A DNA stretch of 63,527 nt, counting the filler, from Octopus bimaculoides (Eukaryota), in the NCBI RefSeq assembly GCF_001194135.2. It is 5 parts of 5 records of this genome, joined end to end, with 100 filler letters (N's around TTAATTAATTAA, not from the genome) between each part and the next. Parts side by side here need not be neighbours in the genome. Positions count along the whole stretch, not along the records: positions 1 to 18,380 come from NC_068999.1; positions 18,481 to 39,612 come from NC_068983.1; 3 more parts are not named here. One strand, 5' to 3'. The notes below the pieces were generated by a model. The model saw nothing but the letters and a program-made list of their open reading frames with translations, did no database searches and was not told the DNA's origin. Below, in pieces: positions 1 through 63,527 of this stretch (the stretch's first letter is position 1; each line of letters begins with the position of its first letter). Made by a program: the position numbers and the translations under genes.

Positions 1-219
1 ATATATGATATTCATGCCGTAGAGCTTGTGATGGTGAGATAAGTGTGGGAAATACGGAAGGGTTTTCCTCCATTATAATAGCTTCAGTTACCAGCAGAAG
101 AACTTACAATGTCTTTAAGTAGCTCCTGCAGTCTCTGCATGGAGCGAAACCTCTCTGATGTTTTCACACCCTTTGATTGTACTACCTCCCTCCCTATACC
201 TACCTCCTTCCCTACCTAC

Positions 220-292
<73 letters not shown>

Positions 293-594
293 CATACATG
301 CACATACACGTACACAAACACAGAAACACACACCTATATATTCACACGCAGAGCTATGCTTATGCACATACGTATGTATGAATAGCAAGTATATTCACCA
401 GGCGTAAATCAAAGTACCGCCATCTTGATAGCCTTAATGCTATGAACAACAAAATGTAAGGCATTGAAAATAAAAAGAAAGAAAAAACAAAACTATACAA
501 AAGAAAAAGAAAAGAAAAAAAAAGAAGACCTCGACAGAAAATAGGTTTGTGCAGCTTTAGCTTAGCATCAGAATACATCCAAGAGACATATTAC

Positions 595-798
595 ATATTA
601 CATGCAGCGGGGGGAAAAAACATGACCTGTGAATAATTAGTCGTATGAAAGTATAATATACATAAATGTTTGCGTTCACAGACAGTGGCATACAGGGATA
701 TACACGGACATACACACAGAGACACATACATATATAGATACACACATGCATATGCATACACACCACACATATACATATATACATATATGTTCATAAAC
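595..798. repeat. 204-bp segment duplicated at 4046-4249; both copies abut N gaps (probable overlapping contig ends)
   Basis: ATATTACATGCAGCGGGGGG...TTCATAAAC is identical by eye at 595-798 and 4046-4249. Confidence 0.9.
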
Positions 799-1534
799 NN
801 NNNNNNNNNNNNNNNNNNNNNNNNNNNNNNNNNNNNNNNNNNNNNNNNNNNNNNNNNNNNNNNNNNNNNNNNNNNNNNNNNNNNNNNNNNNNNNNNNNNN
901 NNNNNNNNNNNNNNNNNNNNNNNNNNNNNNNNNNNNNNNNNNNNNNNNNNNNNNNNNNNNNNNNNNNNNNNNNNNNNNNNNNNNNNNNNNNNNNNNNNNN
1001 NNNNNNNNNNNNNNNNNNNNNNNNNNNNNNNNNNNNNNNNNNNNNNNNNNNNNNNNNNNNNNNNNNNNNNNNNNNNNNNNNNNNNNNNNNNNNNNNNNNN
1101 NNNNNNNNNNNNNNNNNNNNNNNNNNNNNNNNNNNNNNNNNNNNNNNNNNNNNNNNNNNNNNNNNNNNNNNNNNNNNNNNNNNNNNNNNNNNNNNNNNNN
1201 NNNNNNNNNNNNNNNNNNNNNNNNNNNNNNNNNNNNNNNNNNNNNNNNNNNNNNNNNNNNNNNNNNNNNNNNNNNNNNNNNNNNNNNNNNNNNNNNNNNN
1301 NNNNNNNNNNNNNNNNNNNNNNNNNNNNNNNNNNNNNNNNNNNNNNNNNNNNNNNNNNNNNNNNNNNNNNNNNNNNNNNNNNNNNNNNNNNNNNNNNNNN
1401 NNNNNNNNNNNNNNNNNNNNNNNNNNNNNNNNNNNNNNNNNNNNNNNNNNNNNNNNNNNNNNNNNNNNNNNNNNNNNNNNNNNNNNNNNNNNNNNNNNNN
1501 NNNNNNNNNNNNNNNNNNNNNNNNNNNNNNNNNN

Positions 1535-1606
1535 TTCTAGCATACCATCGGACCGACTAATTCTTGTAAGTGGATTTGGTTGACGGATACTGAAAAAAAG
1601 CCCTTG

Positions 1607-1683
<77 letters not shown>

Positions 1684-1895
1684 TGTGTATACATATGCGT
1701 CTGCCATGTTTTGTGTCTGTGTATCCACGCCGATTGCCAACCGGTGTTGTTTTGTTTACATCTTCTTAATGTTACACGTTGGCATAAGAGTGCGATAGAA
1801 TAAATAGCAAGCTTTGAAGAATAAGCACTGTTGGCGACTTGTTCTTCAAGGCGTTACCCCAGCATGGCCACAGTCCAATGATTAGAAGCTAGTAA
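1535..1895 (+). mobile_element. SINE family A, 5' lost in gap, with internal (TA)n(TG)n
   Basis: GTGGATTTGGTTGACGGATACTGAAA, then microsatellite, then AACCGGTGTTG...CCAGCATGGCCACAGTCCAATGA, colinear with the copy at 6749. Confidence 0.75.
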
Positions 1896-2262
1896 ATTAA
1901 TTTACGCAATTTTTTTTTCTAAATTCCGATTTCAACGATTTTGGTTGCATTCTGTTTACCTTCTTCTTTTCCGAAGTAATTCTTCCTAACTGCGTTCGTG
2001 GCATTTCGGTTGTTTTCGTATACAACCGATGTTCGTGTTACGGCGTATTTAAATAGCACGATGCAACTTATGAGTCACTTTGCATTGCCGCTGATAAAGA
2101 TCTTGATTACAGATTTCTGTGAGTTTACCTACTTGAGAAGAAAACCTGAGAGTAGTATATTTATATTGGGAATACGTTAGACATTTCTTCTTCATTTTGT
2201 GGTTTCAATTCTCTTTAAGTGTCTTCTGGTATTAAGTGTATTCATATACTTTTTGAGTGTGA

Positions 2263-2298
<36 letters not shown>

Positions 2299-4256
2299 TA
2301 TATATNNNNNNNNNNGTGTGTGTGTGTGTGTGTGTGTACATATAATGCCTTGCCTATATACATCCGCACAAGCTAATTGCGTATTGGTCTTCTCTGTCAG
2401 AACATAGCCATCTCTTCATTGATTCTCACACGACTATATGCACGCAGGTAGCTCTGTAGACGATTTCCCTTCCTTCAATCACGTTCACAGATGCAGCCTT
2501 TGAACTGTCTACTTCTTGGTTCCTATGAGTGCAGGTGGTCGACCAACGACCAATCCAGCACGTGAGAGAATAAATCGTCCACTCGGGCTGGACCTCAATT
2601 CCATCCGAATTTCTGCAAGCACTACACTTAAATCCTGCATTATTGGTACCGTGTAGAACCTATATAACATGTTGCAGAGTCGCTTTCATTGTCGACAAAA
2701 CCAGCAAACACACCAAAGTTGCTCAATGAGGAGGGGGTATTTCTGCACATCCTACATGTTAGAAAACAAAACCTGGCTTACGTACATATGAGCGTGTCTA
2801 GATATGCAACTATATGCATGAGAATACATACATAAAACAAAACATATAAATATGAACACATACATACACATATACATACATACATACATACACATATACA
2901 TACATACATACATACATACATACATACATACATACATACACACATACATACATACATACATACATACATACCCATGCAAGAATACCCTGTTGTTGATGTT
3001 GAAATTCCATTGAAGGAACCTTGGATCTAGGTTAGAAACCGGCTCTTTCTCTATTGGCAAGAAATCTTGAAATAAACTGAATAATGACATACATACATAC
3101 ATACATACACACATACATACATACATACATACATACANNNNNNNNNNNNNNNNNNNNNNNNNNNNNNNNNNNNNNNNNNNNNNNNNNNNNNNNNNNNNNN
3201 NNNNNNNNNNNNNNNNNNNNNNNNNNNNNNNNNNNNNNNNNNNNNNNNNNNNNNNNNNNNNNNNNNNNNNNNNNNNNNNNNNNNNNNNNNNNNNNNNNNN
3301 NNNNNNNNNNNNNNNNNNNNNNNNNNNNNNNNNNNNNNNNNNNNNNNNNNNNNNNNNNNNNNNNNNNNNNNNNNNNNNNNNNNNNNNNNNNNNNNNNNNN
3401 NNNNNNNNNNNNNNNNNNNNNNNNNNNNNNNNNNNNNNNNNNNNNNNNNNNNNNNNNNNNNNNNNNNNNNNNNNNNNNNNNNNNNNNNNNNNNNNNNNNN
3501 NNNNNNNNNNNNNNNNNNNNNNNNNNNNNNNNNNNNNNNNNNNNNNNNNNNNNNNNNNNNNNNNNNNNNNNNNNNNNNNNNNNNNNNNNNNNNNNNNNNN
3601 NNNNNNNNNNNNNNNNNNNNNNNNNNNNNNNNNNNNNNNNNNNNNNNNNNNNNNNNNNNNNNNNNNNNNNNNNNNNNNNNNNNNNNNNNNNNNNNNNNNN
3701 NNNNNNNNNNNNNNNNNNNNNNNNNNNNNNNNNNNNNNNNNNNNNNNNNNNNNNNNNNNNNNNNNNNNNNNNNNNNNNNNNNNNNNNNNNNNNNNNNNNN
3801 NNNNNNNNNNNNNNNNNNNNNNNNNNNNNNNNNNNNNNNNNNNNNNNNNNNNNNNNNNNNNNNNNNNNNNNNNNNNNNNNNNNNNNNNNNNNNNNNNNNN
3901 NNNNNNNNNNNNNNNNNNNNNNNNNNNNNNNNNNNNNNNNNNNNNNNNNNNNNNNNNNNNNNNNNNNNNNNNNNNNNNNNNNNNNNNNNNNNNNNNNNNN
4001 NNNNNNNNNNNNNNNNNNNNNNNNNNNNNNNNNNNNNNNNNNNNNATATTACATGCAGCGGGGGGAAAAAACATGACCTGTGAATAATTAGTCGTATGAA
4101 AGTATAATATACATAAATGTTTGCGTTCACAGACAGTGGCATACAGGGATATACACGGACATACACACAGAGACACATACATATATAGATACACACATGC
4201 ATATGCATACACACCACACATATACATATATACATATATGTTCATAAACACACACA

Positions 4257-4299
<43 letters not shown>

Positions 4300-4320
4300 A
4301 TATATATATCTATCTCTCTA

Positions 4321-4377
<57 letters not shown>

Positions 4378-4761
4378 GCACCTTTCTCCCTTTCTCCATA
4401 CATATATTCATATACACATCAAAACGCCTACGCATACACACCCACGCACGTGCCCACACACACACACACATACGCACACACACACACACACACGCACACT
4501 CAAACAAACACACATACACGTATGGAGGTATGTGTAAGTATGAATACATATGGGGAATAGCTGTTGTTGTAGACATGCATCGAAAAGCAGGGATGCGTTC
4601 TAGTTTTAAATTTGCTATTAAGTTCTCTCTTGTTTGGAATTAGCTGGTTCTTTGACGCTTTATTTAGAACAAATTCTAAAGAATTCATTAGAAAGGGTGA
4701 AAAATGTTGATAAAAATGAAAACAACCAGAACAATAATGCACAGAGAAATCACGCACAGGC

Positions 4762-4821
<60 letters not shown>

Positions 4822-5766
4822 NNNNNNNNNNNNNNNNNNNNNNNNNNNNNNNNNNNNNNNNNNNNNNNNNNNNNNNNNNNNNNNNNNNNNNNNNNNNNNN
4901 NNNNNNNNNNNNNNNNNNNNNNNNNNNNNNNNNNNNNNNNNNNNNNNNNNNNNNNNNNNNNNNNNNNNNNNNNNNNNNNNNNNNNNNNNNNNNNNNNNNN
5001 NNNNNNNNNNNNNNNNNNNNNNNNNNNNNNNNNNNNNNNNNNNNNNNNNNNNNNNNNNNNNNNNNNNNNNNNNNNNNNNNNNNNNNNNNNNNNNNNNNNN
5101 NNNNNNNNNNNNNNNNNNNNNNNNNNNNNNNNNNNNNNNNNNNNNNNNNNNNNNNNNNNNNNNNNNNNNNNNNNNNNNNNNNNNNNNNNNNNNNNNNNNN
5201 NNNNNNNNNNNNNNNNNNNNNNNNNNNNNNNNNNNNNNNNNNNNNNNNNNNNNNNNNNNNNNNNNNNNNNNNNNNNNNNNNNNNNNNNNNNNNNNNNNNN
5301 NNNNNNNNNNNNNNNNNNNNNNNNNNNNNNNNNNNNNNNNNNNNNNNNNNNNNNNNNNNNNNNNNNNNNNNNNNNNNNNNNNNNNNNNNNNNNNNNNNNN
5401 NNNNNNNNNNNNNNNNNNNNNNNNNNNNNNNNNNNNNNNNNNNNNNNNNNNNNNNNNNNNNNNNNNNNNNNNNNNNNNNNNNNNNNNNNNNNNNNNNNNN
5501 NNNNNNNNNNNNNNNNNNNNNNNNNNNNNNNNNNNNNNNNNNNNNNNNNNNNNNNNNNNNNNNNNNNNNNNNNNNNNNNNNNNNNNNNNNNNNNNNNNNN
5601 NNNNNNNNNNNNNNNNNNNNNNNNNNNNNNNNNNNNNNNNNNNNNNNNNNNNNNNNNNNNNNNNNNNNNNNNNNNNNNNNNNNNNNNNNNNNNNNNNNNN
5701 NNNNNNNNNNNNNNNNNNNNNNNNNNNNNNNNNNNNNNNNNNNNNNNNNNNNNNNNNNNNNNNNNN

Positions 5767-5819
<53 letters not shown>

Positions 5820-5834
5820 TCATTGCCATGATTA

Positions 5835-6020
5835 TCCGCTAGCCACTAAAGCTATCTTTATTCTCTCTCTGTTTATTTTCTCGTGTTACTTAGCTGTTGA
5901 ACAGCGCAGGCTCGAAACGTAAAAGACTTTCTCACTTTCCCGAGCGTTAAACTAATACACTTGTTTGTTGTTTACACACCTGTCTTCATCTTTTGTTTCT
6001 TTTTGTAAATTCAAACTATA
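5835..6020 (+). mobile_element. Penelope-pLTR/retrozyme-like short repeat with degenerate hammerhead (paralog of 27975-28115)
   Basis: CTGTTGA-A-CAGC-GCAG-GCTC-GAAA-CG-TA-AAAGAC at 5894-5926. Downstream ACTTTC...CCGAGCGT...ACTAATA...TTTACAC...CCTGTC matches the minus-strand copy at 28 kb, and it ends in a TATG tract. Confidence 0.6.
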
Positions 6021-6227
6021 TGTATGTATGTATGTATGTATCATGGCATTCAGTTTAATGTTTTTGTCTTCTTTTTTATCAAGCTTCCTCACCAATTTGT
6101 TACGCGCCGAAAACATATTTCGGAGTAAAGAAGAGATAACAGAATAATAATATGTATATATTTTGCTTGTTTCATTCTTTAGACTGTGGCCATGCTGGAG
6201 CACACACACACACGCACACGCACACAC

Positions 6228-6268
<41 letters not shown>

Positions 6269-6474
6269 GTGTTACACACGTACGAACAAACGCGCAGACA
6301 ATGATGAACTTTATTTGTGCCATTTTATATCAGCTAAGAAAGTTATTTAATTACTGAGAGTGTACAACGACACATCACATAAACATCAAATTCAAAGCCC
6401 CGGCTACCTGCTAAGTCGTTGTGCACTCTCAATGATTAAATATCTCACTAAGATGAACTAAAATTATGTTGTCT

Positions 6475-6510
<36 letters not shown>

Positions 6511-6748
6511 ATTCACTATATAGCGCCCGGCATGTATGTATGTATAAGGCCCGATTCAACATGTACCTCCAGCAGAGAATTTTGAAACATTATTTTTTTT
6601 ATTTTATTACTATCTTTCCCAGATATTTTATTTCTAAGTCTCACAAATAATTCCTAAATCAGAAGTTTGGCCATTTCTGGTCAATTGATTTACCAAATTA
6701 TATATATATAAACATGTATGCTTTATGTACAAAAATATATGTGAATAT

Positions 6749-7156
6749 GTGGCTGTGTGGTAAGTAGCTTGCTTACCAACCACATGGTTCCGCGTTCATT
6801 CCCACTGCGTGGCACCTTGGGCAAGTGTCTTCTACTATAGCCCCGGGCCGACCAAAGCCTTGTGAGTGGATTTGGTACACGGAAACTGAAAGAAGCCCGT
6901 CGTATATATGTATATATATATATGTATGTGTGTGTGTGTTTGTGTGTGTGTGTGTTTGTGTGTGTGTGTTTGTCCCCCCAACATCGCTTGACAAACGATG
7001 CTGGTGTGTTTACGTCCCCGTAACTTAGCGGTTCGGCAAAAGACACCGATAGAATAAGTACTAGGCTTCCAAAGAATAAGTCCTGGGGTCGATTTGCTCG
7101 ACTAAAGGCCGTGCTGCAGCATGGCCACAGTCAAAATGCTAAAAGAAGTAAAAGAG
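6749..7156 (+). mobile_element. tRNA-derived SINE family A, full length
   Basis: A-box-like GGCTGTGTGGTAAG, B-box-like GGTTCCGCGTTCATTCCC, CORE-like CCTTGGGCAAGTGTCTT, internal (TA)/(TG) tract, 3' tail GCAGCATGGCCACAGTCAAAA...AGTAAAAGAG. There are 10 or more homologous copies in the window. Confidence 0.9.
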
Positions 7157-7187
7157 TAATATGTATGTATGTATGAATGTATGCATG

Positions 7188-7229
<42 letters not shown>

Positions 7230-8040
7230 GCTATAGTTGATATTTCGTCATGGCTTGTAGGACAGTACATTGTCACATGTACCAGTTCTCCCCCATTGGA
7301 TAAGTTTGAAGATTATTTATTTCCTCGATCTCTCATTTGAGTTATAAGATAGCCATTGCTGTCCTTGATTTCAAGAACCCTTTTAGAGACCTTTTTTTTC
7401 ATTTGGCAGGGTGTCCAATGTCCCCTTCCTCATCAAGCGAGCTTGCCGAGGTTGCCAATTTAGTGGCCTTCAATCCGAGCATGCAACAGTTTGTGCTGGG
7501 TTACAATTCACCAGTAGCACACTGACATATCTTCTCACACATACATACATACATACACACAACCCTTCTCTCTCTCCTTCCTTCTCACCCCCTCTCTCCC
7601 TTTCACCCTCACTCTCTCCCTCACAAAAAAGTTCAAAAAGTGTGCGCTGGGAAGATAAAGACGAGACAAGACGCGAACTAGATAAATAAAAAGGACAGAG
7701 GAAGAAACCGCAGCAATAATATATAAATTGCGGGAGAGAGATAAAAACAGACGTGTATTAGATAAGAAAGACAGGACTAGGAACAAAATAACGGGAAATG
7801 TCATAACTATTAGCGTTTATGGAACGAGACCATAAAACGGAAAATTGCTATAAAAAAGATGATATAAACAATTTTAGACGTTAAATGAACTTTGGATGCA
7901 ATTTAAGTTCAGTATTCTGGATCACGTGTTTGCTTAAAGATAGTTTTAGTGTTGCTTTTTTGTTTTTAGTGGGCCCTGAATTAATAATGGCATTGTTACT
8001 TAAGCTTCGTTGATCAGCCAGTAATTAAACGTTTTCAGTA

Positions 8041-8131
8041 TCTTCTTCTTCTTCTTCTTCTTCTTCTTCTTCTTCTTCTTCTTCTTCTTCTTCTTCTTCT
8101 TCTTCTTCTCCTCCTCCTCCTCCTCCTCCTC
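8041..8131. repeat. (TCT)n-(TCC)n microsatellite running into a gap
   Basis: Read directly. It produces the spurious poly-K/poly-E ORF. Confidence 0.95.
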
Positions 8132-8421
8132 NNNNNNNNNNNNNNNNNNNNNNNNNNNNNNNNNNNNNNNNNNNNNNNNNNNNNNNNNNNNNNNNNNNNN
8201 NNNNNNNNNNNNNNNNNNNNNNNNNNNNNNNNNNNNNNNNNNNNNNNNNNNNNNNNNNNNNNNNNNNNNNNNNNNNNNNNNNNNNNNNNNNNNNNNNNNN
8301 NNNNNNNNNNNNNNNNNNNNNNNNNNNNNNNNNNNNNNNNNNNNNNNNNNNNNNNNNNNNNNNNNNNNNNNNNNNNNNNNNNNNNNNNNNNNNNNNNNNN
8401 NNNNNNNNNNNNNNNNNNNNN

Positions 8422-8790
8422 CTGAGTTCAAATTCCGTCGAGGTCGACTTTGTCTTTCGTCCTTTCGAGGTCGATTAAATAAGTACCAGTTACGCACTGG
8501 GGTCGATGTATTATTATTATTATTATTATTATTATCATTACTATTATTATTAGTTTTATTATCATCATCAAGGCGGGGAGCTAGCAAAATCATTAGCACG
8601 CCGGGTTAAATGCTTAGCAGTATTTCATCCGCCGCTACGTTCTGGGTTCAAATTCCGTTGAGGTCGACTTTGCATTTCATCCCTTCGGGGTCGATAAATT
8701 AAGTACCAGTGAAGCACTGGGGTCGATGTAATCAAGTAGTCCCCTTCCCCCAAATTTCAGGCCTTGTGCTTGTCGTAGAAATAGTTGTTA
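8422..8790 (+). mobile_element. SINE family B: partial copy (8422-8509), (ATT)n, then full copy (8572-8790)
   Basis: GGCGGGGAGCTAGCAAAATCATTAGCACGCCGGG...GGTTCAAATTCC...GGTCGACTTTGCATTTCATCCCTTCGGGGTCGATAAATTAAGTACCAGT is repeated across the window. The central block resembles, from memory, Nin/Deu-type SINE domains (unverified). Confidence 0.85.
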
Positions 8791-9364
8791 TTACTATTGT
8801 TGTTGTTGCTGAACTCTAGATCAGCCCTGACCAATCAGATCTAGACTCAGAGACATTCCAAGCGCGACCATTCCACTATTTTCTTACATGTAAGGAACTG
8901 AACAGAAGGTCAGAGAGATTTGGGTTGCTGTTTCTGTCAAGCAAATCGAGCACATGGAAATTTCCTCATTGACTTTGGGTATTTCGTTATTCTAATGATG
9001 AGTGGTGAGTGATGGAAACTGCAGAATTTAATGCTACTGTCGAGTTATATTCAAATCCCACCAACGTTCACTTTATGATCCTTAACGGTGCAATAAAGCC
9101 ATTACAATGCTTAGGGCTAATCTAATCAACTATGCTTCCACACCCCGAACATATTTGATCTGCTGCCAATGTTACAGATCAATATTTATTATTGGCTTTA
9201 TCATTTTTTATTATTATTGTCCATCAGTAGATAATTTTGTCAACGCGCCAATAGTGCTCTTTAAATTTGTTTCTCTGAGTAACAAGCCAAGTGTATTTTC
9301 GTTTCCTTTCGCCGAATTTCATTTCTTCGGTTGTGCATTTTTATGTTAATATCATTAACATCTT

Positions 9365-9540
9365 GGCGGCGAGCTGACAGAAACGTTAGCACGCTGGGCG
9401 AAATGCTTAGCGATATTTCGACTGTCTTTTCGTTCTGAGTTCAAATTCCGCCGAGATCGACTTTACCTTTTATCCTTTCGGGGTCGATAAATTAAGTACC
9501 AGTTGCGTACTGTGGTCGATCTAATCGCCTGGCTCTCTCC
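9365..9540 (+). mobile_element. SINE family B copy
   Basis: GGCGGCGAGCTGACAGAAACGTTAGCACGCTGGGCGAAATGCTTAGC...GAGTTCAAATTCCGCCGAG...GGGGTCGATAAATTAAGTACCAG. Confidence 0.9.
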
Positions 9541-9544
9541 TCTC

Positions 9545-10600
9545 TTTTTCAACGCCAGACATGGTCTCTAAAAACTGCTACCTAATCTGTGGCCTCTCAA
9601 AAGCATCAACCTTAATTTTCTCACAAGACAAAGCTGGAAACTTTCTGTTTAAGTATTTGAAACAGCCACTGTCTTAGCGTTTCAACACGTTTTACACACT
9701 AAATGGGTTACCCATGCCTTGTCTTGATCGCACAGTTTCATGCCAAAGGTAAGCTTTCTTCACAAAATCTGTGGTTTTGTTTCGCTGTCTAGATAAAATA
9801 TAACATCCACGAATTTAGCAGAAAACAGCAGCGCTGCTTTCGCATTTTCCTCTCTCACAACTGGCCATGTTTCTGAAATACAAAACATATATTCATGTCA
9901 GTTGTCACCTGGAAAAATCATTTACAAAATTGTCAACGGTTACAAAGTAAGCAAATGCAGATTTGAGATGACAAAGTTCCAGAAAGAGCATACATACCAT
10001 GTTCTTTCTACAGTTTTTTGACCATGCTCAACAAAAAGTGACATTCACCTATGTGACCTTGCAAGTAAAGCATTAAGGGCACATTCGAAATATCACTTTT
10101 CGTAAGAAATAGTTAAAGATTCAACAAAACATGTCTCACCTGGTCTGCAATGAAATCAAGCACTAAATCAAGCACAGCGTGGGCATATCCGCAAGCGAAT
10201 TCCACAAATATAAGACATGTATAATGTCAAGAACCACGGAAATGTGTTGTTTATTAACATCTAATTGTATGAAGGACGTTTCTGTCGTCATCATGACATT
10301 TGAAACTGGTTAGATTGAAAACAGTGAAAGTTGTTTGAAGATACTTAAATCGTGACTTATGTTTTCACTTTTGTAGCGGCGTTTACCTAAATGTTTTCAA
10401 AGTTATGTCACGCCTCATACATTAATCGCATTTGATGAAGCCAAGTTTTTTAAATGCTGACAACACTGGAAAAGTTGAAAAATGGTCATTTGAGTTTCTG
10501 AAAAATCTTAACGTGATAAGGCAAAATGGATTCCATTTTTGAAATCAGCACTCCAAAATTACTGGGAAACATATTTTCAACACCAGACAACCAAACCTGT
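9545..10600 (-). mobile_element. Chapaev3-like (CMC) DNA transposon, decayed and internally deleted
   Basis: Minus translation from ATG at 9868 gives MASCERGKCESSAAVFC*IRGCYILSRQRNKTTDFVKKAY/FGMKLCDQDKAWVTHLVCK..VETLRQW, then FKYL/QKFPALSCEKIKVDAFERPQIR. These match recalled Chapaev3 motifs (FCYICG, KKAY..YFG..LGDQDK.WAPH..C, KFP.LS.EKIK.G.F.GPQIR). Terminal-type CGTGAT...CATTTTTGAAATCAGCACTCC lies near 10511-10555. Confidence 0.7.
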
Positions 10601-11633
10601 TTCCAATGTAATCAATTTAACATATTTCATTGACATTATGTTTACTGACTATAAAACTATAAAGCTACGGAATTGGCACACTTTGCGAACTCAAACGTCA
10701 GAATGTCTTACTGAAGTCGACTTGGCTTTCATGATTCCAGAGATCGATAAAGTATGTAGCAGACCATTCAAGAACTGGATTTGATCCAATCCACTATTAA
10801 AGTTCGCCCAAAAGTTTGTGGCCCTTTTCTCGTGTCAGAAGTTTTCCTACTAACAATCTTTATATAACATTATTTTTTTGTTAAAATATCTCCTTGAATA
10901 TGGCGTCCGTTTTACGAATCTCTCTCTCAATGAAAAGAAAACAAACAAAAAAATCACTCCAAAACAAAACAAAAACACTCAATTCTTTTGCTTTATTGTT
11001 TTTTTATTGACTTTCTAAACATTTCTTTCGTTTTCTCTGTTAAATTTTTTGTTTTGTTTTGCTCACGTCTGTGTAGTTTAGCTTTTGTAACATCTGAGAA
11101 ATTGCCCATGGGATGTGTGAAGTTGTCCGATCGTGTCGACGCAAATATTTTCACTGAAATGCGTTGCCTTCTGTATTATCAAAATCTCCATATATCTATC
11201 AGGCATGCAAATGAAATCAACATCACAGGAAACATCGAAACATCGATAGTCAGTCGCAGATTTTAAATCTCGTATACTTTTACGAAGACGAAATAAATCT
11301 GCTTGAGGCCGGTTAGTTTGTGCTTCCGATATTGCAGTTTGATTACACCATATTTATATTACGAAATTATTGTTGCTGTTTAGTTCTGTATCAGTCTGGT
11401 TGAAAAGTAAATCAAAGACTTTTCAACTCGTTTGATCAAAGATCACTCAGCCATTCTAATCAAAGACAGTGTAAATTTTCATTACATTATTTAATGCTTC
11501 CTTCCTTTCTACGAAGTTGTAGGTTAGGACTGCTCTTACTAGTAGGCCTAGTGACCAAGTCGCGCAGTTATTTTCCTTTTTGTTCCACAGCACACCGAAT
11601 AAGGTGATACAAGCGTCACGATATAACATCAGT

Positions 11634-11634
<1 letters not shown>

Positions 11635-11700
<66 letters not shown>

Positions 11701-11815
11701 TTCTTCTTCTTCTTCTTCTTCTTCTTCTTCTTCTTCTTCTTCTTCTTCTTCTTCTTCTTCTTCTTCTTCTTCTTCTTCTTCTTCTTCTTCTTCTTCTTCT
11801 TCTTCTTCTTCTTCC
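11635..11815. repeat. compound microsatellite (TATC)n-(CAT)n-(CTT)n
   Basis: Read directly. It is the source of the poly-H/poly-L ORF. Confidence 0.95.
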
Positions 11816-11904
11816 CAGTGATTCAATGGTTACTTTATTTCATCGATCCAAGAGAGATGATTGGCAAAGTTGATTTCAGTGAAACTTTGAGCTCAGACAA
11901 TAAA

Positions 11905-11923
11905 GTAGTAGTAGTAGTAGTAG

Positions 11924-11998
<75 letters not shown>

Positions 11999-12041
11999 GC
12001 ACTCACACATTGTGCCTATAGCAGAAACGATTATTATTATC

Positions 12042-12097
<56 letters not shown>

Positions 12098-12112
12098 AAG
12101 TAGTAGTACTAG
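11905..12112. repeat. (TAG)n/(CTA)n/(TAG)n tracts in alternating orientation
   Basis: GTAGTAG...TAGC-ACTACTACT... at 11905-11997, then (AGT)n at 12042-12112. Confidence 0.95.
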
Positions 12113-12199
12113 CAAAGCGCATCCACCGTTTATTAGTGATTCCCTAGTCCTGACAGATGACACCTTTGCACCTCCAGCCCACGGGTTTGGCATGCCGGT

Positions 12200-12300
12200 C
12201 GGCACACAGTACTAGAGCAACGTGGAATGAAGTGTTTTGCTCAAGAACACAACACACCATCCGGTCGGGGAATCGAACCCACGGCCTGGAGATAGTTAGG
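12200..12300 (-). mobile_element. SINE family C (tRNA head, CORE-like), partial
   Basis: Reverse complement reads GGTTCGATTCCCCGACCGGATGGTGTGTTGTGTTCTTGAGCAAAACACTTCATTCCACGTTGCTCTAGT. Confidence 0.8.
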
Positions 12301-12959
12301 CTACGCGATTTCACCATAAAGAACCAGTAGAAATACAGCACGACATTATATTCAGCTTCCTTAGCCACAATGGTTTGAAAGACAATGCAATGGACGTTAA
12401 GCAGGGGCGAAGAAGTGTGGGAGAGACCATGCTGTAACGTGCGGGATGGGATAAACAAGATATGTAGTTTATGGATAAATTAAAAAGGATGGGGATAAGA
12501 GGAGGGTGAAGAAATAAAGCGTGTGTTAAGGATTTAGTTGATAATAAAATTTCGTTTTTATTAATAGCCTGTCCTTTGAATGTCGCTTATATTCCTAATT
12601 TATTAGTTTCTCCGTTTCCAAACAAATCCGTGCTGCAATTCCCGCTGCACCACAAGTATATTAATCTATCTATGCAATCCTGATTTCAACTTCGGACGAC
12701 GGTGAATAATAAAAATGCATGATGGCTACTTATACGGTTTTATTGACCATTCGTAATCAAAGATATTCCACCAGTTCTATTGATCGTTTCCAGAATACCA
12801 GGAATATGTTCCTGATATTTAGTTGAACTGAGCTAATTTAGAATAAAATGTCCTTCCACACAGGAATATAAATAAACACTTACTGCAGATTTGAATTGGA
12901 CGATTTGTAATTAGATAGCTGAATAGTTTAGTTATTTAACCATTTTACTGCTCATAAGT

Positions 12960-13115
12960 ACACACACGCACAACCACACACACACACACGGCAACACACA
13001 CACACGGCAACACACACACACGGCAACACACACACACACGGCAATACACACACACGGCGCACACACACACGGCAACACACACACGGCAACACACACACAC
13101 GGTAACACACACACA
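12960..13115. repeat. minisatellite (CA)n-CGGCAA, about 8 units
   Basis: CACACACACGGCAA-type units in tandem with variable (CA)n length. Confidence 0.9.
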
Positions 13116-13557
13116 TTCACTCACATACTGGCAATCACAAATGGATTTGTTGAATGCTTGTGTTTATATAAACGAAGAAAATGACCAAATAAGGGAAAAT
13201 AAAATTTGTATATTTCATGAGATGAAGTCTCACTTTGAGTTTCACATTACCGATTATTTAAACGACTGAAGATGAGAAGCAGCTAATTAAAGAGGATTAT
13301 CTTCCACACAAAGGATTTGCTTGCGTGTTTTATACATGAAACTGAAGATATGAAAATATGTCAAGTATTTTTTCATGCTAGAAAGCGAATCTAACGTATG
13401 TGTTGCATAAAACCATCGTATAGATGAGTGTTTGACGTGTTTTTTAACCAGTCAATCAAATATCGATGACGGATCATATTTCGATCAAAGTGACACGGAA
13501 ACGTGCATGTGTGTACGCACGTACACACAAACACACGCACATAACAGGTACATACAT

Positions 13558-13613
<56 letters not shown>

Positions 13614-13699
13614 NNNNNNNNNNNNNNNNNNNNNNNNNNNNNNNNNNNNNNNNNNNNNNNNNNNNNNNNNNNNNNNNNNNNNNNNNNNNNNNNNNNNNN

Positions 13700-13736
<37 letters not shown>

Positions 13737-13740
13737 TGAA

Positions 13741-14035
13741 GGCGCATGGCTCAGTGGTTAGAGCATCGAGATTACCATCGTGAGGTTGTGAGTTCGAATC
13801 CCGGACCGGGCTGCGTGTTGTGTTCTTGAGCAAGGCACTCTATTTCACGTTGCTCCAGTTTACTCTGCTGTAGAAATGAGATGTGACGTCACTGGTGCCA
13901 AGCTGTATCGGCCTTTGCCGTTCCCTTGGATGACATCAGTGGTGTGGAGAGGGGGGCTGGTATGCGTGGGCGACTGTTGGCCTTCCATAAACAACCTTGC
14001 CCGGACTTGTGCCTCGGACCGAAGGGGGTCTCCTT
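13741..14035 (+). mobile_element. tRNA-derived CORE-like SINE family C, full length
   Basis: A box TGGCTCAGTGGTTAG, B box GAGTTCGAATCCC, then GTGTTCTTGAGCAAGGCACT...CTGCTGTAGAAATGAG (MIR/CORE-like). No tRNA 3' acceptor stem. Confidence 0.85.
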
Positions 14036-14159
14036 ATACTTATGTGTATATGTCTATGTTATATGTATATATATTTATATGTATATGGATATATGTATAT
14101 ATGTATGTATGTGTGTAAACAAAAGATGGAGGTGGAAATAGCAAAAAAGTAAATTTTTT

Positions 14160-14250
14160 TTAAAGCACAAGGCCCGAAATTTTTGGAGAGAGGGCAAGTC
14201 GATTAGATGGATCGCAGTACGGAATTGGTACTTAATTTATCGACCCTCAT
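14160..14250 (-). mobile_element. SINE family B 3' fragment
   Basis: Reverse complement reads GAGGGTCGATAAATTAAGTACCAATTCC...AAATTTCGGGCCTTGTGC. Confidence 0.75.
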
Positions 14251-14269
14251 GATGTTCTGTTGACAGCAA

Positions 14270-14565
14270 AGTATCAACTACAGCCACTGGGTTCGCAAAA
14301 GGCCAGGACGCTTGCACCAGTCCACAATTCCATCCTGGCATCCAACTAGTTGACAGAAACGGGCATTAAAACTGTCCCCGCTTTCTCTAGAGTGCAGACC
14401 GTGCTCTCTGACGTTTCGTTGTTCCTCAGGCTGAACGATCATGCGAAGAAGGCCGTGACAAGGGTCCTGAACACCTTTTCCCTAGAAGACTTCCTTGGGG
14501 AAATCACGATGTGGCTGGAACACTACAACAAGTGCATGGTAGTCAGAGGATCTTACTTCTAAGGC
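14270..14565 (+). pseudogene. mariner transposase C-terminal remnant
   Basis: LTETGIKTVP....SDVSLFLRL...KKAVTRVLNTFSLEDFLGEITMWLEHYNKCMVVRGSYF* resembles the mariner end W..RY.KCI...G.YFE. Confidence 0.8.
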
Positions 14566-14834
14566 AATTAGAATTTTGTTCTTTGGAATGAATAAATATT
14601 TCCCCTAGAAAAATTAAAAAAACTTCTGGAATACATCTTGTATATTTGTATATGTGAATATATGTGTGTGTGTATACATACATACATACATACATATATA
14701 TATATATATGTATGTATGGATATATNNNNNNNNNNNNNNNNNNNNNNNNNNNNNNNNNNNNNNNNNNNNNNNNNNNNNNNNNNNNNNNNNNNNNNNNNNN
14801 NNNNNNNNNNNNNNNNNNNNNNNNNTATATATAT

Positions 14835-14866
<32 letters not shown>

Positions 14867-15402
14867 CAGTATGTTTATATACGCACATATGAGCTTTCCA
14901 AATTGCTTACCAGAATATCAGAAATGCTTTAGTATATAATAACACTGGTCTATTGAGATATTCTTATGTTTTAGGTATGCACTATGTATATACACTAGAA
15001 AGAAAGAATGAAAGAACGAAAGAAAGGACGAGCGAAGGAAAGCGGAGAAAGCGATGAAGAAAAAAATCCAAATATCAACTAGGTTGACACAAATGACACT
15101 AAGACATAAAACTAATCAACTAAACTCTGCCGTATGTGCATTATACATTATGGTCTTCCTTCCTCTTTCTACTGGAAAGATTGTCGTACAATATCTTTGT
15201 ATTTTCCTCAAGAGGCCATTGTCGTCGGCTTTTATCCATTTTTGTTTCTTGCTCGTTGTTGTACAGTGGTATTTGAAAGAGAACGGCTGGTCGTAGGCAA
15301 GGAGATGGGAAAGAAAGGCCAAGTATGGAAGAAGAGTGTGTGTATGTGATAGAGATGGATATATATAGAAAAAGAAATTTAAGTAAAATGAGAGTGGGAA
15401 AA

Positions 15403-15433
<31 letters not shown>

Positions 15434-15838
15434 AGGAGAAAGATAAGTGTGTGATATAAGAGAGGGAAATTAGATTGAAACAATAGAGAGAGGGGAGATA
15501 GATGAAAGGACAAAGAGGGAGAGATGGAAAGACCAATAAGAGTTTGCATATGAAAAGACAAGTAGAGAGTGGTGAGAGACATAGAGTGTGAATGTGTGTG
15601 TGTGTGTGTGTGTGTGTTTGTGATGGATAGTGAGAGAGTGGGACGGCAAAAGAGGGACAGTGAGAGAAAGAGAAACAGATAGAAGGAGCAAGAAAGAGGT
15701 AGACAACGAAAAGGAAACAGTGAGAGAAAGATGAGTGAGAGAAAAGAAAAAGAAACAGGGATGGGGGAACACAGTGGCGGCAAGAGCGAGCGATAAAAGA
15801 GAAAGGAGGAAAGAGAGATCATGTTAAATAAAAGGACG

Positions 15839-15922
<84 letters not shown>

Positions 15923-16538
15923 GTTTGGAAGATAACTAACGACCAAAAGAAGAGATTTGCAGTGAGGGAACGTCAGCCGTATCGAATCAAGTGATTGAAA
16001 TAATACGAAGACAAAAAATTGAAGGAAAGAGGACTAAATAGATGGAAAATGGGGGCGGAACGAATAAAAAAAGAAAAGACGAAAGAAATGAATGAAAAAA
16101 GAAAAAGTAAATTGGGAGGTATATTCATCTTGTTGTTCTTTTTCTTTTCTTCACTTAACCGCAGATGTCTAGAGATTGCAGACGATAGAACTGAATGAAT
16201 GCTGTTCCTTCAAACTAGCAGCCTCGTTTTGGTGCGTATGCGTATATATATATACACACCACTTGATACAAATATGCAGAGTAATGCATACGCAGTTATA
16301 AAAATATACATTTTTATCCTGTCCATTGTAGATTTATAATAGTATGGGGCGATAAGGGACTTCAATTGGCTTAGTTATCTCACGGCTGAAAAACCAGAAC
16401 TGATGGGAGGCCTTATCGTACGAAAGTATTAACTGTCTAAAATGGACAATTTCGTATCCCTACTATTATCTCTCTACCTCTCCCGCTCTCATAAACACAT
16501 ACACACGCACAGACACATACACGCATGTACAATACAAC

Positions 16539-16608
<70 letters not shown>

Positions 16609-16859
16609 GATCCCTTTTGATCGTTCTTTTCTTTTTTTCCCCGATCCTTTTTGATCGGAATTTTACTTTTTTTTTCTCATTTATATATATATATATTTCT
16701 CGTGCTCCAGCATGACCACAGCCACTTGGCTGAAACCCATAAATAAATAAATAAATAAATAAATANNNNNNNNNNNNNNNNNNNNNNNNNNNNNNNNNNN
16801 NNNNNNNNNNNNNNNNNNNNNNNNNNNNNNNNNNATATATATATATATATATATATATA

Positions 16860-17566
16860 CTGCTGGACAACCCGTGATGGTTTGTTTTCCGTCCTCCCTC
16901 CCCCGCCCTATTTAGCGGCTCGAAAAATAAAAAGAACCCAATACAATAATAAGAACCAGACTTAAATATAAAAAGAAAAATAAGTTCTGGGGTCACTTTT
17001 TTTCAACAAAACCCCTTCAAGACGGAGCCCCAGTATGGCTGCAGTCCCATGACTGAAACATATAGAAGATAATAGATAAAAACGTCCAACAATTGATATA
17101 CTATCTCGGCTTTACGTGTGTAACAGTCACCAATAAAACCTAATTTTCGTTGACGCAACATGGCTGTTATTGGAAACAGAGTGCCATAAAGGGCGTCATT
17201 GTTTTATATTTGTTCAATATTAAACTGGATACTGAGCGCAGTAATCATATACAGGTATCGTCCAAGAGATTCTGCAGTGGTTTTTGCAGTGTGCAAATTT
17301 CAGCGTTGTACGCTAGTAGACAATGTGGAGTGTCAGTCGGTAGAAATCTATCTAGAGTTCCCGATGCAGATATGATTGCAATATCGTTTTCTTTGATAGA
17401 AACTGATAAATATGAGATGTAAGAAATATTGATATAGTTTCCAACCACATGCTTCCAGGTTCGGTCCCACTGCGTAGTACCTTGGACAAGTGTCTTCAAC
17501 TATAGCCTCGAGCTGACAAAAGCGTTGTGAGTGGATTTTATAAACGGAAATTGAAAGAAGCCCGTC

Positions 17567-17570
<4 letters not shown>
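16860..17570. mobile_element. SINE A fragments (+ tail about 16860-17080; - head about 17440-17570)
   Basis: CCCCAGTATGGCTGCAGTCCCATGACTGAAAC, and CCAACCACATGCTTCCAGGTTCGGTCCCACTGCGTAGTACCTTGGACAAGTGTCTTC. The second block matches the + strand text of family A, so its orientation call is uncertain. Confidence 0.6.
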
Positions 17571-17625
<55 letters not shown>

Positions 17626-18380
17626 TATAAATGGATTTATATGTGTGTGTGTGTGTGTATGTGTGTGTGTATGTACGTATGTGTGCATGTACGTGTATGT
17701 GTATGTGTGTGTGTCCTCATAGAAATTTCGAGCCATGATATTCTCATCTTCGCATCTTTAAATATGATTTATTAACGTTTCATTAATAACAGATAACTAT
17801 CTGATACGATGAAAAGATTGCTTTACGAAGAAACAAAGCAGAAAGAACAAAAAAAATCACAAAAATTTTAATTAAAATCATATACGTATAACTTTGATAC
17901 AGAGAGCTATTAAAAATAGAAGCGTTTCAGACGAGGTATCACTACGCCTTTCTATTATAAACAACGGATCTTTTTAGAAGAAACAGCAACTATGTTCAAA
18001 GACCGAACGCAATAAAAATTGCGTTCATATCTGTGAAAGAATCTGTACAAGAAGAACATCTTTATAAAGCATTATGTTTGGAATGTGATGTATTTTATAT
18101 GGGCAAAACGTATAACTCTCGTTTCTAATTTATCGTTCCTTTGTTTTGTTTTGCTTGTTTCAGTCATTGGAGTGCGACCATGTTGGGTCACCCCTTGAAG
18201 GTTTTTATCAAGCAAATTTTACCTCAGTGCTTACGAATTTTTATAAGTCTGGTACTTACTCTATCGGTTTTTGCCGAACGTCTAAGCTCTGAGGTCGTAA
18301 GCAAACTACCACCGCTAGGAACAGACACATATACAAGCATACACACATGCACACATATATGTATATATATATATATATAT

Positions 18381-18480
18381 NNNNNNNNNNNNNNNNNNNN
18401 NNNNNNNNNNNNNNNNNNNNNNNNTTAATTAATTAANNNNNNNNNNNNNNNNNNNNNNNNNNNNNNNNNNNNNNNNNNNN
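18381..18480. other. artificial 100-bp scaffold linker N44-TTAATTAATTAA-N44
   Basis: Same layout at four places. TTAATTAATTAA places a stop codon in all six frames. Confidence 0.95.
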
Positions 18481-18778
18481 GTCAAGTAAATGAGACACAT
18501 CTTTGCCTCCACTGATTCACTTGCAAAGTGTTGAGTAAAATTATTTCGTTGCAGACCTCCTTTGGGTCTTTTTATTATCACTACGACACACATAGTCCCC
18601 AGTTGGTAACATTGATTTCAAGGCCCTCCTAGATGAGAGACTGGCATTCCACTTAATGTCTATGTTCCATGCTGGCATGGATTGGAGAGTTATTAATGTA
18701 GAAATATGGTATCGTAGCTACTAACAGTTGAGGGTTGCGTAGTCTAGACGGCGTTTTTAGATTTCATTATTCTCTTTA

Positions 18779-18808
18779 ACCCGGGCAAAGCCGGGTATTT
18801 CTGCTAGT
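18779..18808 (+). mobile_element. Helitron-type 3' terminus (hairpin + CTAG|T)
   Basis: ACCCGG-GCAAAG-CCGGGT, 7 nt, CTAG, T. Same pattern as 35576-35604. Confidence 0.7.
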
Positions 18809-19269
18809 AGCTTATATTCTTTTCTCAAATTTGTCAGTATTTTTCTGATCGTAGAATAATGATTTCTAATGGAGGATTCTCTGCTGGTTTCTATGATGTG
18901 TACTACTTCGTCGTTCGAGGAAATAAATTCCTACTTGTAAATTAAAGTGAAAGTAGTTAATGCAATTGAGTCAAGAGGGAGATGACACGAACTCAATGCT
19001 AAATTGTTCCTTAATTTATTGACCACGAAAAGAAGGATGAACGTTAAAATTGATCCCGATGTGATTTGAAAGAGAGCAGAGTGCTGGAACGAATATTGCT
19101 AGGCATTCTGTCCGACGCTCTAACGACTCCGCCAACTTGGACAAGATCAGGACAATCATATGGAAAAATGTTTTCCCATAACAGTTACATGGAAATATAA
19201 CAGCAGCACTGTGTCTACTTGAAAAAGGTACAATAATGAAAGGAGACATTCTGATAAGCACAGCATTTA

Positions 19270-20140
19270 AGCCATAAGCAATGAGTTATTTATTAATAGA
19301 CATACATCGTTGAAATTGCACATACTGACACAGTAACTCAATCTTAACTCGGTTTCCATTGCATTTGTGCCATCAATGAGTTTAGTTCTCAAATCTTTCA
19401 AAAGTCAAGAAGTGCTCTGTTGTAACCATTTCTTCGCAGCCATTTTCATCTCCTTGGTGCCATGAAATAGTTGTCACCGAATTCGCCTTTTGCCTGATTT
19501 GTTGCTAAAAATATGTGTGGTCACATATTGTCATGGTGAATGAGAATCGTTTTCAAATTTTCATTCAGTCTCTTTCTTCAAATGGCACCGATCACCAGTT
19601 TCTAAACATCTTAGGACTTGGAGAAGAGGTGTTATGTCATTCCCTGAACTGAACCTTCGTTTCTAGTCCACAAAGATCTACTCACATTTCATCATATGTA
19701 ACCTGATCGAAATAAAATTTGCTTGCATTAGCTTCAGATCAAAGCAGCCTTCTACATCTCTCTTTTAAATCGTTGTGTTAACTTTCGAAGTAGCCACTTT
19801 GCATCTACTTCCCGATACCTAAAGTTTTCCACCATCTTCAGTAACGCCTTGCGACCACTGTCTAGTAATTCAGTAAGCTCACAGATTGTGACTCGGCACT
19901 CCGCACAAATTATTTCGTCTACTAACAGGCTATTCATGTCAAAAGTCTCATTTGATGGCGTCCCATTGTATAATTTGTCTTCACGCTGGTTTTCCTTCCC
20001 TTAAATTCCTTCATCTATCAATGCACATCCCTCTTGTAAATGGTATCATCTCCGTAACAATCCGTAATCTTCTGTTTATGTCAAACATTGTACACGCCAT
20101 CTTTGTCAAGCATTAAAATATGACAGGATACTTCTGCATA
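19270..20140 (-). pseudogene. decayed mariner transposase
   Basis: LVDEIICAECRVTICELTELLDSG...ENFRYREVDAKWLLRKLT resembles the mariner HTH and WVP motifs. Many stops and frameshifts. Confidence 0.75.
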
Positions 20141-20290
20141 TAATCCATTGTTTCTACAATAAAAGAGAAGAGGAAGACGTGTTATTATAAAAGAGAAGTT
20201 ATTCTACAATGATGAACAATTTGACCGAACTATGTGAGGTTCTAAAAAAGTTATATCCACATTTGCATTACTTTCCGTTCAAGTCTCTTC

Positions 20291-20324
<34 letters not shown>

Positions 20325-20347
20325 TGTATACACACATACATGCATGC

Positions 20348-20399
<52 letters not shown>

Positions 20400-20420
20400 A
20401 TGTATATTTATGTATAGATA

Positions 20421-21684
20421 CAGGGGTCTTGTACAAAATAATGGAAACACCTTAAAATTTCACGCAAATTTATTTTAATAGGGATAGGACCGACTTTGGC
20501 AATAATTACAGCTTGAATTCAACGAGGTATGGACTCGTACAGTTTGAATTGTTTTCAAACGAATTTTTGTCCATTCTTCAGTTAAAACAGTCTCCAGTTC
20601 TTGTAGTGATGATGGTGGAAGATATCGACTACTTACTTGTTTTTCTAAAATGCACCATAAATGTTCAATAATATTGAGATCTGGGGACTGTGGTGGCCAG
20701 ATAAGATGTTCACCTTCATTAGTATGTTCCTTGTGCCATTCAGTAACAACTTTAGCTGTGGTGCATTATCACCCTGAAAGATCGTGTTTCCCTCCGGAAA
20801 CAGTTCTGCAACCATAAGATGAATTTGATCAGATAAAATGCTTAAATAGTCTTGACTATTAATACTGCCATGAAGGGAAACCACTGGGCTGGCGGATTTC
20901 CAAGATATAGCGCCCCCCCCCTCGCAGATCACCACAAATCCTCCTGCATGTTTAACAGTTGGAAGAAAGCAGTCTGGGTCAAATGCTTCTTTTGACTGTC
21001 TCCACACTTATATTCAGCCGGTGGTCGAAAATATGGTAAAGGATGACTTGTCCGAGAAAATAACATTCTTCCACTGCTTTAGGGACCAATTCTGTAGGTT
21101 TTTACACCACTCTAAACGCTTTGCAACGCTTGTTTTTGAAAGTAGTTGTTTTCTAATTGCAGCCCTCCTATGAAATCTGGCTTTGTGCAGCTCCTTGCGA
21201 ACAGTTTTGGGGAAACTGGGTTCTTGTGGTGGTCATTAAGCTCTGCAATAATTTTTGGAGCTGTACTTTTGTGATCCTTTCTAACAATTTGCGTAAGAGT
21301 CTGACGGTCCTTATCAGAAAGTTTCTATTTCCTTCCGGGATTTTGTTTCGAGGAGGAGGTTTTTCCCTCTTTCTCAAAGGTTGTCATTACTTTCGAGACG
21401 GTACTTCTTGATACACCAAACATTTCGGCTGTTTTCGTTACGCTAGCCCCTGTCATACGAGCACCAACAATTTGACTTCTTTGAAAGTCCGATAGAGCTG
21501 TCATTTTAATGAATTTTTATTACCTTTCTCTGATGATATCTGAAAAGAAACAGCAATTGTAGCAAAACATATTAAGCAACACTAATAATAAATCGAAAAA
21601 AAAATAATAAACAAGCTTTTGGCGGTTTTATAGATATTTCCAAATTATGATGCTAGGTGTTTCCATTATTTTGTCCAACCCCTG
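20421..21684 (-). mobile_element. near full-length Tc1-family DNA transposon (1264 bp)
   Basis: TIRs CAGGGGTCTTGTACAAAATAATGGAAACACCT (left) and CAGGGGTTGGACAAAATAATGGAAACACCT (right, reverse complement). Left flank TA, right flank TG. Confidence 0.95.
20475..21504 (-). pseudogene. Tc1 DDE transposase pseudogene
   Basis: MTALSDFQRSQIVGARMTGASVTKTAEMFGVSRSTVSKVM...GRK*; WKNVIFSDKSSF; FLPTVKHAGG; IFQGDNAP; WPPQSPDLNIIEHLW; IAKVGPIPY*. Several stops and a frameshift. Confidence 0.92.
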
Positions 21685-22086
21685 TGTGTATTTAGACATT
21701 AATATTCACATATCTTGTCCTATTGACTGAATATGTATTGTCTCTACTGACCCATGATAACGAAACTGGTAATATTGTATAGGTGAATGATTTATATGGA
21801 AAGCAGATATGTGACATGTTCTCCCTCAAGTAATTTACGTAACCATTCATCTACAAAATTGCATGTTTTGAAGCTTTACCATATATTTTAATTTTATGAA
21901 TCATGGATTTACGTTCTTATTTTCCAACACTACACATTTATTATCTGTTTAAATTCCAGATGGAATGCTATGCAGTTTAAGTGCTCCAGTGTTGATTTAT
22001 ATAAAAATGATTGTGTAACTTGGATACTGAGTCTGTAAAGATCGTTATCAATTGGTCATAGATACACTCGTTACATAATCTTAACA

Positions 22087-22122
<36 letters not shown>

Positions 22123-22429
22123 AAGTTATTATCCTATGCAATAATTTATTATTACTAATCTTAAAGGTAGTGGGCCAGCATTACCTTTAGAGTATCGGGA
22201 GGAGTCCTTTTCGGTATTTCTTTTTGACTTTTTACGTTCTGAGTTCAAATCCCGCAGAGGTCAGCTTTGCTTTTCTTCTACCGAGGATTGATAAATGAAG
22301 CACCTGGATGATAGATGTGTTGCCAGAAATAAACACCAGCTACTCGATTCTAAGTAAATTTGTGGAAGTTTAAGATTTTGGTCTATGTACTAGCAAATAT
22401 GTTGGCATTTGACGAGAACGTAGCTGGAA

Positions 22430-23250
22430 AGTCTATCCGAGATAACTTCCACTTCAGCGATACATCGTAGAGAAGATTGGTAGTAAATAGGGCTTCGGTT
22501 GGCTTCTAATCAACTTGGATCAATCAAAAGTTTTCGATAGTGTCGACCATCGTTATTTGACAAATGTTCTCAAAGCAAGTCATTGAATATACAGTTCGTC
22601 CCCTCGAGAGACAAGTTCATGACGTCGGTTACTGTCGTGGGGCGCTGCACGGATGGTCCTGTTAAATTATTTGGAGTTTGTTCTCGTTAAATTTTGAACT
22701 GGATAGGAACTGAGACGAAATAACTAGCAAGGTGGCCAGTCTCATTCAGAAATGGACTAAAAAGGAGCTATCTTTGAAAGATGAAGCGGAGGTGGAGAAT
22801 ACATGCAACGCTTCCACTGTATATTACCGCCTAACTGTTGGGTCTCTCTTTACTTTTCATTTGATCAGATTGGAGTGTTTGCTTCTTCGCTTCGTGAGAA
22901 AGGGACGTGCTGCAGTGGTCAGTATGTTCATAAGCTGTCAACATACTCTAGACGAAGGGTTCAGTTTTTCGTGGCTGCTGAAGCGCAGACCTGTGTTAAT
23001 GTAACAGTTGTACTGTATTCCGTTGACAGGTACGTTTTACGTCAGCGCGTATTGATGGCACTGCCGTCCTAAGTGAAACAGAGACTAAAACTGGGCCATC
23101 GCATCAGGAATTCTAACAGGAGCTCATCAGTCGGGTAGCGCGGTCGGTGGTACTTCCACTTTGGTGCTCTATAGAGGACTAATGGTAAACAATTGTGACA
23201 GCATTCTCAAGGAAGCTCTTGTGCCTCTGCCTGCGACTCAGTTACTGCTT
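22430..23250 (+). mobile_element. Tx1/L1-like LINE reverse transcriptase fragments
   Basis: LLINLDQSKVFDSVDHRYLTNVLKA (RT D..KAFD.V motif), then ASLIQKWTKKELSLKDEAEVENTCNASTVYYRLTV (W..R.LSL.G post-RT motif). Internally deleted. Confidence 0.75.
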
Positions 23251-26035
23251 TTCGCCACTCAAACTGCTCTATTATGGATGAAATTTGTTGCATATCTGAC
23301 TCTTTTCTGTCGTTATTTCCATTGAATGTTTTCGCATGAGTTTCATTCCCTGGTTCTACCAGTCCAGAATTTCACTTCAGAACACGGTTAATCAAATTTA
23401 GCGAATCACATATGAGCTTCCTCGCCGTCTCACCGCTACACTGCAAGACCTATGCATAAAGCCTTTTTTCAGAACAACCCATTTTAAGAATAATCAATCT
23501 CCCCATTGTTTTCTCGTAGAATATGGCTGTGATCTCTTTAAATTCAAGGTTATCAATTACTTTGCCAAATGTTGACACTTTCCTTTCTTTTAATAGCCTT
23601 TTAATGGCTCTTTTGTTACCATCTCATTTTATTTCATTTTAATACTTCCTTTATTGTCATCTCATTTACTGTATTTTATTACCCTTAGCTCTTTGTTACC
23701 ATTTCATTGCATCTCATTTAAAGCATTTATCCATTTTTTCACAGCCATTTTATATGCATGTATATTTAGAGTTTTGTATCATTAATGCCTCTCTTAACTT
23801 CTCACTATTCTATTGACTAGAATTGAAATATCGAACTTGTTTAGATGGCTTTGAGTAAATGCAAAAAAAAATAAATAAATAAAGCTATTGACCAAGATCA
23901 AGATCCACAAAACAACAATACTCTCATGTGTGGTACACAGCTATTGCGACACGCTTAAAAAATCTAATACTTCATTTCACAAAAACTAATCCAACTCAGT
24001 TACAAAGATTCACCTACCAATAAACTTCAGCCTCCGGTCACTATTTTTTTTACTTCGTCTGTTCTATTGTCAAAGCCACTTTCACCAAGGCACACCCGCA
24101 AAATCTATGAATACTGCTACTGCTGCTGCATTGATATTCAATTCACTACCATTCGTGCCATCATAGTTAACAAGGGCGTTGGAAAATTAGTAGAAACATC
24201 TCCCTTCTTATGTGTGTGTGTATGTGTGTGTGTGTGCGTGTATGAATTCACAACCACATTGTGTACTTGAGTTAATGATATCACTTCTTTGAATGTGTAG
24301 TTGATGGATATCTGAGAGATATAACGTGTAATGCTTTCTAGTGAATTTGTAGTGTTATGGTCTATAGAATCTAGTTCTGCATTTCGCTACTGATACCATA
24401 TTATCAATAAATCACTATAAACATTGTCGCCCACGTTGGTATTTCTTTATAGTCGGAGATGATTTGAGGTTTCAAAAATACTGAGTCATTCCCTAGAGAA
24501 TTTGGTAGGTGAAGAGAAAGTGTCATGTGTTCGATCAATGCAGCGCTTGGTTTCCATAAGTCCCTGCATCCACGCTTCAGATGGTTACAAATAATGTGAG
24601 GTGTGTCAGATTGCAGAGTGATGTCGATGCTGTAGACTATTGTTCTCTGACTTGAAGCTTTCTTTCAGTGCATGAGTAACAAGTTTATCAGTTAGACTGA
24701 GGTCAATAAGCAGAGATTTGAACTATGACAGCAATGTAAAGTATCTCATCCTAAGATCTAAGTACTCAACATATCTACTGCCTTATACCGACGCATTAGT
24801 TGTCGATTCCGAAAAAATGCATGGCAGTTTATACCCAAGGGGGATTTAAAGAGCACCCGAAGAAATAACTTACAGATCAGTGTAATTGTCACCAATTTGG
24901 TAGCAGAGGTTGCTGCAAGAGTATCCAGCTAAGTTGAACACGTGACTAAATTAGCGGTTCCGAGCCGGACATATTTTAAGGCTTAGACTTTATCTTTTGT
25001 CTCAGGTTAGTGAAGCCATTTATTTCTTGCTAGGAATTTGTAACTCTGGATGGGAGAAGGTGGATACTAGTTACTGTCAGCTGGTACTAATTGAGCCTGG
25101 AATACATATCAAGCAGATTTGTCAAGCCTTGAAATAGTGACTGAGGTTACTGTATACTACATGAAAACAAAATTAAGCAAACCTGAATTGCGTAAGAACA
25201 TTTAGACAATAGTAGAAGGTAGCGGCTGGTTACTGGTAAGTATAGCATCAATATTGTGTAGTTTATGAATTAATGTATTTAAAAATCCTTATACTATGTG
25301 TTTAAAAAGGAACCCGCAGTCTAGAAGTAGAATAGTATCAACAAGTTTCATCTTTCATTGGAGGCTCACAAGAAAACACTTACTCTGCTTTTTAAAGTGC
25401 TAGGCTGAAAAGAGCGAGGTGTAGAAAAGTAAAAAAAAAAATGTAGGCATAAGGATATCTAATGGTGATACTCACAGAAATGTATATAGAATTATGATAT
25501 GGGTTGTGTTACAGTTGGCATAATTAAGCACGAGTATTAGCTATGAGAACTTGAAATAATTATATGAAGAATAATTAATATTAGTCATTATCTCAAATAT
25601 TTTTGTGTCTTTCGGAAACTCTAGGAGATAGCTTCGGACATGTTTCGATCTCGTTAAACCTTTTCAAAGAATCTTATATTTCCCCATACTTGCCAAAATA
25701 GAGATAAGAAAATCGTTACTGTGAAACGATGCAAAATTGTTAGCGTAGATAAATAGAAATCTAGGTTGACGACAGGATATCATTAACTCAAGAAGTACAC
25801 AATGTGGTTGTGAATTCATACACGCACACACACACACATACACACACACATATATGTATATGTATGTATCTATCTACTTATACATATACATATATACACA
25901 TATCTATACACACACACACACACACACACANNNNNNNNNNNNNNNNNNNNNNNNNNNNNNNNNNNNNNNNNNNNNNNNNNNNNNNNNNNNNNNNNNNNNN
26001 NNNNNNNNNNNNNNNNNNNNNNNNNNNNNNNNNNN

Positions 26036-26085
<50 letters not shown>

Positions 26086-27513
26086 GTATATATACACACG
26101 CACACACACACACACAGAAGTCATATGCAATATATTTAGATATATCTAGCAAACATTTAATCTAGTGTAACTCGTCTACATTGTTGTTAAAACTGCTGCC
26201 CAAAATCTCTGATGATCTTTAGTGATATCCTCACATAATTGTTTTATCAGCAATTCATAGGCTAGGCTTCCTTTTCATAGTTATAAAATATTTCAAGTCT
26301 TATCAGTTATAGACACTCAACAAAGGTCAAGTGGGACCTATGTTAGGGCTCTGCTCATGTATTTCAGACAATGATGCTGCTGTGCTCACAAGCATTTTAA
26401 AGAGCATCATCAAAAATTCCAACCAATTTAATAAAGTACAACTCCTAGATGAACTACTTCTCTATTTAACCATTACAACAACGATCACTGTTCCGAACCA
26501 GGAAGCTCCACGGCGCCTTTGATCCGACTCTCACTACTCCTCTCGTCCTTACGTTTTCCATAATGTAATCTCGTCCTTCACGTTATTCTTCAGCTTCCAA
26601 ACTGCAGACACAAACTAATAGAAGTTCAAACTAAGTACCAACTGCATCGATCTTCTCGCTGTCAATGGTCACGGCTGTTGACCCTGGTCGTCGTACTGAT
26701 TAATGAAAATAAACAAGAAAGTAGAGATGACCAAGACACTTAATTAAGACAAATCTTTTAGTATGTTGCTAGCAATGGTGTAATTTCTTTGTAACCAATT
26801 CGTTTCATTTAAACCGTTTGTGTGATTTGAAAAAGTGTGTAAATTCTGACATCCCTCCCTAAATATATATATAGAACCTGGGTATTGATCGTAGATTTAT
26901 TTTAAACTAAAGTGAAGTCTCTAATGGCAATCTGAGCTCATATTCCTATTTTAAGTTCTAATTCAAGTTGTCTACGCCAATATTTCCATTCTGAAAGGCA
27001 TAAATGCCACACATCTACATATTTGTCAAATGCAAAGTTGTGGCATTTTAATTTTGAAGTTAGGGAGAAATTATCAAATTTCAAACAGAAAAATGAGAAG
27101 TTCCAAACAAGATTTGGGATTCATACACCATAACCTACTTGTAACACGATCAGAATTACTAGTGATAGTAATTTCCATGTTTTGGAGTCGGCGGAACCTT
27201 AAAGGAAACTGACGCATTTCAAATGAACTAAATTGAATTTCATAGATATATTATTCATGTACATATATCCGCTGATGTAAACCAGGGTTTGCTCATTAGA
27301 CGTCATGTTAAATACGGCTAGGACCCATACTTAATAACCAAATAGCTTTCTAAAGTAGTAATATTTTGTAAAAATGTTTTTCTGTTCAGCAATCATTTCT
27401 AAAATATTTTTAGTACTCGGTTCAGTAGTTTTTAAAATATCAAAGTAGACGCTTGAGTAATCAATAAAGCAAACACAAGTTTTTAAAAATTACACATAAT
27501 ATTTACGTGTGTA

Positions 27514-27594
<81 letters not shown>

Positions 27595-27974
27595 ATATTT
27601 CTGGTTGGATATGTTGAATGCAAAAAATGAAAGTTGCGCTGTGTTGTAACAATTATTTTTACCCAATTAATGAGATAAGTAGTAGTGTATGTTTAAAAAG
27701 AACGTCATTTTCAGAGAATAATTTGAATACCAGGAATTCCGTTCTATACGAGAAGGTGGGATAGGGGAGAGGAGAAAAAGAAAGAGCAAATGAAAGTGTG
27801 CCGAAGAGACAAAGGAAAAGAAAAACCTCAGGGAAACTTTGTCATCAGCTACATTAACAAACATGTATAATCCATTTGAATACATACATTCATACACACG
27901 GACGCACGCATACATACGCACACTCATATAAAAATATAGACAGACAGATATATATATATATATATATATATATG

Positions 27975-28115
27975 GGAGAATATACAAATAATAACAACAG
28001 ACGAGGACAGGTGGTGTAAATAACAAAAGGATATATTAGTATGACGCTCGGGAATACGGAAAGTCTTTGACGTTTCGAGCTACGCTCTTCAACAGAAAGA
28101 ATACGGAGACAAGTA
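27975..28115 (-). mobile_element. Penelope-pLTR/retrozyme-like short repeat ending in (TA)n
   Basis: Homologous to 5835-6020, carries a hammerhead fold, and its 3' end runs into (TA)n at about 27949-27972. Confidence 0.65.
28064..28100 (-). ncRNA. minimal type-I hammerhead ribozyme motif with variant core (A6U)
   Basis: TCTTT-CTGTTGA-A-GAGC-GTA-GCTC-GAAA-CG-TC-AAAGA: 5-bp stem I, 4-bp stem II, palindromic stem III (ACGU), GUC site. Confidence 0.65.
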
Positions 28116-28142
28116 TGTAATACGGATTTAAGTATGTAATAG

Positions 28143-28283
28143 AGACAAAAACCAAATGTTGATATTTTGATATTTTTAATGCATTTAATACGCGTCATTC
28201 GAGTAATTGTGTAAGAATTCTCATAAATAATTGCTCGAAACGTGTATTAAATGCATTCAAAATATCAACATATGACTTTGTCT
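28143..28283. repeat. fold-back (MITE-like) imperfect palindrome
   Basis: The left arm ATGTTGATATTTTG...AATGCATTTAATACGCGT..TTCGAGTAATT pairs with AATTGCTCGAAACGTGTATTAAATGCATTCAAAATATCAACAT. Outer AGACAAA/TTTGTCT also pair. Confidence 0.8.
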
Positions 28284-29299
28284 TTATGAAATATTGTATG
28301 ACTTTCTTTCACTCCAGTCTAACCTGTCCTTGCTTCGATAATACTATTTACATTAACAAGAATTTAGGAGTAGAATGTTTTAGCAGACACGAGTCAAAAG
28401 TTCTTGTAAACTATATCGCATCATTGCACACTTCTCAGCACTCACANNNNNNNNNNNNNNNNNNNNNNNNNNNNNNNNNNNNNNNNNNNNNNNNNNNNNN
28501 NNNNNNNNNNNNNNNNNNNNNNNNNNNNNNNNNNNNNNNNNNNNNNNNNNNNNNNNNNNNNNNNNNNNNNNNNNNNNNNNNNNNNNNNNNNNNNNNNNNN
28601 NNNNNNNNNNNNNNNNNNNNNNNNNNNNNNNNNNNNNNNNNNNNNNNNNNNNNNNNNNNNNNNNNNNNNNNNNNNNNNNNNNNNNNNNNNNNNNNNNNNN
28701 NNNNNNNNNNNNNNNNNNNNNNNNNNNNNNNNNNNNNNNNNNNNNNNNNNNNNNNNNNNNNNNNNNNNNNNNNNNNNNNNNNNNNNNNNNNNATATATAT
28801 ATATATATATATATATATAGGTCAGGAAAAATGCACTCGTATATTTGTCAGAACGGGTATATTAGTCGAAGTGTACAATTTTATATATCAATTACGACCG
28901 ATCGTACCGATCGGTTTCGCACTAGGGGTTTAACAGAGTGCTAAGTAAGTACGATTACGTAACCCTGCGCTCTTCAGAAATGGCACGCCATATTTCATTC
29001 TATAACTGCCAGCTATGAAGAACGCTACATAATCGGACTGATTTGATGATAGCTATACACAAGCATACAGTAATACTTTTCAGTGTCGTCTTTTCTTTTG
29101 TTAAAGCGGTATGGTTTTAAATTGAGAATACATAGCTATTTCCAGCTAGCCAGCTGATCATGTTGAAGTACTCCCATATTTCAAGATGAGATTAATAATG
29201 TGCTGATGTAAGTACTGTCGGTATGCTAAGGCTAAAAGCGTTCGGTATTTAAATACATAATGCGTTTAGAGTTGTACATTGTTTGATAAGAAGTAGGAT

Positions 29300-29520
29300 A
29301 TTGGTTTCAAATTTTGGCACAAGATCAGCAGTTTCTGCCGGACGGGGCAAATCGATTACATCGACTCCAATGCTCAACTGGTACTTATTTTATCAAAACC
29401 CGAAAGAGGTGAAAGGCAAAGTCAACCTCGGCAGAATTCGAAATTGGGGCGTAAAAACGGACGGAAGGCCGCTAAGCATTTTGCCCGGTGTGTTAACTAT
29501 TCTGTAAGTTCGCCGCTTTT
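29300..29520 (-). mobile_element. SINE family B copy
   Basis: Reverse complement reads GCGGCGAACTTACAGAATAGTTAACACACCGGGCAAAATGCTTAGCGG...GAGGTTGACTTTGCCTTTCACC. Confidence 0.85.
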
Positions 29521-29821
29521 GTAGAATATTAGAGGTAGTAAGTGCTTTGTGGCTCACTATAAAAAGAAATGTTTGTGTTGTTGCGATTGGAAGTGTTTAC
29601 TGGAGTATGTATGCGGGAATTCGTTAGGTATGACAAAATGTATTCATTGCTTTTCTATAACACAAAGAGCCCTATTGTTACACTTATTCAAGTTTGTTAC
29701 TGGCGTTTCCATCGTACACACCAAACTTCCTCCCGCTTCTTTCTTACTTTCTGTTTTACTTTCTTTTTCTTTCTTTCTTTCTTCCCTTCTCTCTCTCTCT
29801 CTCTCTCTCTCNNNNNNNNNN

Positions 29822-29869
<48 letters not shown>

Positions 29870-32800
29870 CGCCTCCCTTATTCCTTCCCAGATTCACTAT
29901 ACCTTGGTGTCAGACTGTTTTACATGCTCCAATTCACTTAACTAGCAGAAATAATTATCAGAACTGCGATAGATTAATTATCTCACTCTAGGCAATGCAT
30001 TTGTGTCCCACCTGGATAATGATACATAAATTTGAATAATTAAATATAAGGTTTATGGACTACTATAAATTAAAAACCAGCTCAGTGAGCTATTGAGCTG
30101 TTAAATACTTACATGAAGCTAACGCATTGATATGAAAGCAAATGGTAACACTGGTCTAAAGCACATGGTTTCCTAGATGGACTATAAGTTTTACAGATAG
30201 ACTTCAAAGTTGTTTTCAGTTGCATGTTCTTGAAATAAAGACAAATATTCTTTTTTATTAATCATATTTGAAATATGTTTTTTTAGTTTACATATTTGCT
30301 TGGATCATTGCTATTTAATCACGCCTTTTAAATTTGATTTTTTACAAGTGAATCCCAACAACTAACTATCAGAATGAATCTCATAAAAATATATCAAATA
30401 TACTTTGATGGTTCATGCGCGCGCGTATGTGTGTGTATGTGTGTGTATGTGTGTGTGTTTGAGTGTGTGCGTGTATGTATAACCAAACCAAGCAGTAGAT
30501 ACAATATCAAATCTGCACTGCTTGCTGAAGTACTGAATATGACTGGTTGAACGAAAGAGACAATCAGTACTTCTGCCATATTCATAAGTTGTGAAGAAAT
30601 AGCATCATACTGGATGTTGTTTTAAACATTAGTGAGTTTAAGGCAAGTAACAGACACAAAACTGAATAATCCAAACTTGTATTTTGCACATAGACCAGTC
30701 CAATTAGTGGACCAGCTTCCATAGATGATGAAATAGACAGCAGCGAAGATCCAATAGGTTGACGTGCCAGACTTGTTGCAGCTTCAGTTTCTTATACCTG
30801 AAGAAAATTAAAACAAAAGTATTTCAACAGTTTTATTTAAAACTTATCACCGTCGAAAGAGAAGGTAGGTATTGTATCGTAACACAATGTGTGAGTCCCA
30901 ATTGAAGGCGACATTTCTATTTGGTAATGTGCTTTACAATTGATGGTTCTGCCGCCGCAATAGCATCAAAATACAAATTTTGTCAAACATCTCCATTGTT
31001 CAATCTGTACTTCAGAATATAGATATATTGCTTTACATTATTCAGTACCGTAGTTTTTCATTAAAATCTGTATAGAGACCTCAACGTTATTTATATGCTA
31101 ACAAATTTTCTAGCAGGACTTACAAAATGCTGTTGCTTATGATGAAGAGATGTGGTACCATGAATCTCTATAAAAAATGTTACCGACCACTTAGGTTAGT
31201 ATATATTCTGTCACCAATTATATTACTAATTACCAAACATGTACTTTAAAATAAGTGAAGGTTAACAATGCAATAGGTTTTCGCTGTTTTCTACATTTCT
31301 AAAATCGTGACCTTACCTTTTCTGTTTTGTAATTGCGTTTATACTGTTTCTTATTTGAGATAATTGGCATTTTTTGTTCATTATGTCTTCTCCTTCAGAT
31401 TTTGTGAGAAAAACTTGATTTTATATAACCCTGCGATTTCTATTTTCAATAAAGGACAGGCTGGACGGTATTAACATGATTTATGTACAGGGGGATGCAA
31501 CACAAACTTTTCCAGTGACCCAGTAGAAATACTTTTAAGAAAAAGGCCGAGGAAACTGGTGTCAGGCCAGTCCGAAAACGGAATGAAGTTAAATCCATAT
31601 GGTTGTTTAAGTTAGTATGTCATAAAGCGAAAATGATGCTGAAAATGCATGTAAAGTTCAATAAGTCATCTATAAGAGACAGAAAACGCCCCTCTTTCTC
31701 TCCCCCTTTCTCTCCTCCTTTCTCTCTCTCTCTCTCTCTCCCTCTCTCTCTCTCTCCCTCTCTCTTTCTCTCACCTCCATCTCTTTCTTTGACCTCCTTC
31801 TCTCTTTCTAACCTCCAACTCTCTCTTTAACCTTCATCTTTCTCTCACTTTCTCATCTCCATTTCTCTCTTTCTCTCTCAGACGAAGGGTTACTCGCGAA
31901 CTGATTTAGAGCTATAAACTTCTAAATACGATCTCAGTTCGATCTCACCACCTTCTAGTATACTTAATAGACAAGAACTGGATTATAATGCAGTGGTCAA
32001 AAGCGAAAATTACATCGATTTTGCCTCTGATAATGTTTTTGCTGTTGTTCTTTTAGTTACTGTGCTTTGTTTTTCTTTTGTTATATTTTGGAATATCTTT
32101 CATGTTAGGACTTTCAACAACTTTTACGATAGCACTTATTGGACAGGACGGATTACAAAGAATTCAAAAAACAAAAAACATAAAAAAAAATGAAAAAGTG
32201 TGAGTAGAAAAAATGAACGAAAATATAAAATAGAAGCCAACCAATTTACTTATAAGTAATAGGTTTACTAAAGTTACACTCTAAAGAAATTTGGAATGAA
32301 TGCCAGGCAACAGCAAGACAATAGAAATTCTTTCTGCGAAAGAAAGAAAAAGAGCGACTGAAGTTCATTAAGTATCTTCGTACTATTCCAAAATGCCGAA
32401 AGATTATTTAGTTTGAATTTTGAAGTTTGTGGGCCTTAAATTAGTAATTAATTTGCTCAAAATAATTCAGAATGAAGAAAAAATAAAGAAGGAAGCAAAG
32501 TAGAAAATGATATAGCATTAGTAGTATAACTTCTTGGTTATGGTGCTACTGGAGATGATGATGACGGTAATATATGGAAATTGATCTTATATGGTTTCTA
32601 TTCCTGAAAAAAAAATTACTGGCAAGTATTTCTTGTAAACAATACTCGATAACATTTCATTTGCACCCAAAATAATAGGCAAACATGTTACAATTGGCTC
32701 TTTTCTTAAGAAAGATGATTTTCTTCTTTTTCTTTTTTTGTTTTTTTTTGTTGTTGTTGTTAACTTTAAGTCCCATTTCATCATCTACGTTTTACTCCTA

Positions 32801-32994
32801 CTACTGCTACTAATGAGATTTCTAGTTTTGGCAAAAGGCAATACATTTTGGGGAGTGATGCAGTCGATTTGATCCATCCCAATTGAAAGCATAATTATTT
32901 TTAATAAAAATAAAAATGATGATGACGATATCATTATTAGTGTTATTATTATTATTATCATCATCATTGTTATTATTATTATTATTATTACTAT

Positions 32995-33041
<47 letters not shown>

Positions 33042-33045
33042 TTAC

Positions 33046-33082
<37 letters not shown>

Positions 33083-33630
33083 TGTTCAGGACCACGCGTA
33101 CATTTTCGCCTGCATGTGAGTTTTCACTGGATGACCATTTACACTTGTTAACTTTAAATTTTTTGTTGTTTCTTTTGCTTTGCATTTCCTTTGACTTTCT
33201 ATGAAAGTAAAAAAAAAAAAACTATTTTGTTATTTCAAAAGATGAAATTGATCCGACCTCACTTAAACTTTAATTGTTACTACCACTATTACCATCGCCA
33301 CCCTATCACCCTCAACACAAACGCCACCACCACCACTGTCATCTCTATACACAAATACAAACAGATGCAATTCAACTAATCTGAAATGAAATGATATTCT
33401 AGGTTTTCATGTGTAATTTTAAATATTCCGCTACGAAGTTCATTTTATTATAGAATATGGTTATTTGAGGACACATTGTTTTCGCACAAGTGCCAAGCAA
33501 ACTTGATCTTCACGCACCGACTGTCACTCAAAGAAGGAATATCTTTTTCGAACATGTGTATTGAAAAACACTATGAAACACATCGAAATGTTTGTAGATG
33601 CATGTATAAGATACATACATACATACATAC

Positions 33631-33684
<54 letters not shown>

Positions 33685-33868
33685 NNNNNNNNNNNNNNNN
33701 NNNNNNNNNNNNNNNNNNNNNNNNNNNNNNNNNNNNNNNNNNNNNNNNNNNNNNNNNNNNNNNNNNNNNNNNNNNNNNNNNNNNNNNNNNNNNNNNNNNN
33801 NNNNNNNNNNNNNNNNNNNNNNNNNNNNNNNNNNNNNNNNNNNNNNNNNNNNNNNNNNNNNNNNNNNN

Positions 33869-34070
33869 AACTCTGTCTGTTTTTTATGTTTTATTTATAT
33901 TCTTATAAAATTAATGTGGGATATAGAATATGTAATACATAATATAAATAGTAAAATGAAATGAAGTATTGAATGTCTTATTGAATATATGAGATATTGA
34001 GTATTAAATATAGAGTGTTAATATATAAGGATTAGTATACTTTCCTGCCTCATGGCATTCATCAGTCAAA
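33869..34070 (-). mobile_element. AT-rich repeat family X with degenerate hammerhead at its 5' end
   Basis: Homologous to 52725-52978 and 60790-61012. Minus strand reads CTGATGA-A-TGCC-ATGA-GGCA-G-GAAA-GTATAC-TA at about 34029-34068. Confidence 0.6.
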
Positions 34071-34073
34071 CCC

Positions 34074-34110
<37 letters not shown>

Positions 34111-34444
34111 TATATAATGTTAGGATAAAATCTTTATAAGAATTTATCAAGTAGTTAGCGTGAAAAAAACCTCATAAGGAAAAAAAAAACATCATTTTTT
34201 CCCATAAATATATATAATTTAATTTATATAAGGGCATTACTATACAATAATGCCACACGCTTAGAGGGACCTCATAAGACAAAACTACCAAAATAAGCAC
34301 ATTTTTACCGATCGCGAAGGAATACAACTTTCAAAGTTAACCTCCTAAAAACTTTTAACTTAACGGTAAACCAATGGTTTCATAATTAACACACCAAAAC
34401 TATGCAGTGCGCTATCAGCGTCAAAAACTGAATATGAAACTTAC

Positions 34445-34950
34445 AGGGTACACTGGTCTACAAGGGATTACAATCCCAGTTGGACTGTCTGTGAGGGAGC
34501 AATCCTTTTGGAAGAGGCGTTCTATCTTGCAGCGTATTGTGTCTGTTTCTTTGGCGTAATGAAAGAAGGCCTTTGGGTTTGACTTAATGTTTTAAATAAC
34601 CCAGGACCTTTTGCTACTTTTGGGATGTTGGTCGAGTCATTTTGCAACCTTCGTCCGTCGTTTCATGAGGATCTTCCTCTCCTTTGGAATCTTGTTCCTA
34701 TTTGTTTTGACCTTTTGCTCTGGGACATATTTCTGGCATATGGATTGCACAACAGACATGAAATATTCTAGTTGATCTGAGTACAACTTGCTCCACGAAT
34801 AGGTCATTGATGAGGATGAGTAAGGAGCTTGCTTGCAATGAGTCATTTCTGAGAGCATGAGTCCTTCGAGCCATTTGATGTTTGGAAAGTTGAAATCACG
34901 CATAAGAAATAAGCTCACGTGGGGTTCCAGTTGCATGAGGATTTCTTTTA
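34445..34950 (-). mobile_element. CR1/L2-like LINE ORF2 fragment
   Basis: LMRDFNFPNIKW (APE GDFN motif), ICQKYVP...IPKERKILMKRRTK, and IKSNPKAFFHYAK. Confidence 0.8.
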
Positions 34951-34954
34951 ATCC

Positions 34955-35603
34955 CCTTTAATTCTGCCGCACGAGCTTCAGAGACTGCAGCACAGCGCGC
35001 AGTTTGACTTACAAGAGATACTCCAGCAACTGTTGCTGCGCGCGCTATGGGGACTACAGGGGAAAGACAGCAACTACTGGAGGCTACAACTTAGCGAAGG
35101 GCTACATGACGTTCCTACTCAAGGCCATGCTCCTCGCGTTAGTCAAAGACAGCATTTCAACTACGATCCTACAATTGACTTGAATAACCACCCTGACGTT
35201 CAACTAGGCTGTATGTCCACAATCTCTTGCGGCACTAAAACGTGACCTAGACAAACTCCCGCCATGTGCTGCTCCAACGGTTTGATTACAGTATCTCTTC
35301 TACAAGATCCTCCACCTTTTTTTGACTCATCTTTTGACAGGGGCGTCTCTATTCTCATGACTTTCTCAAGAGGTTACGTGCCTACAACTACGCGTTCCAA
35401 ATGACTTCCTTCGGCGTCTAATCATACGAGATGGGTATTTCATGCCTTCCTTTAAAGTGCAGGGGCAGATTTACCATAGAATTGGTTCTCTGCAGGTGCA
35501 TGATGTTGCCTTGCCTCAGTTTCTTCAGCTCTACTTCGTGGGAGACCACGCTGACCAGGCATACTTAACAAAGAGCTCCGGCAACGCCGAGTACGCCTGC
35601 TAG
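34955..35603 (+). mobile_element. internally deleted Helitron: Rep N-terminus fused to 3' terminus
   Basis: FNYDPTIDLNNHPDVQLGCM...PAMCCSNG...LRAYNYAFQMTSFG...FMPSFKVQGQIYHRIGSL...PQFLQLYFVGD, followed by CCGG-CAACG-CCGAG...CTAG|T at 35576-35604. Confidence 0.88.
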
Positions 35604-36739
35604 TTTATATATGTGTGAGCGACATAGTTTCCACCTACTAAAATTTAGTCACAAGGTATTGGTCGGCCTGAAGCTATGGTTGTAAATACTTGCCGAAGGT
35701 ACCGCACAGTGGAACTGAAACCGAAACTGCAAGGCGAACTTCTTAATCACAGTCACGGCGAATTTATAAATTTAACTCGGTAATATCAACATTCGAATTT
35801 TCAGTGCTTTAGATTTTATAATAATTATAGTTATTATGATTTTATGCTAGTTATAGATTGTATAATAATAGTAGTTATATAATAATAGTAGTTATAGCGA
35901 TCACATTTCTATGAATAACGAACGTGTCAAAACTAACTTTGGAAAACCGAAATCAATTTAAATTATTTTTAATCCTATTAAATCTACCATACCATATTTG
36001 ATTTAAACGCAACCCCACTGTCAAAACCAACTGTAATTTTAAAAATTCACTATTTTAAAATCTCAAAATTTGTATCATAGTCTGTTTAATAAAATTGCTA
36101 TAAAATATACTGAATGTAAAAATACAAATTTTGATACGACCCACTTAAATTGTATATAATCTATTCTTTATAAAGTACAATTTAAGCTTTTATGTTTGCT
36201 CTGTTGGCCCTGTATTTATTTTCTCTCCAAAACACGCCTACAATAGACCTAGAATAGTCACACCCCATTTAAAGTTAGAATTGAAAACTAATGACCTTGA
36301 CCTTGACAGCTAAATATAATCCTTCTCCCTATTCCGTAGCAGTATACCATCCCACTGACGCCATATTTAGCATTATTTCATGTTATCTCCTTTCCTCTGC
36401 TCCTCTCCACTTGCTTCTTTATCTGTCTTCCAATTTTCCCTTTTTATCTTGTTATTCCAAAACATCAATTTCTATTTTGTGTCACTATTCTCTTTATAAT
36501 CTTCATATTCTCTTCCGCTACTCTCTGTTGTTTTGATCAATTCCACACCTCAGTACTGCTAATTTTCTAAATTTATTTTAAAGTCCTCAACGTAACCCAA
36601 ATTTCCTTCTAATACTTTAACTGTTATAACCTCCATCCTCTCATTCCTTACTCCAAGTGACTCCATTAACGTGCTGCATCCTTTCTGGTTGGTAAGTCTC
36701 AGATATCAAAGTACACTGCCGGTTTGTTAGAGGTAAAAA

Positions 36740-37160
36740 AATAGATATTGCTATGCACACTCCGAGAAATTTATCATTGGAAGATCAATGGAAGTACAAT
36801 ATCTGTAATTATGTTGATTCGTTGATAACACAAAAAGTATTTGATAACAATAAGCTACGAAGAAGTCATCTTCATCTTAGAAGCTATAAATCTAAATAGA
36901 AAGTCTTACGAATAATCAAAAATATATTGGCAACAAGCTGTAGCAATGAAATTCAGAAATGATGTAGGAAGATATGATAATATCAACAAAGATGTACTAC
37001 ATGGGTGCGCGTTTATTGCCTGAACAATTTTCATTATACACTTAGATAATTATGAGAACTATTAAAAGATCCACCAGATATACATATAGGAGAACAAATC
37101 ATTAAAATATTCATTTTACAGACGAAAATTTTCATAGCAACAACAGAGAATGATCTACAC
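36740..37160 (+). mobile_element. decayed RTE-like RT fragment
   Basis: Frameshifted DVLHGC../PEQFSLYT*IIMRTIK../IHIGEQIIK resembles GVRQGC.LSP.LF.LY.E.IMR. Confidence 0.45.
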
Positions 37161-37184
37161 ATTTAGTACTCTATTACTTTAATC

Positions 37185-37520
37185 TCTCCTTGTTTCAGTT
37201 ATTGGGCTGTGTCCGTGCAGGGGCACCGCGTTGAAAGGTTTCTTCGATCAAAATAGTAATTATTTTTCTTTTTAAGTCTAATACTTATTTTGTCGGTATC
37301 TTAAACTGAATCGCTAAGTAACGGGAACATAGACTAACGAATATTGATTTTTAAGTGGATGGGGACAAACACAAAGACAGTACATTCGCACGGACACACT
37401 TACGCGCGCGCGCGCGCAGAGGAACGCACATATGTGAGGATTTTCTACAGAGTACTTTGCAGTGGAGCTGAACTCGAAACTACTACGTCGCGAAGAATAT
37501 TTCTTAATCACACAGCCATG
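37185..37520 (-). mobile_element. SINE family A, diverged
   Basis: Runs from TTGTTTCAGTTATTGGGCTG to CACACAGCCATGCCT and is colinear with the reverse complement of family A. Confidence 0.75.
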
Positions 37521-37797
37521 CCTCTGCCTTTTAAGACGGAAGATAAAAGATGAGCCTAGGTCTAGAGAGAAAAAGAATAAAAATCTTAAAGAAAATACCG
37601 GTCATTTGCAACATAGGGATTAATGGAACAACCGTGTAACAAGTTGGTAGTTTTAAATGTTTGCGAATCACCATAATATCAGATGAAGAAAACCTCAAAG
37701 ATATTAACTCAGAAAGTTAAACATGTCAAGGCTGTTTTCAGTGAGATCAAATTTATGTTTAAAATGAACGACTATTGATAAGAGTGAGGAAATATAT

Positions 37798-37958
37798 ATG
37801 TGAATGTGTGGTAAGAAACTTGCTTGCCAATCACATGGTTCCCAGTTCAGTCCCACTGCATGGTACGTTGGGCAATTCTCTTCTACTGCCTCGGGCCGAC
37901 CAAAGCCTTGTGAGTGAATTTGGTAGAGGAAAACTGAAAAAAGCCTGTAGTATTTATG

Positions 37959-38004
<46 letters not shown>

Positions 38005-38472
38005 CATACATACATACATACATACATACAGGATACCCCCAAAAATATATGCACACTTTAAGTACTTGTAAAGTAGGTGTTTATTAAAATACATTTCATT
38101 TTCAAAATTTAATATTTTATTTGGCTAAAATTACATACTTTAAGTCAGTGTTGGTAGAAATTAAATAAACTTGCAAATACACGTTCACTTTACTAAATTT
38201 ATATTCGGGCTAAGCCCGAACAGCTCGAGTGCCGGAGTCGCCACTGATATATATATATATTTGTGTGTCTGTGTTTGTTTCCGCACCGTCGCTTGACAAC
38301 CGATGTTACGATGTTTACGTCCCCATAAGTTAGCGGTTCGGCAAAGAGACCGACAGAACAATTACTAGGTTTACAGAGAATATGCCCTGAGTTCGATTTG
38401 TTCGACTAAAATCCCTGGAGTTTATGCTCCAGCATGAACGCAGTCAATTGATTGAAACAAATAAAAGAATAT
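37798..38472 (+). mobile_element. SINE family A split by an approximately 215-bp insertion in its internal microsatellite
   Basis: Head 37798-37960. Unrelated AT-rich insert about 38030-38246 (TA-CAGG...CCACTG-AT, with hairpin TTCGGGC-TAA-GCCCGAA). Tail 38255-38472. Confidence 0.75.
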
Positions 38473-38662
38473 AAACTATTCTTACACATGACTGTGTGAT
38501 TTGAGACATCAATAAACAAGCACAAAAGCTACCAAAATTGCAGAGATGTATTTCTTAAACGACTAGTGAAAACATCCTATGCAGAGAAAATAACGCAAGT
38601 TGAAGCTCCTTGACAATCTGCACCCCCCACAACCACAACCACATCCACCTGTCATTCATTTT

Positions 38663-38900
38663 GGAGGAGCGTGGCTTAGTGGTTAGGCTGTTGGAATGAT
38701 GATCGTAAGATTGAGGTTTCGATTCCTGGACCAGGCGATGCGTTGTGTTCTTGAGCAAAACACTTCATTTCACGTTGCTCCAGTCCACTCAGCTGACAAA
38801 ATGAGTAATCCTACGAAGGACCGACGTCCTGCCAACGTGGGGAATATATACGCCATGGAAACCAGGAAACTGGCCTCTATGAGTCGGCACGAATCGAGAG
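38663..38900 (+). mobile_element. SINE family C
   Basis: GGAGGAGCGTGGCTTAGTGGTTAG...GGTTTCGATTCCTGG...GTGTTCTTGAGCAAAACACTT...CCACTCAGCTG. Confidence 0.85.
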
Positions 38901-39612
38901 TGTAAATTTATCTTTATTTACATGTAGTTCATTAGGATTCATATGCGATGACAAGGTCTTTAACAATTGAAGAACACTCGAAGATGACCAAAAGAAAGTT
39001 GAAGAAGGCAGAGAGAAAAGCTAACTGCTTGACTTACCAGCAATGTATTCAAAGACGGACTCAGTTATTTACTGAGTTGTTCGTGGGACTTGGAGGCCCA
39101 TGGTTGTCGGTGCCCGTAGAGATTGACTATAAAGAAGCTATCCTCGGTAAAAGTTCGTAGTCACTGTCGTATGTATGTATATATGTATGTATGTGTGTAT
39201 GTATGTATGCATGTATGCATGTATGCATGTATGTATGTGTGCATGCATACGTGCGTACGTATTGATGTATATTTATATAGTATGTATATTTGGATGTATT
39301 TATATATATTTATATGTATATGTGTCTGTGCATGTATGTGTATATACATGCATACATTCCATCTCGCTGGTCGTAGGGAGGGAGCCTTCTCTTTTGTCAG
39401 CCGTTAGAAAAGTGCACTCACGTTGTTTTGACCCCTATTTCTAGCAATGCTGATGCTTCGTAGGACCCTTCGTCACTTTAGTGATAACTGTACCTGTTGC
39501 CTATTGGTTCTAAATTTCGAACAGTCACCTTAATAATAATAATAATAATATATATAATAATGACAATTAAAAGACCCCCTAAAAACATACAATCAAATAA
39601 ATTTCTATTATC

Positions 39613-39712
39613 NNNNNNNNNNNNNNNNNNNNNNNNNNNNNNNNNNNNNNNNNNNNTTAATTAATTAANNNNNNNNNNNNNNNNNNNNNNNNNNNNNNNN
39701 NNNNNNNNNNNN
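39613..39712. other. artificial scaffold linker
   Basis: N44-TTAATTAATTAA-N44. Confidence 0.95.
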
Positions 39713-39920
39713 GCAATAAAGAAATAAGAAACGTTAGCATGCTGGGCGAAATGCTTAGCAGTATTTCGTCTGTCTTTATGTTCTGAGTTCAAATTCCGCC
39801 GAGGTCGACTTTGCCTTTTCGGGGTCAATAAATTAAGCACTATTGGCGTACTGTGGTCGATCTAAGCGACTGACTCCCTCCCTAAAAATTTCGGGCCTTG
39901 TGCCGAGAGTAGAAAAGAAT
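39713..39920 (+). mobile_element. SINE family B copy with fused upstream tail
   Basis: GCAATAAAGAAATAAG|AAACGTTAGCATGCTGGGCGAAATGCTTAGC... Confidence 0.85.
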
Positions 39921-40283
39921 AAGTACTTTGTGAAAGAGCCAGAAATGATATTCTAAAGGGAAAACTATTTTAACCTCAAAGACGAAAGAAACAAGAAACT
40001 TACAAAAGTACAATTCTGTTTGCCTACAGTATTCAAAGTTTTAACATTAACGTCAATAAAAAAAATTAAATATGATTATTTGTGTGGGGGAAAATAACAC
40101 CCGTTCAGACAAGCAGCGGGTATAACACAAGGGAATAAATATGTGAATATAAGCATACGATCTTGACATTAATTTCAATGAAAATAAATTATAAATTATC
40201 GATTGTACAAAACAGGAATAATACACATCTAGAATAACAGAAGGCATAGCATTGGGGCACAGGTCGATAAAAGCATACATATA

Positions 40284-40720
40284 GGCGCAGGCATGGCTGT
40301 GTGGTAAGAAGCTTGCTTCTCAACCAGATGATTCCGGGGTTATTCCAACTGCATGGCACCTTGGGCAAGTGTCTTCTACTGTAGCTTCAGGCCGGCCAAA
40401 GCCTCGTGCATGGATTTGGTAAACGGAAACTGAAAAATCCTGTTGTGTGTGTGAGTGTGTGTGTCTGTGTGTCTGTGCCTCTGTCTGTGTCTATGTGTGT
40501 CTCTGTGTGTGTCTTTGTGTCTCTCTTTGTCTCCCACCACCGATTGACAACCGGTGTTGGCTTGTTACTCCCAGTAACTTAGCGATTCGGCAAACAGTCC
40601 GATGGAATAAATAACAGGCTTTTAAAATATAAATACCGGAGTCGATTTGTTCGTGTGAAAATTCTTCAAGTCGGTGCCCCAGCATGGCTGCAATTTAATG
40701 ACTGAAACAATAAGAATAAA
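40284..40720 (+). mobile_element. SINE family A, full length
   Basis: GGCGCAGGCATGGCTGTGTGGTAAGAAGC...CCCCAGCATGGCTGCAATTTAATGACTGAAAC. Confidence 0.9.
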
Positions 40721-40961
40721 AGCATATACTATTGACTGACAAACTAGGATTAAAGAATTTAGATTGATAAAAGAAAGGATAAAAATGACAAGAAGACTTT
40801 TCACTGTTCCGCATTTTTCCAATCTGAAAAGAAAATTCACTGTCTTTGAAACAGTATTGCTGATAAGAACTTCATTTGAAAATGCCATTCGCAAATAGAA
40901 GTTGTAGAGAACAAAGAAAGGCGTTATAAAGGCCAAATCTATTCCTAGAAGTAAAAGGGGA

Positions 40962-41671
40962 TAGTGCAAGAATATCCACTTTCGCTTCGCTGCTTTAATG
41001 TCCAAAATGTGGTGCATTAAAACCAGCATGAGGATCCAAATATTGAATAATATAGTCATAGCTACACTAAGTCAGCGGAAAAAGATGAATAGTTATCATG
41101 GATCTTTGGTCATAGGTATGCTGGTTCTAGGCTGGCCTGGGGCTAAGCAACAACAGCAATTGAAGCAATAACCAGAATAAACGTAATGAATGTGAACATA
41201 CGTCACCTCTTGGGTGACAACCAGCCAGCTATCGTATGCATGAACTCAGGCGTGGTCGTCAGGTTGAGGAGCTTCTCTGGGTAATTTGATCCCACAACAC
41301 ATTCGGATTAAACAATATTTCGTGATTTGAATTTATTTGATGGACAATGTGAGGAAGCCTGCGGCAAGCACATGCGTATGCACGCACACGGATAAACAGA
41401 TTTATATAGTATAAATGCAATGAACGATAAAGAGTAACGACACAGGAAGAGAAAAGATTTTACAAATGAGATGCTAGCATTAAAGCCAGTAGTGCAAGAA
41501 CATCCACTTTCTCTTCGCTGATTTAATGTCCAAAATGTGGTGCATTAAAACCAACACGAGGATCCAAATATTGAATAATGTATTCATAGCTACACTAAGT
41601 CATCGAAAAAGTTCAATGGTCATCATGGATCTTTGGTGATAGGTATGCTCGATCTAAGCTGGCCTGAGGCT
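40962..41671 (+). repeat. two diverged direct repeats of about 183 bp (40962-41144, 41490-41671)
   Basis: TAGTGCAAGAA...GCTGGCCTG(G/A)GGCT, roughly 85-90% identical by eye. The first copy ends in an AAC-rich tail. Confidence 0.85.
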
Positions 41672-42038
41672 TTAGTAGAAAGACTAAATGCCATTTCGTT
41701 TTGGACGTTAGTCCTTTATCGGAAGAATGAAAGAGAGCATAGAGGGTGTGAGAAAGGGAATGAACGTTGAGGTAGGGGCAAAGGATAAAAAAAACAGGTG
41801 AAAATATTTATAGGGAGATATGTTAAGAAGGGAGAAAGAGAAGGGGGGAGTGCAAATGCAAGCATAAGAATGTATCCCTGTTTGATAGTGGGTAAGAGAA
41901 ACGAGTGTTGTGTGTTTTAATACGTAAGTACGTATGTATGTATGTATGTATGTATGTATGTATGTATGTATGTATGAAGAGGCTTACATGGCAAGTGTGG
42001 AAGTGTGACATTGGTTAATGGGGAGTGATGTCTGATTT

Positions 42039-42075
<37 letters not shown>

Positions 42076-43699
42076 CTGCATGTACTCGTCAGGTGAATAG
42101 TGTGAAAGCAGTTATATGTGAAGGTGAGAGCAAGTGTGAGTGTGAGAAAATTAAAGTATTGGTGAAGCAAATGAGATGGCAGGGGGTAATGGAGTATTGG
42201 GTGCACCTGTGTGTATGTGTGTGCTTATATGTTTATATGCATATGTGTATGTGTGTATGTATGTGCGCGTATGCATGAGTGTGTACGTATGTGTGTGCGA
42301 CCGTTACTGTTATTTCTACGCCTCTTCACTTAAAGTGTCTCTACGCATTCTGGAAAGTCTTGTATATTCTGTGCTTCTGGTTTAAGCGTCTTCCATTCGT
42401 ATTTTCCTCGTTTTCAGTGCAATAGCATCAGACAAGAGAGCGTAACTCTTCGTTGTCTACTGATACATAGACTTATTTTCATAAAAATGTTATTTTCAGA
42501 GACGCTAAAACAATTATCTAGTGTCTGATTGCTTCGCCATGACACTCTTCTATGTATTAAATCGTTACTTACTGGAATGTCTAACACACGACATGTGTAA
42601 CAAATTTAATTTTCATGGGTCATTAATATAAGTGATTTGTATACATATAAAGTCATCCCCATAGCTTGATTTACCTTCTTAAAACTGTCATTACATTAAG
42701 CTTCTAACGACTCATCGCTGACCATAAACGTTCATATTTAACTCGTCTGATATGTTTATTCAATTAAATATTTATTCTTTTCGCTTATTCGTTATTCATA
42801 ATTTTGGCTTTATTGCTGTTGAGCCCATATCTTTACCTATATCGACAAGCCTTTATATCACAATATATCAACAAGAAGTGCACTAAGTAGCGTTGAATGA
42901 AATATAACTGTGTACAATAATATTTAACATATTCGTGTACACTAGGGCATGGATGGACAGTTAATAAGACGCAGAAATTGTCTTGAGAGAAAACAATTAC
43001 CGAATAAACAATATAGGTGAAAAGCACGTCACTGGGCCATAAATTACGTCATCAGACTGCAGGGTACGTACGTTTCTGTGACACATACTGATGGACTGTA
43101 ATGACGTAGAAACGCTTGTGTTCTACGGTCCGCGAACGTCATTCATAGTATTTTTTTTTGTTTTTGTTTTTTGCACATATTGCCTATAAGACAATTTCTC
43201 TGTCCAGTGCACACAAACTTATTAAATATGATTGTACACCCCTATATCTCAATATTAGTATACTTTTATGCTCCTTGAATAAACAATCTCAGCAATTCAA
43301 ACTTGAAAATGCTTTCTATAAATCCATTCACTTCTTTCTTTTCCATTTCTGACTATTTTTGTCATGATGTACTTTTTTTTAGATCAACAAACACGACAGA
43401 GCACATCCCTACAATGCCCCGCTCCCATCTTAAAATTCAACTGAGAGTAAATAATTATGGTTCCTCGAAATTTACTTCTTGCTTGTTTTTCAGTAATTAC
43501 CGTCAAACCATACTAATGCATACTAATGTTGTGCCTTCAAAACAGTAGACATATATATGAAATCAAAGCTTTACAAAATCTAAAAAAGCCATTTTCGAAG
43601 TCTGTCTTAAGTGGATGTATGTTGTATAAAATGGCTGATCAAAAACATCTGACCATTACAGTCTTACACAGCTCTCATATCCACGTGCTACCTGTATTT

Positions 43700-45330
43700 A
43701 ATATTTTTCCTGGAATCCTAACTAATCCGAGGGCTTTTCGGTTTTATTTTTTAATTGCTCGATGGCATCTCCTTGGCAGAAGTTTTATGTAGTCTTTTCA
43801 GTTCTTCATGTGTTTCAGGAATTAACAGATAATTTCTCCTATTAAATCCCTGGTTCATGACTGCGTTAAAATGGCATTTTCCCTCTTTCTTGCACGATTA
43901 TATTAGATCTTATTAGTTCCCCAGCAATGCTATACACAAGTTGTCTTTTTGATCTCATTGCTTTGCCTGTAATATTATGTATTATTTCAAAAGCTTTTAT
44001 GATTCCTTTCCTGCCTGCTACATTGAGTAATTTCTCTACTTCATCAGTTTTCATTTCCAGAAGCCTTTTTAAAAATCTTTTCCTACATCTTTTCACCTCT
44101 CTATTGAGAGACTCCAATATTAACTATTTCAAATATAATGTCCATCTTATACTCTCTTCAAGTTTCAGAATTCTCTTTCGTTCCTTTTGTTGCTCAATAA
44201 CTTCCCATGTCTCATGCGAAATCCATTTTATCTTTCTTCAGCCCAGAACACCTTCGGTTACATATTGATATACTTCCTTTGCATTCTAACACGGGCCATT
44301 GATGTTCACATCTTCAACTATAGCAGCTTCAGGCACAACATATTGATTTCAACGCTCAATTACAAATTCACATTTACTTCTATCGTCTTTCAGCTTTGGT
44401 ATTCCCTCCTTCTCTTTGGCCATTACCATCAAATAGAATTGTCCCCATTACTAACTAATGTCACTCTTGATATGACATATCGGTATGTTCTAACATCTAA
44501 CAACAGTTTCTTACGTTGCCGATTTATCAAAATATGATTTAGTTGATTATATTTTCTTTTTTGCGGATATGTTCGAGTATATATACATGAATATCATTAG
44601 GAGAGTATTGTAGTTCGCTTGAAGCATTGTGTATTGTTTGTAAAGAATAAAAAATTTAGGAAGGTATAACAATGCAATATAGAACAAAAAATAGACTGTA
44701 TACCTGTTGTAACTTGGTAAACTGTAGTCCGATGATATTTCGGAATTAGAATTCCTTCTTCAGATCTTATTTGCTGGAGTCTCTGCTATAAACTGTTTTC
44801 ATTGTGTTTAAAGAGAGTACTTCCACTGACGATATCATTAGCTGCTCGTAAGCTTACGACATTTTCTATAGGATCTCCAAATCCTTCATGCATATCGTCG
44901 CTCTCATACCTCTGCTGCCACTGCCAACCGTTAAATTTACGTCACCAATTACAATGTTCGTACCTCTTGCTGGTATTCTATCAACTCCCTCCCGCATTGG
45001 TTGGTAGAAAGAATATTTCTCTACGTCGGTCGCATAACAGCCATTAAAAGTTCAAATTCTGCTAAAAGCATTCTGCCATGAGATAATTCCACTCACATAA
45101 TACTTTAAAAGCTTTGTATTCAAAAATTCTTTTGAAACCTTCCTGTTAAAAATTTAGTCGAACCCATCACAACCATATTGCTTTCTTTCCCAGAGATCAA
45201 AATGTTAGTACTTACTACAGTAAGAATTTCATCCTTTCCTGAAAGGCTAGTTTGAGTCAGGGCCAAAATATTAATATTCTATTGTTCCAATATTTATTTT
45301 GTTGTTTGCATTTCAAAACCAAGTTGATTC
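43700..45330 (-). mobile_element. RTE-clade LINE 5' part (APE endonuclease), decayed and interrupted at about 44560-44800
   Basis: ATDVEKYSFYQPMREGVDRIPARGTNIVIGDVN, LINRQRKKLLLDVRTYR and ESLNREVKR...KAFEIIHNITGK match RTE APE and linker motifs. Confidence 0.78.
44731..44766 (-). ncRNA. minimal type-I hammerhead ribozyme motif, canonical core
   Basis: GAT-CTGAAGA-A-GGAAT-TCTA-ATTCC-GAAA-TA-TC-ATC: stems I and II fully paired, palindromic stem III (AUAU), AUC cleavage triplet. Confidence 0.75.
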
Positions 45331-46276
45331 TTTGCATCCTTGACTGAATCACTACCACATTGGACAATGCTCACAGCTTTAGGCGGTGGAATGCTATTCA
45401 AAATTTGACCAGATGCTCATAATGAAGGAACTGTCTACTAATATTTTTACTAGTTTTATTGACGTCACCTCACTGCCAAATAATGCTTTCATATCCTGTA
45501 GAGCTAATCAACTGAGACCATTATTATGGGTACTAATCGAGGATACCATGTAAGAATATGAAGAAATCAGATAGGCGAAGTAAGCCTAGTTAATCCTTCT
45601 CTTAAAATGAGACCGACTGTCCGACTGTTTACCATTGGTAGGAGCCATCACTCTATCTAACCTCTTGTGTGTGTGTGTGTGTGTGTGTGTGTNNNNNNNN
45701 NNNNNNNNNNNNNNNNNNNNNNNNNNNNNNNNNNNNNNNNNNNNNNNNNNNNNNNNNNNNNNNNNNNNNNNNNNNNNNNNNNNNNNNNNNNNNNNNNNNN
45801 NNNNNNNNNNNNNNNNNNNNNNNNNNNNNNNNNNNNNNNNNNNNNNNNNNNNNNNNNNNNNNNAACCTGGCGCATGCGTTCTTAACTGTGTCATTGTGCA
45901 GATCTTCGAACACATCCTTAATCTTTGTCCCCAATTCGGCTTTCATGTTGCAAGCAGAGCTGTTGGTGTATTTCTCAACCGCGCCCCACGCTTAATAATC
46001 ACTGGGATTATATTCAGGAAAATTAACAAACTAGAAACTAGAGATGGTGAAGTGAAGTCATGAAAAATCTCCGACAAACACTTCTGAATCTCTCCGCAGG
46101 TATGGCAAGAAGCTGAATCTTGGTGCCGTGCATTTGGCCTTCCAGCCAGCAGCCCTCTCCAGCCAGCGGTTGGTCACAATCTCCAGCTGCTCCACATAGC
46201 CGTCTGGATTGACTAAAGCCTCGTTCAAAGATGAGGGATTGAAATCTGGCCTGTAGACGCAATCAGGACGCGTATT

Positions 46277-46385
46277 GGGCGAGCTGGCAGAATCGTTAAC
46301 ACGCCGGGCGAAATTCTTAGCGGTATTTCGTCTGCCGTTACGTTCTGAGTTCAAATTCCGCCGAGGTCGACTTTGCCTTTCATCC
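46277..46385 (+). mobile_element. SINE family B 5' half
   Basis: GGCGAGCTGGCAGAATCGTTAACACGCCGGGCGAAA...GAGTTCAAATTCCGCCGAGGTCGACTTTGCCTTTCATCC. Confidence 0.9.
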
Positions 46386-46639
46386 TGATTTATCTCCCTA
46401 TCATGTGACGTTTTACTTTGTATTGCATATCTTTAATAGATCGAGTAGACAAGTACTAAAGGTTTCAAAATGATAGACAAAAATTCTTCGAGACGGTGCC
46501 TCAGCATCACCCTAATCCAGTGTTCGAAATAACTAAAAGGAACCATAATAGATTATATCAATCTGTATCTTGAGATAATAAACTGGAGCCCTGCTGTCGA
46601 CTGAAATATGCGATGCACGGATTCTGTTGGGAAATTAGA

Positions 46640-47330
46640 ATGAAATTTGATCTACAAAAATGTACCGAGAGCATCTTAGAGGGAAGAAAACTGATAATAA
46701 ACAGTACTATCTGAAAAAAAGAATATAATAACAGAACTAGACCAAAAATGTACTGGAATATGCTATAGAAAATAATGAACTAGATTGAGTGCAACACGTG
46801 CGCGCGCAGATCTAAGAAGTAATATTACTGATGCACTAGAACAACACTTAAAACTGAATTATATGCTAAAAATAAGATGAAGTCTATCAATACATTAGTT
46901 GTTCCGATAATAATTGTTCCAATAATAGTTGTTCCAATAATAGGAAGTTAATTAAATTAGATAAACTAGATGAGAAAAGGATAAGAAAATAACGACGACA
47001 TCCATCTTCTGAAAAGCCGACAGATAACGATTATATTTGCTATATATAGACCCGAGAAGTGTCCTTCTTCTCGTACAGTTCGACAGCCATTGTAAAATAT
47101 CCACTGTAGGAGTACGAAAATATCTCCAAAAGAATAAAGAAGAAACGAATTGAAATATCCTGAAACCATGTATAAATCACAAAAAGGACAAACAAAAAAA
47201 TATATATAACTAAATAAAATTTACATCTTCAGGGAAGCCAGCAGACATAAATCAAGAATTTGATGTAAAGGATTGATGTGAAAAGGCTGGATAAATAATA
47301 AGAGAGTAGATTCAAAAGCGAAAAACCTAA
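46640..47330 (+). mobile_element. R4/Dong-like LINE RT C-terminal fragment
   Basis: YAKNKMKSINTLVVP...KLDKLDEKRIRK..HP..KADR*RLY resembles KNK..AIN..AVP...LD.K.RK...HHPKAD..RLY. Confidence 0.6.
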
Positions 47331-47639
47331 CTTTCAAACGGAACTGCAACACGCAACACTAAATCTTTGCAAACGAAAAACCCTGCGTGCTTTAGAAACA
47401 TTCATTAAAGATGTTCAACGCACACATATATGTGAATATACACATTTACACACACATATCTAGACATACAGACACACATATATATACATAAACACACACA
47501 CACACATATATAGACATACCCACACACATACATACATATACATGTGTATTTATATACTTACATATATGTATATATAACTATTTATATGCATACATATATA
47601 CACACATACACACAAACATACACACATGTATTTTTTCTT

Positions 47640-47849
47640 TTATTCTTTTATTTGTTTCAGTCATTTGAATGTGGCCATGCTGGAGCACCGCCTTCACTCG
47701 ACGAAATGGAGCCCAAGACTTACTCTTTGAAAGCCTAGTACTTATTCTATCGGTCTTTTTTACCGAACCGCTAAGTTACGGGATCGTAAACACATGGACA
47801 TCGGTTGTCAAGCGAAGTCGGGAGGACAAACAGACACACAAACATATAC

Positions 47850-47895
<46 letters not shown>

Positions 47896-48050
47896 GACAG
47901 GGTTCTTTCAGTTTCCGTCTACCAAATCCACTCACAAGCCTTTGGTCGGCCCGAGGTGATAGTAGAAGACATTTACCCAAAACCCCATGCAGTGGAACTA
48001 AACCCGGTAGCATGTGGTTGGGAAGCAAGCTTCTTACCACACAGTCACGC
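47640..48050 (-). mobile_element. SINE family A, full length
   Basis: Reverse complement is colinear with 6749-7156, with an internal (TA)n. Confidence 0.92.
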
Positions 48051-48053
48051 ATA

Positions 48054-48090
<37 letters not shown>

Positions 48091-48431
48091 TCGGCAACGG
48101 AGACCGGTAAAATAAGTACCAGTCTAAAAGGGAAAAATAAGTATTGGAATCAAGTCATTAGACTAAAAAACAAAATTGGAAGTGGTGCTCCAGCATGGCC
48201 GCAGTCTAATGACTGAAACAAGTAAAGATATGAGATAAAGATAAAAGATATGTTTGCATTTGTATGTATGTATGTATGTATGTATGTATGTATGTATGTA
48301 TGTGCGTATGTATGTATGCATCTATGTACGAATGCATGTATGAATATATAACATTCAATTCGAGCAGAGAGAATCGAGAAACGTAAAGCCGTGACTGAGT
48401 GGCTTATAATCACAGCACAAAGTCCCCTTAA

Positions 48432-48645
48432 CCCTTTAACATTCAGATTTTTTCTGACAAATATAATGCTTTGTCATTCATATTGTTTTGAATCAATCAT
48501 GCATTATCTTATAGCTTGGAGATTTCAATGATGTGACTGTGTATTTTTAGAGTGACTTTATGTTTGAGACGCCAAATCCGACCAGTTTGAATATAAAACA
48601 GGTAGAATATTTGGCCCAAATATGGCCGGTTTAAACATGAAAGGG
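48432..48645. mobile_element. piggyBac-type MITE (214 bp)
   Basis: TTAA|CCCTTT...AAAGGG|TTAA: TTAA target duplication and CCCTTT termini. Confidence 0.8.
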
Positions 48646-48649
48646 TTAA

Positions 48650-48960
48650 ACGCCGAAAATAGAGCTAACATGCGAACGAAAACAAACCGATAACAAATAT
48701 AACACTAAACTCTAGAGTACCTAATCTACGGTTGTAATATTCTCAATTGGACGTTAAGTGAATCAACAAGATTAGACAAGAAAGCAAAAATACAAGAAAA
48801 TTAATAGCTACCACTGGAGCACACCATCCCAAAATTTGACATAGAAAACTATATTTATTATGAATACGGAGAAATGGTTGCTTTATACAAGTTAATGTAC
48901 TTGAACAAAATATCAATTGTGGGAATTCTCAAAACAATTTGTTATTAACAGTAATGGTAA
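48650..48960 (+). mobile_element. second R4/Dong-like RT fragment
   Basis: YGCNILNWTLSESTRLDKK/TRKLIATTGAHHPK..E.LY. Confidence 0.65.
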
Positions 48961-49378
48961 AGAATTAAATAGAAGTGGAACCATATGGGATGACTCATTA
49001 TAGACTAATACATTTAGCAGAGAGAAACTGCGCGGAAACCGCTTGTCTGTGTATATATATATACATACATGCATGCATATATATATATATATATATATAT
49101 ATANNNNNNNNNNNNNNNNNNNNNNNNNNNNNNNNNNNNNNNNNNNNNNNNNNNNNNNNNNNNNNNNNNNNNNNNNNNNNNNNNNNNNNNNNNNNNNNNN
49201 NNNNNNNNNNNNNNNNNNNNNNNNNNNNNNNNNNNNNNNNNNNNNNNNNNNNNNNNNNNNNNNNNNNNNNNNNNNNNNNNNNNNNNNTATATGGTAAGTA
49301 CAATCAAGGGATCCAAGTGTAAGAATTAAGTCTCGATTATATATGCAGCTTTCCATTCTTTACACTATTGAGGATTTA

Positions 49379-49778
49379 TATGGCTGTGTGGTAAGTAGCT
49401 TGCTTACCAACCACATAGTTCCATGTTCAGTCCAACTGCGTGGCACTTTGGACAAGTGCCTTCTACTATAGCCTCGAGCCGACCAAAGCCTTGTGAATGG
49501 ATTTGGTAGACGGAAACTGAAAGAAGACCGTCGTATATATGTATATATATATATGTGTGTATGTTTGTGTGTCTGTGTTTGTCCCCCCACCAACATCGCT
49601 TGACAACCGGTGCTGGTGTGTTTATGTCCCCGTAACTTAGCAGTTCGGCAAAATAGACCGATAGAATAAGTACTAGACTTACAAAGAATAAGTCCTGGGG
49701 TCGATTTGCTCGTCTAAAGGTGGTCCTTCAGCATGGCCGCAGTCAAATGACTGAAACAAGTAAAAGAGTAAAAGAGAG
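49379..49778 (+). mobile_element. SINE family A, full length
   Basis: TGGCTGTGTGGTAAGTAGCTTGC...CAGCATGGCCGCAGTCAAATGACTGAAACAAGTAAAAGAG. Confidence 0.92.
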
Positions 49779-50373
49779 TACGTATTTATGTATGTATGTA
49801 TAACCAAAATACGTATTGAGAAAATCACATATTTAATTGTAGAATTCACGGTATAAAGGCGATAGCTGTTTCTATTTAGATGTAGCAAAATATCATTGAA
49901 ATTAATACTTCCGAAAATGCATGTTAACACAACGTTTTCAAGGTGATCCGAAATTATTTAAATTCAATGTGTTCGCTATATCTAAATATGTTCATATGAC
50001 AGAAACAATTGTCGGCTTTGTAAGGTGAATTCTACAATTAAAGATGTTATTTTTCTTTATACGTATTCTTGTTATCTAATACTCTGAAGTTCTGGAAATA
50101 CTTTCCAATGATATTTGGACCTATTTGTCATACATGAGGAATTAAGAGGAATTACCTAGAATGTGTATTCTACTTGCATTTACTGGTATCTGATTGTTGG
50201 ATATAGTTAAGCAGTGCTTTATTGATATCTGCCTGGATTTCTTAATCCCCTGTCTTTCTACTTACACACACATACACACACATATGTATTTATATATAAT
50301 AGAAGGAAAAGGCCTGAACGCCAAGTCGTACAAGACCAGAAAAATAGAGAGAGAGAAAAACAAATTCCACCGT

Positions 50374-50475
50374 TGATTCTTATAAATATTTTCATTAACA
50401 ACTTCTTGATCAATGAAGGATTGAGTCGTCAGATATTGATCAAGAAGTTGTTAATTAAAATATATATAAGAATCA
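50374..50475. repeat. 41-bp inverted repeat (39/41 matches), 20-nt loop
   Basis: TGATTCTTATAAATATTTTCATTAACAACTTCTTGATCAAT pairs with ATTGATCAAGAAGTTGTTAATTAAAATATATATAAGAATCA. Confidence 0.95.
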
Positions 50476-50612
50476 TTGCTGGAGTTGGTTTTTATACATA
50501 TGTTTTTCTGGTTTTGAATGGTCTGGCGTACGGGTAATTTCCTTCTGTTATATATATAAATATATATAGATATATATATATCAAAATAAGCAACAAGGAT
50601 ATCCAGAGGTAA

Positions 50613-50698
50613 TGCAGTACGATCGTTTCACGCAACTCCATTTAATTGAACAATGCAACCATTACATCAATTTAAGTGCGGAGCAATCCTCAGCTGCA
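50613..50698 (-). ncRNA. type-I hammerhead ribozyme motif with extended stem II
   Basis: TGCAG-CTGAGGA-[57-nt imperfect hairpin]-GAAA-CGATCG-TA-CTGCA: 5-bp stem I, palindromic stem III ACGAUCGU, GUA site. Confidence 0.7.
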
Positions 50699-52724
50699 CA
50701 AAGACATGGAATTTAATTAAATTAAAGCAGATGGACACATTAGTATAATTTTACCTAAAATCTCCAAGAAGTTAAGGAAATAGAAAAAAGAACATGCTGC
50801 CTTCACTTCCACTTAGAAGCTACTTAGTAGCTTCAAAGTGGAAGTGACGGCAGTAGGGACGCAAACACCAACATCGGTTGTCAAGTGAAGGTGGGGGGTG
50901 ACAAACACAGATACAAAGACGCACACACATAAATGTGTGTATATATATATATATNNNNNNNNNNNNNNNNNNNNNNNNNNNNNNNNNNNNNNNNNNNNNN
51001 NNNNNNNNNNNNNNNNNNNNNNNNNNNNNNNNNNNNNNNNNNNNNNNNNNNNNNNNNNNNNNNNNNNNNNNNNNNNNNNNNNNNNNNNNNNNNNNNNNNN
51101 NNNNNNNNNNNNNNNNNNNNNNNNNNNNNNNNNNNNNNNNNNNNNNNNNNNNNNNNNNNNNNNNNNNNNNNNNNNNNNNNNNNNNNNNNNNNNNNNNNNN
51201 NNNNNNNNNNNNNNNNNNNNNNNNNNNNNNNNNNNNNNNNNNNNNNNNNNNNNNNNNNNNNNNNNNNNNNNNNNNNNNNNNNNNNNNNNNNNNNNNNNNN
51301 NNNNNNNNNNNNNNNNNNNNNNNNNNNNNNNNNNNNNNNNNNNNNNNNNNNNNNNNNNNNNNNNNNNNNNNNNNNNNNNNNNNNNNNNNNNNNNNNNNNN
51401 NNNNNNNNNNNNNNNNNNNNNNNNNNNNNNNNNNNNNNNNNNNNNNNNNNNNNNNNNNNNNNNNNNNNNNNNNNNNNNNNNNNNNNNNNNNNNNNNNNNN
51501 NNNNNNNNNNNNNNNNNNNNNNNNNNNNNNNNNNNNNNNNNNNNNNNNNNNNNNNNNNNNNNNNNNNNNNNNNNNCATACACACACACACAAAGATATAT
51601 ATAAGAATCGGTTTTAGAGTTGAAAATACGAAACCGATTTTTTTTAAACGTATTGTAGATAATTTCATCTTAAAATTTATTAAAATGCCACACTGGTTTC
51701 TATATTTTTAATTTTTATTTTTGGGTTTTCAATGGTAATTATAAAATAAATAAAAAAAAAAAGATAAAATATTAAAAGTAAGTGAATGCATATGAGAAAG
51801 TTCAACAGCAAAAAAAAAAAAAGAACATGGTGAAAGAAACTCGAATGTTCATTCGGTTTTATACAAAATTACTTGAGGAAAATTCAAGTATTTAATAAGT
51901 TTCACAGCAATGAGAAATGGTGAAAGTTCAAATGTTCAACAAATTAAATAGCAATAATAGAAATTCGAAAGTTCAGTAGTTTTCAATGCAATAAGATGCT
52001 AGCAATTAGACATGATAACGATTTTAAAGAATGAGAAAAACAAAAATTCACAAGTTCTCTCACGTTGTACGAAGAAGAATTCTTCATTTGTTTTACTCGT
52101 TGAAACTTAACTGTTTCAAACCAACATTGCTTTGCGTATGTAAGATTTAAGCCGCCGGTTCAAGCCCTATTGGGTAATTACTCAAAGACGTCACTTGTTT
52201 TTACCTAGCGTTCGTTGGCAGTCTGAGCACATTCGGATGCCATATGTTTCGTCAATTATTTCCGTTCGGCTGTAGTACAGCGTTCTGGTTGGGGAACTAT
52301 CTAGAGACGTAATTTGGTTATCAACTGTTCTGTTCACTCGTTTTTGTCCGGTGTTCCGGTTGGTTGATTTTTTACGTCTTACTTTGAGAGACGTCATTTA
52401 TTTTTCAAACGTCTTGGTCCGACTTTTTGTCTGACAGTCATCCAATGTACCGATAGACAGACTCCTTTATGATGTCACTTCTTTTCCTCTCTATTAGATA
52501 CATACTGATAGTCACACACACACACATGTAATATATATCAATCTGTTCATCTATCTATCTATTTATTTATCGTCATTAAAATCATTTAACATCCGCTTTC
52601 CATACTTGAATGTGTTAGACGGTTTGAATGGAACTAATAAACTAGAAGGCTGCACAATGTTCCGTTCGGATTTGACACGGTTTCTGCAGCTTGATGCCCT
52701 TCCTAATGTCATATATATATATAT

Positions 52725-52971
52725 ATATATATTATTTTGTTTAAAAGAGTTCCAACACTGTCTGTTTTTTTATGTTTTATTTATATTCCTGCAAAACCAA
52801 TGTGGGATATAGAATATGGAATATACAATATATAATATAATATACAATATATAATATAAAATAAAAAATAAAAATGGATGGTACAATCAAATAAAGTATT
52901 GAATGTCTTATTGAATATATGGAATATGTCTTATTGAATAGATGAAATATTGAGTGTTCAATATAAAGGAT

Positions 52972-52978
<7 letters not shown>
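52725..52978 (-). mobile_element. AT-rich repeat family X inside (TA)n
   Basis: High similarity to 60790-61012 and 33869-34035, with (TA)n on both sides. Confidence 0.75.
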
Positions 52979-53012
<34 letters not shown>

Positions 53013-53765
53013 TTTTATTCTTTTACTTGTTTCAGTCATTTGACTACAGCCATGCTGGAGCATCATACATATGCGTATATATATTTATCTATCTATCTAT
53101 CTATATACACGCGCGCGCGCGCACACACACACAAACTGTACTGAGTACAAATTTGCACCAGCAGACGCAAGCACATACACACGTACGCATGCTCATGCAC
53201 AAAGTCACTCAGAGCTTGAGAGAGAAAGAAGAGAGAAAGAAAGATTGAGAGAAAAGCACACATCTCAATCAGATCAGTCACTTGTATTTCGTTTATTATA
53301 TTTTTCATTTATTTTATTTTTGCTATTCTCTATGGTTTTATCGATCACTTGATTGATTATGCAATTTCAGCAGTTTGATTACGTGATTAAAGTCGATAGC
53401 TGGCAATCTTTTATCATCAGTGCGGATGCCATATTGGCTAACACCGAAGTTAAACTTGATTTTATAATCACACAGCTAGCTTCATTAGTTGAGATGGAAA
53501 AATGCTTTATCGAAAGCATTTCTCATCGTCAATTTCGGTGAATTATTCCTAAAAGCTTATCATCTTGCCAATATCTGCTCTCGTTTGAAACGAACAGGTC
53601 ATTCTCATCACTAAGAATGAATATGACCTTTATAATGAAATAATGAAAATCACAAATTCTAATTTCTCATGCATGTTATTTGCGGTGAAGGAAAGAAAAA
53701 TGGCGTACAAATATATGTAAGTATATGCATGTATATACGTGGGTATGCAAGTATGTATGTATTTC

Positions 53766-53815
<50 letters not shown>

Positions 53816-53939
53816 AATGTATGCATTTACATGTGTATATGAATATGAAAATTGTGTGTGCTTATTAAAATGAATATTTTGTGGGCGAAGTTATTACGTT
53901 CGTTTTCCTTTGGATTGGACACGCTACCTACACACATAT

Positions 53940-54039
53940 NNNNNNNNNNNNNNNNNNNNNNNNNNNNNNNNNNNNNNNNNNNNTTAATTAATTAANNNNN
54001 NNNNNNNNNNNNNNNNNNNNNNNNNNNNNNNNNNNNNNN
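53940..54039. other. artificial scaffold linker
   Basis: N44-TTAATTAATTAA-N44. Confidence 0.95.
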
Positions 54040-54061
54040 CACACATATACATATATATATA

Positions 54062-54862
54062 TACGAGATATGATCAATAAGCATCAGGACTGTTGGCATA
54101 GTAACGAAGCTAAAGCACGCAGAGTGAAGCTGCTTCGCATAGATTGACCTTGAACTCTACTGTCCATGCGCACTAACTTTTAACGTTTTACCTCGCTTTC
54201 GCTATTTACAGCAGTACTTGGAAGGAAGATGTGTAGCATGTGATCGTCGCATTGACAATGACAGAAAAAGTTCTCATGACGATACTTACTCAGAGGCCTA
54301 CGCAAAGTTGCAAAATGTGTATGGAGAGGAGTGTATGACGCGCAAAGAAATGTCCGAGTGGTTCATATGTTTCCAAGATGGTCGATAAACTGTCGATATT
54401 GACGATTGTTCTGAGAGATCTGCAACTAGCAGAACTGAGAAAAACATCGCAGATGTGCGTACAGCTGTGAGGGGAAATCGTCGAATCACCATCCGTGAGT
54501 TATCAGAGGATGTGTAGATTAGTTACGGTTCAGTTCAGTCCAGTATCACTGAAGATTTGGGTATGCCAAAACTGCTTTCAGCTGACCAAAAGGACACTCG
54601 GGTTTCAGTTGCACAAGATTTCTTTGTGTCAAGAACGATGCAAACTTTTTGAAAAAAATTGTGTAGGCCTCTGAGCAGGTATCACCAAGATTTTGGCAAA
54701 ATTTGATGCGGATTTTCTGCTCAGCTTAGTCATGGTAAATACGACGATCACACGCTACACACCTTCCCTCCAAGCACTGCTGTAAACAGCAGAAGTGAGC
54801 TAGAACGTTTGAAACTTAGTGCGCATGGACAGCAGAGATGAAGGTCAATCTGTGCGAAGCAT
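54062..54862 (+). mobile_element. mariner 5' half (+, 54062-54650) fused to an inverted second 5' end (-, 54655-54862)
   Basis: Plus strand: DTYSEAYAKLQNVYGEECM...RRITIRELSEDV*ISYGSVQS..EDLGM. Minus arm: KIRIKFCQNLGDTCSEAY. The 5'UTRs are inverted homologs (CTTCGCA.AGATTGACCTT...GTGATCGTCG). Confidence 0.85.
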
Positions 54863-55034
54863 CAGACCATGTATATGTATATAAATACATACATACATAC
54901 ATACACATATTTATATGCACACACATATATATACACACACACGCACATCAGCATGTGTGTGTGTATGTGTGTGCGTGCACATAGATAGCTAGCTAGCCTG
55001 ACAGACAGATAGATAGACAGTCAGACAGACAGAC

Positions 55035-55088
<54 letters not shown>

Positions 55089-55379
55089 GTTGAATTGACG
55101 TGGACTTCAAGCTTTGTCCATCGGTATGTTGGACCAGCCTTTGAAAAAGGTTGATAGACGAAACTTGAAATCCTGCTCAACTCAGTCTTCACAATGAATT
55201 TGATTCTACTCTCAGCATAGTCATTGTATCAATGTTCTCTTGCTATTTTAAAACTTACTTTCATATAATAACCTTATCTTAACACACACACGCGCACAGT
55301 TAAAAGGTGCTTATGTACGAAAGAATTTTTAGAATTCAACTCTTAGCTTTACGCCTTTTTATTGTTGTTTAAATTATAG

Positions 55380-55630
55380 AAATCTTCAACGAACTGAAAT
55401 ATGAGGTATTGAAGCATCCTCCATTGCTTCTTCAGACTATCACCTGTTTGATCCACTCAAAGACAGCATTCGAGGCGGTTCACTTGTCACAGAACATGAC
55501 TTGAGAGAAGCAGTATATAAATGGCTCAGTTTTCAATCGATAAAGCTTCTGCTGAAAAACATAAAGAATCCTTGTTCGAAGATGGATCAAGTGTGTTGCA
55601 AAGTAAGGGTACAGTGTCGAGAAAGGAAGT
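55380..55630 (+). pseudogene. mariner transposase C-terminal remnant
   Basis: YEVLKHPP../SSDYHLFDPLKDSIRG...EAVYKWL../LVRRWIKCV (HPPYSPDLAPSDYHLF motif). Confidence 0.85.
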
Positions 55631-56055
55631 ACTTGTACATTCAAGAAATCTCTTTTTATAATAAATATCTTTTAAAATGGCGACAAAAGACCGAATTACT
55701 GAGAGCTACAGTGCTTTTGAGCGAGTGATAGTGTCGTGACCATGGTAAACGTGTTAATTTAAAAACAACTAAATTGACGTAATGATGTAAAGCTACGTTG
55801 TATTAACAAGAGGGAGACCGTATCAGCCGATAGGAAAACAATCACGTCTTCATCATAAATAATGACTCACAATTGCGCGCGCACGCACACACACACGCAC
55901 ACAGACACAGACACAAACACACACACACGTTAGTGCGACTGGTTATAAAAACAAAAACGAAAGAACTTCAAAATTAAAAGCAACCTCAACCACACAAAAA
56001 TAAAAAAATACAAACCACATATATACATATATATGTGCGTATATAAACGCACATA

Positions 56056-56089
<34 letters not shown>

Positions 56090-57429
56090 NNNNNNNNNNN
56101 NNNNNNNNNNNNNNNNNNNNNNNNNNNNNNNNNNNNNNNNNNNNNNNNNNNNNNNNNNNNNNNNNNNNNNNNNNNNNNNNNNNNNNNNNNNNNNNNNNNN
56201 NNNNNNNNNNNNNNNNNNNNNNNNNNNNNNNNNNNNNNNNNNNNNNNNNNNNNNNNNNNNNNNNNNNNNNNNNNNNNNNNNNNNNNNNNNNNNNNNNNNN
56301 NNNNNNNNNNNNNNNNNNNNNNNNNNNNNNNNNNNNNNNNNNNNNNNNNNNNNNNNNNNNNNNNNNNNNNNNNNNNNNNNNNNNNNNNNNNNNNNNNNNN
56401 NNNNNNNNNNNNNNNNNNNNNNNNNNNNNNNNNNNNNNNNNNNNNNNNNNNNNNNNNNNNNNNNNNNNNNNNNNNNNNNNNNNNNNNNNNNNNNNNNNNN
56501 NNNNNNNNNNNNNNNNNNNNNNNNNNNNNNNNNNNNNNNNNNNNNNNNNNNNNNNNNNNNNNNNNNNNNNNNNNNNNNNNNNNNNNNNNNNNNNNNNNNN
56601 NNNNNNNNNNNNNNNNNNNNNNNNNNNNNNNNNNNNNNNNNNNNNNNNNNNNNNNNNNNNNNNNNNNNNNNNGGGAGGGCAGGGGGGAAGAAAGGAAGTA
56701 GGACGTTATTCTTAAAATCGAAGATTTGGTCTGAATGCTTCCATCTGAGTGGTCTCTGTTACAAGTACCCAAGGACCAAATGGTGACGTGAAACCGGAAG
56801 TCGGATTTAGCGCCCTATCCCGAAAGAAGAACGTCCATCCCTCTGGTGGTCTTCCAAATAGTTTTCTATCTCCCAAATTTCACTCACAAGGTTTTAGCTG
56901 GCCCGAGGATATTATTGTAAGATACACTTGCACAAAATGCCGCTCATTGAGGTCGAACCTGATACTATGTAGTTATGAAGCTAATATTCTACTCGTAGAA
57001 TGATACCTGTACCCAATGACTATTTAATTAAGATCCAATATTTTTTCTCACCTTAAAGCTCACAAAGGTGGATCGATTTCGCCTCTCATCTTCCCAGTAT
57101 CGATAAAATATATACAAGCCAAATTCTAGGGGTCATTAATCATCTTCTTTCTTCAAAAATCTGTGAAGAAATATGTGATCGACTTGAAACACGACACGTC
57201 CAGGGAGAGAAAGGAAGGGAAAAGTTTAATGGATTGGCAAAATCGGTAGAGCGTCGAACAAAATTACTATGGAGCATTAAGATCCAATACTACCGAGGTC
57301 GGCTTTGCCCTCCATCCTTTCCATAAAATAAAGCACTAAGTCAAATAACAGAAACAATATATTATTCCTACAACACATTCTAGATATGAATAAAATTATA
57401 ATTGAACTAAGATTTTTTTATGATTCTTT

Positions 57430-57630
57430 TATCCTTTTCTCGTTTCAGTCACGCTGGAGCACCGCCTTAAAGGGATTTAGTCGAAGAAATCGACCCCGAG
57501 ACTGATTTTTTGTAAGCCTAGAACTTATTCTATCGTTCTCTTCCGCTGAACTGCTAAGTTACGGGGACATAAACAAGCCAGCATCGGTTGTCAAGCGATG
57601 GAGGGGTGTGGGGAACACAGACACCCACAT

Positions 57631-57661
<31 letters not shown>

Positions 57662-57840
57662 AACACACATATATATATATATGATGGGCTTATTCCAGTT
57701 TGCGTCCACCAAATCTAGTCACAAAGCTTTGGTCGACCCAAGGCTATAGTGGAAGACACTTGCCCAAGGTGCTGCGCAGTGGAACTGAACTCGAAACTAT
57801 GTAGTTGAGAAGCAAGCTTCTTACTACACAGCCACGCCTG
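57430..57840 (-). mobile_element. SINE family A, full length
   Basis: Reverse complement is colinear with family A and includes the internal microsatellite. Confidence 0.9.
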
Positions 57841-58104
57841 AGTCTAGCTTAATTATCAAATATATTTTTTAACATAGAATAGAAGGGTTTTTTAATCATA
57901 CTATTCGATCTTCTCTTCATAGTTTCCTCTGATGATGAACAAAGGACGCGAAGAAAATAGTCTAAAGTAAGAGGGAAATTACAGGAAAGTCAAGTGAACA
58001 ATATGCGTGAAATAGTTTTGACGTGGTGTTTATACTATAAAGCATATAATGTTAGTGTATGTATAAGATATATGTAAATAATATTAACATCGAGATGAGA
58101 CGAT

Positions 58105-58635
58105 TAAGCGCGGCTGTTTGAACCAGTTACGCACTGGGGTCGATGTAATCGACTTTATCGCTTTGTCTGTCTTTGTTTTGTCCCTTCTATGTTTAGCCTC
58201 CTGTGGGCAATAAAGAAATAAGAAACGTTACCGCGCCGGAAAAGAATCTTAGCGGCATTTCTTCCGACCTAACGTGCTGCGTTCAAATGCCGTCGGGGTT
58301 GGTTTTACCTTTTATCTTTTTCGGGGTCTATAAATTAAGTACCAGATGAAATCAACTATCTCCCTTCCACCAAATTCCAGTCCTTGTACCTATAATAGAA
58401 AAGTTTATTAAACTACTTTAAAGCGAAGAGATGGTCGAATCGTTGCACGCCGGGCAAATGCTTGGTGGCATTTCGCCCGTCCTTTCGTCGTGAGTTCAAA
58501 TTCCGTAGTTCGACTTTGCCTATCATCCTTTTGGGGTCAATAAAAGAAATACCAGTTGGCTACTGGATCGATGTAATCGACTTACACTCTCTCCAAAAAA
58601 TTCCATGCCTTGTGTTTATATTAGAAAAGATTATT
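58105..58635 (+). mobile_element. tandem cluster of three SINE B units
   Basis: Family B blocks begin at about 58120, 58222 and 58425. Confidence 0.8.
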
Positions 58636-58649
58636 AAAATATTCATAAG

Positions 58650-59278
58650 CGGAATTGTAGGCTCTTATATTCCGAAGAAAGTGTTTAGAATCTGGATGGT
58701 CTCCGAGCAGCCTGGACTTCAAAGATTCGGCACCGACTTGTACATGAGGCAAGCTAACCGTTCCATTAGAGCAGTATATACTGGTAGATTCTGCTGGCCA
58801 CCTTATTGCATTACAATGGACGCAAACTGTAGACATGTTGCCAATGATGATATTTGGGTGTGATGCATAGTCCTCATGGGGGCTGCAATAAAAGGCCTTG
58901 TTAGACCAGCAACAGGAAGAAACTCTCGAAAAGATATGAGAACGCATTTTACGTTGAGAATCAGCTCCAAGCCTTGTGGCCCTTTGTTCAACAGTCTCTA
59001 AAGCACGGCTATTTGAAGTAGAGGCAGCATTGCGAGCACACCGGTGTTCTGCTTGTTGAGCTGTCTGTGATGCTCTGGTGACTTCAGTAGAAGCAGCATT
59101 GCGAGCATGCCGGAGTTCTGCTTGTTGAACAGTCTGTGATGTTCTGATGACTGCAGTAGAAGCAGCATTGCGAGCACGCCGAAGCACACATTGTTCTTGT
59201 CTTGTTTGCCCGCAAGGAACGCAAAACGGAAGCATTTTTTGTTTTTCTGCCAATATCACTCTTGCTTTTTCGAGGCAT
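58650..59278 (-). pseudogene. Helitron RepHel N-terminal fragment with 23-aa repeats
   Basis: MPRKSKSDIGRKTKNAS../..NKAFYCSPHEDYASHPNIIIGNMSTVCVHCNAIRWPAESTSIYCSNGTVSLP...LKSRLLGDHPDSKHFLRNIRAYNSA. One frameshift near 59195, truncated against a SINE. Confidence 0.88.
59000..59185 (-). repeat. 69-bp coding tandem repeat (about 2.7 units)
   Basis: GCAGCATTGCGAGCA starts at 59024, 59093 and 59162 (period 69). Confidence 0.95.
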
Positions 59279-60256
59279 CCTATCGAAAATCTGTAATTGA
59301 ATGCAAACCGGAAAACTTCAAATGGGATATGGGGTTCGGCAATATGTGATGTTGACCGATAAAGAAGCAAAACTTGTGGATGAATAAGCTACCAGAACCG
59401 ACCGAATTGTGCTTTTTTTTAGAATGTCACCGATGAATTTGATCCGTAAAATTCGAAAAATGATAAGAAGAATTTGCCAAAACATCGTTCAATTATGCTT
59501 ACTGATAAAAAAGTAACTCGTAATTTGAAATGTTGATACTAATATTGCTTCTTTGTGAAATGGAATTAAAGAATAAATAATGGATATGTACGTGTCAAAT
59601 CAAGTGAGTGTCGCAAAAGTCGAAAAATACCGATCATTTNNNNNNNNNNNNNNNNNNNNNNNNNNNNNNNNNNNNNNNNNNNNNNNNNNNNNNNNNNNNN
59701 NNNNNNNNNNNNNNNNNNNNNNNNNNNNNNNNNNNNNNNNNNNNNNNNNNNNNNNNNNNNNNNNNNNNNNNNNNNNNNNNNNNNNNNNNNNNNNNNNNNN
59801 NNNNNNNNNNNNNNNNNNNNNNNNNNNNNNNNNNNNNNNNNNNNNNNNNNNNNNNNNNNNNNNNNNNNNNNNNNNNNNNNNNNNNNNNNNNNNNNNNNNN
59901 NNNNNNNNNNNNNNNNNNNNNNNNNNNNNNNNNNNNNNNNNNNNNNNNNNNNNNNNNNNNNNNNNNNNNNNNNNNNNNNNNNNNNNNNNNNNNNNNNNNN
60001 NNNNNNNNNNNNNNNNNNNNNNNNNNNNNNNNNNNNNNNNNNNNNNNNNNNNNNNNNNNNNNNNNNNNNNNNNNNNNNNNNNNNNNNNNNNNNNNNNNNN
60101 NNNNNNNNNNNNNNNNNNNNNNNNNNNNNNNNNNNNNNNNNNNNNNNNNNNNNNNNNNNNNNNNNNNNNNNNNNNNNNNNNNNNNNNNNNNNNNNNNNNN
60201 NNNNNNNNNNNNNNNNNNNNNNNNNNNNNNNNNNNNNNNNNNNNNNNNNNNNNNNN

Positions 60257-60341
<85 letters not shown>

Positions 60342-60565
60342 TACATACACACAGACATACAGACACACTCATAACTTACAAGATACAACGTCATTATGTT
60401 TGCTATATCATGCCTGCGTAACAGAAACAACAGTACTCAACAAGATTTATATTTGTATACACACATGCATACTTACAGTTATATTTTGAGCAAAGTATAT
60501 AGATTTTGCTATATAAACAAGGTAACATTGATGAATCAACAAAACATTAAAATGTCAACAACCAT

Positions 60566-60745
60566 ATGTGCGTGTATGTGTTTGCTGACGGGCGTGAGCA
60601 TATTAATATCCTAATTGTCGATTTACGAACAAACTAAGTTTGTGTAACGAAAGCATTTTCTGCGTCTGTCTTTTCGTCTCCCTGTGTGAGTCTGTATGTG
60701 CAGGAATCTTTCTCTTTCTGTCTCTCACTCTCTCTCCCTACATAT

Positions 60746-60779
<34 letters not shown>

Positions 60780-61344
60780 TTATATTTATGTATTTATATA
60801 TTTGATCCTTTATATTGAACACTCAATATTTCATCTACATTCAATACTTTATTTCATGGTGCCATCCATTTTTATTTTATTTTATATTATATATTGTATA
60901 TTATATTATATATTGTATATTCCATATTCTATACCCCACATTAGTTCTGCAGGAATATAAATAAAACATAAAAAACAGACAGTGTTGGAACTCTTTTAAG
61001 CAAAATAATATATTCCTCTATACACAATCATACAAAAAAATCCACCTTTTTTTGTATTTATTTTTACNNNNNNNNNNNNNNNNNNNNNNNNNNNNNNNNN
61101 NNNNNNNNNNNNNNNNNNNNNNNNNNNNNNNNNNNNNNNNNNATGTGCGTGTATGTGTTTGCTGACGGGCGTGAGCATATTAATATCCTAATTGTCGATT
61201 TACGAACAAACTAAGTTTGTGTAACGAAAGCATTTTCTGCGTCTGTCTTTTCGTCTCCCTGTGTGAGTCTGTATGTGCAGGAATCTTTCTCTTTCTGTCT
61301 CTCACTCTCTCTCCCTACATATATACATACATACATATATATAT
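60566..61344. repeat. approximately 200-bp identical duplicate (60566-60767, 61143-61344) flanking a family X insert and a gap
   Basis: ATGTGCGTGTATGTGTTTGCTGACGGG...CATACATACATATATATA is identical by eye, and the two copies continue differently after (TA)n. Confidence 0.9.
60790..61012 (+). mobile_element. AT-rich repeat family X
   Basis: Near-identical to the reverse complement of 52725-52978. Confidence 0.75.
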
Positions 61345-61725
61345 ACATACACTCACACAGAGATAGAGAGAGAAAGATTTTCAAAGCATTAGTAATGAAA
61401 CGAGTGGCGAACAACAAGTCTGAGTGTCTGAGTGAGATAACAAAACACTGAGAGAGTAAATATTTATTTATTACTTTTAATGATTCGTGACAAATTGCAA
61501 TATTTTCTTTCCCAATGATTCACCTGTACTTGAAACTAAGTGAAAGGCCATTCAAAATACTTGAGCAGAGGAGATTAACGTTTTTGCAGAGGCGTGTTCT
61601 CGGCAAAGACGCTGCTACCGGTTTCGCATCACCGTTCTACTGAATCGATGGCGGAAACCGCCGTGCAAAAACTCAGAGTAGCGACCTGTAACTGTGAAGA
61701 AACAGCTTCACTAAAAATTAAGAAA

Positions 61726-61762
<37 letters not shown>

Positions 61763-62186
61763 GTGGGGTACTCATATAGGAACATTTCTTTGAACGATCA
61801 AATTGAATAACCGTTTTTCTGAAGGAAAATAAACTTTCATAACGAGCTAAAATTTGATCAATAAACCACAAGCAGACGACCATGAGTATTAGTGACTGGG
61901 AGCTTATTCGCTTAGGGAGCTAAACTGTGAACAACAAACCACGAGTAGACTACGTAGACGTATAATTGCTGCGAGCTCAAGTCAGAATAAACAAATTGAA
62001 CAGAAAACAGTTTTTTTTCAGAAGCAACTTACATTATCAACGAGCTGAAATTTCAACAGTAAATCACTAATAGACTACACACGCATAAGTGGCTGGGAGA
62101 GCGTTGGACACGCTTTGCTTATATATTTTTTTGCTAGAAACATAACCATAGACTAATAAAAACAAGACAAAGGGAAACATGCACAA

Positions 62187-62242
<56 letters not shown>

Positions 62243-62342
62243 NNNNNNNNNNNNNNNNNNNNNNNNNNNNNNNNNNNNNNNNNNNNTTAATTAATTAANN
62301 NNNNNNNNNNNNNNNNNNNNNNNNNNNNNNNNNNNNNNNNNN
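62243..62342. other. artificial scaffold linker
   Basis: N44-TTAATTAATTAA-N44. Confidence 0.95.
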
Positions 62343-62378
62343 ACATTTTTATATATGACGTTGACCACTAACGTGGAC

Positions 62379-62505
62379 ATTCAATGTGCTAGAAATAGAT
62401 CACATCTTGTGTCTAATAAGACCTAAATTGTTCTCAACATGAAATATTGAGAACAATTTAGGTCTTATTAGACACAAGATGTGATCTATTTCTAGCACAT
62501 TGAAT
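62379..62505. repeat. perfect 59-bp inverted repeat, 9-nt loop
   Basis: 62379-62437 is the exact reverse complement of 62447-62505. Confidence 0.97.
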
Positions 62506-62539
62506 ATATATATATATATACACATACATACATACATAC

Positions 62540-63280
62540 GTTTCAGTGAGTGTCATGCATATTGCTTGATTGCATGTAGCAAGCTCTTTTAGATAGAGAA
62601 TTTTACCTCCAATATTCAGTAGGAATATGGTTGCGATATCGGGGTAGGTGTTAGTGGTGGCCATTCTGGGCATGTCACCTGATGCGGTCTTGTGAATTAG
62701 AATGCAAGGCTTTGAGCTTGCATCCTGTACACCCATGTCAGCTGCTGTACTATCTTCTGAGCCATGTTCAACCAAGACTGTTGTTCCATAGCTGTAGTTC
62801 GTACAGCCTCTGCATATTGCCTTTTGAGGGGTGCAGAATGCATGAGGTGATCTCTTTTCCTACTCTTTCGAAACGTGTTTCTTCCAGTTAGTGCACTATT
62901 AGTCTGCAGATACATGATTGATGAATTCCTTCTATGTTTTTGCTGGTTTTGTTTCATGTTTCCCTGCTTGTTGTTCCGAAGTTTTGGGATGGGCAAGGCT
63001 GCTGCCGTCTCCTGTTTCTCAATGCCAGCAGGTGCCATTTAAGTCAAATTTACATACAGCCTGGGCTCTGCCAGTTTATATCCTTATGCGTCTTCGTTTT
63101 TCGCTTTGGCATTTTGGGGTTTTGGCTTTTTTCTTGTTCTTCCTCTAATCTTTGGACATCAGGGCATCAGGAAGGCATCTCCTCCAGTTGGCTATTGACA
63201 GATTTTCTGTGCATATCAGTATTTGCTAATGGAAATCATCTTTCCCATCTCCAGCCAGACGTGATACACAGGGACCCGAG
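62540..63280 (-). mobile_element. CR1-like LINE ORF1 end / ORF2 start, decayed
   Basis: FLLNIGG..KILYLKELA...ICMTLTET (APE N-terminal NI.G and LTET motifs), preceded by a Cys/His-rich VCKFDLNGTCWH segment. Confidence 0.55.
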
Positions 63281-63492
63281 TTTGTGGGTATAGACCCGTC
63301 ATCAGCATATGACAACCACCGGATGGTGATGGGAAGTGGTTTTCTCTTTTTGGAGATCAGTGACTTTTCGTCACTGGAAAAAAGTATATATTTGTTTGCA
63401 TTGAGAACCACTTCTCATCGCCAACCGCTGATGACGGGTCCTTACCCTTAAGCGTTAGCCACTTTTGGGTGGCAAATATACTTCACGATATA

Positions 63493-63527
<35 letters not shown>

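What the first reader, a model, noticed from the sequence alone, without database searches (positions are those of the whole stretch)
5889..28100. Two-copy repeat family with a hammerhead fold but a CUGUUGA core instead of CUGANGA
Seen: 28064-28100 (-) reads TCTTT-CTGTTGA-A-GAGC-GTA-GCTC-GAAA-CG-TC-AAAGA. Every helix pairs and the cleavage triplet is GUC, but core position 6 is U. The paralog at 5889-5926 (+), on a different scaffold piece, also has CTGTTGA, so the change looks like a family trait rather than decay. Known: A6 is normally strongly conserved in hammerheads, and Penelope-like elements carry minimal hammerheads with palindromic stem III that are thought to act as dimers. Inference: this is either an active non-canonical core variant or a successful family amplified with a dead ribozyme.
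Basis: partly seen in the sequence, partly recalled or inferred. Interest (0 to 1): 0.8.

Follow-up and report, generated by a model that had tools for sequence, protein, structure and literature searches.

The report
Octopus repeat with altered hammerhead core
A very abundant short repeat in octopus genomes carries the shape of a self-cutting "hammerhead" RNA, but one normally fixed core base is changed (A to U) across the family, so it likely cuts poorly or not at all and likely spread using Penelope-type jumping-gene enzymes without needing to cut.

Summary
The motif is real. Copy A (28064-28100, minus strand) meets every feature of the minimal hammerheads of Penelope-like elements (PLEs) except A6, which is U; 150 shuffles gave no such hit. 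Copy B shares U6, but its stem I and first stem II pair are broken. The window is from an octopus. Laying two contig sets from two species and two RNA runs on copy A shows a dispersed repeat of roughly 10^4-10^5 copies. A at position 6 stays under 5% in all four runs, so U6 is a family trait, kept across subfamilies. A same-architecture family from marine-animal metagenomes keeps A6 in 40 of 42 loci, U6 in none. Published mutagenesis says changes at position 6 lower activity, and hammerhead cleavage was dispensable for PLE insertion in vitro. Best reading (0.55): a non-autonomous PLE-end repeat with a crippled ribozyme. Rival (0.3): a slow or protein-assisted active variant, since the rest of the motif varies less than its flank (p=0.05). 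Cleavage was not tested and no partner PLE was found. The scan had not noted this family before; it has noted other PLE core variants in other genomes.

The parts
27974..28113 (-). Copy A of the high-copy repeat; cut short at its 5' end at 28113
   Evidence: summed contig depth 0.2-2.2 million over 27975-28118 against 4-60 just beyond; 1075 and 805 RNA reads carry a shared further 5' sequence behind 28113
28064..28100 (-). Minimal type I hammerhead fold: stem I 5 pairs, core CUGUUGA plus one extra A, stem II 4 pairs, GAAA-CG-UC
   Evidence: compared with the published consensus
28092..28092 (-). Core position 6, U instead of A; family-wide
   Evidence: no variant row at this place at the 5% level in X1, X4, X21, X23, all of which cover it
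28068..28069 (-). Predicted cleavage site after C17; position 17 is C or U in the family
   Evidence: row 28069: U in 30% (X1), 89% (X4), 23% and 21% (RNA); no pile-up of read ends here
27948..27973 (.). (TA)n run against the 3' end of copy A, 95 nt past the predicted cut site; likely the insertion target
   Evidence: loose ends at 27986 and 27993 also run into (AT)n
28100..28137 (.). 19-bp direct repeat across the 5' junction of copy A
   Evidence: 28100-28118 and 28119-28137, 84% alike
5870..6016 (+). Copy B, a more diverged copy that carries several of the family's minority letters; followed by (TATG)n
5889..5926 (+). Decayed hammerhead fold of copy B: U6 at 5897, C at 10.1, stem I unpaired, triplet GUA

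Best explanation
The two sites are copies of a short, dispersed, very high-copy octopus repeat in which hammerhead core position 6 is U across the family; the repeat is likely the 3' end of a Penelope-like element, its ribozyme is likely crippled by the change, and it likely spreads on the reverse transcriptase and endonuclease of an autonomous Penelope-like element without needing to cut itself. Shown: the fold, the high copy number, U6 family-wide in two species labels, subfamily structure, a 3' end on (TA)n, presence in RNA from many loci. Inferred: origin from a PLE terminal repeat; mobilisation in trans by target-primed reverse transcription starting about 95 nt past the cut site, at AT-rich DNA; low or no cleavage. 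On this reading U6 arose once in a source element, cost it nothing, and was copied through several waves of amplification.
For: Anatomy matches the PLE minimal hammerhead consensus 'U-rich, CUGANGAH, G..C, GAAAN, palindrome, NUH' in all but A6. U6 is fixed: under 5% of any other letter among 1443 (X1) and 2276 (X4) contigs and 2765 (X21) and 2152 (X23) reads laid. Geometry: 3' end 95 nt past the cut site, against about 85-92 nt worked out from PMC11167929 (cut 26 nt and reverse-transcription start 111-118 nt into the ORF). Octopus PLEs prefer (TA)n targets (PMC8557442 supplement). Position 6 changes lower activity: natural A6C under 0.1 per min (PMC3088659); single mutants of the CUGA turn had low activity (PMC9901934 passages). 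Catalytic hammerhead mutants did not impair PLE insertion in vitro (PMC11167929), and Naiad PLEs reach high copy number without a canonical hammerhead (PMC8557442). Recent mobility: 440 of 1443 X1 contigs are 99% or more alike to copy A; copy A's letters at 27989, 28021, 28033 are common in X1 (38, 63, 42% of depth) and nearly absent in X4 (3, 1, 2%); a 664-base single-copy X4 contig matches the flank 28125-28441 and its preceding 343 bases do not lie on the repeat, which suggests an empty site in the second species. RNA reads show no pile-up of ends and no dip in depth at the cut site.
Against: No cleavage assay. No PLE coding sequence was linked to the family: none among 105 window ORFs scanned, no protein hit for the one frame searched, no match in the one PLE consensus set searched. 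No inverted or tandem copy of the repeat showed in the joints table. The motif varies less than its 3' flank: 1 of 37 against 11 of 77 places with a DNA variant of 5% or more, Fisher p=0.051, and that one place (17, C or U) is a permitted change; a useless ribozyme should drift like the flank. The RNA test is weak: reads fall equally on both strands, come from random fragments, and a proven PLE hammerhead also left no such ends in public RNA-seq. A6U itself was not reported by number in any paper I could read.
Confidence: 0.55

Rival explanations
1. U6 is a tolerated core variant. The RNA still cuts slowly, as a dimer through the ACGU palindrome or with help from the PLE protein, and selection on source elements keeps the rest of the motif intact.
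For: All other core positions, G10.1-C11.1, both stems and the palindrome stay the majority letter in both contig sets; the only common DNA variant in the motif is at position 17 (1 of 37 against 11 of 77 in the flank, p=0.051). Natural A6C keeps low but detectable activity. A PLE hammerhead cut only when the PLE protein was added. Another very common family carries a different core change, U4C, in 23 of 42 loci, so core changes can ride in successful families.
Against: A6 is kept in 40 of 42 loci of the same-architecture family and in 50 of 52 core-like metagenome motifs (the one U6 case, L004, has no stem I). Mutants of the CUGA turn had low activity and no second-site rescue except the 3-8 swap. 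No compensating change is visible in the core. The conservation signal is borderline, rests on depth-weighted contig tables, and could reflect protein binding rather than catalysis. Copy B has lost stem I and G10.1.
Confidence: 0.3
2. The repeat is an ordinary SINE-like or otherwise mobilised element that picked up an old PLE end; the hammerhead shape is a passenger relic and PLE enzymes do not move it.
For: No PLE coding partner found. No inverted 5'-truncated partner seen, whereas 13 of 42 loci of the marine-animal family have one within 200 nt. SINEs are abundant in octopus and mostly unclassified (PMC13282606). The full 5' part of the family was not seen.
Against: The position of the motif 95 nt from a 3' end on (TA)n fits PLE ends. 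The visible 5' extension is pyrimidine-rich, as in the PLE hammerhead consensus, and the motif has decayed less than its flank.
Confidence: 0.15

Closest known systems
Minimal type I hammerheads of metazoan Penelope-like elements (Cervera and de la Pena 2014, PMC4209133)
   Same: Short stem I, extra base between 9 and 10.1, G10.1-C11.1, palindromic 15.2-16.2 with no loop, NUH triplet, U-rich 5' flank, mostly single dispersed copies.
   Different: U at position 6. All 44 rows in the supplement part I read have A6, though their search required it. No PLE ORF linked here; no activity data.
Natural core variants of hammerheads: A6C of phage Bcep176, U3-A8, U4C (Perreault et al. 2011, PMC3088659)
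   Same: A natural change at a conserved core position, including position 6.
   Different: A6C is one phage sequence with measured low activity; here it is A6U, fixed in a family of roughly tens of thousands of copies.
Poseidon element of Anolis, PAc (PMC11167929)
   Same: Hammerhead about 90 nt from the element's 3' end; AT-rich targets; no cut ends in RNA-seq.
   Different: PAc is autonomous, has a canonical core and shows protein-assisted cleavage.
Hydra-1_Obim and Naiad PLEs of octopus (PMC8557442 supplement)
   Same: Octopus PLEs with (TA)n targets; Hydra-1_Obim has a 3' hammerhead.
   Different: Its hammerhead has A6 and different stems; short motifs of this family were not found in that supplement.
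Non-LTR retrozymes (bioRxiv 10.64898/2026.07.22.740005)
   Same: Short, non-coding, hammerhead-bearing, PLE-derived.
   Different: Retrozymes are defined as tandem repeats; both window copies are single and dispersed.

Membership tests
PLE minimal hammerhead | Type I fold with short stem I | tested here: met
   Copy A 5 pairs; no common stem variant in the family; broken in copy B
PLE minimal hammerhead | Extra base between A9 and G10.1; G10.1-C11.1 pair | tested here: met
   Copy A and family majority; copy B has C at 10.1
PLE minimal hammerhead | Palindromic stem III region and NUH triplet | tested here: met
   ACGU palindrome; GUC or GUU in the family, GUA in copy B
PLE minimal hammerhead | Core CUGANGA with A6 | tested here: not met
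   U6; A under 5% in 4 of 4 runs
PLE minimal hammerhead | Self-cleavage as a dimer or with extended stem III | not testable with these tools
   No assay; RNA-seq shows no end pile-up, a weak test
Rfam hammerhead families | Covariance-model match | tested here: not met
   No hammerhead match at E up to 10 for either copy
Penelope-like element, autonomous | ORF with telomerase-like RT and GIY-YIG endonuclease next to the repeat | tested here: not met
   None among 105 of 183 filtered window ORFs scanned with Pfam; copies are non-coding
Non-autonomous PLE derivative | Hammerhead near the 3' end, microsatellite or AT-rich target | tested here: met
   95 nt to (TA)n in copy A; copy B ends on (TATG)n
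Non-autonomous PLE derivative | 3' end shared with an autonomous PLE; tandem or inverted 5'-truncated copies | tested here: inconclusive
   No genome held; no such joints listed; no protein partner
Non-LTR retrozyme | Head-to-tail tandem units | tested here: inconclusive
   Both window copies are single; genome-wide arrangement not seen

The most novel reading that the evidence does not exclude
Octopuses carry tens of thousands of copies of a working hammerhead with U at core position 6, a natural variant not described before, kept functional by dimer formation or by the PLE protein and held under selection through several amplification waves in at least two species.
Probability: 0.27. Interest if true: 0.75.

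Novelty: new variant of a known kind. Interest (0 to 1): 0.5.

Why it matters
What the hammerheads of Penelope-like elements are for is still open. This family is a natural experiment: it reached very high copy number, with signs of moving after two octopus species split, while carrying a core change expected to cut activity. If it is dead, cleavage is not needed for PLE-type amplification in vivo and the kept fold points to another role, such as protein binding. If it is active, the hammerhead core tolerates A6U, and surveys that require CUGANGA miss whole high-copy families. One cleavage assay separates the two.

Tried and rejected
No whole genome is held, so the genome-wide BLAST was replaced by laying reads. 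Family-specific patterns found nothing in metagenome, prokaryote genome or viral collections. No RNA holder was listed on record as RNA; raw RNA runs of the same species label were laid instead. Shifted register (UUGAAGA read as a U3 core with A6): rejected, stem II then fails at its second pair. Folding stability: copy A is no more stable than shuffles (z -0.35). With U6 the monomer folds as a rod that ties up the core (pair probability 0.97), but with A6 it misfolds into another rod, so this does not tell dead from active; my dimer energies were not informative. Idea that U6 removes an AUG start: rejected, that frame stops after 18 codons in copy A and the one other frame searched had no real protein hit. 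A canonical core at 44763 (minus) has no stem I and lies in a decayed LINE-like stretch: taken as chance. No third copy in the window. No PLE domain among 130 ORFs from the low-GC metagenome loci. Not in print as far as searched: 'hammerhead + CUGUUGA' 2 unrelated papers, 'A6U' 1 twister paper, family motifs 0, degenerate cores 0, octopus + Penelope + hammerhead 4 listed, none on this family in what I read. Lunse et al. 2017 on about the same class of motif is not held and may cover such variants; one supplement file of PMC4209133 could not be searched, and the repeat library of PMC13282606 lies in an outside archive.
Full report
Observation. Copy B at 5889-5926 has the same CTGTTGA and aligns with A at 78% over 151 bp. 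A descriptor allowing any base at position 6 hits only copy A in the window and gave 0 hits in 150 local dinucleotide shuffles. Copy B fails it: stem I does not pair, G10.1 is C and the triplet is GUA. Stem III is only the palindrome ACGU, so it can form only between two molecules. Rfam does not recognise either copy at E up to 10.

Source. The window is AT-rich, microsatellite-rich and gapped. Its longest clean ORF hits only three Octopus vulgaris proteins, at 62-71% identity, so it is an octopus, probably not that species.

The family. I laid four of the 24 listed runs on 27975-28446 at 80% likeness, listing differences from 5%: contigs of organism A (X1), contigs of organism B (X4, kind not on record but with flat single-copy depth on the flank) and two raw RNA runs of organism A (about 6% of each read). 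Summed contig depth is 0.2-2.2 million over 27975-28118 and 19-26 on the unique flank. The ratio gives about 53,000 and 76,000. The tool warns that this is no copy number, so I take only the order, 10^4-10^5, which agrees with 2 copies in 57,135 called bases of the window. The family ends 3' on (TA)n, 95 nt past the predicted cut site. Copy A is cut short at 28113, behind which 1075 and 805 RNA reads carry a shared, pyrimidine-rich continuation of at least 30 nt; the full 5' end was not seen.

Position 6. There is no variant row at 28092 in any of the four runs, though the bin is covered at depth 0.9 and 1.1 million in the contigs and about 1900 and 1300 reads in RNA. So A, C and G are each under 5% there. 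Variants that did show in the motif: position 17 C to U (30% X1, 89% X4, 21-23% RNA), U4 to A (1-2% DNA, 6% RNA), and changes at 28071 and 28077 seen almost only in RNA, which go with one abundant transcript holding a copy cut off at 28081. As a control, the same architecture was scanned in metagenomes (the scan stopped at 120 loci). Of 65 low-GC loci, 42 form one marine-animal family with A6 in 40, G6 in 2 and U6 in none, and with U4C in 23 (two of the 42 show the same sequence). Of 52 motifs with C3, a pyrimidine at 4 and G5, 50 have A6, 1 C6 and 1 U6, the last without stem I. Thirteen of the 42 have an inverted copy within 200 nt upstream, a PLE hallmark.

History. The family has subfamilies. 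Copy A's letters at 27989, 28021 and 28033 hold 38, 63 and 42% of X1 depth but 3, 1 and 2% of X4 depth, and 440 of 1443 X1 contigs are at least 99% alike to copy A. Copy B carries several minority letters. A 664-base single-copy X4 contig matches the flank 28125-28441, and its preceding 343 bases do not lie on the repeat; this suggests an empty site in the second species, but I could not follow it past the stretch laid. Inference: U6 predates the split of the two species and was carried through later amplification. Depth-weighted fractions from contigs are rough.

What it resembles. The published consensus for PLE minimal hammerheads (PMC4209133; main text parts 1-2 of 4 and part 2 of 3 of one supplement read) lists a U-rich flank, CUGANGAH, G10.1-C11.1, a palindromic stem III and NUH; copy A meets all but A6. 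Those motifs cut weakly and only as dimers or with an extended stem III. In the Anolis Poseidon element (PMC11167929; passages and half of the main text) reverse transcription starts about 85-92 nt past the cut site, catalytic hammerhead mutants do not impair insertion in vitro, cleavage needs the protein, and no cut ends were seen in public RNA-seq. Octopus Hydra and Naiad PLEs prefer (TA)n, and Hydra-1_Obim has an unrelated A6 hammerhead (PMC8557442; passages and supplement parts). No PLE ORF is tied to this family in my data, so PLE origin is inferred from anatomy.

Is it active? Against: a natural A6C variant cleaves at under 0.1 per min (PMC3088659, section 8); mutants of the CUGA turn had low activity with no rescue except the 3-8 swap (PMC9901934, passages); RNA depth does not dip and ends do not pile up at 28068-28069, a weak test. 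For: only 1 of 37 motif places has a DNA variant of 5% or more, against 11 of 77 in the 3' flank (p=0.051), and it is a permitted change. That pattern fits weak function, but also binding by the PLE protein. Folding does not decide: both U6 and A6 versions prefer off-pathway rods as monomers. I found no rate for A6U itself.

Verdict. Real, family-wide and unusual, but a variant of a known kind. Most likely (0.55) a non-autonomous PLE-end repeat whose ribozyme is crippled and not needed; 0.3 a slow or protein-assisted working variant; 0.15 a relic carried by another kind of element. My literature searches found no report of this family or of a natural U6 core; Lunse et al. 2017 was not available and may bear on this. 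Other papers seen: PMC13282606 parts 1-2 of 3 and its supplement list, PMC6962438, PMC6765202, PMC11014351 and PMC12192606 as passages, and the retrozyme preprint part 1 of 5. The scan's own notes hold no look-alike of this sequence and four other PLE hammerhead cases in other genomes, which I did not test. Interest 0.5.

Noticed in passing
window 28148-28279: A separate hairpin element beside copy A: 34-nt arms, 91% complementary, 44 nt apart. Summed contig depth 20-800, so a small family; almost no RNA.
   Followed up: partly
L001-L120, e.g. L012:1489-1531 and L005:1492-1534: A high-copy marine-animal repeat with the same hammerhead architecture has U4C in 23 of 42 loci, tied to one flank type, and inverted partner copies in 13 of 42. 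Another fixed core change in a successful PLE-like family.
   Followed up: partly
RNA reads laid at window 28081: One abundant transcript (270 and 367 reads) holds a copy cut off in loop II with further core changes; it skews the RNA variant table.
   Followed up: partly
window 28094: U4 to A minority variant: 1-2% of contig depth, 15 and 44 contigs, 6% of RNA reads.
   Followed up: no
window 58624-59388 (-): 255-aa open frame that looks like a Helitron fragment (label from recall); hits three hypothetical Octopus vulgaris proteins, one with an STPR repeat domain.
   Followed up: partly
window 20478-21232 (-) and 54143-54385 (+): Tc1/mariner transposase fragments: DDE_3, HTH_Tnp_Tc3_2 and HTH_48.
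   Followed up: no
window 43200-45300 (-): Decayed LINE-like stretch (label from reading the translation); holds a CUGAAGA core-like match at 44763 without stem I.
   Followed up: partly
window 14429 (-): CUGAGGA and GAAACGUC only 5 nt apart, with no stem II; probably chance.
   Followed up: no
window about 649-798 and 4100-4250: The same stretch occurs twice near N gaps (identical translations); possibly an assembly duplication.
   Followed up: no
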